The notes under the pieces were generated by a model. That model was given only the letters and a program-made list of their open reading frames with translations. It had not been told where the DNA came from and ran no database searches. Source: Mobula hypostoma (Eukaryota). From it: a stretch of 64,000 bases of DNA. Location: positions 71,116,001-71,180,000 of the forward strand of contig NC_086108.1 in assembly GCF_963921235.1 (NCBI RefSeq). The letters run 5' to 3'. The position numbers and the translations under genes were made by a program. Every line of letters begins with the position of its first letter. Position 1 is the stretch's first letter. Shown here in pieces: positions 1 through 64,000 of the stretch.

Positions 1-969
1 TGTAGTAGTCGGCATTGGGAGCAGTTTTGATCACTGTTTATCACTGACAGAATGTGTCTTCTGACAGAAAAGGTATCTTACATCAGCAATCAGACTGCTT
101 TGTGAATTCCATGTCAAGATTTGGCGTGGTTTCATAATGTTTTGTGCTGTTTGTATTTTGTAGCCAGATGGAGTTTAAGCATGTGCCAAGTGACTAGAAG
201 GTCATGAGGAAGTATTGGAAAGGACGTTATGGACAAGATCTAAACTGAATTAGTTTATGATCTTGTGCAGCTAAACTAATCATGCGACAGTGTGGACAGT
301 GGTATTGCTTGGGGGGTTGTGTTTGCTACACCCATGAGTTAATTGTTTCCTTCAGAGTAATAATACTATTGAATATCAAACCAATCTGCCATAAAGATCA
401 CAGTACTTTCAGAATATTGTTGTTTCTTTCTCATATACACAATTCACTTGTGCCTGATTGTTATTGGTCATGTATTCTACATTGAAGTCAGGGATGGCTT
501 CATCAACTATTCTCTCAAACATTGATGACCTGTGATGTATTTCCATTTATGTGAAATTCCTGTTTTTTATCATTCATATTATGTAATATTTCATAAAATA
601 TTTTGAAATTTGTAATCCCACTTCAATTTTATTTTGGGGAATAATTCTGATCTTTTTATTTTCTTCCAGCTCATTTGTTACTCTGTGCATAGTCCCTATC
701 ATAAACAAAGATTTCACTCCTTTCCTGTGCAGAAATGTGTCCCTGGATTGGATTGATTGAGGACATGCTGCACAGGGCATCAAAGACAGGAGTTCAATAT
801 TATCACTGCCAGACCTTTTGTAGCATGGCTCTCTAGTGCACTGCCAAGCTACCTGTGTGGAAACTGAGGCACCCAATGAAGAGCATTTTCGATATTGAGG
901 ATTTGGTAATAACCTGGAGTTATTACCAATTTATGAATGATTTAATGAAGCTTTGTATCTAATTCTTAG

Positions 970-1036
970 GCTCTCAAAAGGAAGCCAGATTTATTTTTAG
1001 CAGAGAACTGTGATGTGAAGGCATTGTTTCAGTGCG
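970..1036 (+). CDS. IPO13: Importin-13 internal exon (ALKRKPDLFLAENCDVKALFQC+G); upstream exons lie outside the window
   Basis: cttag| acceptor, |gtaagt donor, 67 nt. Translation matches recalled human IPO13 ALKRKPDLFLCERLDVKAVFQC. Phase 1 joins the next exon as GGC. Confidence 0.93.
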
Positions 1037-3410
1037 GTAAGTAACAAAAATGTCTAGTACTAGCTTCATAGTTCTTAAGCTTTTTAATTTCTGTTCATAC
1101 TGTTAGTGTTGTTGAATAAGATTAAACTTAAGAAACCAAATTTTAACAAAAGTGAAACATGTCCTTCTGTATGTATAGTGTTGACATCCTGTTCTCTTTA
1201 TTTCCCCAAAATGCTTTTTTATTGTTTTGCATGTCTATGAGCAAAGCTTTCCAGAGTTCCCTGTGGCTTTTCAGACATCTCCAAGGAATAACTTAGAAAT
1301 TATTATCTCTGAATTATTAACCATTTATTGGATATGCACATTAAAAGTCCTTTTAAACAATATGATTTTAAGGTAACAAGATGACATGACAGGCTCACCA
1401 GTGATTTATAAACTTAATATATCCTTACTTGTAAGAACCATTTAATTTTCTCCTATTTTCTTATAACATTCTTTTTTCCATTTGCTTTCTTTCTCTTCCA
1501 GAAATGGTTTTGCTAGTATTTCTGTGAATTTCCACTTACAGGCAGGTTCATTAACCTCTGTGAGGGCAACATTCAGAACTTTGAAAGATAAGATGCCTGC
1601 CTTGAGAAAGAAAAGATAGTACCCAGCCCCTCTTTCAAAATGGAGGGATGGTAAAACGATGCTTTAAGCAGCAGTATGCTAAAGGCTTCCCAAAGGTGCT
1701 GCTCTAACTAAAAAAAACACTTTAAAAGTTAATATAGAAAATTAAGGATGTTAAATTGCTCAGTGGTGCGAAAAGAGTTGAAGTTGTATTGTGCTGGTGT
1801 CAGCTTTCACTTTCAGTGCCAATTTTGTTTCTGTATATCAAAGAACTAGTCACAATCATAAAGTAATTTAAATGTCCAGGTGAAATGAAATATTCTTCAG
1901 AACGCAAAGAAAGCTGCAGACCTCTATTGATAAGGTAATGGAACTAGATTGGTAAGTGATGTCTGGAAGGATTTAAGATTAGGTTTATTTGTCACATGTA
2001 CGTTGAAACATCAGATCTGCAAGGCATGCCCACAACTCACTATAACTAACTAGTACATCTTTGGAATGTGGGACGAAGCCACAGCCATAGCACCCATAGC
2101 ACATGGTCTTACGGCTAGTGCTGTAAACTGAAGAGCTAGCAATCAGAAATAAAACCAAAAAAAATCCTGGAAATACTCAACAGATGAGATAGCATGCAAT
2201 GATTATTTGAATGAAACTACTTCATTCCCACTTGGATGTTAAATGTTCTTGGGGCACTGATGTAGTGCTTCAGGTTATTAAGACAAAGCATATAAAGAGT
2301 AGAAATTGAAGCTTTCTTGAGGTGAGTTGTAGAATATACAGTATATGCCGAGAAGTAATAAGGAACCTGTGGTACAATTTTGAGTGTACTGTAAGCCATA
2401 CAGATCACATTCTGTGGATAAGGAGATTGCAACTTTAGAGAGAACACAATGTGGTCTGGTATGTAGAAGGACTTTTTTAAAGTTCTATGCAGTGATACTG
2501 ATTCCAATTATTATCTGTGTTGCACTGCCTTTGAAAGCTCATAGGTAGGGATGGTTAGAATATTGATTTACTATTTGTTTATGGTTGAATGACATTGTAG
2601 TCTATTCAGTTGACCATAAGCTTACCAGTTTTATGAAAAAGGTATCTATTTCGTACACCACTGATCATTCCAAATTTCTTTTTCAAAAGAGGAAAAGGAT
2701 GTATATTTGAAGTTATTACTGAATCTGCTTCCATCACCCTCTCAGGCAAAGTTATTCAAATCACTACTCATTTACTAATACGTATTATAAAATACAATTG
2801 CAGTAATGTCTTATCTGTTCCTCTCTAGTTCTTTTGCCAATTGTCTGAAACGTCTATCCTCTGGTTACTGACATTCAAGTTTGTAGAAACAATTTATCCT
2901 TATTGAATCAAATTCTTTGATAAATGTAAACACCAATAATAATCCATTTATTTATTTTTGCTGTAAGGAGACATTCCCAGCTTCTCTAGGCTTTCCACAT
3001 AATGGGTCCTGTATGTCTGGTACCAGTCTCCTTTGCATTGCTTTTGGCTTTGACTTCATTTCCGAAAGTGCAATTTACTGAAATAAGGACAAATCTTTTT
3101 AGCTGAGGCATTGCACACGATCTAAAACATTTTTCAGTTTCCTTGGTTTTGTATGTCATTCCTTTAAAGCCTACAATCCCATAGTTTAGATATTCTTCAG
3201 TTTTGTGGGTTTTTTTATGTGCGCTGTTTCCTCTCTAAACAGGTAGTTTAGTGCAGTTTCCTAATTCCATTGTGTTGTAACCTGCTAAATAAACAAATGC
3301 AGAGTAATTTATAAGAGCAGCAAACTATTGCAGGAATTTTCTGTGTTTTCGCAAGTCTGACTCACTTCAGCACATGGTTTATCCACATTCCTGCCACATT
3401 ACAAACTCTT

Positions 3411-4380
3411 CATGAGAATATAAAAAATAGGAGAAAGTCACTTGGCTTCTCAAGCCTGCCTTGTCAGTCAATAAGATGATGGCTGAACCGCCTGATCTGC
3501 CTCAGGCTTCATTTTTCCTGTGCCAATTCCCACCCCTCCCACCCCCCTCCTCCTCCTTCCCAGCCCTCTTGGAAGGATTCCGGAGGTTGACCACACTGAC
3601 AAATTCCTGTATTCCTAGGGTTTAAATGCCAGCCCCCTAATCTTGTTTGAGATTCTCCCACCACTGGATAACTTTCAGTGCTGTCTTCATAAAGATATCA
3701 GCTCATTCTCCTTAATTCCAAATAATGAAGATATAGTTTCTTAAGTCATTCATGATAGGACAACCCCCTTCTCCCAGGATTAGTTTAGTGAATCTCTTCT
3801 GGACTATTCCCAATGCCGTTATATGCATTCTTAAATCATCATCATCATCATCATTTGCCGTGTTGTATGATGTAGGTGATCATGGTCTATGACCATGATT
3901 GTTCTAGGCAAATTTTTCTACAGAAGTGGCTTGCCATTGCCTTCTGGGCAGTGTCTTTACAAGACCATTATCAATATTCTTCAGAGATTGCCTGGTGTCA
4001 GTGGTCACATAACCAGGACTCGTGATATGTACCAGCTACTCATAAGACCATCCACCACTGCTCCCATGATTTCATATGACCCTGATCGGGTGGCTAAGCA
4101 GTTGTTACACTTTGCCCAAGGGTGACCTGCAGGCTAGCGAAGGGAAGGAGCGCCATACACCTTCTTTGGTAGAGACGTATCTCCACCCTGCCACCCATCA
4201 TTCTTAAAAAAAAGGACCTAAATTCTATACAGTACTCTAGGTGTGGCCTCACCAGTACTATGTACAATTGTAACAATACTTTCCTGATTCTAATCTCCAA
4301 TTCTCTTGCAATAAAAGTCGATATCTCAAGTTACTTGCTGTACCTTCTTGCTATTAATTTTCACGTAGAGAGCAACTGGC
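3411..4380 (-). mobile_element. Old degenerate CR1 LINE 3' part, interrupted by a short element and by a young CR1
   Basis: Minus-strand ORF 4094..4300 contains LVRPHLEYC; CR1-type 3' UTR near 3411-3500. Confidence 0.7.
3836..4198 (-). mobile_element. 363-bp non-autonomous retroposon with RTE-like 3' end and (TGA)n tail; 10-bp TSD CATTCTTAAA
   Basis: TSD at 3826-3835 and 4199-4208; (CAT)n tail; gaagtggcttgccattgccttct resembles RTE/BovB-associated SINE sequence; no tRNA A/B boxes seen. Confidence 0.8.
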
Positions 4381-4384
4381 TTTA

Positions 4385-6973
4385 GTGGAACACGCAATAG
4401 AAAGGAAGGACATAAGCCGGGAAGATGTGGAATCGATATGGGTAGAGCTGCGTAACACTAAGGGGCAGAAGACGCTGGTGGGAGTTGTGTACAGGCCACC
4501 TAACAGTAGTAGTGAGGTCGGAGATGGTATTAAACAGGAAATTAGAAATGTGTGCAATAAAGGAACAGCAGTTATAATGGGTGACTTCAATCTACATGTA
4601 GACTGGGTGAACCAAATTGGTAAAGGTGCTGAGGAAGAGGATTTCTTGGAATGTATGCGGGATGGTTTTTTGAACCAACATGTCGAGGAACCGACTAGAG
4701 AGCAGGCTATTCTGGACTGGGTTTTGAGCAATGAGGAAGGGTTAATTAGCGATCTTGTCGTGAGAGGCCCCTTGGGTAAGAGTGACCATAATATGGTGGA
4801 ATTCTTCATTAACATGGAGAGTGACGTAGTTAATTCAGAAACAAAGGTTCTGAACTTAAAGAGGGGTAACTTTGAAGGTATGAGACATGAATTAGCTAAG
4901 CTAGACTGGCAAATGACACTTCAAGGATTGACGGTGGATATGCAATGGCAGGCATTTAAAGGTTGCATGGATGAACTACAACAATTGTTCATCCCAGTTT
5001 GGCAAAAGAATAAATCAAGGAAGGTAGTGCACCCGTGGCTGACAAGAGAAATTAGGGATAGTATCAATTCCAAAGAAGTAGCATACAAATTAGCCAGAGA
5101 AAGTGGCTCACCTGAGGACTGGGAGAAATTCAGAGTTCAGCAGAGGAGGACAAAGGGCTTAATTAGGAAGGGGAAAAAAGATTATGAGAGAAAACTGGCA
5201 GAGAACATAAAAACGGACTGTAAAAGCTTTTATAGATATGTAAAAAGGAAAAGACTGATAAAGACAAATGTAGGTCCCCTGCAAACAGAAACAGGTGAAT
5301 TGATTATGGGGAGCAAGGACATGGCAGACCAATTGAATAATTACTTTGGTTCTGTCTTCACTAAGGAGGACATAAATAATCTTCCAGAAATAGTAAGGGA
5401 CAGAGGGTCCAGTGAGATGGAGGAACTGAGCGAAATACATGTTAGTAGGGAAGTGGTGTTAGGTAAATTGAAGGGATTGAAGGCAGATAAATCCCCAGGG
5501 CCAGATGGTCTGCATCCCAGAGTGCTTAAGGAAGTGGCCCAAGAAATAGTGGATGCATTAGTGATAATTTTTCAAAACTCGTTAGATTCTGGACTAGTTC
5601 CTGAGGATTGGAGGGTGGCTAATGTAACCCCACTTTTTAAAAAAGGAGGGAGAGAGAAACCGGGGAATTATAGGCCGGTTAGCCTAACGTCGGTGGTGGG
5701 GAAACTGCTGGAGTCAGTTATCAAGGATGTGATAACAGCACATTTGGAAAGCGGTGAAATGATCGGACAAAGTCAGCATGGATTTGTGAAAGGAAAATCA
5801 TGTCTGACGAATCTCATAGAATTTTTTGAGGATGTAACTAGTAGAGTGGATAGGGGAGAACCAGTGGATGTGGTATATTTGGATTTTCAAAAGGCTTTTG
5901 ACAAGGTCCCACATAGGAGATTAGTGTGCAAACTTAAAGCACACGGTATTGGGGGTAAGGTATTGGTGTGGGTGGAGAATTGGTTAGCAGACAGGAAGCA
6001 AAGAGTGGGAATAAACGGGACCTTTTCAGAATGGCAGGCGGTGACTAGTGGGGTACCGCAAGGCTCAGTGCTGGGACCCCAGTTGTTTACAATATATATT
6101 AATGACTTGGATGAGGGAATTAAATGCAGCATCTCCAAGTTTGCGGATGACACGAAGCTGGGTGGCAGTGTTAGCAGTGAGGAGGATGCTAAGAGGATGC
6201 AGGGTGACTTGGATAGGTTGGGTGAGTGGGCAAACTCATGGCAGATGCAATTTAATGTGGATAAATGTGAAGTTATCCACTTTGGTGGCAAAAATAGGAA
6301 AACAGATTATTATCTGAATGGTGGCCGATTAGGAAAAGGGGAGGTGCAACGAGACCTGGGTGTCATTATACACCAGTCATTGAAAGTGGGCATGCAGGTA
6401 CAGCAGGCGGTGAAAAAGGCGAACGGTATGCTGGCATTTATAGCGAGAGGATTCGAGTACAGGAGCAGGGAGGTACTACTGCAGTTGTACAAGGCCTTGG
6501 TGAGACCACACCTGGAGTATTGTGTGCAGTTTTGGTCCCCTAATCTGAGGAAAGACATCTTTGCCATAGAGGGAGTACAAAGAAGGTTCACCAGATTGAT
6601 TCCTGGGATGGCAGGTCTTTCATATGAAGAAAGACTGGATGAACTGGGCTTGTACTCGTTGGAATTTAGAAGATTGAGGGGGGATCTGATTGAAACGTAT
6701 AAGATCCTAAAGGGATTGGACAGGCTAGATGCAGGAAGATTGTTCCCGATGTTGGGGAGGTCTAGAACGAGGGGTCACAGTTTGAGGATAGAGGGGAAGC
6801 CTTTTAGGACCGAGGTTAGGAAAAACTTCTTCACACAGAGAGTGGTGAATCTGTGGAATTCTCTGCCACAGCAAACTGTTGAGGCCAGTTCATTAGCTAT
6901 GTTTAAAAGGAAGTTAGATATGGCCCTTGTGGCTACAGGGGTCAGGGGGTATGGAGGGAAGGCTGGGTTCTGA
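4385..6973 (+). CDS. CR1 LINE ORF2 (partial APE endonuclease plus reverse transcriptase), 5'-truncated, open for 862 codons
   Basis: VYRPP, GDFN, LDWVL, SDH (endonuclease); KSPGPDG, YLDFQKAFD, GVPQGSVLGP, KFADD (RT); no stops. Confidence 0.95.
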   Translation: MEHAIERKDISREDVESIWVELRNTKGQKTLVGVVYRPPNSSSEVGDGIKQEIRNVCNKGTAVIMGDFNLHVDWVNQIGKGAEEEDFLECMRDGFLNQHVEEPTREQAILDWVLSNEEGLISDLVVRGPLGKSDHNMVEFFINMESDVVNSETKVLNLKRGNFEGMRHELAKLDWQMTLQGLTVDMQWQAFKGCMDELQQLFIPVWQKNKSRKVVHPWLTREIRDSINSKEVAYKLARESGSPEDWEKFRVQQRRTKGLIRKGKKDYERKLAENIKTDCKSFYRYVKRKRLIKTNVGPLQTETGELIMGSKDMADQLNNYFGSVFTKEDINNLPEIVRDRGSSEMEELSEIHVSREVVLGKLKGLKADKSPGPDGLHPRVLKEVAQEIVDALVIIFQNSLDSGLVPEDWRVANVTPLFKKGGREKPGNYRPVSLTSVVGKLLESVIKDVITAHLESGEMIGQSQHGFVKGKSCLTNLIEFFEDVTSRVDRGEPVDVVYLDFQKAFDKVPHRRLVCKLKAHGIGGKVLVWVENWLADRKQRVGINGTFSEWQAVTSGVPQGSVLGPQLFTIYINDLDEGIKCSISKFADDTKLGGSVSSEEDAKRMQGDLDRLGEWANSWQMQFNVDKCEVIHFGGKNRKTDYYLNGGRLGKGEVQRDLGVIIHQSLKVGMQVQQAVKKANGMLAFIARGFEYRSREVLLQLYKALVRPHLEYCVQFWSPNLRKDIFAIEGVQRRFTRLIPGMAGLSYEERLDELGLYSLEFRRLRGDLIETYKILKGLDRLDAGRLFPMLGRSRTRGHSLRIEGKPFRTEVRKNFFTQRVVNLWNSLPQQTVEASSLAMFKRKLDMALVATGVRGYGGKAGF

Positions 6974-7070
6974 GTTGGATGATCAGCCATGATCATAATA
7001 AATGGCGGTGCAGGCTCGAAGGGCCGAATGGCCTACTCCTGCACCTATTTTCTATGTTTCTATGTTTCTA
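4392..7070 (+). mobile_element. Young 5'-truncated CR1 LINE in an IPO13 intron (sense orientation)
   Basis: Open ORF2, CR1 3' UTR (gaagggccgaatggcctactcctgc) and (TTTCTATG)n tail ending about 7070. Confidence 0.95.
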
Positions 7071-7510
7071 TCTCAGTACTGAATTCAATGTGACCACAGC
7101 CACAGTATTGTCTGGAAATGCAGCTTTTAATTTTGCATTAGGGTAAGAAGTGAAGGTCTTTTATTATTGAGATTGCTGTAAAATACAGAGATTCATTTTG
7201 TCATCTATGCTGGCCACAAGTTTACAACTCAAGAGCTGTACTAGCTGCACAGAACTATATATTCTGTGGAATAAAGCAGGATAGCATGGATAAAACTAAT
7301 ACATTCCAGGATAACTGCTATATCCAGGTTGTAGTACTCAGAACTAAAATAAATTATATGTGTCATAAAGACAAACAGTAATTAAGGCATGTCTTTATAT
7401 AGTGGGATGAGCTTTCATAAGTGTCATCTTTCTACCACTGACACTTTATACATATGTGTGTGCACAGTAAATGATGCTTGTAACCTACAATTAATTAAAT
7501 CTGTTCTTAG

Positions 7511-7569
7511 GCATTATCTCGTTGAAATTTCCAGAGGCTCCAACAGTCAAAGCAACATGTACATTCTTT
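7511..7569 (+). CDS. IPO13: Importin-13 exon ((G)IISLKFPEAPTVKATCTFF)
   Basis: ttcttag| acceptor, |gtaagt donor, 59 nt. Contains LKFPEAPTVKA of IPO13; phase consistent with both neighbours. Confidence 0.93.
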
Positions 7570-9475
7570 GTAAGTATACCTTATGTTGATGTGTGTATGG
7601 GGAGCAATATTGACATCCATTGAATTCATCTAAATGTTCAATTATAGCAGCTTTATTCTACAGTAACTGCAATTTCAATGAAATTGTCGCTGTACAAGAG
7701 ACATCCTATGGTGCAGCATGATTTTTGTCAGTGAGCTATTAACTACCATCACAAATATGATGTCTTAAAATTAATAAGTTCAGCTGTAATGTATTGAAGG
7801 CAATTCCCCTTTTATAAAATTTTCATCTCCTTGTTAATGCATTATGGTGACTGGACTTTAATTGGCAAACAACAGATAATTCTCTCTGTGTACCCCAAAT
7901 GATGAGTTTGACCACGGTGTGTAAGTAGAACCACACCTGACAAAGGCTTGTTGGAAGAATTCCAGGGATTCACCACACTATGAGAAATTCCTATATGCTT
8001 TGGTTTTGGAATCAGAGATGCCTCTTGAGAGAATTTTCAAAAGGAAGTATTAGTAGATTAAATGGATGTTTTTTCCTGAGTTTTATAAATACGAATATTT
8101 ATTTAATTTATGAAAAGTTTAAGTTTAGTGAAAAGTTGTGTAAATCAAGCATATTTTTCCCATTAGTTTTAATGCGTACATTCTGATTGCATTTCAGAGC
8201 TCAAGAATTTTGGTCAAGACAGGAAAGCACAATATATTAATACATTTATAAGAAATAATATATTTTATTAATTGAATATTCAAATAAGATAACAACACAC
8301 ATTAAGTACCTCTCTAGAGTACTCATTAAGTGCAACTTGCTTTCTTCCTTTGGCTTTCACTGACCTCTTTCTTTTTTCCCAATCGCCAAACTCTTGCTAT
8401 TTTCTTTCTCCTGCTTTAATCTCTGTATCTCTGCCCTCTTTCCTTCCAATCCCTTCCCCACTCCTCCATCCCTCCTCCCTTGAGTGTGTTCCGGTACTCT
8501 CGCCCTCCTTGATTTCACATACTGGCATGTGTGCTCACATTACACACAAGCAACACATGTATGCATGTGTACATATAGCCGTCCTGTGAGGAACCTGTAA
8601 GTTCACTATTTTAACTGTATTTTTTGACAAAACTGATCTCCACTGAGCTGGGATATTCATTGCCTGATTAAGGGTTGTTAACCTGAAATGTAAACTCTGT
8701 CTGTCTGTACAGATGCTGTCAGCCCTGCTGAATGTTTCCAGCATTTTCTGTTCTTATTTCAGATTTCAACATCCACATTTTTTTATTATTTTTACAAATC
8801 ATGGTATCTGGCATATTTGAACAAGATTTGTAGTTAACCAAAATCTTTTGGATGTTAGTAAGAACTATTGTGTGATTAAAATACAAATTTCTCAAAAATG
8901 TTTTGCGATACTTCAAGTGGCAAGTTGCTTTTTGTAAAATTGTTTTCAAAATGTTAATTTCACAATTGTTTAAAATCTTTTGGTAAATTAGAAACTAATT
9001 ACATGCAAGCAATTTATGTTAATAACATACATTAAATGTTCTTGCATATTTTAACCATAATCATTATGGATAGAGTATATATATTTTGCTGTTTCATATT
9101 TCAAAAGCTCTTTGTTGGTCAAGATATACCAATTGGAAGAATATTTAATGTCTCTACCCTACAGAAAATCGGGTTAAGATGAAATGCCATTGAAGTAGGA
9201 AATCAGTAACTCTGACGGTGTAATATTCTGCTGAATTAGCATTTATCTTATATTATTTGTCATTTATGTTCGTAATAGCACTCCCAGTCTTCCAAAGATA
9301 TGCATAGGCAGATTATTCATATTTTTGCATATTTATCTCTACATTGGACTGATTTTCAGTGATCTTTACGATGACTTGCAAATTAATATAGAATTCAAAC
9401 TAACAACAGTCCTACATGTTATTGAAGAATTTTAATTAATTTTTCTTCACTTGTCATTTCTGTTTACTTTGTTAG

Positions 9476-9565
9476 ACTGAGCTACTGTCACGTTGTCGGG
9501 AGATACAGCCGATTGGCTTAGTCGTCCATGAGAATGGAAAGCTGTTGCTGCAGGCTACTCTAGAA
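9476..9565 (+). CDS. IPO13: Importin-13 exon (TELLSRCREIQPIGLVVHENGKLLLQATLE)
   Basis: tttgttag| acceptor, |gtatgt donor, 90 nt, phase 0/0. Similar to recalled human TELLPRCGEVESVGKVVQEDGRMLLIAVLE. Confidence 0.92.
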
Positions 9566-10449
9566 GTATGTAATCATGACAAATGATCGAAAGTGGACAG
9601 ACACCAGCAGGGACTAAATCTTGTAAATTAAATTTAAAGTTAGTTGTTAGATTCACAGCATGAAGTGATGGGTCTCAAATGCACGATGAAGTGTTAGATG
9701 ATGTATTTTGTTGTGGAAAAATGAAAAACTTGCATCAGCTTGACAGAAAGTTACTGATAGTTGGTTTGCAATTTTCACATGTACTGAGGTACAGTGACAG
9801 AATCGTCTTGCATACTGTCCATTCAAATCAATTCATTACAGCAGTTCATTGAGGTAATACAAGGTAAAACAATAACAGAGTGCTGAATAAAATAGAATAA
9901 AACAGAGAAAAGGTGTAGTGTAGGTAGACAGTAAAATGCAAGGTCACAACGAGGTGCATATATTGTAAGATCAATTGTGTTTGAAAAGATGGCCATCAGT
10001 GTCGAAGAAACTTGATGCTATCTAGTACAAAGCAGTTTGCATCTCCTACTCTAAGCAACCAACCACTCCACTATTGCGTAGTGCAGCTCTAGTGTGTACT
10101 ATCTACAGGATGTACTGCAGTAATACGTAAAGGAACTGGCATCTAAACAAGAGAACTTCTTAACCCAAGAGCAAAAGCCCCATGAAATACCTGCCTTTTC
10201 CAAATTCGCCTACAAGTTGTATATGATGTTGATGTACTGTATATTCCATATTATGCAATCTTTTACTTAATAGGGTTGTGAAAGAGCACATGCTATGTAA
10301 ACAGCAATACTTCTTTAAGGCACATAGCTGATATCTCAGGTACAATTTCATTTTGAAAAAAGTACACCATGCTCTGAGCAAACAGCAGGAGGGTGGAAGT
10401 GTGTAATGGACCGTCCTGGCAAGAAATCAGTAAACTTCACAATAAGGTT

Positions 10450-10877
10450 CACACATCAAAGTTGCTGGTGAATGCAGCAGGCCAGGCAGCATCTCTAGGA
10501 AGAGGTACAGTCGACATTTCAGGCCGAGACCCTTCATCAGGACTAACTGAAAGAAGAGCTAGTAAGAGATTTGAGAGGGGGAGGGGGAGATCTGAAATGA
10601 TAGGAGAAGACAGGAGGGGGAGGGATGGAGCCAAGAGCTGGACAGTTGATTGACAAAAGGGATATGAGAGGATCATGGGACAGGAGGCCTAGGGAGAAGG
10701 AAAGTGGGGGGGGGGGGAAGCCCAGAGGATGGGCAAGGGGTATAGTGAGAAGGACAGGGGGAGAAAAAGGAGAGAGAGAAAAAGAATGTGTGTATATAAA
10801 TAAATAACGGATGGGGTACGAGGGGGAGGTGGGGCATTAACGGAAGTTTGAGAAGTCAATGTTCATGCTATCAGGTT
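10450..10877 (-). mobile_element. Penelope-like element 3' end / pseudo-LTR with hammerhead motif at 10509-10544
   Basis: Minus strand encodes the ORF end PDSMNIDFSNFR*, the same end as the GIY-YIG remnant at 31079-31429, followed by CTGATGA-AGG..CCT-GAAA. Confidence 0.8.
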
Positions 10878-11249
10878 TAGGTTTTCTTTTTAAGCTGTAA
10901 ACATCCATGATTCATTAGTTCCATGATAAACTAGATAGCCCATATTTCAGGAAAACAAAGTTTTCAACGCACAGTATTCTGCTGATGCTGGGAATCTTGA
11001 ACAAAATACTCATGTTGCTGAAGAAACTCAAAGTCAGGCAGCATTTATGGAGAGGATTAAATGTTATGGGCCAAGGCACTTCATTGGGACTGGGAAGGAA
11101 AGGAAAGGGGAAGAAGCCAGAAGAAGGTGAGAAGAGGGGAAGGAATACAAGCTGGCAGGTGATGGGTGAGACCAGCTGAGAGTGAAGGTGAGTGGATGGG
11201 GGAGGAGAAATGAAGTTTGAAAGTCTTCATTATTTCTCTGCTATTCATT

Positions 11250-13400
11250 TAGTTAAGAAAACAACCTTTCCCAATCCACACTTGGCAGATAGTTTCTGAT
11301 GCTATCAAAATTGACTTTTCTCCATTTCAGAATCTCAACCTGAGGACCAGACCAATCCTTTTCCATAATTCTCTTGAAATTAAAGGTATTATGATCTCTA
11401 GATGCAAAGTGTTCCCCTACACAAACATCTGTCATCCTTCCTGTCTCATCCCCTAACAGGAGATATAGTATTGCACTCTCTGTAGTTGGGACCTCTATGT
11501 ATTAAGGAAACCTTACTGAACGCACTTAAAAACTGTCTCTTTCAGCCCTTTACAGTTTGGAAGTCCCAGTCAATATGTGGAAAGTTAAAACCTTATACTT
11601 CTTACAACAGTCTGCAGTCACTCTACAAATTTGCTTGTCTAAATCCAGCTGACTGTTGAGTGGTCTATAGTATTATTGCATTAATGTGCTTATCCCTTTC
11701 TTATTCCTCACCTGAGTAGAAGAGGTCTCCAGCCTGTCCAGTCTATGCATTGCTGTAATGCCACCCCTCTTGCTGTATCATGGCCTAAACAATAGAACCC
11801 CGGGACACTGAGCTGCCAGTCCTGCCCCTCCTGCATCCAAGTCTCACTAATGGCTACAGGGTCATAATTCCACTTGCTGATCCATGCCCTAAGCTCATCT
11901 GCCTTCCCTACAATACGCCTTGTATTGAAATATGCACAGCTCAGAATATTCGTCCCACCATGCTCAACCTTTCGATTCTTAACTTTTTATGTAGGCTTAA
12001 CAAAATCGTTCTCACAACCACTCTACTGTTTGCTCTGGAAGGTGCTTTGGTTCTTATCCCTGCAACTCTAGATTAAACTTCCCATGCAGCATTTGCAAAC
12101 CTTCCTGCTTAGGGTATTAGTCCACCTTCCAGTTGAGGTGCAAACCATCCTGCTTGTACAGGTCCCACCTTCCCTAAAAGAGAGCCCAGTGATCCTAACA
12201 TCTGAAGCCCTCCCACCTGCACCATCTCCTTTAACCACCTGTTAAACTGTATTATCATCCTGTTTCTGGCCTCACCAGTACGTGGCATAGATACAGTCCT
12301 GAGATCACAACCCTGGAGGTCTTGTCCTTTAACTTAGCATCTAACTCCCTGAACTCACTTTGCAGGACCTCGTCACCCCTTCTACCCATGTCATTGGTAG
12401 CATCCATCATCAAGGATCCTCACCACCCAGGCCATGCTCTTTCCTTGCTGCTGCCAGCAGGTAGAAGGTACAAGTGCCTCAGGACTCGCACCACCAGGTT
12501 CAAGAACAGTTACTACCCCTCAACCCTCGGTCTCTTGAACAAAAGAGGATAACTACACCTATTCTGTTTTTGCTGTTCTCACAGTTGATGATCTCACCTC
12601 AAGGACTCTTTATCTTGTTATTTCATGCTCTCGTTATTTATTGCTATTTATTTATATTTGCAGTTGCAGTGTTTGTTGTTCATTGATTACGTTTACAGTT
12701 TCTGTTCTGTAGATTTGCTAAGTATGCCAGCAGGATGAAGAATCTCAGGGTTGTATGTGGTGGCATGTGTGTACTCTGAAAATAAATTTTACTTTGAACT
12801 TTGACCTCTGGCTGCTCAGCTTCTCACTTGAGAATTTTATGGCCTTGATTGGAAATGTCCCTCACCCTGGCACACAGGAGGCAACATATCATCCGGGAAT
12901 CTTTTTCCTATCCACAGAACCTCCTTTCTGTTCCCCTAACTAATGAATCCTCTATCACTGCAGCTTGCCTCCTCCCCACTTCCCTTCTGAGCTTCAGAGT
13001 TAGACCCAGTGTCCAAAACCTGACTGCTGTGGTTTGCTTCTCCCGGATCATTCTCCCCCCACCCCCCCAAACAGTAGCCAAAGCAGTATACCTGTTACTG
13101 AGAGAAGGGGTACTCTGCATTGGCTGCCAATCTCCTTTCTGTCTCCTGATTGTCACCCAGTTATTTATGTCCTGCACCTTGGGTGTAACTACCTCCCTGT
13201 ATTATCTGTTGATTGATCCCTCAGTCTCCCGAATGATCCTGAGTTCATTTAGCTCAAGCTCTGTTTCCTTAATAATCGCCTGTAAAAAGCTGCAGGTGGA
13301 TGCACTTCTTGCTGGTGTCAACGGGGCAAGTGGAAGTCTCCCTGCCTTCCCACATCCTGCAAGAGGAGCATTCCACTATCCTGCACTCTCCTGCACCCTT
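11250..13400 (-). mobile_element. Degenerate CR1 5' half (ORF1 esterase-like region and endonuclease)
   Basis: AAVIEDSLVRGTERRFCG (degenerate GDS.VR ORF1 motif) and VGEHFASRDHN (endonuclease). Interrupted by a Rex1/Babar 3' piece. Confidence 0.75.
12398..12804 (+). mobile_element. Rex1/Babar-like LINE 3' end
   Basis: ASIIKDPHHPGHALSLLLPAGRRY..RTRTTRFKNSYYP; tail aataaattttactttgaactttga. Confidence 0.75.
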
Positions 13401-13507
13401 TCTGAAGCCTCTGCATTGTTCCTATAATGGGATGATCAGAATTTAAGGCAGTACTCCAAATAGAAGGGAACACAAATGCCATAACTAATTGGATTGATCC
13501 AGAAGCC

Positions 13508-14362
13508 AATAGGCAATAGGTGCAGGAGTAAGCCATTCAGCCCTTCGAGCCAGCACCACCATTCACTGTGATCATGGCTGATCATCCACAATCAGTACCC
13601 TTTTCCTGTCTTCTCCCCATATCCCTTCACTCCATTATTTTTAAGAGCTCTATCTAACTCTTTTTTGAAAGAATCCAGAGAATTGGCCTTCACTGCCTTC
13701 TGAGGCAGAGCATTCCACAGAACCACAGCCCTCTGTGTGAAAAAGTTTTTCCTCAACTCCGTTCTAAATTGTCTACCCCTTATTCTTAAACTGTGGCCTC
13801 TGGTTCTGGACTCCCCCAACATTGGAAACATGTTTCCTGCCTCTAGTGTGTCCAATCCTTTATTATATGTTTCAATCAGATTCCCTCTCATCCTTCTAAA
13901 TTCCAGTGTATACAAGTCCAGTCGCTCCAATCTTTCAACATATGACAGTCCCGCCATCCCGGGAATTAACCTTGTGAAAATACGCTGCACTCCCTCAATA
14001 GCTAGAATGTCCTCCCTCAAATTTGGGGACCAAAACTATACACAATATTCCAGGTGTGGTCTCACCAGGGTCCTGTACAACTGCAGAAGGACCTCTTTGT
14101 TCCTATACTCAATTCCCCTTGTTATGAAGGCCAGCATGCCATTAGCTTTCTTCACTGCCTGCTGTACCTGCATGCTTACTTTCAGTGACTGATGAACAAG
14201 GACACCTAGATCTTGTTGTACTTTTCCTAACTTGACACCATTCAGATAGTCATCTGCCTTTCTGTTCTTGCCACCAAAGTGGATAACCTCACATTTATCC
14301 ACATTAAACTGCACCTGCCATGCATCTGCCCACTCACCCAACCTGTCCAAAACACCCTGCAT
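13508..14362 (-). mobile_element. CR1 LINE 3' fragment
   Basis: ORFs 14036..14392 and 13592..14020 (CR1 RT C-terminus); (CCTATTG)n tail. Confidence 0.9.
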
Positions 14363-14417
14363 TCTCCCCTTATTCCCAATTATCCCCATCACATGTTATA
14401 ATTATGCCACCATGGCA

Positions 14418-14830
14418 ACATATGAGGAGTGTTTGATGGCTCTGGACCTGTAGTTCAGGAATTTAGAAGAATGAGGGGGATCTCCTTGAACCTTTCTGAC
14501 TATTGAAAGGCCTAGAAAGTGGATGTGGAGAGGATGTTTCTATTCGTGGGACAGTCAAGGACTAGTGGGCACAGCCTCATGGAAAAGGAGGAATTTCTTT
14601 AGCCAATGGGTGGTGGATCTATGGAATTTATTCTGCAGGCAGCTATGAAGGCCAGTCATTGGGTGCGGTTAAAGTGAAGATTGATGGGTTCATGGTTAGT
14701 AAGGGCATGAAAGGTTCCAGGGAGAAGGCAAGAGAATGGGTGTTCAGAGGGAAAATATATCTGCCATGATTGAATAGCGGAACAGACTTTTGGGCCATTA
14801 ATCTAATTCTGCTCTTATGTTTTATTGTCT
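14418..14830 (+). mobile_element. Degenerate CR1 3' fragment
   Basis: gaatttagaagaatgagggggatctc motif and CR1-like 3' UTR. Confidence 0.7.
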
Positions 14831-14989
14831 TATTATTTCTTTTCTCGTACATACAATTATCGTTATATTGCATATATTTAAAATGCTTAGTTGTAAATGC
14901 AGTTTGAGCTCCAAATTATTACGTTACATCTGAATGGAAGTTCTGTTTTTGATTCCTCCACTGATGGCATTAACTTGTATATTTGCCAG

Positions 14990-15171
14990 GCTATTGGTGG
15001 CCAAGCCCCGAGGAATCTAATGGATCATTTTGCTGAGATACTGTTTGCTTTGAACAAGCATTGTGTTACCTACTTGAGCATTTGGTTAAAGGAAGTGATG
15101 CAGCAACAGAATTTTCCATCAAGTCGCCTTACTCAGATACAAAAAGAAACATTTAGTCAACAAATTTTAAG
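14990..15171 (+). CDS. IPO13: Importin-13 penultimate coding exon (AIGGQAPRNLMDHFAEILFALNKHCVTYLSIWLKEVMQQQNFPSSRLTQIQKETFSQQILR)
   Basis: ttgccag| acceptor, ag|gtatgt donor, 182 nt. Lies in ORF 14897..15205; strong match to the IPO13 C-terminus. Confidence 0.96.
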
Positions 15172-15275
15172 GTATGTATGTTCAAAATGCATGAGGGAAA
15201 GCTAGTCCTTATATGTGGAAAATTAATTGTAAGTTAGTTTTATAGTATCTCTTTGTATGCCATTTCAGTATGTAT

Positions 15276-15655
15276 ACAGTCAGTGGGCAGCTGTACACCT
15301 GCTCATTAATGCAAATATCTAATCAGCTGTGCAAAGCATAGAAGCATGCAGACCAAACATCAGAATGGGCAAGACATGTAATCTAAGTGACTTTGATTAT
15401 GAAATAGTTGTTGGTACTAGATGGCATGTTTGATTGTCTGAGAAACTGCTGGTCCCTTGGGATTTTCATGCACAACAGTCTAGAGTTTATAGAGAGTGGT
15501 GTGAAATATCAGTGATCAGAGGAGAATGCCAGACTGTTTCAAGCTGACAGGAAGCTGACCATAACTCAAATAACTACATGTGATAAAGTGGTGTGCAGAA
15601 AAGCATCTTTGAACACACAACATGTTGAACCTTGAAGTGGATGGGCTACAGCAGC
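15276..15655 (+). mobile_element. Non-autonomous Tc1/mariner-like relic; related copies at 25836-26379 (-) and 36642-37180 (rearranged)
   Basis: Blocks shared by all three copies (gcaaatatctaatcagc, caagctgacaggaag, gtggtgtgcagaa); termini resembling aataaagtggccactgagtgta. Confidence 0.65.
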
Positions 15656-15856
15656 AAAGCCCAAGAATTCGCTGGAGATGGATATTTCAGAAGTTACAGA
15701 TCGTCACAGTGTCGAAACAATGTGAGTGAGGAACATTGTAACCAGTCCATCTTCTGACCCTTTTGTTCCAGCCCCACCAATGAGTAAAGCCACTCTTTAA
15801 TTTTTGGATTCCTGTGTTTTTTTTTCCTCCCTTAGTCACAGTAAAGTCAAGCATTG

Positions 15857-16392
15857 TGATCACAGTCCTGGATGCATGGGCTAGAGATCTGTGTCCAAAA
15901 TCCAGGTCAGCTTTGTCCCATAGCTTTGTGATCACAGTACTGGATGCACAGACCAAAGATTTGTGTCCAGGCTCCAGAAACTATGTCCAACTTCGTCATT
16001 ACACATGCGGGGATCTACGTCCACGCTCAGGAATTGAATCGCGGTCAAACTACCTGATGCATGGTGCAGGGATCTACGTCTGCATCCTGGAGCTGAGTCC
16101 CGGTCACAGTATTGGGTGCACGTTGCAGGGATCTACGTCTGCATCCTGGAGCTGAATCCCGGTCACAGTATTGGGTGCATGTTGCAGGTGTCTACGTCTG
16201 CATCCTGGAGCTGAGTTCCGGTCACAGTATTGGGTGCACGTTGCAGGGATCTACGTCTGCATCCTGGAGCTGAGTCCCGGTCACAGTATTGGGTGCACGT
16301 TGCAGGGATCTACGTCTGCATCCTGGAGCTGAGTCCCGGTCACAGTATTGGGTGCACAGTGCAGGGATCTACGTCTGCACTCCAGAGCCGAA
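15857..16392. repeat. 59-bp minisatellite: 5 near-identical units from 16069, one partial unit, and degenerate units upstream
   Basis: Unit gggatctacgtctgcatcctggagctgagtcccggtcacagtattgggtgcacgttgca starts at 16069, 16128, 16187, 16246, 16305 and 16364 (partial). Confidence 0.95.
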
Positions 16393-16837
16393 TCGTCAAA
16401 CCAGTTTCACTAAGGCTATTTTGTGAGGAGGGAGACATGACCCAGGGTAAGGAACTAAACTCCCCACAGCTGACTTACTTCCTTCAGGATAGTGATTGAA
16501 GGACAGCAAACTGCTGTCTGTGCCACACAACTTCCAAAGGAGCGAGAGCTGCCTTCAGTCAGTGAAGGAGGATGAGAGGTGTACAAGATGATTGGGTGGA
16601 CAGCCAGAGCCTTTTTCCCAGGAGAGAAATGATCGACTCCATTTCTTGTCGATCGAAGCTCTGAGAAAGATTGAAATCATCGAGAGTACGCTGCTTAAAC
16701 ATTTGCAGTCTAGGTTCAAAAAAGTATGTGAACCTCTGGGCTAATGCCGTCTACAAAAGCTATTTGGAGTCAGGTGTTCCAATCAATGAGATGAGATTGG
16801 AGGTGTGGGTTGTAAAGATGCCCTGCCCTATATAAAA

Positions 16838-16984
<147 letters not shown>

Positions 16985-18224
16985 CAGATTACTGATGGAG
17001 CCTGCTCTTCTCAGTAATGATCTGTTTATGTGCACTATGTCTCGATCAAAACAAGTTTCAGAGGATCTTGGAAGAAGAATTGTAGAGAAGCATGAAGCTG
17101 GAAAAAGCTATAGAACCATTTCTAAAGACCTGAATGTTCATCAGTCTTCAGTAAGAGAAATTGTCTACAAATGGAGGAAATTCAGTACTGTTGCTAGTCT
17201 TCCTAGGAGTGCATCCTGCAAAGATCACACCAAGAGCATAACTTGCAATGGTGAAGGATTTGTAAAAGAACCCAAGGTAACATCCAAGGACCTGCAGAAA
17301 TCTCTAGAACTTGGTAAAGTCTCTGTTCATGTGTCCACTATAAGGAAAACGCCAAACAAGAATGGTGTTCATGGAAGGACAGCACGGAGGAAACCACTGC
17401 TCTCCAAAAAAAACATTGCTGCACCTCTCAGTTTGCAAAAGACCACCTGGCTGTTCCACAACGCTTATGGGACAATGCTCTGTGGACAGTTGAGGCATAA
17501 GTCGAGATTCTTGACAGAAATGCACACCACTATGTTTGGGGGAGAGAAAAGGGCACTGCACACCAACACCAAAACTTCATCCCAACTGCAAAATCATTTT
17601 GGAAGGAGCATCATGGTTTGGGGATGCTTTGCTGCCTCAGGGCCTGGACAGCTTGCAATCATTGAGGGAACAATGGATTCAAAATTCACATGAGAATGTC
17701 AGGATAGTGATCTGTCACCTGAAGCGAGGTGATGCAACAAGACAATGATCTGAAACACAAGAGTATATCAACAACAGAATGGATTAAGAAGAAGAAAATC
17801 TGTGTTTTGAAATGGCCAGGTCAGAGGCCAGACCTTAACCCAACTGAGAGGCTGTGGCATGACCTGAAGAGGGCTGTTCGTGCAAGGTATCCCAGAAATA
17901 TTGTTGAACTGAAAAAGTTTTGTATGGAGGAATGGTCTAAAATTCCTCTCGGCCATTGTGCAGGTCCGATCAGCAGCTTTAGAAAATGATTGTTAGAGGT
18001 TATTGCTGCTAAGGGAGGTTCTGCCAGTTATTAAATACAAGGAATCATATACTTTTACTAAGCAAAACTGTGAATGATTAAACAATGTGTTCAATAAAGA
18101 GATGAAAAGTACAACTGTTTGTGTGATACTAATTTAGGCAGATTGTGTCTATTATTGTTTCTTGGATGAACATCACCACATTTTATGAGTAAGTAATGCA
18201 GAAAACCAAATAACTACAAAGAAA

Positions 18225-19580
18225 GCATCCATGATGGTTTTCTTGAGCAGCATGTTCGCAGCTTGTTCCTCAAGGGAAAATGCTATCTTAGATCTAGTCC
18301 TGTGCAATGAGACAGGTAAGATTAACAACCTTGTAGTCAGGGATCCTCTTAGAAAGAGTGATCATAGTATGATTGAATTTCGCATACAGATTGAGGATGA
18401 AATAGATCTAAAACTAGTGTATTAGGCTTGAACAAGGGAGACTACAACAGGATGAGGGAGGAGTTGGCTAATGTGGATTGGGAGCACAGGCTATTTGGTA
18501 GGACAGTTGAGGGAACAGTGGAATACTTTCAAAGAGATTTTTCACAGTGTTCAACAAAAGTATATTCCAGTCAAAAGTAAGGACAGTAAGTGTGGGGAGA
18601 GCCAACCTTGGATAACTGAGGAAGAGGGGACTGAGTGTAGGGTAGCAAAATTTGCTGATGACACTGAACTGAGTGGAAAAGCAAATTGTACAGAGGAGGT
18701 GGAGAGGCTGCAGAGGGATATAGATAGGTTAACTGAGTGGGTCAAGGTCTGGCAGCTGGAATACAACATTGGTAAATGAGAGATCATCCACTTTGGAAGG
18801 AATAATAGAAGAGCAGATTATTATTTAAATGGTGAAAGATTGCAGCATGCTGTTGTACAGAGGGACTTGGGAGTGTTTGTTCATGAATCACAAGAAGTTG
18901 GCTTGCAGGTGCAACAGGTTATTAAGAAGGCAAATGGAATGTTGGCCTTCATTGCTAGAGGGATTGAATCCAGGAGCAAGGAGGTCATGCTGGAACTGTA
19001 CAGGGTACTGGTGAGGCTGCACCTGGAGTACTGTGTGCAGTTCTGGTCTCCATACTTGAGGGAGGATATACTGGCTTTGGAGGCAGTGCAGAGGAGGCTC
19101 ACTAGGTTGATTCCAGAGGTGAAGGGGTTAACCTATGAGGAGCGATTGAGTCGCTTGGGACTATACTCTCTGGAGTTCAGAAGAATGAGAGGGGATCTTG
19201 TAGAAACATATAAAATTGTGAAAGGAATAGATAAGATAGAAGTAGGAAAGTTGTTTCCATTGGTGAGTGAGACGAGAACCAGGGGACATTGCCTCAAGGT
19301 TCAGGGGAGGAGATTTAGGATGGAGATGAGGAGAAACTGTTTTTCTCAGAGAGTGGTGAATCTGTGGAATTCTCTGCCTAGGGAAGCAGTTGAGGCTTCT
19401 TCACTAAATATATTTAGGATATAGTTAGATAAATGTTTATGTAGTAGGGGATTTAAGGGTTATGGGGAAAAGGCAGGTAGATGGAGCTGAGTTTACGGAC
19501 AGATCAGCCATGATCTTATTGAATGGCGGGGCAGGCTCGATGGGCCAGATGGCCTACTCCTTCTATTTCTTATGTTCTTA
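18225..19580 (+). mobile_element. Internally deleted CR1 LINE nested in the Tc1 right end
   Basis: Endonuclease piece ILDLVLCNE..SDH and PWIT joined directly to EEGTEC..KFADD; CR1 3' UTR and (TTCTTATG)n tail. Confidence 0.9.
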
Positions 19581-19665
19581 TGAGTTCACAAACATTTTCT
19601 TGCAACTGTACCTGTTCATCTTTTGTAAGTAGTTATCAAAAATACAAATATTTTGCACTTCTCTA

Positions 19666-20531
19666 TGTTACATGCTCAAGGAGATCTTTTTTTTGTGAGA
19701 ATGATGTAATGGTCTTTTGGAGGTCACCTGATGTGATTTTCCCGCTGGTGAGGTCACGTGATGACATGCGCCCTGTGACTATACAAGGGTCGACTCAGAT
19801 GACGCAGTAGGTTTTTGAGTTTGTAGATTTCCAGGTAGAACGTGTTGTGCCTCCGTTTCTGTTGCGTGTTTGTTTTTGTGATGTAGTTTCATTTTTAAAA
19901 TGGAAGGTGTGTGCTCTTACAAGGTATTGTATTTGGACTGGAAATTTGTGGCTGGAAGTGCCAATTTACTCAATTCCGACAGTTTTGAAGGGAGAGTGAA
20001 GAATTCATCGGTGAAGGATCGAGAGAAGTTGGCATCGTTTGGCAGTTTAATAAAGAATTGACCTTATTGAGTCTTCGTTGGAGAGAACCTGCATTGAGAT
20101 AACTCTTGCAAAAGTGCAATGAGTTCATGCAAAAAGGTGCTCTCTCTCTAAAAGGAATTTAAGGTCAGTCGATTTAAACTGTTTATTTTCAGCATCGGGA
20201 ATCCTGTGGACAGAACCAGCAGGAAAGGTGCGTCTGTGAAGAAATCCTTCTCCAGAGAAGTCTCTCCCAATTGAATGTGTAAAACTGTTGGATTTTTGAA
20301 GTTATCGCTTTAAGAACTATATCTGACTGTACCGCTTTAAGAACTGGTTTCGCATTTAACGCTTTAAGAACCAGAGCCGAGTGGAGTTGGGGAACGGCTG
20401 CGTACCTATTAACCTCCAGTTAAAGTTTTCCTTTGTTTTTTTTCCTTATCATTTATACATGTTTAATAAATGTTTGGTTGTTTTTATAAAACCCGCCTCG
20501 ATTAATATTCACTGTTGCCGGTTACGTAACA
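19666..20531 (+). mobile_element. Solo LTR, 866 bp, TGTTAC...GTAACA termini, 4-bp TSD TCTA
   Basis: Inverted termini; TCTA at 19662-19665 and 20532-20535; AATAAA at 20465; more CpG than flanks. Confidence 0.85.
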
Positions 20532-21635
20532 TCTATAATTTTGGTAAATGTTAATCCGTTCACATATTGAAATTTTGCGAAGCTAAGCTTTATTTTTGGG
20601 TTTGAGGACTTTTATTCTTCTTGACTTGGCTTCAATACAATCATTGTAAGGGGTGTTACAAGAGATGTTTCTATTCATTATATCTGTACTCTTCATCAAT
20701 TTGCATCTGGTATATGCAGCACCATGCATGTAAGTTAGGTAAATATGAATTTAGGTTTAAACAAATTAATTGCCAATTGACATTACTTGTAATTGATCTA
20801 AGTCCATTTGAACATTTTTAAAAATTCAGCAAATATCTTAAATAAGCCCTTTTTTATATCACGTATCAAATTGTTACTATCAGTACGTGTCTGGTAGACA
20901 ATAGGGCAATAAGCTCAGGCTTTCTAATAAGGCAAAATACCTTCTCATTTATTGGGAATGAGATCTGAATCTCATGGGCAGCATTCATGTTAGCAGTCTT
21001 CACCTGAGTCTTCACTATAAAAGCATTTTAATGATTTTGTTTTCCTTTCTGCTAAGAAAATGATTTTTGCTTCTCCAGTTACCCCACAAATAAAATATTG
21101 CATGCACAATGAACAACAATTTCCTTGAGATGTAGTGAAGTCTGCAACTCCTGTAAAAATAGTATTGGCTTTTCTGTAATGTTTCAAAGATTTCATAGGT
21201 TGAGAAGAACAGGCAATTCTTCCTACCTAGGAGGTGCCAGCCTATATAATTGGGGTAAATAAGCAAAATTGAAAGCACCAAAGCAATATTTTGTGGGTGC
21301 TGGAAATCTGATATGAAGTCAATAATTGTTCAAATGGTTATTGTCTGAAAACGTTGATTCTGGAAATCTGTAAAGATGGGAAGCTGGGGTACTTTTCTTT
21401 GAGAAATAATGCTGGAGATGTTCAGCATTTCAAGTAACATCTGTGTGTGTGTGTGTGTGAATGAGGGAGACAGACAGAATAAATGATTTGGGTCAATTTC
21501 ATGCACTGAAGGGCATAGCAGCATAGCGGTGAATGCTTCTGCCCGATGTCTCGAATGGCCTGGGTTTGGTCATGCCCTCTGCTGCTGTCTGTGCAGGGTG
21601 TGCATGTTTGTCCTATGACTGCATACATCCTGCAT

Positions 21636-22083
21636 TACAGGAAGGGTGTTAGGCTTTTGGAGAGGGTGCAGAGGAGGTCCATCAGGATGTTGGCTGGATT
21701 AAAGAGTGTTAGCTATAAGGAGAGGTTAGACAGATCTGGATTGCTTTCTTTGGAGGGTTAGAGGCTCAAATTTATCTGAAGGAAGTATATAAAATTGTGA
21801 GAGACATAGGTGGGGCAGATGGAGTCTGTTTCCTAGGGTGAAAATGTCAAACACTGGACTACATGAGTTTAAGGTTGGGGGGTTATTCACAAGGGAAGTT
21901 TTGTTACACAGAGATCGGTAGGTGACTGGTAAAGTGGTGGAGATGGGTATATTAGCAACATTTGAGATGCTTGGGCTGTGAAAAGAAGGATATGGACTAT
22001 ATGTGGGCTGGTGCAATTAATTAGATTGGCACAGGCATTATGGGTCATAGGGCCTGTTCCTATGCTGTAATGTTTTATGTTCT
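21636..22083 (+). mobile_element. Degenerate CR1 3' fragment
   Basis: YRKGVRLLERVQRR..SYKERLDR; CR1 3' UTR gggcctgttcctatgctgta. Confidence 0.7.
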
Positions 22084-23310
22084 GAAGGGACTGAAATTCT
22101 CAAATTCCGGATGATAACTTGAAGCAGGAGGAGGACTAAAATCTAAATAAATAGATAAGGGATTGGCCTGAAAACTTTAACAAAATAGAAAGGCTTTATC
22201 AATCTTGTAAGAGCCCAGTGGTTTTCAGCCACTTTCAATACCTTAAGTAGCTATGGAGTCAATTATGTATTGTATGTCTAAATGGAAACAAAATGCATGC
22301 ACTTACAGCCTAAAATATGAAAAGGACACTGAAAAAGCCTAGACACATTTCAGTGTCTGGAAGAAGTCATTAAACAGAAGGTGCACCATGGGCTAACATA
22401 TTAATATCATTTTTTGGGTTCAACATTGCACAATTCTGCAGAATTTGAGGCTAGAAAGTGGAGGGTGATCGGATTAAGAGGGGGTGGGGCTTTGTACTGT
22501 TGTTGAGGTGCTGGAGTGTCAGGTTGATGGAACTTGGTGGGATCTTTGATGGGAAGTTGCCACAAAATGGCTGTCTTTAATTTAATGTGGACCTGCCTGT
22601 TTTCAGCACTGGGCTCCATGTCCTGAAATCTGCTCAGGCACATTCCCTTTTAAGATGAAGCATGATTTGTTTTCTATATCACTGCTCTAACTTGATTAGG
22701 TGCTCGTAGGGCATGTGTGCAAACATAGAAAGAAGGGGTCTTCGCTGCATGCATTAGACACATGGTGTATGTACAAATGCCTCATGCATTAAGGGTCTGG
22801 AAGGAAAATTGTATATTTTGGGGAACAGGCAATCAGACTTGCATTGACCTTCACAAGTGATTTTCCCACAAAAATATTTTTGCGCAGCACATTTTAACAT
22901 AGAATATTTAAAATATTGCACAGACCAGGACCTGCTGAAGTGTGAACTGCCATTATTTTTGTTCAAATATGATTACAGTCTAAAAAATGTGAGCAGTGAT
23001 TATTTTATTGTCTTTAGATACTTAGTTTTTTTTTAAAGTACTTCAAGTAGATTCTATGTAATTTGACTGAGTTGGCTTTCAATAACAAAAGTGCTGTAGT
23101 ACTAAAGGTAATAATATCATCTTTGAAACCAAAGTTATAAGCCTTTAATTTTAAGCAGATCTTCATTTCCGGTGTTTAGTATCAAACTGTATGCCAGAGT
23201 CATAAGACAGGAAGTTAAAGTAATTCTGTACTGTAGGTGAATACATTACAAATTGATTGCTTTGTGCTTTTGGAATAATGCTGCAAAATAACTTTATTGC
23301 TGTTTTACAG

Positions 23311-23407
23311 AGATCGAGTAAATAAGAGAAGAGTAAAGGACATTGTTAAGGAGTTCACATTACTGTGCAGGGGTCTTCACGGCACAGAGTATGCAGCCGA
23401 GTACTGA
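23311..23407 (+). CDS. IPO13: Importin-13 terminal coding exon (DRVNKRRVKDIVKEFTLLCRGLHGTEYAAEY*)
   Basis: ttttacag| acceptor, TGA at 23405-23407. Matches recalled human ERVNKRRVKEMVKEFTLLCRGLHGTDYTADY*. Confidence 0.96.
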
Positions 23408-24478
23408 AGCTGAGTATTTATGTTGAAGTGTCACTCCTTACTAGCATGCTTCCTGCATTCTCAACACGTTTGCACCGTTTCCTTCTGTAAAAATGCATTC
23501 TAGTGTAAAAGATGTGTTTTTAAAGCATCAAATAAGCTTGTGTTTGCACCACACGATTTGAGAAAAGAATACCTGCTCTCATACGTAGCCATATTATGAG
23601 GCATTTTTTTAAAGTGACCAGTCATAGGACTGGGTCATTTAATAGAGGGAAATGTGCCGGGGAACTTATGGCATAAGCTGCCCCTGACTTGTAAGTAATT
23701 TGTGTACATGTTTTGTGTCATAATTAAAGCTTTATGGAAGCAATATAACTTGCTGCTGGAGTCCTGTGATTTTTGGCACTTTGTAAACACAACAATATTT
23801 TTTTGAGGGAGCTAATCCCAGATGATTCAACTGTGGAATATTACTGGTGATGCTGCTACAATGTCTCAAACCATTTTAAACAAATTTAGAATTTTAGTTT
23901 ATTTTTTCATTTTAATTTAATTATGGATGTGATGTGGATTCCTGTTGTAATGTAAAAGTTGAGGATGGTGCAACAATCTGAGAGTTTAAAACATTATTTG
24001 CAACTGTAACAATAGCTATTTGAGTTTCAAAACTTTATACGCTAACTCAAAAGAAGCTCACTGGAGAAATTTAATGGAACTTGCAGTCATCCAATCTGAG
24101 AGAGAGATTGATTTGGCCTAGGTAAAGGATCTGATAGATCCCACAATAGGGATAATTAAATCAATAAACTGACAAAAAGCAGCAAAACTGCTAAAGCTTT
24201 GAGGCTCTGAAAGCTTTGTTACAGCCCTATTTCATTTTGCATCTTTTAAACCTTTGTAATGTACAGTACATTCTCTGTGCTACTTTCTGTCAGAAAGGGT
24301 ATCATCTTGATGTAACTCCAAGCTATACTTGTGTTCATGTAACTTATTTACCTGTTCTAGATTTTCTAGAAGATCCACAAAAACATGGTATCTAATATAG
24401 TCTGGAAATAATATAGGAAGCCCACTAGTGAAATCTTGATGAGAAATTACACTGCAGCCAATTTGTTTTCTATTGTGA

Positions 24479-24484
24479 AATAAA
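24479..24484 (+). terminator. IPO13: Likely IPO13 polyadenylation signal (3' UTR about 1.1 kb); alternative AATAAA at 24646
   Basis: First AATAAA after the stop, followed about 15 nt later by a GT/T-rich tract (tgtgtgacttttttttc). No recognisable TE between stop and signal. Confidence 0.6.
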
Positions 24485-25059
24485 GCTTCACTTAAAAATG
24501 TGTGACTTTTTTTTCCTCCCCATGTTTTCTTTAGCTCAAATAATCATTGTGGTTCAGACAGAAATATATCTTTTAACATTTTCACCAATTGACTTGTAAA
24601 GAGATATTGTGAAATATACACTTATATGCAGATACCATAGTCTGTAATAAAGTATCATAAAGTTGAGATGCTCTGATTTAAAGCTGAACTGGGATAATGT
24701 TCGTTTGTAAAACCAGGTTTTAAGAATCATTAAGAAATAACTTGCATTAATAAAATGCCTAACAAGACATCAGAATGTTCAAAACTATTTAAGAATGAAG
24801 ACCTGTTTGGTGAGTGGTCAGTGTGCTGGAGAGTGATGTTTGTTTTGTGCACAACTAGATCCTGTACAGGAAAGATAAGTGACTATTGAAGTGCCTTTGT
24901 TTGTGTTCGGTAAGGATTAAATACTGCTTGGGTCACTGGCAATAGTCTCTGATATTTTTGAGTAGCTATGTGGAATCCTTATTTTGTTCACTTGGATGTA
25001 GATGAGTAGACAGAGGAATAGGAAATGGAACTTAATTTTAATTTTTTTTTTAACTTATT

Positions 25060-25302
25060 AAGTGAGGTACTGCGCAGAATAGACCTTCCAGTCCTTTAAG
25101 GCAAGCCACCTTGCATTTCCCCTAATTTAATCCTAGCCTATTCACGGGACAATTTACAATGGCCAGTTAACCTACCACCAGTGGGTCTTTGGACTGTGTG
25201 AGGAAACCCATGCAGTCGTGGGGAGAACATGCAAACTCCTTATGGGTAGTGGGAGGAACTGGTACTGCAAAGTGTTATGCTGACCACTATGCTACCGTGC
25301 CG
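25060..25302 (-). mobile_element. V-SINE-like (HE1-type) element, degenerate
   Basis: Minus-strand tRNA-like head cggcacggtagcatagtggtcagc and V-domain-like ggagtttgcatgttctcccc..tgcatgggtttcct. Confidence 0.65.
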
Positions 25303-25317
25303 TCTATCTTACATAAG

Positions 25318-25610
25318 TTAAAGTCTGTCCCGAGCCTTATAGGCTCATCAGGCCGGTGCTTATGCCGGTTTCCGTGGCGTGAAATGACTGAGAGTACGAG
25401 ACCCCCCCCCCCCCCCAGATAGGACACTAGTCTATCGCGAAGTTAACCCCCAGCATTTTGCCAGTACCCATTTTCAGCTGGGTGGACTGGAACAGTGTAT
25501 AGTTAATCGCCTTGCTCAAGGACACAACATGCTGCCTTGGCTGGGGCTCGAATGCACGACCTTCAGATCACTAGTCCGACGCCTTAACCACTTGGCCACG
25601 CACCACACTA
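25318..25610 (-). mobile_element. Full-length tRNA-derived SINE with 12-bp TSD ATCTTACATAAG
   Basis: A box TGGCCAAGTGG (25588-25598), B-box-like CATTCGAGCCC, central gtgtccttgagcaagg..ccacccagctgaaaatgggtac; TSD at 25306-25317 and 25611-25622. Confidence 0.88.
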
Positions 25611-27202
25611 ATCTTACATAAGAATCATCTGTGAATCCAATGGATTATAATTGTTTTACACTTTACACAGTGCTGTTTATCTCTGGGAACTAAATCAATG
25701 TTGTTTTTTCTGAGTTGGGTACTTGAGATTTCACTTCAGAAACCTGTGATATTGATCTGTGATAGACCAATGGTCTAGGACTTCTTGGAGGTAAGAATCC
25801 CAAATATACAATAGCCCATAAAATTTGAACATAAACACAGTGCCCAGTTTATTAGTACCTCCCCTACCTTAAAAAAAAGTGGCCATTGAGTGTATGTTTA
25901 TGATCTGTTGCTGTAGCCCGTCCACTTCAAGGTTTGACATGTTGTACATTCAGAGGTGCTCTTCTGCACACCACATGGCTATTTGAGTTACAGTCATCTT
26001 TTTGTCAGCTTGAAGCAATCTGGCCATTCTCTGACCTCTCTCATTAACGAGATGTTTTTGCCCATAGAACTGCCGGCTCACTGGATGTATTTTTTTGTTT
26101 CTTGCACCATTCTCTGAAAACTCAAGACAGTTGTGCATGAAAATCTCAGATTAGCAATTTCTGAGATATTCAAACTACCCCCATCTAGCACCAATTATCA
26201 TTCCATGGTCAAAGTCACTTAGATCACATTTTATGCCCGTTCTGAAGTTTAGTCTGAACAACAACTGAGCCTCTTGACCACGTCTGCATGCTTTTTTACA
26301 TTGAGTTGTTGCCACATGATTGGCTAATTAGATGATATTTACATTAACAAGCAGGTGTACCTATTAAAGTGGCCACTGAAAACTTCTGCTTGTTGACATG
26401 TGGGCAGGATTAAGTTCCTTTTGCGATTAAAAACACTGAAAACTTTCTAGAAAATTGTTCTTCTGAATTACTCGTGACGCTGTTTCCCCACCAGTGGTTT
26501 ACCTCCTTAATTTCAAGCTATTGGATCTCAGTTTGCTCTGGCAATTTCTTGGCTGGACCAATCTTTACCCAGCCTGTATGTGCCTACCTGTGAATTTCCT
26601 GTAGTGTACTTGCAACTCTGTAAGTGCCAATCAACCTTGAGGCCTGGAAACTGCAGCCACCCTGTGGAGAGAAGCTGGCTGCAGGTGACTGGGGCCACGC
26701 TGGTGGATCCTGAAACCCCATCCAGAAACACACTGATGGCCTTTATTAGGTTTCAACTATCTCTGATCATCACAGACATTTACATACAATTCTGTGAATC
26801 GCAAATAAAAAAACTTAAAATAAAATAAATGTAGGTAAGTGATTTACTGACGTTTATATATAAAGTTGATAACCATATTCAAGTAAATAGGGTTCTGCTA
26901 CTCACCTCAGGCCTGGCTGGTGCCAATATATAAGACTGCCTATGGCACTTTCACGCAGTATCACTGCAGTCTGCTTGCTGAAGTCCTTTAGAGTACTTTA
27001 ACTTCCACATTTCAAAGTATGGTAGTGAAAATGAACTGTCTGGAGGATGTCACTGCCGTTTGTCCAGGGAACTGCTGGTCAGACGTGATTACACAGCGGC
27101 CAATTATTTCCTTTGTTTCAGAAATTGTTTTTAAAACAGGATGGCTCAAAGTGTCAACTTCAGTTGAAATGTAAGCCCAAACTATGTTTAAGATTTCATT
27201 AT

Positions 27203-28997
27203 ATCATTCATCATTCAGGTGCCTTGCTGTTCGGCATAGTCTCTCATGTCTCTCCATCCATCACGGTCCCTGACCCTCCAAATTGTAGTTGTTGCCTCCT
27301 CTGTTTCTAACCATGATGTTATTCCATCTGTCATTTTCATTCTGTCTGCCTCTGCTTCTTTTTCCTTCCAGTTTTCCAGTTGTAACTAAATGTTCTATTG
27401 TCTCTCTTCACATGATGTGTCCAAAGAATTTTGATTGCTGTTTTCTGATTTTTTTAAGTAATGTATGTTTTGTTTTCATTCTCTGTAGAACTTCCTCGTT
27501 GGTTATTCTGTCCGTATATGATATGCATAGCATTCTTCTGAGGAACCACATCTCTGCTGCATTGATTCTTTCTTCCACTGCATTTGTGATGGTCCATGAC
27601 CCGCAGCCATACATCAATATAGACCGTAAGACAAAGGAGCAGAAGTCAGCCATTTGGCCCATCGAGTCTGCTCTGCCATTTTATCATGAGCTGATCCATT
27701 CTCCCATTTAGTCCCACTCCCTCGCCTTCTCACCATAACCTTTGATGCCCTGGCTACTCAGATACCTATCAATCTCTTAAATACACCCAATGACTTGGCC
27801 TCCACTGCTGCCCATGGCAACAAATTCCATAGATTCACCACCCTCTGACTAAAAAAATTTCTTTGCATTTCTGTTCTGAATGGGTGCCCTTTAATCCTTA
27901 AGTCATGCCCTCTTGTACTAAACTTCCCCATCATAGGAAACAATTTTGCCACATCCACTCTGTCCATACCTTTCAAAATTCGAAATGTTTCTATAAGGTC
28001 TCCCCTCATTCTTCTGAACTCCAAGGAATACAGTCCAAGAGCGGACAAACGTTCCTCATATGTTAACCCTCTCATTCCCGGAATCATTCTAGTGAATCTT
28101 CTCTGTACCCTCTCCAACGTCAGCACACCCTTTCTTAAATAAGGAGACCAAACCGCCCACAGTACTCCAAGTGAGGTCTCACCAGCGCCTTATAGAGCCT
28201 CAACATCACATCCCTTCCCCTATACTCTATTCTTCTAGAAATGAATGCCAACATTGCATTCGCCTTCTTCACTACCAACTCAACCTGGAGGTTAACTTTA
28301 AGGGTATCCTGTACGAGGACTCCCAAGTCCCGTTGCATCTCAGAATATAGGAAGAATATAGCATCTGAGAGTTCTAAGGGGGATGTCAATTGCTATTTTC
28401 TTGTTTGTTAGGATGTTTCTCAGTTCTGTAAATGCTGTTCTTGCCATTGCTATTCTTGCTTTTATGTCTGTTTTGCATTTACCATCAGATGTTACCCGTG
28501 ATCCAAGGTGCTTGAAGTTGTGAACTTGTTTCAGGATTTCATTCCCCAATACGATCCTACAGTTTGCGATATCAGGTTTCTTTGATATTACCATTACTTC
28601 AGTTTTCTTTTTGTTTAAGGTTAGGCCAAGTCTTTCGCTCTCTGTGTTGATGGTAGATACTAGTTTCTGTAAATTTACTTCACTGTTTGCTATCAGTACT
28701 GTATCATCTGTATAGTGGAGGTTGTTGATATTGTATCCTCCTATACTTATTCCAGGTAGGTCTTATATGGTTCTTATGATGTTTTCACTGTACAGGGAGA
28801 ACAGGTCTGGTGATAGAACACAACCCTGTCTGACTCCTCGCTTTATTGGCTGATATTCACTAATCTTGTTGTCTATCCGTATAGCTGCCCTTTGTTGCCA
28901 GTAGAGATTCCTGATTATTCTCAGATCTTTTCCATCGATATTAATATCTTTAAGTATTTTCATGATGACTTGGTGTTTCACTGTGCCAAAGGCATTC
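27203..28997 (-). mobile_element. RTE-clade LINE 3' half, interrupted by CR1
   Basis: KRGVRQGCVLSPDLFSLY, FKHLGSRVTSDG, AEMWFLRRMLCISYTDRITNEEVL; (ATGA)n-like tail. Confidence 0.85.
27623..28343 (-). mobile_element. CR1 3' fragment inserted in the RTE, 7-bp TSD AATATAG
   Basis: TSD at 27616-27622 and 28344-28350; removing the insert restores RTE LRCYILPILMYGCGSW. Confidence 0.9.
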
Positions 28998-29904
28998 ATT
29001 TTAATAGTAATTAACCATTTCAGAAAATTTGAGGTGTACATCCACTCTACTTGACAATAATAAAGGCAGTTCACATTTGTGTCTTGAAAATGCAATTAAT
29101 TTGCAAATACAAAGGTCTAATTTTGAGACAATTTGCAGTTATCTGAACAAAGTAAACAAAATTAGAGTATACATTGATTCTAGGGACTAAAGGAAATGAT
29201 GTACACTGGGAAGATATGTTATATGATTTTATGCAAAGTGTCAATGACTGCAATAAATGGAAAATATGTCTAGGAATAAGGGGAGAAAAATAGTGATTGG
29301 AGGGCTGATGAGGATTGTGGTCTTTGATATTAGGTTCCTAGAATGGGGCAGAGGTGGGAAGAGGTTTGACTGGCTGGAGTATATTGCATTTTTGGTGTAG
29401 AGATGAACACTGGAGCTTCTAAGGGCTGGAAGTGGGTGATGGGGCTAGCTGGGCGATTGAATAGTTTGGGCTGGGGCTAGTGGATGTAGAGGTGTTGGGA
29501 CACCACGCAGATCAGTCATAGGATTTTTTAATATTTCCATTTCAGCGTAGAATGAATAATGAATATTATTCAAAAAATGCTCTTAAATGGCTACTCACAA
29601 GACAACGTAGACTAGTTTCCTGTACCAAAAGAAGCTTTGCACAATTAATGTCCACTTGATTTGCAAATGTGACAAGCCCCAAGATGTATTCCTTCTAATT
29701 TTCTGAGTGTTATGTAACGAATCATACCAGGTTATTGAATTTCTCTGGAGAAAAGTCCATTTTCAATTGTATGTAGCCAAATTAGGAGTGCTTTGCAATT
29801 AAATGTCTAGATCCCAATTTATTATTTTCAGCATTTTACTATGTAAAAAAATCTGAACCAATTTTATTCTATTACAAATTGATTACCCACTATCTAGGCA
29901 TATT

Positions 29905-30731
29905 CTGCGAATTAAATTTGCTGATGACTCTGCATTGATTGGCCTCATCTCAAACAATAACGAGGTGGCCTACAGGGAAAAAATATTCTCTGACACAGTG
30001 GTGTCAAGAAAACAACCCCTCAATGTTGCAAAAGCAAAGGAGCTGGTGGTGGTTGTGGATTACAGGAGGAATGGAGATGGGCTAACACCTATTGAAATCA
30101 ATGGATCTGGGGTTGAGAGAGTAAACAGCTTTAAGTTCCTCGGCATCCACATTACTGAGGACCTGGCGTGGTCTGTACACACCAGCTGTGTGGTGAAAAA
30201 GACACAACAGCGCCTCTTTCACCTCAGATAGTTGAGGAAGTTTAGTATGGGCCCCCAAATCCTAAGAACGTTCTACAGGGGCACAATTGAGAGCATCCTG
30301 ACAGGCTGCATCACTGCCTGGTGTGGGAACTGTACTTCCCTGAATTGCAGGATTCTGCCGAGAGTGATGTGGACAGCCCAGTGCATCTGTAGATGGGAAC
30401 TTCCCACTATTCAGGACATTTACAGAGACAGGTGTGAGAAAAGGACCTGAAGGATCATTGGGGACCCGAGTCACCCCAGCCACAAACTGTTCCAACTGCT
30501 ATCATCGGGAAACGGTACCGTAGCATGAAAGCCAGGACCAGCAGGCTCCGGGACAGTTTCTTCCATCAGGCCATCAGACTGATTAACTCACACTGATCTG
30601 AGTGTATTTCTATGTTACATTGACTGTTCTATTTATTATAAATTATAATGATTGCACACTTAGACGGAGATGTAACAGAAAGATTTTTACTCGTATGTGA
30701 AGGATGTAAGAAATAAAGCCAATTCAATTCA
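29905..30731 (+). mobile_element. Rex1/Babar-like LINE 3' fragment
   Basis: KFADDSALIGLIS, VERVNSFKFLGIHITEDL, TIESILTGCITAW; (CAATT)n tail. Confidence 0.8.
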
Positions 30732-30741
30732 AGATTAGTAA

Positions 30742-31584
30742 AGGAACTCAGCAGGTCAGGCAGCATCTATAGGAATGAGTAAGCAGTTGATGTTTCGGGC
30801 CGAGACCCTTCATCAGGACTGGAAAGGAAAGGGGAGGATGGGGGGAGGGGAGGAGAAGCTGGAAGGTGAAGCCTGTGGGTGGGGAGGAGGAATCAAGTAC
30901 GAAGCTGGGAGGTGATAAGTGGAAAAAGTAAAGGGCTGGAGATGAAGGGATCTGAGAGGAGAGGAGACCATGGGAGAAAGGGAAGGAGGAAGGGCACCGG
31001 TGGGGAGGGGGGGTGATGAGTAGTTGAAAACATAAGAGGCCAGAGTGGGAAATAAAAGGAGGAGGAGCAAAATAATTATCAGAAGATGGAGAAATCGATG
31101 TTCATGCCATAAGGTTGGAGGCTACCCAGATGGAATATGAGGTGTATCTCCTCCATCCTGAGAGTGGCCTCATCACGACAGAAGAAGAGGCCATAGCCTG
31201 AAATGTTAGAATGGGAATGGGGATAGGAATTGAAAGGGCTGGCCACCAGGTGGTGCTCAACAATGTGGTTCACCAATCTGTGTCGGGTCTCACCAACATG
31301 GAGGAGGCCACATTGGATACAGTAGGTGACCCCCACTGAACTCCATCTGCAAAAAGTGGGATTTCCACCTATCACCTCCCAGCTTCTTACTTCATCCCCC
31401 TCCCCCATCCATCTGGCTTCACCTATCACCTTCTAGCCTGTCTTCCTTCCCCTCCCCCACCTTCTTATTCTGGCTTTATCCCCTTTTCCTTTCCAGTCCT
31501 GGTGAAGGGTGTCAGCCCACAATTTTATTTGTTTCCGTAGATGCTGCCTGACCCGCTGGATTCCTCCAGCATTTTGTGTGTGTT
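30742..31584 (-). mobile_element. Penelope-like element: GIY-YIG endonuclease remnant between inverted pseudo-LTRs
   Basis: ORF 31079..31429 VTYCIQCGLLHVGETRHRL..EH..ASPFNS..LIFHLGSLQPYGMNIDF; 30742-30925 is the reverse complement of about 31363-31584. Confidence 0.82.
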
Positions 31585-32672
31585 AAGATATGATTCTATA
31601 AGGACACCCGTCAAGTCATTGCTTGACTCAGCTCTGGGATAACAAGCCCATAGCTTCCTCAAGTGTCAACTGAAGTGGATGGGATGGTAAAGAATTGGTC
31701 CGCACAGTACTTATACTTTTCTCAATTTGATGATGGTGTGTTTTGTTTTATTCCTCTGCTTATGGTACAACATGGGATTTACTAGGCATTTTTGCAGGGC
31801 ATTTTAGAATTGTATTCACGTATCCAACAATTATATATATACAAAGAGAGTTAGGAAAAGAAGCCAGTTCTATTCTGAACACCAGTCCATTGGAAGGAGG
31901 GAGTAAAACCAAACTACTGATTGGTTGATTGAAAGGTGCTAAGGCTTAGCTAAACCTTTGTGACTGCAAGGTTTCTACAGAGACTGTAAAAATAAACAGC
32001 AGAGCACGCTGGTCCTATTTGCACCAGAATCCTGGTAAGTATAAGGTGATGGACTAATGAAAGTAGGATATACCCTATGAATGGTCGAGCTCTAGGGTTC
32101 TATTTGAGGAACAGGACGACCTTGGTGTACAAGGATCCCTGAAGGTGACAGCAACAGTAGATAATGTAGTGAGAACATTGTTTGTGGTATTATAAGTGCA
32201 CCCAGAAAACATTTAGTAAGATTGTAAGCAGCCTGTAATATACAGCATATGGGTGAAATGAGCAGCAATGATTTGTGTCGAGCATAGAACAGTACAGTTG
32301 AGGAGCAGGCTATTTGGCCCACTATGTCTCTGCTAACCATTATACCAACCTACACTATTCCAGTTTGCCTGAATGTTTCTCATATCCCTCTATTCCCTGC
32401 CTGTTAATATGTCTACTGAAATGCATCTTAAACATTGCAATGGTATCTGCATCTACCACCTCCTTTGCCTCCAAGGGAGCCCTTCTTGTGCCCCAAAAAA
32501 CTTGATTGCAAATCATGTTTTAAACTTTCCTCCTCACTTTAGACTTGAGTTTTTGATATTTAACTTGTTCACTTGTTGCATCTATTTGTCTCGTTATTGG
32601 CTCCCAATGTGCAGCTGACCTTGTCTTCACAACAAACACTTTTAGTCTCTCTGGAAATACTTTCCAGTTATT

Positions 32673-33886
32673 TAGTCATAGTCATAGTCATACTTTATTG
32701 ATCCCGGGGTAACTGGTTTTCGTTACAATTGCGCCATAAATAATAAATAGTAATAAAACCATAAATAGTTAAACAGTAATATGTAAATTATGCCAGGAAG
32801 TAAGTCCAGGACCAGCCTATTGGCTCAGGGTGTCTGACCCTCCAAGGGAGGAGTTGTAAAGTTTGATGGCCACAGGCAGGAATGACTTCCTATGACGCTC
32901 TGTGTTGCATCTCAGTGGAATGAGTCTCTGGCTGAATGTACTCCTGTGCCCACCCAGTACATTATGTAGTGGATGGGAGACATTGTCCAAGATGGCATGC
33001 AACTTGGACAGCATCCTCTTTTCAGACACCACCGTCAGAGAGTCCTGTTCCATCCTCACAACATCACTGGCCTTACGAATGAGTTTGTTGATTCTGTCGG
33101 TGTCTGCTACCCTCAGCCTGCTGCCCCAGCACACAACAGCAAACATGATCGCAGACTCGTAGAACATCCTCAGCATCGTCCAGCAGATGTTAAAGGACCT
33201 CAGTCTCCTCAGGAAATAGAGATGGCTCTGACCCTTCTTTTTGACAGCCTCAGTGTTCTTAGAGCAGTCCAGTTTATTGTCAAATCGTACCCCAGGTATT
33301 TGTAATCCTCCACCATGTCCACACTGACCCCATGGATGGAAACAGGGGTCACCGGTACCTTAGCTCTCCTCAGGTCTACCACCAGCTCCTTAGTCTTTTT
33401 CACATTAAGCAGCAGATAATTCTGCTCACACCATGTGACAAAGTTTCCTACCGTAGCCCTGTACTCAGCCTTATTTCCCTTGCTGATGCATCCAACTATG
33501 GCAGAATCATCAGAAAATTTCTGAAAATGACAAGACTCTGTGCAGTAGTTGAAGTCCGAGGTGTAAATGGTGAAGAGAAAGGGAGACAAGACAGTCCTCT
33601 GTGGAGCCCCAGTGCTGCTCATCACTCGGTCGGACACACAGTGTTGCAAGCACACGAGAATCCATGATACCAGGGAAGCATCCACCTGCATCGCTGTCAG
33701 CTTCTCCCCCAGCAGAGCAGGGCGGATAGTGTTGAACGCACTGGAGAAGTCAAAAAACATGACCCTCACAGTGCTTGCTGGCTTGTCCAGGTGGGCATAG
33801 ACACGGTTCAGCAGGTAGACGATGGCATCCTCAACTCCTAGTCGGGGCTGGTAGGCGAACTGGAGGGGACCTAAGTGTGGCCTGAC
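32673..33886 (-). mobile_element. Rex1/Babar-like LINE RT fragment
   Basis: MFFDFSSAFNTI, GAPQRTVLSPFLFTIYTSD, QKFSDDSAIVG; (GACTAT)n tail. Confidence 0.88.
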
Positions 33887-34996
33887 TATTTATTATTTAG
33901 ATGTACCTGTACAGGTTAAATGTACTATTGTTGACCTGTTCCAACAGAGATCAGACTTTTGCATTTTCTTAAATGTGAAGTACCTGAATATTTGGTGCTA
34001 TAAAGAAACTAATCATATTAATTTTAGGAGTTCTGTACAGGAGAACAGATCTTCGAATGGAGGGAAGAATTCAAAAGGCTAGCAACTGTATGACTTTAAA
34101 TGAACATTTTGCCAGCTTTATGCAAGTTCTCTGGGAGCAGGTTAATCTTTTGAAAGGAATCCAAAGCATTGTGCACAATAGAACAACCCACTATTCTTTG
34201 GTCCTTTTCCCCTATTTTGAAATATTTTTCCAGATTCTCTATCTGAACATTAGAGGCAACATAAAATGTCTTTGCCATGTATACAACCTCTCTCCATCAT
34301 TAGAAAAGTATTGGATTACATTTAACCTGGAGGAATAAGTCTGAGAGTTGGATTTTGAAGCCTGTAATTAAACATTGAAAGGATTTGGGTTCATTTTGAT
34401 GATACAGCATTTGTATATAATTTTACATAGAAGATTCTCTTTTCCATTCACATCTTTGTTTTGATTGTCTGAATGATATTTATATTTAAGATGCAAATGA
34501 GTTCAGCACTAAAACATCTAATTTCCATTTTTGAAAATTTGGTTAATTGCTTCTGTTTCTAGTTGTATTGTTCTGCTATCAAGTTTATATTGGTGTTTAA
34601 CTGAGCAATAAATTGTCCAAACTTTTTAATGTACTTTAGTTATCCAGTAAACTATGTATCAGATTTACCAGTTGAATTAAACAGTAAAATTAGTGATGAA
34701 TTAATGAAATCAGTGATATCAGCCATTAAATTGTGATGTATTATGTTATCAAACATTACAAAACTTTTGTTTCAAAACCTTGCACATTCTGGGTAATCAA
34801 TAGGCCAAAGTACCAATGTGCTTGTTTCGGTTTGTATTTACTTTTATTTTTGCCCTGTCAAGTCAGTGTCCTATTGATTTTGAAGCTTAAAAGTGAGAGC
34901 TTTCTTTGAGGTTAGTGTTCTTTCATAGACTTTTATGTCCAAAGCGATCAAGGGATCATCACTCTTCTTGGATATTATTTACCTTGGAAACTGAAG

Positions 34997-35038
34997 ATGG
35001 CATTTTCTGCCATTTACTTTTTGGATAATAAAGGGCAG
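34997..35038 (+). CDS. AP-1 mu1-like subunit, coding exon 1 (MAFSAIYFLDNKGQ)
   Basis: aagATGG Kozak-like context, cag|gtgggt donor, 42 nt. Homologous to mu1A MSASAVYVLDLKGK. Confidence 0.9.
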
Positions 35039-36075
35039 GTGGGTTTCAGTTAAGACTGTATAGCTATAAAGTAAAAGTATTTGTATCTTCCATCTACTTC
35101 ATTATTTCCTCCTAAAGATTATCATATAAATCAATCACATGTATTAGAAATTTATGAAGTGTTACCATATTTCTCAATTTGCGTGCAATTTTTAATTTTG
35201 TAGTGTACGCATTAGTTGTTTTATCTGTTTTGATTTGTGTAAGACACACGTCCTACTTATTCATATTTAAAAGGTTGATTTTCTCTTGGATTCGATCTTC
35301 AGTTTTGAAAAAAAAAAGAACGAAGAATGTAACCTTACCATTGTGGTCTGTTTAATCACATAAAAATAAACATTTATTGCCTAAAGCAAGTGGTTACGAA
35401 CAAGACCAGATAGGAATTGTGCCCCACTCTATACCAGAAGGTGAATAAACAACCTGATATAATTGGTCCTGTTTTACTACTTGTTTTTCTGGGAGTACCA
35501 GACCATTCTCCACTACTTTCTTACACTTCATATCTGAAATTTGAACTATTGTTCAACTCAAGTGCAAAGTCATCAGGGGTAGATTTATACACTGCAGCAA
35601 GTTTAGACATATAGCTACTCAAACCTCTATATGTCAATATGTTCAAAATGACACGGCATCTTGGCTGCTTTCCTGCTTCATTCACAGTATAGTCAAATGA
35701 TGTGTCTATTTAATAATGTAAGATTGTCACAAGCAGCCTGATATATCTAGCTAAAAGGCCCACATACAGTACAATTAGGTTAATGTGCTATCTCACAAAT
35801 AAATCACAATTATTTGAATATAAACTGTTTTAATGCATCCATCATTCATTTCACCACCAACCCTACTCAATTTGGCTTAGTATTGTTTTGATAGCAACAT
35901 ATTTCTAGAAAGTTAATGAAAACTTTGCATACGGAGCATGAAGTTAATTTCTGAATTCATGTGGAGCAGAATTCACTATTTGGAATCATTTAACTATCAA
36001 TACAGTATAAGTATTTTCATGATTGAAATGACACAGTTTATGGCCAGTGATAAATTTTGTAGTACTGATTTACAG

Positions 36076-36232
36076 GTCCTTATCTCACGCAATTACCGAG
36101 GAGATGTTGAAATGTCAGTGATTGAGAAGTTCATGCCTTCACTTCTAAGGAATGAGGAGGATGGAGACTTGTGTCCTATTTTAAAGCAAGACCAAGTCTA
36201 TTTTCTATGGATTAAGTACAAAAACATCTACA
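36076..36232 (+). CDS. AP-1 mu1-like exon 2 (VLISRNYRGDVEMSVIEKFMPSLLRNEEDGDLCPILKQDQVYFLWIKYKNIY)
   Basis: tttacag| acceptor, ends at U12-type donor GTATCCTT, 157 nt. RNYRGDV motif of the mu1 longin domain. Confidence 0.95.
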
Positions 36233-36337
36233 GTATCCTTGAAATAAATTCAATTTAAGCAATTTTATTTGATAATGCCAGCATTTTCTACTTGGGCACG
36301 TGCTATGGAAGTTATAGAACCTTAACCTGAAATCCAG
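36233..36337 (+). other. U12-type (minor spliceosome) GT-AG intron, 105 nt
   Basis: 5' site GTATCCTT; branch site CCTTAAC at 36320-36326 ending 11 nt before the intron end; no polypyrimidine tract; flanking exons join in frame. Confidence 0.92.
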
Positions 36338-36405
36338 TGGTGTGTACAATAAAGAGAAACACCAACATTTCGTTGTCATTTTCATTTCTCTTCAAAGTAA
36401 AGCAG
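36338..36405 (+). CDS. AP-1 mu1-like exon 3 ((M)VCTIKRNTNISLSFSFLFKVKQ)
   Basis: ccag| acceptor, cag|gtaggc donor, 68 nt. Homologous to mu1A LVATSKKNACVSLVFSFLYKVVQ. Confidence 0.92.
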
Positions 36406-38715
36406 GTAGGCACAACCTGTTGTAAGTTGTATTTTTCAAGCTTTTTAACAAAAATATAGTCCTACCCCTTTTTAGTAGTGAAATGTAACTGTGCCACTAG
36501 CATTGTTGTTTTCTTTCTCTGAGCTGTCCAATTTAATAACATTGTCAGATAAAATAGAGAGAAGGCAGGAAGTTTAATATTTATTATAGTAAATAAGCTG
36601 TTTGGAGAACTCAGTATTTTGTTGTATCACTAACCAGTTTTGCATGGTCAAAGTCACTTGGATCACATTTCTGACATTTGGTCTGAACAACAACTGAACC
36701 TCTTGACCATGTCTGCATACTTTTATGCATTGAGTTGCTGCTAAAAGATTGGCTGATTAGATATTTGCATTAACGAGCAGGTGCACAGGTGTATCTAATA
36801 AAGTAGCCACTGAGTGTAAATGACTTTGACTGTGGAAGCTTGTGCCAAATGGGGTGGTATAAGTATCTCAGAAACTGCTGATCTCCTGTGATCTTCAAGC
36901 ACAACGATCTCTGGAGTTTACAGAGAATGGTATAAGAAACAAAAAAAAAATCCAGAGTAGCAATTCTGTGGGTGAAAATGCCTTTTTAATGGGAGGAGAA
37001 TGTATAGACTGGTTCAAGCTGACAGGAAGGCAACAGTAACTCAAATAACCACACATTACAACAGTGGTGTGCAGAAGAACATCTCTGAAAGCACATCACG
37101 TCAAACCTTAAAGTGAATGTGTTATGGCAACAGAAGATCACACCGGATTCCCCTCGTGTACCTAATAAAGTGTCCACCGATGCTGCAGGTGCCCTTCCAA
37201 GGAATTTAAGTGTGAAAGCCATTGCCTGTTATGGAAAAAATTGATAATTTCTGACTTCCAATTTTTCATTTAAGCTGGTAGTTAAGTCAGGCCAGATTTT
37301 TTTCCTTACTTTAAAAAAGAAAATAGGTTCCACCTGCATGGGGATTGCCTCAAATTCATGAAATACAACAGTTTCCCTTGACTTCTAATTAGAAGGCATA
37401 CTCATAGCATCAAAAATAGAATGTGAGTAACTTGTTACATGCCTCCTATGCTTTGTACAGTTCATTGTAAAAGAAAACAGGTCTTTCTATGTAGTTTTTA
37501 ATAAACTCTAATGCATTACTGATCTAGTGCATTACTGAGGCTGTTAATAGAGACACTCATATTTCCCCAAGTTATGATAATATAAAATCATCAGTGATCA
37601 AATCATACATACTGTTTTAAAACAAAAGTTGGTTAATGGAGTTAATCAATGCCATTCTTAGTTCTTTCTAGAAGGTAATGATTAATATCAATGGTTACAC
37701 TGGCAGGCATTGACTAATGTGTCCTTATTTACACAACTGAACTGATTAGAAATTTGGACTTTTTATAGCATTGTCACATTGATGAGTTTAATTTCCCTTT
37801 TTAAGTTGCTAACTATAATGTCATTTCTTTTAAAAAAATTTGATGGCATTTGCTCCAAAGATGGAATTAACTTCTGAATCATAACAAGTTGAGAAAATCA
37901 ACTGATGAAGTGTGGATAACAGCTTCTACCCCGCCACATTCGATGACTGAATCGTCCATAAGCACGACCTTATTACTGTCATTAGCACTATTTAATTTTG
38001 TATTTTATAGTAATTATTATGTCTTTCTCTATACTGCTGCTACAAAACACCAAATTACATGACATGCATCAGTGTTAATAAGCCTGATTCTGACTTTACA
38101 TCAGTTGTTGTCCATTAATTGTATAGTCCCTTTGGTTACCTGAGAGCATGGTGGATGTTAAATTAACAAATTTCCCTTCCTTTATTAACTTGGTGCCTCA
38201 GGGTAGTTTGCTCTAATAAATTAAAAAGTTAGACAGTATCTTCATGAAACATGAGTTTGATTTATTAACCTCTGTTGCAGTATTTGAAAATGATCGCTTT
38301 TTTTGTCTGCCATTCTGATACGAGGCAGCTGGTTTGAACAGTGCTCCTGGATGTTGCCCACATTTCCACACATAATTAAACAATTGTGTATGTCCATGTA
38401 CCGACATGTTGCTCCTTTGCTGTTAGTTGTTTTTTCATATGTCCAATAGTTTCCAAAGGAGTCGCATAGTTGAAACGTGGAAATGTTTGAAAATTGGGTT
38501 GTTGGGCGTTTGACCATGTCATTAAAATGAAAGTCACATGTAAGTTAACTCAAATCAGCTGTTTCTTCAATGTCATCAGAGGTCAATTTTTTTGTCGGTT
38601 TATCTGAAATATGTTGATCTTATCCCGTTTCAGTGAGAGTTTATTGAGTAGCAACAATAGAGGTAATCAGATTTTTAAAGAAAATATATTCCTATAATGT
38701 GAATAAGAATGGCTC

Positions 38716-39472
38716 AAAAGGTTTCAAAGGTATATTTAATGTCAGAGAAATGTATACAATATACATCCTGAAATGCTTTTTCTTCACAACTATCCACAAA
38801 AAACAGAGGAGTGCCCCAAAGAATGAATGACAGGTAAATGTTAGAACCACAAGGTCCCCCACTCCCACGCATAAGTGGCAGCAAGCAATGATCCCCATCA
38901 CCCCACCAGCCAAAAAAAAGCATTGGCACCCGCCACTGAGCACTCAAGTGTGAGCAAAGCAACAGCAAAGACACAGACTTGCAGTGCTCCAAAAACTACT
39001 TGTTCACCCGGTATTCGACATACTCTCTCTCTCCTAATAAGGGAGGAAAGAAGTGTCTCCGTTTAACAGCAAGAGTGGAGACATAAAATTCCGTTGCATT
39101 GCTTTTTCCGAGCTCCGAGCCCAAAGATCTTGGGTCCCTGGGCACACAGCCTTCCATCTTCCACCTACCACGACACACCGATCTCCTGACCAGACACTGA
39201 CCTTCGATCTGCCCGTCTCCAGAGCCATGAGGTCTCGGCCCTCCAAAGGCGAGTGGAGCTCTTAGGCTGCACCCTTGGCGTGCCGAATAACGGCCAGTAG
39301 TGAAACCCCGAGAGCGAGTCCCATTCCCGCAAAGGACTGTAGTCAGCGTGTAACTCCAGGTCAGGGTCTTCAAAAGAACCATGACAGGGAAAAATAGAGA
39401 TATTAAAGATAGAAATAGAGCTGTTTCCAAAGATGCAAGCAGAGGAGTCGGTGTTAGGCACCATTAATCCTC
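38716..39472 (-). mobile_element. About 750-bp non-coding interspersed element with a LINE-like tail
   Basis: Minus-strand tail tctctgacattaaatatacctttgaaaccttttga resembles the Rex1/Babar tails in this window; CpG-rich body; no RT motifs. Confidence 0.5.
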
Positions 39473-40139
39473 TTAAGCTCATGATTCATGATCACATTGC
39501 TAGAAACTTTTGCACAACTTAGAGTGTGAGATTTAGGAGTGACAGTATACTGCAGAATTCTAGGAAATATGGGAAGTACAGCACCTCACTGAAGGTTAAT
39601 GTTGGATGTTAAGGGATTTAATAATTGAAAGTCGATGTATCAGCTACTTGCACTTGTATAACACCTGGTATCAATGGCAACATCAGATATCAGGTGTGAG
39701 ATGGAAAAGGAAGAGAAATGGAAGAAAGGACTGGCTCAAATAATTAAAGCGGCAGCTCTTACGAAGGAGCTTGAAGTTAGGAGTGATCAAGTAAACCATT
39801 CATAAATATTGCCAGTCCCGTTGTAATTGATCAGCTACCTGCCATGTATGATGCTACATTTGGAAGTTGTCCATTTTTTGTTTGGCTGCTTTCAAAATCA
39901 AATAACAAATGTTGTGCTAAAAGCAGACCACCCTTTACTTAAGACATTAAATCTCTCCAATAGTAGCAAATGGCAAGACAATATGAGAAATCATACCATA
40001 TGATTTAGGTCCTAAATTAGATCTTAAAGATCACCTTCTTTGGAAATTCCTTGAGGATGACTTGCTCCACTTTGGTTTTGTTGGTTTTGAGGTGATAGGC
40101 TCATGTGGACAGCCCAGACTCTTCCACAGATCATCCAGG

Positions 40140-42180
40140 AGCACTTACATCCTGCTTTAAGAATATGGTGATCAAATATGCCAACTCCTGCCTGAGAAAC
40201 AACTTGGATCAATTTCAATTTGCCTACCATCACAACAGGTTCACAGCAGAGGCTCCTCACTCAACCTTGGAACACCTGGATAGCAAAATGCATACATCAG
40301 GATGCTCTTTATCGACTACAGCTCCGCATTCAACACTAACATATGCTCAAAACTAATCAATAAGCTTCAAGACCTTGGCCTCAATACCCCCTTGTGCAAT
40401 TAGATCCTCGATTTCCTCACTTGCAGACCCCAGTCAGTTTCGATTAGCAGCAACACTTTCTCCACAGTCTTCGTCAGTACAGGTGCACCAACAAGGCTGT
40501 GTGCTTAGCCCCCTGATCTACTTGCTTTACACTAATGACTGTGATGCTAAGCACAGCTCTAGTGCCGTATTTAAGTTTGCTGATGATAACACTATCATCG
40601 GCCAAATCAAAGGTGATGATGAATCAGCATATAGGAGGGAGATTGAATATCTGGCTGAGTGGTGCCACATCAACAACCTCTCTCTCACAGTCACAAGACC
40701 AAGGAGCTGATTATTGACTTCAAGAAGAGGAAATTGGAGGTCCATGAGCCAGTTCTTGTCAGGGGATCAGAGGTGGAGAGGGTCAGCAACTTCAAATTCC
40801 TCGGTGTTATCATTTCAGAGGATACGGTATCACTGGGCCCAGCACGTAAGCACGGTTATGAAGAAAGCATAGCGTGCTTTTACTTCGGAGTTTATGAATT
40901 TTGGCATGACATCATTATATAAGCAGCATCTATTATCATGGACTCTCTCCACCCAGACCATGCTCTCTTCCTGCTGCTGCCATCAGGAAGATGGTACAGG
41001 AGCCTCAGGAGCCACACCACCAGGTTCAGGAACAGTTATTACCCCTCAACCACCAGGCTCTTGAACTATTGGGAAAGCTTTACTCAACTTCACTCACCTC
41101 ATCACTAAACTGTTCCCACAATCTATAGATTTACTTTCAAGGACACTTCATCTCATGTTCTCAATATTTATGGCTTATTTATTTGTTATTATTGTTTCTT
41201 TTGTAGTTGTACACTTTGTTTTCTTTTGCACATTAGTTGTTTGTCTGTCCTGTTAGGCAGGGGTCCCCAACCTTTTTTGCTCCGTGGACCAGTTTAGTAT
41301 TGACAATATTCTTGCCGACTGGGGTTGGGGGTGGGGGGGTTGGTTAAACTCACTTCAACATGTCTTTTACAGTTAGGGTTGCCAACTTTCTCACTCCCAA
41401 ATAAGGGACAAAAGTAGCAGTCAAATCCCGGGACACTTTACCCCAGGAAAGACTACCATGACCATGAAGCCTTGCATGGGCACCTGTGTGTGCATGCATG
41501 ACTGCGCGTAGCTGTGCGCATGCGCATGTGCGTATGTGCTGATTTTTTTTTCCCACAAATCAGTTTTGCCTTCATCTTTCCGACTACACTGTACATACAT
41601 TATTTCTACTTTATATAGGCTGTGTATTTATCATATCATTCCCGCTTTTACTATATGTTAGTGTTATTTTAGGTTTTATGTGTTATTTGATATGATTTGG
41701 TAGGTTATTTTTTGGGTCTGGGAACGCTCAAAAATTTTTCTCATATAAATTAATGGCAATTGCTTCTTCGCTTTACGCCATTTCAGCACAAAAGGTTTCA
41801 TAGGAACGCTCTACCTTAGCGAGGAAAATACGGGACAAGGGCGGTCCCATATGGGACAAACCAATTTAGCCCAATATACGGGATGTCCCAGCAAATACGG
41901 GACAGTTGGCAACCCTATGTTCAAGTTCAACAGTGCGTGACAGGGAATGAGGAAAGGTGCAGCTGACTCATATCGTCTCCTCGCGGCTCGGTAGCACATG
42001 CTCTGCAGCCTGGTACCGGTCCACGGCCCGGTGGTTGGGGACCGCTGCTTTAGGGGCAGTCTTTCATTGATTCTATTATGTTTCCTGGATTTACTGAGTA
42101 TGCCTGCAAGAAAATGAATCTCAGGGCTGTATATGGCGACATATATGTACTTTGAAAATAAATCTACTTTGAACTTTTGA
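40140..42180 (+). mobile_element. Rex1/Babar-like LINE relic hosting a hAT composite
   Basis: [48 protein letters not shown]; tail aataaatctactttgaacttttga. Confidence 0.82.
41258..42047. mobile_element. Composite hAT-type MITE: outer TIR CAGGGGTCCCCAACC, inner TIR TAGGGTTGCCAACT at 41374-41917
   Basis: Both TIR pairs read directly; imperfect 8-bp TSD ctgttagg / ct-ttagg. Confidence 0.8.
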
Positions 42181-43454
42181 GATGGAGTGGAGGTTGCCTT
42201 ATGGCGGGTGGGTAGATAGATAGATATGTTGCAACGGTTAATGGTTTCTATGGATTTATTATTTTAAAGCAAAGCTATATGGTGTCCATTGTTGGTTCCT
42301 TTACCAAAGCATGCAAACCTTAAAACTTCTATGTGTTCCCAGTGTATAGACTTGAAGTTCTCAATATCATTTTAATGCACCTTCTCCAGTTTGAGTGTCA
42401 CGGTTTAGGGGTCCTTTGGGGTCACTGGGGATGTTACATTTTTTCAAGGAGACCTCTGAGCCATTTTCTTTGTCAGTGGTGATCTTCTCCTGTACCAGAG
42501 CTCAAAGTAGAGAGTCTATTTGGGGATACTTCGTGTCCAGCGTGTGGGTGACATGACATGGTCTCAATGACAATGGTGCAGAACCTGGCCTGGGCCCACC
42601 ATAACTCCTGAGCACTCCAACTGTCCAGCACATCCACTGCCTGTTGTGACAGACTCTAATGAATTGAATAAACTGCTACCTTTCTCTATTTTATTTACAC
42701 CACCTTGCTGTCCTGCTCTTCTGTCAAGCAAGAATCAATCCACATTACCAGCCTAGGGTCTGTGCTCTCTTTTATGTTGCATTCTTTACTGGGCAGTAAC
42801 CTCTCAGTTAATGCCAATGTCTGATGCAGCAAATTACTTCAGTTCTTACATACAATTTTCGGCATTACATGGCCAAATTATTTACTTCTCGGAAAGTCCA
42901 TTTTAACTTATTAAGAAAAACAATCCTTTGTGTTCTGATGTTAAATAAAACTTGTTCATAAAAGAATCAACTGGTAATATAACTATTTCGTCTTTTTCGC
43001 ACTGCACCATTAGGAGGAAAGCTGCAGTGGACTCCAGTGATTTCAGTAAACTGCTGTAGGTGACGCAGAGACTGGTCAAGGGCTCCAATAACTCAAGAAC
43101 CCACTGTGAGGTTAATTATACACTGCAGTAATCACACGCAATTTTTACTCTGCCCCTCTTCAGAGGAACTTGTTCTTTTTGTTCTTGTCCCATTCTTGAC
43201 TGGAAACAGAGAATAAAATGTATTTCCTTCTGGCAGGAAATACGGCTTAAGTTAAGGTCCCATCAAGCACTTGCATTAAAAAAACATAGCACAGAAAGGT
43301 GGTAAGTGAAAAGACGTGGGTGTCAGGGGTGCGGGTGTTTGCCTCAAAGAGATTTGGTTAGGTGAGGGAAGGACTCTCCTACTCTCCAGCAGACTGCATT
43401 CCTGGGGAAGAGGGCTCCTAACCTTTGGGTAGGTTCAATCTCAGATGCAGCCAG

Positions 43455-44075
43455 TCAAGTTTATTCTCAAGAGTACAAGTACAGTGAGGTACAGTACCGT
43501 GAAAAACCGGCTTGCAGCAGGATCACAGGCATGTGGGTAGGGGAGGGAACGTCCACTCAGACCATGAGAGGCCTGTGTCGGGCATTTTCATGCCTTACAA
43601 GGCGCAGATTGGAAGTCTGTGTGGGGCACCACTCCTCGCCCAGACACTAGAGCAACGTGTGGTTAAGTGCCTTGCTCAAGGACACTAAGTACCTTGCTCA
43701 ATGTATGTAGGTAAACACAACACAAACATAAACTATAATTAAATTATATATAAACTTACACCAAACTCTGTGTGTGTGTGTGTGTGTGTGTGTGGGGGGG
43801 GGGTGGTTGGAATTAAAAACAAGACCTTATTCTGTAGTGTTCTATTGCTGTTGTAATTCAAGGCTGTATAGGTAGATTCAAGAACTTGATGGCTGTAGGG
43901 AAGCAACAGTCCATGAACCTGGTGGTGTGGGACCTCCAGCCTCTGTACCTCATGCATTGATGGTAGCAGTGAGAAGAGAGCCTAACCTGAACAGTGAGGA
44001 TTTGTGATGATAGATGCTGCCTTCCTGAAGCAGTGCTTTCTGTAGATACTGTGCCGGTGCGAGAAGTGATGTTGG
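43455..44075 (-). mobile_element. Rex1/Babar-like 3' relic with a nested SINE fragment (about 43555-43690) and (TG)n
   Basis: RYRGWRSHTTRFMDCCFPTAIKFLN; aagtgccttgctcaaggacac SINE core. Confidence 0.6.
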
Positions 44076-45176
44076 AACTTTTATTCTGGTGTCTTTGAAA
44101 CACCACCTATTATTATTATCTTTTAAAAAAACACTGGGACAGCTCGTGAAGAGAAAGCAACGTGTCGTGATTCCAACCTGGATCCATTGAAATTGATACG
44201 TTGCTAGTGAAGAATTTGATTTTCGGTGAGTTCTCCAGAGACCATTCCTCTCTGTCCATCTGTTCCTGAATATTTGTGATTTGTTGATCTGAAATGAACT
44301 GTCAATTTAGAGTGATCTGTTAACGCTGGATTGGATCTGGATCTGAATCAAGTTCTCCAAGCCTGCAGATATCTGGCCAGAGGCTAGAGAGCGGGCAACA
44401 ACCAAAACCAAACGCCGGGCCTCAGCTCAGGGATTTGAGTCTATGTCTGATACAGATTCCAAACACAGTGTAGTTTGCTGCATCTTTTCCTATCTATCAC
44501 AAACCCCTCACCTACCCACCCCACTTCTCCATCACTCCGCTCCCCAGCTCTTCCTTACCTGATATGTCCCAAGGGAGAAGAAGTCAGAACTAAGAGCTGG
44601 TTATCTGGGCAGGGCACACAACATGTTGCTGAACTGCCTTAGTTCCAACACCTCTTGTAAAAGGAATGAAACCGAGCATCTAGTGTAACACAGACAAAGT
44701 GCTGGAGGCACTCAGCACATTAGGCACTGTCTATGGAGGGGAATAAATGGACAATGTTTTGGGACAAGACCCTTCATCAGGACTGGAAAGAAAGGGGGAA
44801 GAAGTCAGATAGCTTCTCCCGAAATCCCTCTCTGATGGCTGGCCATATCATTCACATGCCTGGGACCAGACTCTTGATCAAAATCCTCCATGTATTACTC
44901 TAGATTTCCACCATCTGCGGAATCTCTTGTGCTTACCCTTAAACCTAGTATCTATCCAGAATTTAATGAAATAAATTGTATCTGGTCATGTCTGTTTCCT
45001 GCATCATTATGTGTCTGGAGAAATCAATTTTACAGGTATTCAGTATGTTGTAAAATCATCAGAATTTTAAAAGCTGCATTACATCCTAAATATGAAACGG
45101 AAAGAGATTTATAGTGCAAAGCTGATACCTTTGTTATTTATATGGCTAAATATATATTTTTCTTTTTATAATTTAG

Positions 45177-45307
45177 ATTTTCATAGAGTACTTTGGAGAT
45201 CTTGAACAGGAGAGTATAAAAGACAATTTTATTCTAATCTATGAGCTCCTTGACGAGATTATGGACTTTGGCTACCCGCAGATCACTGAAACCACGATCC
45301 TGCAGGA
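45177..45307 (+). CDS. AP-1 mu1-like exon 4 ([44 protein letters not shown])
   Basis: atttag| acceptor, |gtaggt donor, 131 nt. Diagnostic YELLDE.MDFGYPQ motif. Confidence 0.96.
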
Positions 45308-46199
45308 GTAGGTATACTCTGCACACCTTGAGTACCTTTAGCATTTTCCATGAACTCTCTTCTGAAAAAGAAATATAATGATGGGTAAATTTTTAATTTT
45401 GTATCTAAGTTTTCAAGATATTTGGTAAAAGTATTGAGGAATATAGGTAAAAGGGAGTGATCATACAGATCAGTCATGATTTTATTAAATAGCAGTACAG
45501 GCTTGGGGGCAGGCTATTCATTCACTATGGTGCAGAGGATAAAAACCTGGAGAAAAAAATACAACGCAGATCTATATTGATTCCTCTCTGAAATAACTTG
45601 AATGATTTTTCCTGCCTTCTAAATAGTGTTTTAAAATAATAGCATATTTATTTATTTTGGTGGACTGTAAGTTTTTAAAAATCCATCCATATTTTGTTAA
45701 TTTATCACTAATAGATGTATGCAGGATGATTAGAGGCATAGATCAAGTGGACTACCAGAGACATTTTCCCAAGGCAGAATATAAGTGGCATAGTTCTAAG
45801 GTGATTGGAGAAATATGTAGAGGGATATCAGAGGTAGGTTTTTTACAGAAAGAATGATGGGTGCGTGGGTGGTGGTAGAGATAAATTGGCGGCATTTAAG
45901 AAACTCTTAGACAGGCACATGAGTGACAGTAAAATGGAGAGAAGGGTTAGATTGACCTTAGAGTAATTCAAAAGGTCAGCACAGCGTCGTAGGGCACAGG
46001 GCCTGTTCTATGCTGTTGTGCTCTATCTGCTTCGTCAATTGACTTCACTAATATTGGAGGACAGTACCAATTGTGTAGAACCCTTCCCCAAGTACTTTTT
46101 AATATCTTTCTGAGTCAGAGTGTGCCAGTCATTTACTACACTGAGCCTCCTCCTGATTTTTAATTTATCGTCCTTGTCATTGTATTTCTAATAGAAGTT

Positions 46200-46800
46200 A
46201 CCATATGTTCAACCAATCTCTAAAATATAGTTATCAGGCTTCTGTATGCAGACGACAGTTACGTACGCATAAGCTGGAAACCGAGCCCAGTCATTGTTGG
46301 CCCATTTGAGAAAGAAGATCCATAAAGCAAATGCCCTCTGAATGTACCCACTGCCCCTCAGCAATAAAGGTAATGCAGACCTCACAATGAATGCAAATAT
46401 TGATAATGAAAACTTTCAAGAGATGCCATCAGTAGTGTCTTCTCAGTATTTTCCACATACAATTGGTGAACCATCAGCAGCAACCTCTCCCAAGCCAGCA
46501 GTCTAGCATTGACCTTCTCTGGTGAGCTGACCCACATTATTCATGTGCCTGGGACCAGACCCACAAACCAGACACATTTTTTCCAAGGTGCATCATGGCA
46601 AAAAATTACAGGTGGACAGAGGAAAGGCTTTAAGGAAATTTTGAAAGGCTTCCTAGAAAAAGGGCAATGGCTCCTGCAGATCCCCAGCACATGATGGATT
46701 CAAATGGAGAACAAGCATTCAGGGTGCACTGAGAACTTTGACTCTATTTGGTGGAAGCACACAGATGGCTAGAGTAAATGTCAGAAGGAGGACTTCTCAA
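46200..46800 (+). mobile_element. Degenerate RTE/BovB-like LINE fragment
   Basis: HIIHVPGTRPT..GGQRKGFKEILK resembles the RTE C-terminus (GH..RM...R.PK / GGQRKRF). Confidence 0.5.
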
Positions 46801-47817
46801 ATTACCATTTTTTCCAAAGTAGTCAAGATTATTCCTTTCTTTTCAAAACTGTTCTTTCTCAGATTATTCAAATATGTTGTAGCCTCTAAAATGCATGCCC
46901 ATCTTTCCAGTTGTCCTTGCTGAAATTCTTATATTAGTTCTGCCATGATAACAATAATGAAATGCCTCTAATTAAAGACTGTTAGGTCATCATGTGTGAG
47001 TGTGACAAAGATAAGTCACTCCTTCTTGTGCTGCATGAGTGGTCTGCAGTCTTTGAAGATATCAACCACACCATTCTCATTCAATTCATTTCCACTGTTA
47101 CCCAGTTGGATAGGATTGCAACACCTAATCATAGACATTCACCAGCAATGGTTTCCCTCTTGCATCCATGTTATTATCTCTGGTATTGTCAGAAAATCAT
47201 CCTTGCCCCTCCTTTTTTCCCATCAATGGAAAATAAGAGAACTGTTTCAATGTTTGCTTGTGACGTGCTGTATAAGCAGAAAACTCATTTGTTTAAATAT
47301 TGGGAGAGTCAAAGCATTGTCTATGATCTACATCTCAAACACCACCAGTGAGCCAACATTTCCGTCCCTCTCCCAGAAACAGATAAAGCCATTGACTTCA
47401 TTTTTCCATGTGTTTTCACTGTTATGATCCCATGTTATACCTACCATTTGCATCCAGTGATGGATCTAGCCCAGCTCTTCATACATTCACAATTCGTGAC
47501 AACTTCTGCCTTGCAGAGCCTTCAACCACTTCAGGACCAATCCTGAAATTTCCTACTTAAAATCCTTAGTTATTCTCATCTATGCACATATGAACAAATC
47601 TTATCAAAGCCCATCTCTTCCATCAGACTTCAGGCCTAGTTATCTTAATTCTCTCCATCTATCATTGTCTCATTTTGCTTCTTGTTCTTTTCTATTTTCT
47701 CTGCTTTTCTTCAGGAAATTTAAAGGTCCTAAAATACAAGTGGTTGTTACAGTGTTCGACCGTTATGTTAAAATTTACAAATGCCATCTGTCTTTTTCCA
47801 TTTTCTCAATGACATAG

Positions 47818-47965
47818 ATATATTACACAGGAAGGCTATAAATTGAAGAAAGGGACACCTAGACCGCCGGCTGCTGTAACCAATGCTGTATCCTGGAGAT
47901 CAGAAGGAATCAAATATCGCAAGAATGAATTTTTCATGGATATCATTGAGTCAATTAACCTCCTG
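47818..47965 (+). CDS. AP-1 mu1-like exon 5 (YITQEGYKLKKGTPRPPAAVTNAVSWRSEGIKYRKNEFFMDIIESINLL)
   Basis: catag| acceptor, |gttagt donor, 148 nt. VTNAVSWRSEGIKYRKNE is mu1-specific. Confidence 0.97.
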
Positions 47966-48940
47966 GTTAGTTTTCATTTTGAAGGCTATTGTAGATGTAC
48001 ATATGGTTTAGTTACTTGTGCCTGGCATTGCCAGATTTGCTAATTTTCAGTTGCAAAGAGTAAAGCTATTATGATGTGCCAGGAAGATTATTTATGTTTA
48101 ATGTTCATGTTAAAGCATTATGGCTAATTTATATTTCTACTGCTCAAGCATTTGATTTTTTAAAAAATAATCTTCTGCTGGCAAAAGAAATTCTTAACCA
48201 TTGAATTGCTATTTGAGATTTGTTTGCTATCGTTTAAAATTAAGACCAATTATATATTAATTAAAAATAAGAACAGCAGCTCAGGAGGAGGACAATGAAC
48301 TATAACTCCTGCAGGACATAAAAGCTTCAATAGACATGCTAAATTATGTAGCACACACATCTGTAGGAAATGTCTTCATCTGACATTAATTAAATTCAAG
48401 ATCAGCATTGAGATGAAATCAAACATTGTGGTGGTGGTGGTGGTGATGGGAGGGGAAGGTGTAGTAGCAATTCAGTTTGGAATACATACACTAGAATGAG
48501 GAATACAGTAGAATAGAAGGATGAATACTAACTTTTGCAAGCTCATCCAAAAGTTGCAAATGCTTTATCACCTTGCTAAAAGTCCATGAAGATAACATTT
48601 ATCATCCTGCCCTTATCAAGCTTCTTGGTCATCTCAAAATCAAATACAATTACATTTTTGAAACACCATTTCTCATGCAGAAAACCATGCAATATCTTCA
48701 TAATCTGTCCTTGTCTTTTCAAATGCAGGTATATTGTGTCTCTCATAATCCCCTCCTGTAACTCCACCACCACCCCCCCAGTGGAAGTTCCATAGTTTCA
48801 TAGATTGTTCTAACAACCTTTCTTAAATAAAGGCACACACAGATCAGTCTTCCAGTACCTCAGACTGGCTCAGCAGGATGCAAAAATCAATTTCTTCCCT
48901 TGCTTCCTGCCTATACTTGGCCTACATCACCTTCTTTTAA

Positions 48941-51900
48941 TAGAACATAGAACATAGAATAGTACAGCACAGTACAGGCCTTTCGGCCCACAATGTTGTG
49001 CTGACCCTCAAACCCTGCCTCCCATATAAGCCCCCACCTTAAATTCCTCCATATACCTGTCTAGTAGTCTCTTAAACTTCACTAGTGTATCTGCCTCCAC
49101 CACTGACTCAGGCAGTGCATTCCATGCACCAACCACTCTCTGAGTAAAAAACCTTCCTCTAATATCCCCCTTGAACTTCCCATCCCTTACCTTAAAGCCA
49201 TGTCCTCTTGTATTGAGCAGTGGTGCCCTGGGGAAGAGGCGCTGGCTATCCACTCTATCTATTCCTCTTATTATCTTGTACACCTCTATCATGTCTCCTC
49301 TCATCCTCCTTCTCTCCAAAGAGTAAAGCCCTAGCTCCCTTAATCTCTGATCATAATGCACACACTCTAAACCAGGCAGCATCCTGATAAATCTCCTCTG
49401 TACCCTTTCCAATGCTTCCACATCCTTCCTATAGCGAGGCGACCAGAACTGGACACAGTACTCCAAGTGTGGCCTAACCAGAGTTTTATAGAGCTGCATC
49501 ATTACATCGCGACTCTTAAACTCTATCCCTCGACTTATGAAAGTTAACGCCCCATAAGCTTTCTTAACTACCCTATCCACCTGTGAGGCAACTTTCAGGG
49601 ATCTGTGGACATATACCCCTAGATCCCTTTGCTCCTCCACACTACCAAGTATCCTGCCATTTACTATGTACTCTGCCTTGGAGTTTGTCCTTCCAAAGTG
49701 TACCACCTCACACTTCTCCGGGTTGAACTCCATCTGCCACTTCTCAGCCCACTTCTGCATCCTATCAATGTCTCTCTGCAATCTTTGACAATCCTCTACA
49801 CTATCTACAACACCACCAACCTTTGTGTCGTCTGCAAACTTGCCAACCCACCCTTCTACCCCCACATCCAGGTCGTTAATAAAAATCACAAAAAGTAGAG
49901 TACCCAGAACAGATCCTTGTGGGACACCACTAGTCACAATCCTCCAATCTGAATGTACTCCCTCCACCACCACCCTCTGCCTTCTGCAGGCAAGCCAATT
50001 CTGAATCCACCTGGCCAAACTTCCCTGGATCCCATGCCTTCTGACTTTCTGAATAAGCCTACCGCGTGGAGCCTTGTCAAATGCCTTACTAAAATCCATA
50101 TAGATCACATCCACCGCACTACCCTCATCTATATGGCTGATCACCTCCTCAAGGAACTCTATCAGACTTGTTAGACACGATCTGCCCTTCACAAAGCCAT
50201 GCTGACTGTACCTGATCAGACCATGATTCTCTAAATGCCCATTGATCCTATCTCTAAGAATCTTTTCCAACAGCTTTCCCACCACAGACGTAAGGCTCAC
50301 TGGTCTATAATTACCCGGACTATCCTTACTACCTTTTTTGAACAAGGGGACAACATTCGCCTCCCTCCAATCCTCCGGTACCATTCCCGTGGACAACAAG
50401 GACATAAAGATCCTAGCCAGAGGCTCAGCAATCTCTTCCCTCACCTCGTGGAGCAGTCTGGGGAATATTCCGTCAGGACCCGGGGACTTATCCGTCCTAA
50501 TGTATTTTAACAACTCCAACACTTAGTCTCCCTTAATATCAACATGTTCCAGAACATCAACCTCACTCATATTGTCCTCACCATCATCAAGTTCCCTTTC
50601 ATTGGTGAATACCGAAGAGAAGTATTCACTGAGGACCTCGCTCACTTCCACAGCCTCCAGGCACATCTTCCCACCTTTATCTCTAATCGGTCCTACCTTC
50701 ACTCCTGTCTTCCTTTTTTTCTTCACATAATTGAAGAATGCCTTGGGGTTTTCCTTTACCCCACTCGGCAAGGCCTTCTCATGCCCCCTTCTTGCTCTTC
50801 TCAGCCCCTTCTTAAGCTCCTTTCTTGCTTCCCTATATTCCTCAATAGACCCATCTGATCCCTGCTTCCTAAACCTCATGTATTCTGCCTTCTTCCACCT
50901 GACTAGATTTTCCACCTCACTTGTCACCCATGGTTCCTTCACCCTACCATTCTTTATCTTCCTCACCGGGACAAATTTATCCCTAACATCCTGCAAGAGA
51001 TCTCTAAACATCGACCACGTGTCCATAGTACATTTCCCTGCAAAAACATCATCCCAATTCACACCTGCAAGTTCTAGTCTTATAGCCTCATAATTTGCCC
51101 TTCCCCAATTAAAAATTTTCCTGTCCTCTCTGATTCTGTCCTGTTCCATGATAATGCTAAAGGCCAGGGAGCAGTAGTCACTGTCCCCCAGATGCTCACC
51201 CACTGAGAAATCTGTGACCTGACCCGGTTCATTACCTAGTACTAGATCTAGTATGGCATTCCCTCTAGTTGGCCTGTCCACATACTGTGACAGGAATCTG
51301 TCCTGGACACACTTAACAAACTCTGCCCCATCTAAACCCTTGGAATTAATCAGGTGCCAATCAATATTAGGGAAGTTAAAGTCACCCATAATAACAACCC
51401 TGTTATTTTTGCACCTTTCCAAAATCTGCCTCCCAATCTGCTCCTCTGTATCTCTGCTGCTACCAGGGGGCCTTTAGAATACCCCCAATAGAGTACTGCT
51501 CCCTTCCTGTTCCTGACTTCCACCCATACTGACTCAAAAGAGGATCCTGCTACATTACCCACCCTTTCTGTAGCTGTAATAGTATCCCTGACCAGTAATG
51601 CCACCTCTCTTCCCCTTTTTCCAACCTCTCTATCCCTTTTATAGCACTGAAATCCAGGAATATTGAGAATCCATTCCTGCCCTGGTGCCAGCCAAGTCTC
51701 TGTAATGGCCACTACATCATAATTCCATGTATGTATCCAAGCTCTCAGTTCATCACCTTTGTCCCTGATGCTTCTTGCATTGAGGTACACACATTTCAGC
51801 CCTTCTACCTTACTGTCTTTACACCGTTTATTCTGCTTCTCTTTCCTCAAAGCCTCTCTGTCTGTTAGATCTGGGTTTACTCCATGCATTTCTTTCACTG

Positions 51901-51978
51901 TTCTATCGCTCTGGGTCCCATCCCCCTCGCAAATTAGTTTAAACCCTCCTGAACCATAACCTACCTGCAAGGGTATTG
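48941..51978 (-). mobile_element. Near full-ORF2 CR1 LINE (endonuclease plus RT), disabled; antisense in intron 5 of the mu1-like gene
   Basis: ORFs 51350..51970, 50523..51422 and 49008..50522 (YLNARS, ITETW, GDFN, KFADD); frameshift near 51490 and stops near 51475 and 50523; (TTCTATG)n tail. Confidence 0.93.
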
Positions 51979-52666
51979 CTTGAGTTCCTCCATCAAGCAG
52001 GATTCTCTATCCAGCCAGCACTCTAGCTCTGAACTCCCCCTTTTCAGACTCCCACTCCTCTGGACAATAACCCTCTGCAGAATCTCAGACCAGCACATAG
52101 GAAAACCAGCTGCCCCTCCATGAACTCTGTCTATTCTTCTCGCTGCTTCAGTAAAACGGCCAAGGTAATCAACAACACCTTCTCTCTCGTTCCACTGGGC
52201 AGAATATACAAAAGCCTTAAAACAGGCACCATCAGGTTCAAGGAGAGACTCTATCCCATTGTTATAAGATTATTGATTGGCTCCTTAGTATGATAGGCCT
52301 TTTAACGTCAGTCTACCCTGTTATGAAGTTGTCTACCTACACTGCACTTTCTCTATAGTTGTTACACGTTATTCTGCATTCTGTCATTGTTTTACCTAGT
52401 ACTCTTGTACTACCTCAACGCACTGAGTAATGAATTGATCTTAACAAGCTTTTCACTGTATCTCAGTGCTGGACAAGAATGAACCAATTCCAATTCCAAA
52501 ACTGAGGGAATCAGCCACAGTGTTTCCTAATAGTGGAGCAACTCGAGTTGCTATATGACCTTCTCCCGCTCCTATTCTGAAATTTCTGATCATTTTATAA
52601 AACTTGCTTGATCATAAACTGCAGTGACAGTAAACACAATCGTTTCTGTCAAAGAGATGGGTATGA

Positions 52667-53302
52667 TCAGAATCAGAATCAGGTTTATTATCACTGGCAT
52701 ATGTTGTGAAATCTGTTAACTTAGCAGCAGCAGTTCAATACTATACAATACAGAAGAAGAAAAAACATAATAATAATAATAAATAAATTACAGTATACAT
52801 ATATTGAATAGATTAAAAATCATGCAAAAACAAAAATAATACATATTTTAAAAGTGAGGTGGTGTTCACGGGTTCAATGTCCATTTAGGAATCGGATGGC
52901 AGAGGGGAAGAAGCTGTTTCTGAATCGCTGAGTGTGTGCCTTCAGGCTTCTGTACCTCCTACCTGATGGTAACAGTGAGAAAAGGGCATGCCCTGGATGC
53001 TGGGAGTCCTTAATAATGGATGCTGCCTGAGACACTGCTCCTTGAAGATGCCTTGGGTACCTTGTAGGCTAGTACCCAAGATGGAGCAAACTAAATGTAT
53101 GACCCTCTACAGCTTCTTTCGGTCCTCTGCAGTAGCCCCTCCATACAAGACAGTGATGAGTGTATTTGTTGATATACCAAATCTCTTCAAACTCCTAATG
53201 AAGTATAGTCGCTGTCTTGCCTTCTTTATAACTACAGGTTAGATCCTCAGAGATCTTGACACCCAGGAACTTGAAACTGCTCACTTCTGATCTCTCTATG
53301 AA
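52667..53302 (-). mobile_element. Rex1/Babar-like 3' fragment
   Basis: VSSFKFLGVKISEDL; (CTGATT)n tail. Confidence 0.75.
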
Positions 53303-53855
53303 GATTAAAAGGAGGAAGAGTGATAGTATTATTGAAGTATGTGACAGAATACCTATTGACCATTTAATATAGTGTCTGGTGTCATGCATGGGAATAGTTA
53401 ATAAGGTTAAAGGCTGAGAATTATGAAGATAATATCAAATTGGAAACAAAATGGGTCAGAGTGAGAAACTGAGGAGTTCAGGACAGTTTCTTGTACGGGT
53501 TTCCACAAACTGCTGTTTTGGGACTGGCTCTGCTCATTTTATGTATCTCAGTTGAGATGGTTCTCTGTGCGATGATGGTTCTCAAAAGAGCTGTTCATGG
53601 AAACCTGTACTCGAAACTATTCCACAAACTGTTTGTGGAAACCTATAGAAGAAACTGAGTTCTTGTAATGCTACATCATGTACTAGGAAAGGTGGTTACC
53701 CTCTTTACATTTCCTAAAGCCATATGCTTGGAGGAGTGGAATCTGTCGGATGCTGCATTATTAGGAAATGCAGTACCAACAAAAGCAAAGCTATGGATTA
53801 AATGGTAGAACTTTTGTGAAGAACTTGACAATTCTGAAATTGTGAATTCTTGCAG

Positions 53856-53982
53856 GTGAATACACGTGGCTGTATCGTCCACAGTGAGATTCTGGGACAA
53901 ATTCTGATTAATTGCTGCCTGAGTGGGATGCCTGAAGTGAGCTTAGGCTTCAATGACAATGCTCTTTTCAACCAGAATTCAA
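53856..53982 (+). CDS. AP-1 mu1-like exon 6 (VNTRGCIVHSEILGQILINCCLSGMPEVSLGFNDNALFNQNS)
   Basis: ttgcag| acceptor, |gtaagt donor, 127 nt. LSGMPE..LG.ND motif. Confidence 0.95.
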
Positions 53983-54708
53983 GTAAGTACATGAGCTGGG
54001 AATGGAGGAAAATGACCGGAGTTCTGAGGATCACTGAATGATCAGGCCAGGTTCACTTTGAACCTATCTATCTGACCTTGGCAATTCTATTAACAAATAA
54101 CAAAGGCCATTTTACCACTTTTGGCAGAGTAACTGCAAGCACTTATGTTAGTTTTCCAAACAAAGAAAAGAGCACCGATAGAAGCTTTTCATACCAATGT
54201 GTTTCTGAACGACCTGGTGTTGTTTTGCTGTCCTAATTATTGCTATAGCACTGCATCTATTTTTTTGTCCTATTCTGTTACATACCTTGGTCCTTTTTAA
54301 AAGTTACCATTGACTCTGCTTCTACCTCCATTTCAGATACTACAGTGAAGATTCAAACAAGTCTCTGTTATCAAGCAACAAATAATGCTCTTGGGCATCA
54401 TTTCAGAGATTACCTAATTACCTTTTTAAAATGTGTCATTTTGGAAAGATCATTAATGTGTTTGTGATCTTACACTGTGGTTTATATGGCAGCATTCTTG
54501 AACCTGTAGACCTCTTTAGTATCTTGGTTTGCTGTTGTCAAAGTATTGAATTTGCACGTTGATGGTATGGAGTGTTAGGCACTTTTCTTCGAGAGTGATA
54601 GTGCTGAGAAATGTTTTCTCTAACCTAAATTGCATCTGTATTCAATGACTAGTATTTGCAATCAATCTGTTCTCTGCAACTAAGAATGAATTCAGAATCA
54701 GAATTACA

Positions 54709-55872
54709 TAAGAACATGAGAAATAGGAGCAGGAGCAGGCCATCCGGCCCATCGAACCTGCTCCGCCATTCAATAAGATCATGGCTGATCTGTCCGTAAA
54801 CTCAGCTCCATCCACCTGCCTTTTCCCCATAACCCTTAATTCCCTTACTATGTAAAAACCTATCTAACTGTATCGTAAATATATTTAGTGAAGAAGTCAC
54901 AACTGCTTCCCTGGGCAGAGAATTCCACAGATTCACCACTGTCTGGGAAAAACAGTTTCTCCTCATCTCCATCCTAAATCTTCTCCCCTGAATCTTGAGG
55001 CAATGTTCCCTAGTTCTTGTCTCACCTACCAATGGAAATAACTTTCCTACTTCTATCGTATCTATCCCTTTCACAATTTTGTATATTTCTATAAGTTCCC
55101 CTCTCATTCTTCTGAACTCCAGAGAGTATAGTCCCAGGCGACTCAATCTCTCCTCATGGGTTAACCCCTTCATCCCTGGAATCAACCTGGTGAACCTCGT
55201 CTACACTGCCTCCAAAGCCAGTATATCCTGCCTCAAGTATGGAGACCAGAACTACACACAGTACTCCAGGTGCGGCCTCACCAGTAACCTGTATAGTTGC
55301 AGCATGACCTCCCTGCTCCTGAATTCAATCCCTCTAGCAATGAAGGCCAACACTCCATTTGCCTTCTTAATAACCTGTTGCACCTGCAAACCAACTTTTT
55401 GCAATTCATGAACAAGCACTCCCAAGTCCCTCTGCACAGCAGCATGCTGCAATCTTTCACCATTTAAATAATAATCTCTTCTTCTATTATTCCTTCCAAA
55501 GTGCATGATCTTGCATTTACCAATGTTGTATTCCATCTGCTAGACTTTGGCCCACTCACTTAACCTATCCATATCCCTCTGCAGACTCTCCACATCCTCC
55601 ACTCAGTTTTTCCACTCAGTTTAGTGTCATCAGCAAATTTTGCTATGCTACATCCAGTCCCCTCTTCCAAGTCATCAATGTAAATGGTAAACAGCTACGG
55701 GCCCAGCATCAACCCCTGTGGCACCCCACTCACCACAGATTGCCAACTGGAGAAACACCCATTTATATCAACTCTCTGCCTTCTATCGGTTAACCAATCC
55801 ACTATCCATGCCAATACATTTCCTCCGACTCCATGCATCCATATCTTATTTATAAGTCTCTTGTGTGGCACC
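54709..55872 (-). mobile_element. CR1 3' half, same subfamily as 18225-19580, inserted in the tail of a Rex1/Babar element
   Basis: KVPHKRL..GVPQGLMLGP and LVRPHLEYCV; translations nearly identical to the 18.6-19.6 kb copy. Confidence 0.9.
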
Positions 55873-55877
55873 TTACA

Positions 55878-56410
55878 ATCAGGTTTAATATCCCTATCAT
55901 GAAATTTGTAGTTTCCTAGCAGCAGTACATAATAATCAGAAAAAAAACTGTAAATAACAATAATATATATATATATCTGCTGTTGGAGGGGAAGAAGCTG
56001 TTCCCGAAACATTGATTGTGTGTCTTGCACCATCTCCTTGCTGGTAGCATAAGAGGACACGTCTTGGGTGATGGAGGTCCTTAATGATGGATGCCACATT
56101 CTTGAGGTATCTCCTTTTGAAGGGATCCTTGATCTTGGGGAGGCTACTGTCCATGATGGAACTGGCTGACTTTACATCTTCCTGCAGCTTCTTCTGATCC
56201 TGTGCAGTGACCCCTCCACACCAGATGGTGATGCAACCAGTTGGAATGCTCTCCACGGTACATCTGTAGAAATATGCCAGAGTCTCTGCTCACTTGCCAG
56301 GTCTCCTCAAGCTCCTAAAGATATATAGCTGCAGTCGTGTCTTCTTTGTAATTGAATCAATATGTTGGGCCCGGGATAGATCTTCCGTGATGTTAGCACC
56401 CAGGAAACAG
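55878..56410 (-). mobile_element. Rex1/Babar-like 3' fragment; its (CTGATT)n tail is displaced to 54692-54703
   Basis: ESIPTGCITIWCG..ASIIKDLHHP. Confidence 0.75.
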
Positions 56411-56840
56411 CAGAGAGCAGAGCCTGCTATAATAATGTATCAAACGTTATACCACATAGTACATTTTGTACACATGCCTAAATACAGTAACACAATCAGA
56501 TACAAATACTGTATCAGTGCTTCAAGTTATAACATCAAACCTGAATTTTATATTATTCAGAAAATAAATAAATCTTCCCTTTCTCATGCATTCATGGTGA
56601 AATCAACATACGAGGGTATGTTTCCAAACTTGAATTCAAATAAAATATTTCCAAACTTGAATTGAAAATAAATGTGCATTCTCAGGATCAAAGTCAAGAA
56701 TGTATTCCTGCCAGAGTAGTTTAATATCTCATTAAATTCATTTTTATTAAAACAAATTAAGCTGACTTGCATTTCATTTAAAGGTAAAATAGATGAGTGT
56801 CTGAAACCTAGTTAATATTAACTTTCTTGTTCCAATACAG

Positions 56841-56980
56841 TAAATGCTAACATGGTGGACTTTGAAGATATAAAATTCCATTCGTCTGTTCGGCTATCTC
56901 GCTTTGAGAATGAACGTGTCATCTCCTTCATCCCACCAGACAAGGAGTTTGAACTGATGTCCTATCGAGTTACCAACCGA
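56841..56980 (+). CDS. AP-1 mu1-like exon 7 ((I)NANMVDFEDIKFHSSVRLSRFENERVISFIPPDKEFELMSYRVTNR)
   Basis: atacag| acceptor, |gtagga donor, 140 nt (one codon shorter than mu1A). KFH..VRLSRFE and ISFIPPD.EFELMSYR motifs. Confidence 0.95.
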
Positions 56981-57476
56981 GTAGGATATGACTACTTGTA
57001 TTAACGTATTATTGTATTGGGACATTTCATAAAAACTTCTCAAGGAATATGAGTCGTAAATTGGCCACTTGAGTGAACTTATGGTATTATCCTTGAATCA
57101 TTTAACAAGCTAAGTACATAATTCAATCAGATCTATAAACTATATAAATGTATTATTCTAATTTCAATCTATTTCAGATGATTGATCACTCTTTGAATCC
57201 ATTATTTCAATAACATGTTGCTGGGCCACTCTCGCACGATAGTTAAAGATAAGACTAAAAAGGACTGATTTCTAATTATGGATTACTGTTTGAAGAGCCT
57301 TAGTTTTTCAGTAATTTCCAGTTAGAACAATATTCATTTTTTTGTTGCAAATTTAAATTGGAAGGAATGTCAACTATGAAAATAATGTTCTAGATTTTAT
57401 TACTCGTAACAAGTAGTGCAAAAAATCTTACAAATTGAATTATGAAATAAATGACTATGGGTGCATGTCTATTCAG

Positions 57477-57548
57477 GTCAGACCATATATAGTGGTTGAA
57501 GCAACTCTACAGAAATACTCGCATAGCAGAATGGAGATCACAACGAAG
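57477..57548 (+). CDS. AP-1 mu1-like exon 8 (VRPYIVVEATLQKYSHSRMEITTK)
   Basis: attcag| acceptor, aag|gtaaga donor, 72 nt. Homologous to VKPLIWIESVIEKHSHSRIEYMIK. Confidence 0.93.
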
Positions 57549-57577
57549 GTAAGAAAATGAGTAGGAAGATGAGGGTG

Positions 57578-58028
57578 CAGTGTTCCCTCTGAGGTGAGTG
57601 CATGCACACATCTTGTGCTACTAGCACACAAAGGGATTTAAACTGCACACAAAAGGTTGTGACCCTCTACCTCGTTGGCATGATAAGTGTATTTTACGAT
57701 CGTACACAATCACATTTCCTTTTCTGGTCCTGATGCGGGTGGTGTTGGCAGTGTTGAATTTGTGATGATCTGTCTGCAGATTTTAGGACTGGTTTATTTT
57801 TACTGTTTTTATTTAAGAAATTATCGATTCACTATGTCGAATTCTAAAGAAGCAAAGTGCAAAAGAACCACTAGTTCATTTAAAGCGGAATGGCTTATTA
57901 TCCTTAGAATAGCTTCAGCGTTACTTCCACTTAAAAATTCAGTGTTTACACGTTGTCGTCACTGAGCAAAACATTGCACAGCACAAGACTTTTGTGCAAA
58001 GTAGTCATTACAAGTTAGAGGAAAATAG
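57578..58028 (+). mobile_element. hAT-like non-autonomous element with a transposase N-terminal remnant
   Basis: TIR cagtgttccctctga / ttagaggaaaatag; flanks tgagggtg / caagggtg (6 of 8 match); MSNSKEAKCKRTTSSFKAEWL. Confidence 0.65.
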
Positions 58029-59242
58029 CAAGGGTGGTTATCTGTATGAAAATAGATTGAATGATTTAGCGTTTCTTATGAATAGGTAATCACAGTGTCA
58101 ATGACCCTGTTTGGATAACAACTATCAAGCATCTCTTCTGATAAATTATTTTAATTTCCCCTTACTCTTAATCCACTACCATTGTGCCATTTTGTATTAA
58201 TCCCTGGGTATTTGAGTATCTCAACCAATCTCCTTCATGGAAAGAGGCAAGACATGAGGCTAAGGGAATTATCCTTCAGTCTTTGGCTTCAAACCTTCTG
58301 ATGCTGTGAAAAGACGTTCACTTAAATGCCATTTATTTCTCCTCCTTAGTGAATTTGACGGTTAAATAGAAATATGTCTCAAAGATGCTTCCAATACATT
58401 ATTTTGGAGATCTTTTATTTCCTCCAAACATAGAAAAGTGTAGGCATCAAGGCATTGCATTTTGCTATTTTATAACTTATTTCTTCATTGGGTAGTTAGA
58501 GGACAAACAGAAGTGGCTAGAATTTTTTTTAGTCTTCCCTAGCTTGGTAGATTGACTGGTCCAATTGTGCACTAGGCTAGGATAGACAATCATAGAACAC
58601 TTGTGTCACAGGAGGCCATTCTTTCCATTTTACCCATGATAGATGACAAAGAGTTATCAAACCTAATTTATATTTCTAATAATTGGCCTGTACCCCTACA
58701 AACTCAGCTTTTCAAAAGCATGTCAGTGTACTGTTTCGCTTTGAAGGCTCTTACCCCTGTGTTTCTTTCCAGCAGTGACCTTCAGTCTCCACTGTCCTCT
58801 ATGTGATTCATTGTTCTTCTTGTCTCCCCACTAATCTCTTACCATTTACTTTAAAATTATGCCTCAAGGTTTTTGACCCCTCTGCTAAGGCAAGTGGGCT
58901 TTTTCTTACTTACTCTGTGGTAACACACAATTTTGTACAGTTCAGCTCAACCTTCCCTTGATGCTCTCTATTGCCAAGAAAACATTGCCAGCTTGTTCTA
59001 TCTTTCCTCATCACTAATGATTTCCTAGCCCTGCACCATCCCCCTAAACCTCTTTTGTACCCAGCACAGAACAAGCACAACTAAGAAAAATTGGTTCAAA
59101 GCAAGTACCTTACTGCTGTATGGGTTAGTATCATTCCAGACAGTGAATTGTACTGTATGTGAAGCCATAACATTATGTCTATATACACTGGTAAAAAATA
59201 ATTATAGAAATAGATATTCTCTGCAACTCTGTGATGTCGCAG

Positions 59243-59401
59243 GTTAAAGGACAATTCAAGAAGCACATTATGGCTACAGACATTGAGATTATTATCCCTG
59301 TTCCCAGTGATGCTTCCTCCCCAAGATTCAGCACTATTAAAGGTTCTGTAGAATGGGCACCTGAGGACAATGCTATCATCTGGACCATGAATTCAATTAA
59401 A
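59243..59401 (+). CDS. AP-1 mu1-like exon 9 (VKGQFKKHIMATDIEIIIPVPSDASSPRFSTIKGSVEWAPEDNAIIWTMNSIK)
   Basis: tcgcag| acceptor, |gtaagt donor, 159 nt. IPVP.DA.SP.F and GSV.W.PE motifs. Confidence 0.95.
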
Positions 59402-60009
59402 GTAAGTTAATGTAAAATATGAAAATCTGGGATGTCCACAAATGATCTATTACAGCAGAAAATTTTACTCTGTTAGGTTTGTACTTGTGTTTTTTGATAT
59501 TTGCAGAATTAAAGTGGTTCATTTGGGCTTAAACTGCTGCAGAAATGGTGCTTCAGGTCTTCATGTGGATAATTTCAACGCATCAATTAATGACAGATGA
59601 GAGACCAATCAAATATGCCTTTGATACTTTTACAATAAGACCATAAGGCATAGGAACAGCCACCAGGCCAGAGTTTTGCATTCAAAAATCCTTTATATTT
59701 CTAAGTCACTATTTGTCCCTACTGAACTGTAACATGTTCATTAGCTAGAAATCAACTATGGTAACGATTCAATATTGAGTTCCCTTATAAGCTATTGGTT
59801 TCATGATTCTTTACCAATTCTAAAGGAAAACGTGTATATAGAACATAGAAACTTACAGCACAGTACAGGCCCTTTGGCCCACAATGTTGTGCCGACCCTT
59901 TAACTTACTCCAACATCAATCTAACCCTTCCATCCCAAATAACCCTCCATTTTTCTACAACCCACGTGCCTATCTAAGAGTCTCTTAAATGACCTCGGCA
60001 TTAAATGGC

Positions 60010-60940
60010 ATTAATCTACAGTGCATCACCCACAGTCCAATGGTCTGCGCGAGTGGTTTCACCGTTCATTAAAGGCTGCTCTGAGGGCCTCTTGATGGAC
60101 AATGTTGGCACGGTTATCTTCCATGGATCCTGTTGGGGCTTAGAATGGCTCCAAAAGAGGAACCTGCAGGCCTCCGCCGATGAGTTGGTGTACGGGCAGC
60201 TGCTACAGGTGCCAGGTGATTGTATTCCTGGTGCCATGTCTGCCTTTTCAGTGTCTCAGTAAACTCAATTCTTTCACACCTATTCCTACTGCACATCAGG
60301 TGGTACAGCACTCCTGGGTTCCACTTAACCTGCAGTCTACCTCCTCCTCCCTTCTCCGCCATGGTGCATATCAACGTCCCTTTTAAGCCCCATTACGATG
60401 GTCCATTCCGTGTACTGGAACAGGATGCAATGACTCTTATTGTAGATAGGAAGGGTAAAGCGGAATGTATTTCTGCAGATCGCATTAAACCGGCTCACCA
60501 AGACCTGAATGGCACCACGACCATACCCCCTGCATCGTGACATGACCATGTCCGTGTCAGCACGCAACTGGACAAGCCAGTGGCACCTGCTGTTACTCCA
60601 ACCAAGGTTCACAGGAGCTGAGCCGGGAGGCTCTTACAAGTTCCTTCAGACTCACACTGCCGGTTTTGGTGAATTCTGGGGGTGGGGGGGGCGGTACCTG
60701 TTTAAGGTAATGTAAATGGGTGACAGATGACGCATATTGTCTATAATAGAAACTCATTCATCATTCACAAACACCGTCATTGAATTATTGTGTTCACTTT
60801 AAGAGATGGTGTCTGATGTGATGACATCAGTGTAAGTATAAGCTTAATTTAAAAGCCTTATCATTGTTTCAAATCCAGTTGTGGTTGAAACTTTCTACTT
60901 CATCCTTCTTCAGTACTCTATCCATTGAGACTTAGTCACA
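60010..60940 (+). mobile_element. Ty3/Gypsy relic: integrase core and C-terminus, polypurine tract, probable 3' LTR
   Basis: HHPQSNGLREWFHRSLKAAL, ELVYG, PHYDGPFRVL, ISADRIKPA; G-rich tract 60678-60694; LTR-like segment to about 60940 (ends CA). Confidence 0.78.
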
Positions 60941-61635
60941 TTGTGCACTATTGACCTTAGTCACTGAACCACTGACAGCCATGATTTAGCTGGCTCTGTT
61001 CTATATTCTGTAAATCTCTTCACTAAACCCCACCCCCTCTTGTTTATTTCTCCTTTAGGATACTCCTTAAAATTTCTCCATCAGCCAAACTATTTACATC
61101 TTGGTAACGTAGCTTATTTAAAATACCCTTTAGCTCCTTTTGATATGTTAAATTTGCCTAAAAATTACCATATTGTTCTTCAGCTAACAAAAGCTATAAT
61201 TAGCAGTCATTCATTTGTGAAAAGGACAGCTTATTTGAAACATTGGGAATCACAATTTTCTCACTACTGAATTCCATTACATTAGCTTTGCTCTGATGAG
61301 TAAATGGAACAATCAATAATTATCGATGAAGTAAAATGGCCTAAAAATGGTCTGTGATTCCCAAGTACTGTCTATTCATCATACTAACATGCAGGAACAT
61401 AGTCAGACTGAGAATTATTAAGTCATAAATGGTTGGAAGAATCTTACAACATAGCGATCACTCCACAAGATACCAACAGCTTCCCTCAATAACTTGAACA
61501 CAATCTCTTTTACCTGTAGTTATACATCAGTGCAGAGAATAGCTATCCAAAAGTTTATGGTTTTATTTTAAAGATAAAAACCTTTCTAGTATATTTGATT
61601 GCTGATGATGTTATATCATTGCTCAATTGTTTAAG

Positions 61636-61761
61636 GGAGGGAAAGAATTTGTAATGAAGGCACATCTGGGACTACCGAGTATAGAGGCCGAGGAACCTGA
61701 ATCTAAACCTCCAGTCAGAGTGAAGTTCAAAATCCAGTACCTAGCCGCATCAGGTCTACAG
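61636..61761 (+). CDS. AP-1 mu1-like exon 10 (GGKEFVMKAHLGLPSIEAEEPESKPPVRVKFKIQYLAASGLQ)
   Basis: tttaag| acceptor, cag|gtacag donor, 126 nt. GGKE..M.AH.GLPS motif. Confidence 0.94.
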
Positions 61762-62546
61762 GTACAGTTCATTCATCCTTAACAAAACACCTTTAGATGG
61801 CATGTATTTAATTAATATTTGTATCTTTACAAAGGTGAATAGCACTGCTAGACCTAGAACAGAAAGCTCAATTATTGCAGTTTAATGATTTACCCTTGCT
61901 TGTAAAGGCAATTTATTATACAAACGTATTTCATATTGGGTTAAGTGTAATGTCTCTTTCTGTGTTTGATAACCATTTATTTCAAGTATCTTATAGACAA
62001 ATCTTTGACTTTGAAACTGTGATCTTATAATGACCTAACAATGAGGAACTCTGAGCTTAAAGTCCAATCTGTGCACATTTAAGGTATAAAACAGTTAAGA
62101 GATAAATCCAAATTTTAATCAAATCTATTGTTGTTTCACTTTGAGATTGTGACTGGAATCCCTGTGAGATTGATGTAATGAAAATATTTCTCCTTATTTT
62201 CTCTATTGCTGTTAAACGTGTCTCTCCACCCCCCCCCCCCAGTGCCATTCTCCCATTCTTGTGTTTTCTCCCCCTGTACTTCAACCTATACATAACATTC
62301 TTAGTGAACCCAGCTTGGTTAGTCTTGCTCCATTATAAATATGGTTTCCTCAATAAATCCTGATCGATGAAAGAAGTCTTGCTGGTTAAGTAGGTGTACC
62401 ATTAATTAAGTTATAATGTTTTATATTGAATGAATGTTACAACAAGCTCCAGGCAACCACTATTTTTCTTACAGTGCTGCCCAGTACCAATCGCAAACAA
62501 GAGAAGATCTGCAGGTGCTGGAAATCTGAGCAACATGCACTTCACT

Positions 62547-62631
62547 ATGCTGGAGGAACTCAGCAGGCCAGGCAGCATCAAAAGAAGATTCTTTCCTAGA
62601 TGCTGCCTGGCCTGCTGAGTTCCTCCAACAT
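62547..62631. repeat. Perfect 29-bp inverted repeat (62551-62579 / 62599-62627) from two Penelope-like pseudo-LTR ends
   Basis: tggaggaactcagcaggccaggcagcatc and its exact reverse complement separated by 19 nt. Confidence 0.95.
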
Positions 62632-62726
62632 TTTGTGGGTGTTGGCCAGTACCAATAGAATTTTCTTTGATAAAATATTAGATATTATGTCAAACAAGCA
62701 CCTGAATAACAGTTTCATTTTTATAG

Positions 62727-62802
62727 ATCAAATATGTGCGAATAATAGAGAAGGGACGCTATGAGGCAACTTCCTGGGTTCGATGCCTAACAAAAAGTGG
62801 AG
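62727..62802 (+). CDS. AP-1 mu1-like exon 11 (IKYVRIIEKGRYEATSWVRCLTKSG)
   Basis: ttatag| acceptor, g|gtaatg donor, 76 nt. WVR cargo-binding strand. Confidence 0.94.
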
Positions 62803-63254
62803 GTAATGCTTCATTGAAAAATTGCAGACATTATTTTATGAAATAAATTTGTGGAGTTTAGTAGTGTACAAGATGAAATTTTGTTGCACGTGGAGAACTC
62901 CTGTTTTAATTGTGTTACAGTGAGGGGGTACCAAATAAAAATCACCAAATCCAACAGGAAGTGAGAATAAATTGGGTGCAAGTAATCCTGATTTACCATC
63001 TTACTGATTGACCAGGTAGTTATACAGACCGAGACTGTATAGTTTGTGCATGGTGATGAAGTTGGAAATAAATCCACAAGTTCTCAGCCTGAGGAGGAAC
63101 AGGATTCAAATCATTAGCCACTTATTAGATTGTCAAGTGTGGACACTTGACAGATTCAGAAGAATAAATCTGTCGGTACACATGACTGTCTTGATTCCAC
63201 ATGGGGCAACAGTAACATTGCTGTACTTTGGGATGACCACGGGTGATGTAATAA

Positions 63255-63345
63255 CAAATCTATTGCTTTTCTTTGTTTTTTGGTGGCTGCCTGCAAGAAA
63301 ATGAACCTCAAAGTTGTATATGGCATATATACTTTAATAATAAAT
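63255..63345 (+). mobile_element. Rex1/Babar-like 3' tail abutting the last splice acceptor of the mu1-like gene
   Basis: gcctgcaagaaaatgaacctca..gttgtatatggc..tactttaataataaat matches the tails at 12730-12800 and 42100-42175. Confidence 0.65.
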
Positions 63346-63366
63346 AAATCTCTCATTTGCCCCTAG

Positions 63367-63386
63367 ATTTTCAGATTCGCATTTAA
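63367..63386 (+). CDS. AP-1 mu1-like terminal exon 12 ((D)FQIRI*)
   Basis: ccctag| acceptor, TAA at 63384-63386. Homologous to mu1A DYQLRTQ*. All 12 exons sum to 1266 nt with no internal stop. Confidence 0.85.
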
Positions 63387-64000
63387 AATACACAATTGAC
63401 AAGTTTCTGAAGAAGATTGGGAGGATTCCAAGTTTGGACATCATTCATAAGAAGTTCATTGTTGTCTGAAACTCAGAAACAAAGGTCCTTGGTACATGGT
63501 TCATTTTAGATAAAAGACGAAACAGTACAGATTTAAAAAAAACTTGAATAATTTTATTACAGAGAAAGGACAGTTACTTCAACCAGTTCTGAAATTACAT
63601 GTCTATAGGCCACCAGGATCTGAATACGGCCTCAGGTTTGTGTTACTTTGACAGTATGAAAATACTTGTTCATTAAACAAGTACGCATGCACATGGCTAT
63701 CGCTATCTGATGGTGTTTTTTTATGTTAGTTGTCCTGGTATGATGTTGCTTTACCACTTCCAATTTGTGCTTGTTCTTCCATTAATAATTATGGTGCTCT
63801 GAAAACGTGTGTTATGCCTTCTGGGTATGTACAAAAGGCAACAGTGGGAGTGGCACTTGTTTTGAAGAGGAACCTGTTTAGATCTTGCTGCAGCAGTGCA
63901 AGGTAGTAGCTCGTTTTCAAAGTGAAATCAGGGATGGGGCTTAGTAATGACACCAACATGCTATTGTATAGTGCAGCATTGTAAAATAGTACAATTCCCT

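What the first reader, a model, noticed from the sequence alone, without database searches (positions are those of the whole stretch)
34997..63386. Intact but strongly divergent AP-1 mu1 paralogue: possible third AP-1 complex variant
Seen in sequence: 12 exons with canonical splice sites join into an uninterrupted 421-aa mu1-type protein. Exon lengths (42/157/68/131/148/127/140/72/159/126/76/20) match the AP1M1 layout as I recall it, apart from one codon lost in exon 7 and one at the C-terminus. By hand alignment to human mu1A recalled from memory, identity is about 59% (exons 1-5 about 68%, exons 6-12 about 53%). Established: mu1A is highly conserved across vertebrates, mu1A and mu1B are roughly 80% identical, and cartilaginous fish proteins usually evolve slowly. 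Inference: this is not an ordinary AP1M1 or AP1M2 orthologue but a fast-evolving paralogue still under selection. It could define a specialised AP-1 adaptor. Its relation to teleost mu1C (ap1m3) is unknown.
Basis: partly seen in the sequence, partly recalled or inferred. Interest (0 to 1): 0.78.

Follow-up and report, generated by a model that had tools for sequence, protein, structure and literature searches.

The report
Fourth AP-1 mu1 gene of sharks
Sharks, rays and chimaeras keep an intact fourth, strongly diverged copy of the cargo-picking subunit of the AP-1 vesicle-sorting adaptor, not found here in any other animal, and its fixed changes around the cargo pocket would likely make a variant adaptor that sorts a different set of proteins.

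Summary
In detail: 12 GT-AG exons give a 421-aa mu1-type protein, identical to RefSeq Mobula hypostoma 'mu-1-like', 59% identical to mammalian mu1A. It is a fourth mu1 gene, not a third: the genome also holds ordinary AP1M1, AP1M2 and ap1m3/mu1C genes, 81-83% alike and only 55-59% like this one. Orthologues occur in 22 named cartilaginous fishes including the chimaera, and in no other named protein retrieved. They form one clade (100/100) on a stem of about 1.0 substitutions per site, against 0.02-0.05 for the other paralogues. The tyrosine-pocket core and phospho-linker are kept. The pocket rim and basic membrane face carry fixed changes (R201N, K199L, K346N, R303E). Its branching point is unresolved (six AU tests, none rejected). 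Gene order suggests an old local duplication beside ap1m3. Best reading: a likely tissue-restricted variant AP-1 with altered cargo choice. Assembly, cargo, tissue and dN/dS are untested. No description was found in the papers searched. New variant of a known kind; interest 0.55.

The parts
34997..35038 (+). coding exon 1 (ATG; 42 nt); AT-rich surroundings, no CpG island
36076..36232 (+). exon 2 (157 nt), N-terminal longin domain
36233..36337 (+). intron 2, 105 bp, U12-type GT-AG (donor GTATCCTT, branch-like CCTTAAC); same donor in the three other mu1 genes
   Evidence: consensus recalled
36338..36405 (+). exon 3 (68 nt)
45177..45307 (+). exon 4 (131 nt)
47818..47965 (+). exon 5 (148 nt): linker with T154, start of mu-homology domain, F172 and D174 (codon 47939-47941)
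53856..53982 (+). exon 6 (127 nt): carries K199L, R201N (codon 53910-53912), R211S, K217N
56841..56980 (+). exon 7 (140 nt; one codon shorter than in the paralogues; basic loop around R225-K229 rewritten)
57477..57548 (+). exon 8 (72 nt)
59243..59401 (+). exon 9 (159 nt): basic-patch region K298-R304 and K346N (codon 59390-59392)
61636..61761 (+). exon 10 (126 nt)
62727..62802 (+). exon 11 (76 nt): W408 (62775-62777) and R410 (62781-62783) of the tyrosine pocket
63367..63386 (+). exon 12, coding part with TAA stop

Best explanation
This is an intact fourth AP-1 mu1 gene kept across cartilaginous fishes, and its protein likely replaces the ordinary mu1 in an AP-1 core to give a likely tissue-restricted adaptor predicted to select a different set of cargo. 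Shown: intact gene, separate from AP1M1, AP1M2 and ap1m3; DNA-level duplicate (same 12-exon layout and U12 intron); one clade with a very long stem and then a slower but still raised rate; residues kept and changed as listed. Inferred steps: (1) the N-terminal longin domain would bind the common beta1 subunit with gamma and sigma1 (about 80%); (2) the T154 linker would allow the usual opening switch; (3) the kept F172/D174/W408/R410 core would still take a tyrosine signal, while the changed rim (R201N, K199L, V392I, R393K, L395V, L406T/I, P407S, Y411C/S) and thinner basic face (K346N, R303E, R211S, K217N, K227N, K229N, K333E) would shift signal preference and weaken acidic-cluster and membrane contacts (about 65%); (4) expression is likely restricted, as the first coding exon lacks the CpG island of AP1M1 and ap1m3 (about 60%). 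Origin: likely an old local duplication in the block that also holds ap1m3, at or before the split of AP1M2 from ap1m3, followed by loss in bony vertebrates.
For: Four mu1 loci in the genome, same exon layout. Identities 55.0-59.3% to the other three, which are 81-83% alike; coral mu1 is 76-81% like those three. Clade of 15 at 100/100, stem 1.03 vs 0.044/0.045/0.022. Of 430 proteins fetched, 53 are closer to this clade by 152 bits or more; 52 are named chondrichthyans and 1 is an unnamed 1.7-kb contig in the skate cluster; the next margin is 3 bits. 42 columns are conserved in both groups but with different residues, 30 of them in the cargo domain; 59 of 75 canonical-conserved N-domain columns are unchanged (21 vs 57 sequences). 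F172, D174, W408, R410, T154 are kept in 21 of 21; R201 is N in 20 and T in 1; K346 is N in 20 of 21; R303 is E in 17 of 21. Roles of R201/D174/R410 (PMC6770538, passages), W408 and K274/K298/K302/R303/R304 (PMC5584140, passages), R167/K168/K346/R303/R304 at the membrane (PMC9586487, passages). Spliced mRNA exists in relatives: a 1705-nt contig encodes the whole 418-aa protein and the chimaera record is an NP_ entry. CpG o/e 0.33 at this ATG vs 0.74 (AP1M1), 0.72 (ap1m3), 0.53 (AP1M2). Neighbours: IPO13 - this gene - FZR1-like - EBNA1BP2, and CDC20-like ... C1orf210-like - ap1m3 - CFAP57; in pig CDC20...C1orf210, TMEM125, CFAP57, EBNA1BP2 lie in one 1-Mb run (PMC12189728, table row).
Against: No binding, cargo or tissue data were obtained. 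Within chondrichthyans it still evolves 1.7-4.2 times faster than its paralogues, which also fits relaxed constraint. [quoted passage not shown] Mobula itself has K, not E, at position 303. The true transcription start is unknown, so the CpG argument is weak; three CpG-rich 400-bp windows lie elsewhere in the window. The tree does not place the clade: six constrained placements were all non-rejected (p-AU 0.067-0.41). It is 17 Mb from ap1m3 here, and which gene order is ancestral was not established.
Confidence: 0.6

Rival explanations
1. A functionally redundant or dosage copy: it assembles into AP-1 and sorts the same cargo as mu1A/B/C, and its divergence reflects relaxed constraint after duplication rather than a new job.
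For: Rate 1.7-4.2 times that of the paralogues in the same species pairs. mu1 pocket and basic-patch mutants rescue sorting in cells (PMC5584140). Apparently absent from bony vertebrates.
Against: 42 constant-but-different columns and 237 of 423 invariant columns in 21 sequences. A stem of about 1.0 followed by short crown branches. Retained from chimaera to rays beside three other mu1 genes.
Confidence: 0.18
2. It has left the standard AP-1 cycle: it pairs with other large subunits (gamma2, or beta2/alpha), or acts as a cargo-poor regulatory mu that competes with ordinary mu1 for the core.
For: A run of basic residues conserved in at least 56 of 57 canonical sequences (as K or R) is lost (199, 201, 211, 217, 227, 229, 333, 346). 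12 N-domain columns are constant but different.
Against: The tyrosine-pocket core, T154 linker and R167/K168 are kept. It is far closer to mu1 (585 bits) than to mu2 (306), mu3 (186) or mu4 (132). No extra beta1/beta2 or sigma1 gene was found; gamma genes were not searched.
Confidence: 0.15
3. Rival on origin only: it is the missing fourth whole-genome-duplication copy (partner of AP1M1), or a later chondrichthyan-only duplicate of ap1m3.
For: Neither grouping is rejected: with AP1M1 p-AU 0.072, with all ap1m3 0.191, with chondrichthyan ap1m3 0.067. An EH-domain hit lies 1.55 Mb from it, as one does about 1 Mb from AP1M1. It shares a chromosome with ap1m3 in 10 of 10 other species where both contig lengths could be compared.
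Against: A relocated ohnologue would have had to land in the same mammal-syntenic block as ap1m3. It shares 1 of 20 states typical of chondrichthyan ap1m3, 0 of 5 of all ap1m3 and 3 of 12 of AP1M2+ap1m3 (all three also in one lamprey gene); at 6 of those 12 sites most of its sequences show the AP1M1/invertebrate state.
Confidence: 0.3
4. A decaying pseudogene or annotation artefact.
For: One of the orthologue records (Scyliorhinus torazame) is flagged LOW QUALITY PROTEIN. No expression data were obtained for Mobula.
Against: Open frame and 11 GT-AG introns. Full-length orthologues in 22 named species, 78% identical between Mobula and chimaera. A second S. torazame record is 426 aa and 90.5% identical to the Heptranchias protein.
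Confidence: 0.02

Closest known systems
AP1M1 / mu1A (ubiquitous AP-1A medium subunit; PDB 4HMY, 1W63)
   Same: Same domain order, 12-exon layout and U12 intron; 59% identity with one internal gap; F172, D174, W408, R410, T154 kept.
   Different: Separate locus (AP1M1 is on contig C73, 93-98% like bony-vertebrate mu1A); stem about 20 times longer; R201, K199, R211, K217, K346 lost; no CpG island at the ATG.
AP1M2 / mu1B (epithelial AP-1B medium subunit)
   Same: Precedent for a swapped mu subunit that gives a tissue-specific AP-1 (PMC10138411 abstract passage).
   Different: mu1B is 80% identical to mu1A; this protein is 56% identical to the genome's own AP1M2 (C81) and shares 0 of 11 AP1M2-typical states.
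ap1m3 / mu1C (zebrafish; also coelacanth, bichir, sturgeon, sharks)
   Same: Same chromosome, and neighbours from the same mammal-syntenic block.
   Different: The true ap1m3 is a separate gene at C50:88.28 Mb that groups with bony-fish ap1m3 (94/84); this protein is 55% identical to it.

Membership tests
AP complex medium subunits, AP-1 mu1 subfamily | N-terminal longin domain plus C-terminal mu-homology domain (PF00928), full length | tested here: met
   End-to-end match to solved mu1, E 6.6e-175; PF00928 in 5 of 9 exons scanned. PF01217 is not listed for the clade in the precomputed column, consistent with divergence.
AP complex medium subunits, AP-1 mu1 subfamily | Closer to mu1 than to mu2, mu3, mu4 | tested here: met
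   585 vs 306, 186, 132 bits
AP complex medium subunits, AP-1 mu1 subfamily | Tyrosine-signal pocket residues D174, R201, W408, R410 | tested here: inconclusive
   D174, W408, R410 kept in 21 of 21; R201 replaced in 21 of 21; binding itself not tested
AP complex medium subunits, AP-1 mu1 subfamily | Linker phospho-threonine T154 (role recalled) | tested here: met
   T in 21 of 21
AP complex medium subunits, AP-1 mu1 subfamily | Assembly with beta1, gamma and sigma1 | not tested
AP1M1 orthologues | Is the genome's AP1M1 locus, nesting among vertebrate mu1A with ordinary branch length | tested here: not met
   A separate AP1M1 on C73 nests in the mu1A clade 100/95
AP1M2 orthologues | Is the genome's AP1M2 locus, nesting among vertebrate mu1B | tested here: not met
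   A separate AP1M2 on C81, identical to XP_062892141.1, nests in the mu1B clade 98/95
ap1m3 / mu1C orthologues | Is the genome's ap1m3 locus, nesting with bony-fish ap1m3 | tested here: not met
   A separate ap1m3 at C50:88.28 Mb nests with coelacanth, bichir and teleost ap1m3; a sister relation of the whole clade to ap1m3 is not excluded
Retrocopy | Loss of introns | tested here: not met
   All 11 introns at the ancestral positions

The most novel reading that the evidence does not exclude
An unrecognised fourth vertebrate AP-1 adaptor ('AP-1D'): an early jawed-vertebrate duplicate of mu1 that rewired its cargo face, recognises a sorting signal different from classical YxxPhi in one specialised tissue, was kept for the whole history of cartilaginous fishes and was lost in bony vertebrates.
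Probability: 0.3. Interest if true: 0.75.

Novelty: new variant of a known kind. Interest (0 to 1): 0.55.

Why it matters
mu1 is very slow-evolving: in this alignment coral mu1 is 76-81% identical to the three ordinary Mobula mu1 proteins. A copy that moved to 55-59% and was then held across all three main branches of cartilaginous fishes is a natural experiment in how an AP adaptor changes cargo specificity. It gives ready-made substitutions at the tyrosine pocket rim and membrane face for biochemistry. It also revises the vertebrate count of mu1 genes from three to four and may point to a sorting route that bony vertebrates lost. The gene is already auto-annotated as 'mu-1-like', so the novelty is its recognition as a distinct conserved paralogue, not the sequence.

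Tried and rejected
Structure prediction from a 50-row alignment gave a poor model (mean pLDDT 57.5, pTM 0.35); it was not used and no fold search was run. Tree placement: six AU tests on a 29-row subset, none rejected, so no sister group is claimed. The pig 'mu-1 isoform 2' record P0035 was dropped from trees because it looked chimeric (89.7% to AP1M1, 87.0% to mu1B); 16 near-redundant rows were thinned before the 60-row tree. High-scoring non-shark hits P0034, P0102 and P0208 are long records at 47-53% identity and are not closer to this clade than to ordinary mu1. The 50%-cluster library search listed no better relative (best 150 of 7395). No sequencing-run data were obtained, so tissue and codon-level dN/dS stay open. 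Expression in print: supplements of PMC3466250 and PMC11979771 could not be read and may hold the tissue; 8 and 2 supplement files of PMC13188829 and PMC12768270 had no hit. The zebrafish mu1C paper was not held. PMC4018625 had none of six residue terms. Searches for co-diverged partners found three sigma1 loci and two beta1/beta2 loci, nothing extra (lower bounds). Earlier scan findings: none. My ORF and exon finders for neighbours were weak (one search recovered 2 of this gene's 12 exons), so neighbour lists are incomplete.
Full report
Observation. Splicing the 12 exons at 34997-63386 gives 1266 nt, 421 aa, one terminal stop, and all introns GT-AG. Five of 9 exons scanned hit the Pfam adaptor-medium-subunit family in order, and the protein aligns end to end with solved mu1 (E 6.6e-175). 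It is identical to RefSeq XP_062920450.1 of Mobula hypostoma, named 'mu-1-like'. Intron 2 is a 105-bp U12-type intron (consensus recalled); its donor recurs in all four mu1 genes.

It is a fourth mu1 gene. A search of the own genome found four mu1 loci: AP1M1 on C73, AP1M2 on C81, ap1m3 at C50:88.28 Mb, and this gene at C50:71.15 Mb. All share the exon layout, so this is a DNA-level duplicate, not a retrocopy. The three ordinary proteins are 81-83% alike; this one is 59.3, 55.8 and 55.0% like them, further than coral mu1 is (76-81%). In a 60-row tree (LG+C20+F+G4; one chimeric-looking row dropped, 16 redundant rows thinned) the three ordinary genes nest with their bony-vertebrate namesakes. 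The 15 sequences of this gene form a clade at 100/100 with a stem of 1.03 substitutions per site, against 0.044, 0.045 and 0.022 for AP1M1, AP1M2 and ap1m3 (0.95 in the 29-row tree). So it is not the mu1C orthologue.

Distribution. Orthologues were named in 22 species of rays, skates, sharks and the chimaera Callorhinchus. A search with the most divergent region gave clade members at 69-100% and all other listed hits at 57% or less (best 120 of 1500 listed, from 1944 candidates). Of all 430 proteins fetched, 53 score at least 152 bits better against this clade than against mu1A/B/C; 52 are named chondrichthyan records and one is an unnamed contig clustered with skates; the next margin is 3 bits. 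Absence from bony vertebrates and cyclostomes rests on protein databases; their genomes could not be searched, so an unannotated or decayed copy is not excluded.

Selection. Codon data from other species were not available, so dN/dS was not computed. Protein evidence shows constraint: 78% identity between Mobula and chimaera, and 237 of 423 columns invariant in 21 sequences. The gene still changes 1.7-4.2 times faster than its paralogues in matched species pairs. The shape is a burst on the stem, then a slower crown. 42 columns are at least 90% conserved both in 57 canonical mu1 and in the 21 clade members but with different residues; 30 are in the cargo domain.

Anatomy and likely working. 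Numbering is that of mu1A. In the N-terminal domain 59 of 75 canonical-conserved columns are unchanged, which fits continued assembly on beta1 (inferred). T154 in the linker is kept in 21 of 21 (its role as the opening phospho-site is recalled). The tyrosine pocket is formed by R201, D174 and R410 (PMC6770538, figure-legend passages) and W408 (PMC5584140, passages). D174, W408, R410 and F172 are kept in 21 of 21, but position 201, basic in 56 of 57 canonical sequences, is N in 20 and T in 1. Nearby K199, V392, R393, L395, L406, P407 and Y411 also differ. Of the acidic-cluster patch K274/K298/K302/R303/R304, K298 and K302 stay and 303 is E in 17 of 21 (K in Mobula). Of the membrane contacts R167, K168 and K346 (PMC9586487, passages), the first two stay basic in 20 and 21 of 21 and K346 is N in 20 of 21. 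The most likely reading is an AP-1 with the common large and small subunits and a shifted cargo preference. No extra beta1/beta2 or sigma1 locus was found. Against over-reading: human mu1 lacking the pocket and patch still rescued sorting in cells. A structure prediction was too poor to use.

Expression. Relatives are transcribed and spliced: a 1705-nt contig encodes the whole 418-aa protein, and the chimaera entry is an NP_ record with GenBank protein AFK11264.1; that it comes from the full-length cDNA set of PMC3466250 (passages read) is recalled, not shown. The tissue is unknown. The ATG region is AT-rich (GC 0.31, CpG o/e 0.33), unlike AP1M1 (0.58, 0.74) and ap1m3 (0.53, 0.72). This hints at restricted expression, but the start site is unmapped.

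Origin. The tree does not resolve the branching point: grouping with ap1m3, chondrichthyan ap1m3, AP1M1, AP1M2, AP1M2+ap1m3, or outside all vertebrate mu1 was never rejected (p-AU 0.19, 0.067, 0.072, 0.19, 0.41, 0.40). Gene order is more telling. This gene lies between IPO13 (single match in the genome) and a second FZR1-like gene, followed by EBNA1BP2. ap1m3 lies between a C1orf210-like gene (LRR19-TM domain; gene name recalled) and CFAP57, 0.33 Mb from a CDC20-like match. In pig, CDC20, MPL, TIE1, C1orf210, TMEM125, CFAP57 and EBNA1BP2 are consecutive (PMC12189728, one table row). One inversion of about 17 Mb would join the two Mobula blocks and bring the two mu1 genes within a few hundred kb; which order is ancestral was not determined. 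Both genes share a chromosome in 10 of 10 other species with comparable contig lengths. The clade shares 1 of 20 states typical of chondrichthyan ap1m3 and 3 of 12 typical of AP1M2+ap1m3, which leans to an early split. I favour an old local duplication with loss in bony vertebrates; a later chondrichthyan duplication or a fourth ohnologue remain open.

Literature. Four searches of the open library bore on prior description: ap1m3+zebrafish (3 papers; passages of PMC10138411 name only ap1m1-3); AP1M1/AP1M2/paralog/cartilaginous fish/shark (0 papers); 'AP-1 complex subunit mu'/shark/testis/elasmobranch (none of the 12 listed of 157 held the first term); mu1C/ap1m3/duplication/ohnolog (2 unrelated listings). 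Subscription papers, including the zebrafish mu1C paper, and unreadable supplements could mention it.

Verdict. Real, intact, and a distinct conserved paralogue: a new variant of a known kind. The specialised-adaptor function is likely but untested. Interest 0.55.

Noticed in passing
G000:C5:125.27-125.82 Mb (L111-L115): Five near-identical copies of the AP-4 beta-1 appendage exon in both orientations within 0.55 Mb: a recent segmental expansion of AP4B1 or an assembly artefact.
   Followed up: partly
window 9476-9565 and 14975-15184 (+): Exons of importin-13 (IPO13), the upstream neighbour; single match in the genome.
   Followed up: yes
L052:5659-5877 (-), L053:3811-3936 (-); G000:C50:71.19-71.20 Mb: A second FZR1/Cdh1-type gene about 15 kb beyond the stop codon on the opposite strand; the other copy is on C73 at 92% identity over this exon.
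   Followed up: partly
window 36233-36337: U12-type intron shrunk to 105 bp, against about 1.9, 5.2 and 16.5 kb in the three other mu1 genes.
   Followed up: partly
L069:2969-3346 (+); G000:C50:71.36 Mb: A 126-codon single-exon frame with a predicted C-terminal membrane segment and no convincing Pfam match.
   Followed up: no
G000:C50:88.27-88.31 Mb: ap1m3/mu1C, usually described from teleosts, is present and conserved in sharks, rays, coelacanth, bichir and sturgeons, and is sister to AP1M2 (94/88).
   Followed up: yes
window 4358-6970 (+), 49011-51473 (-), 16836-17986 (+): Long LINE-type reverse-transcriptase/endonuclease frames and a Tc1-like transposase remnant, recognised by eye from the translations; one LINE lies in intron 5.
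   Followed up: no
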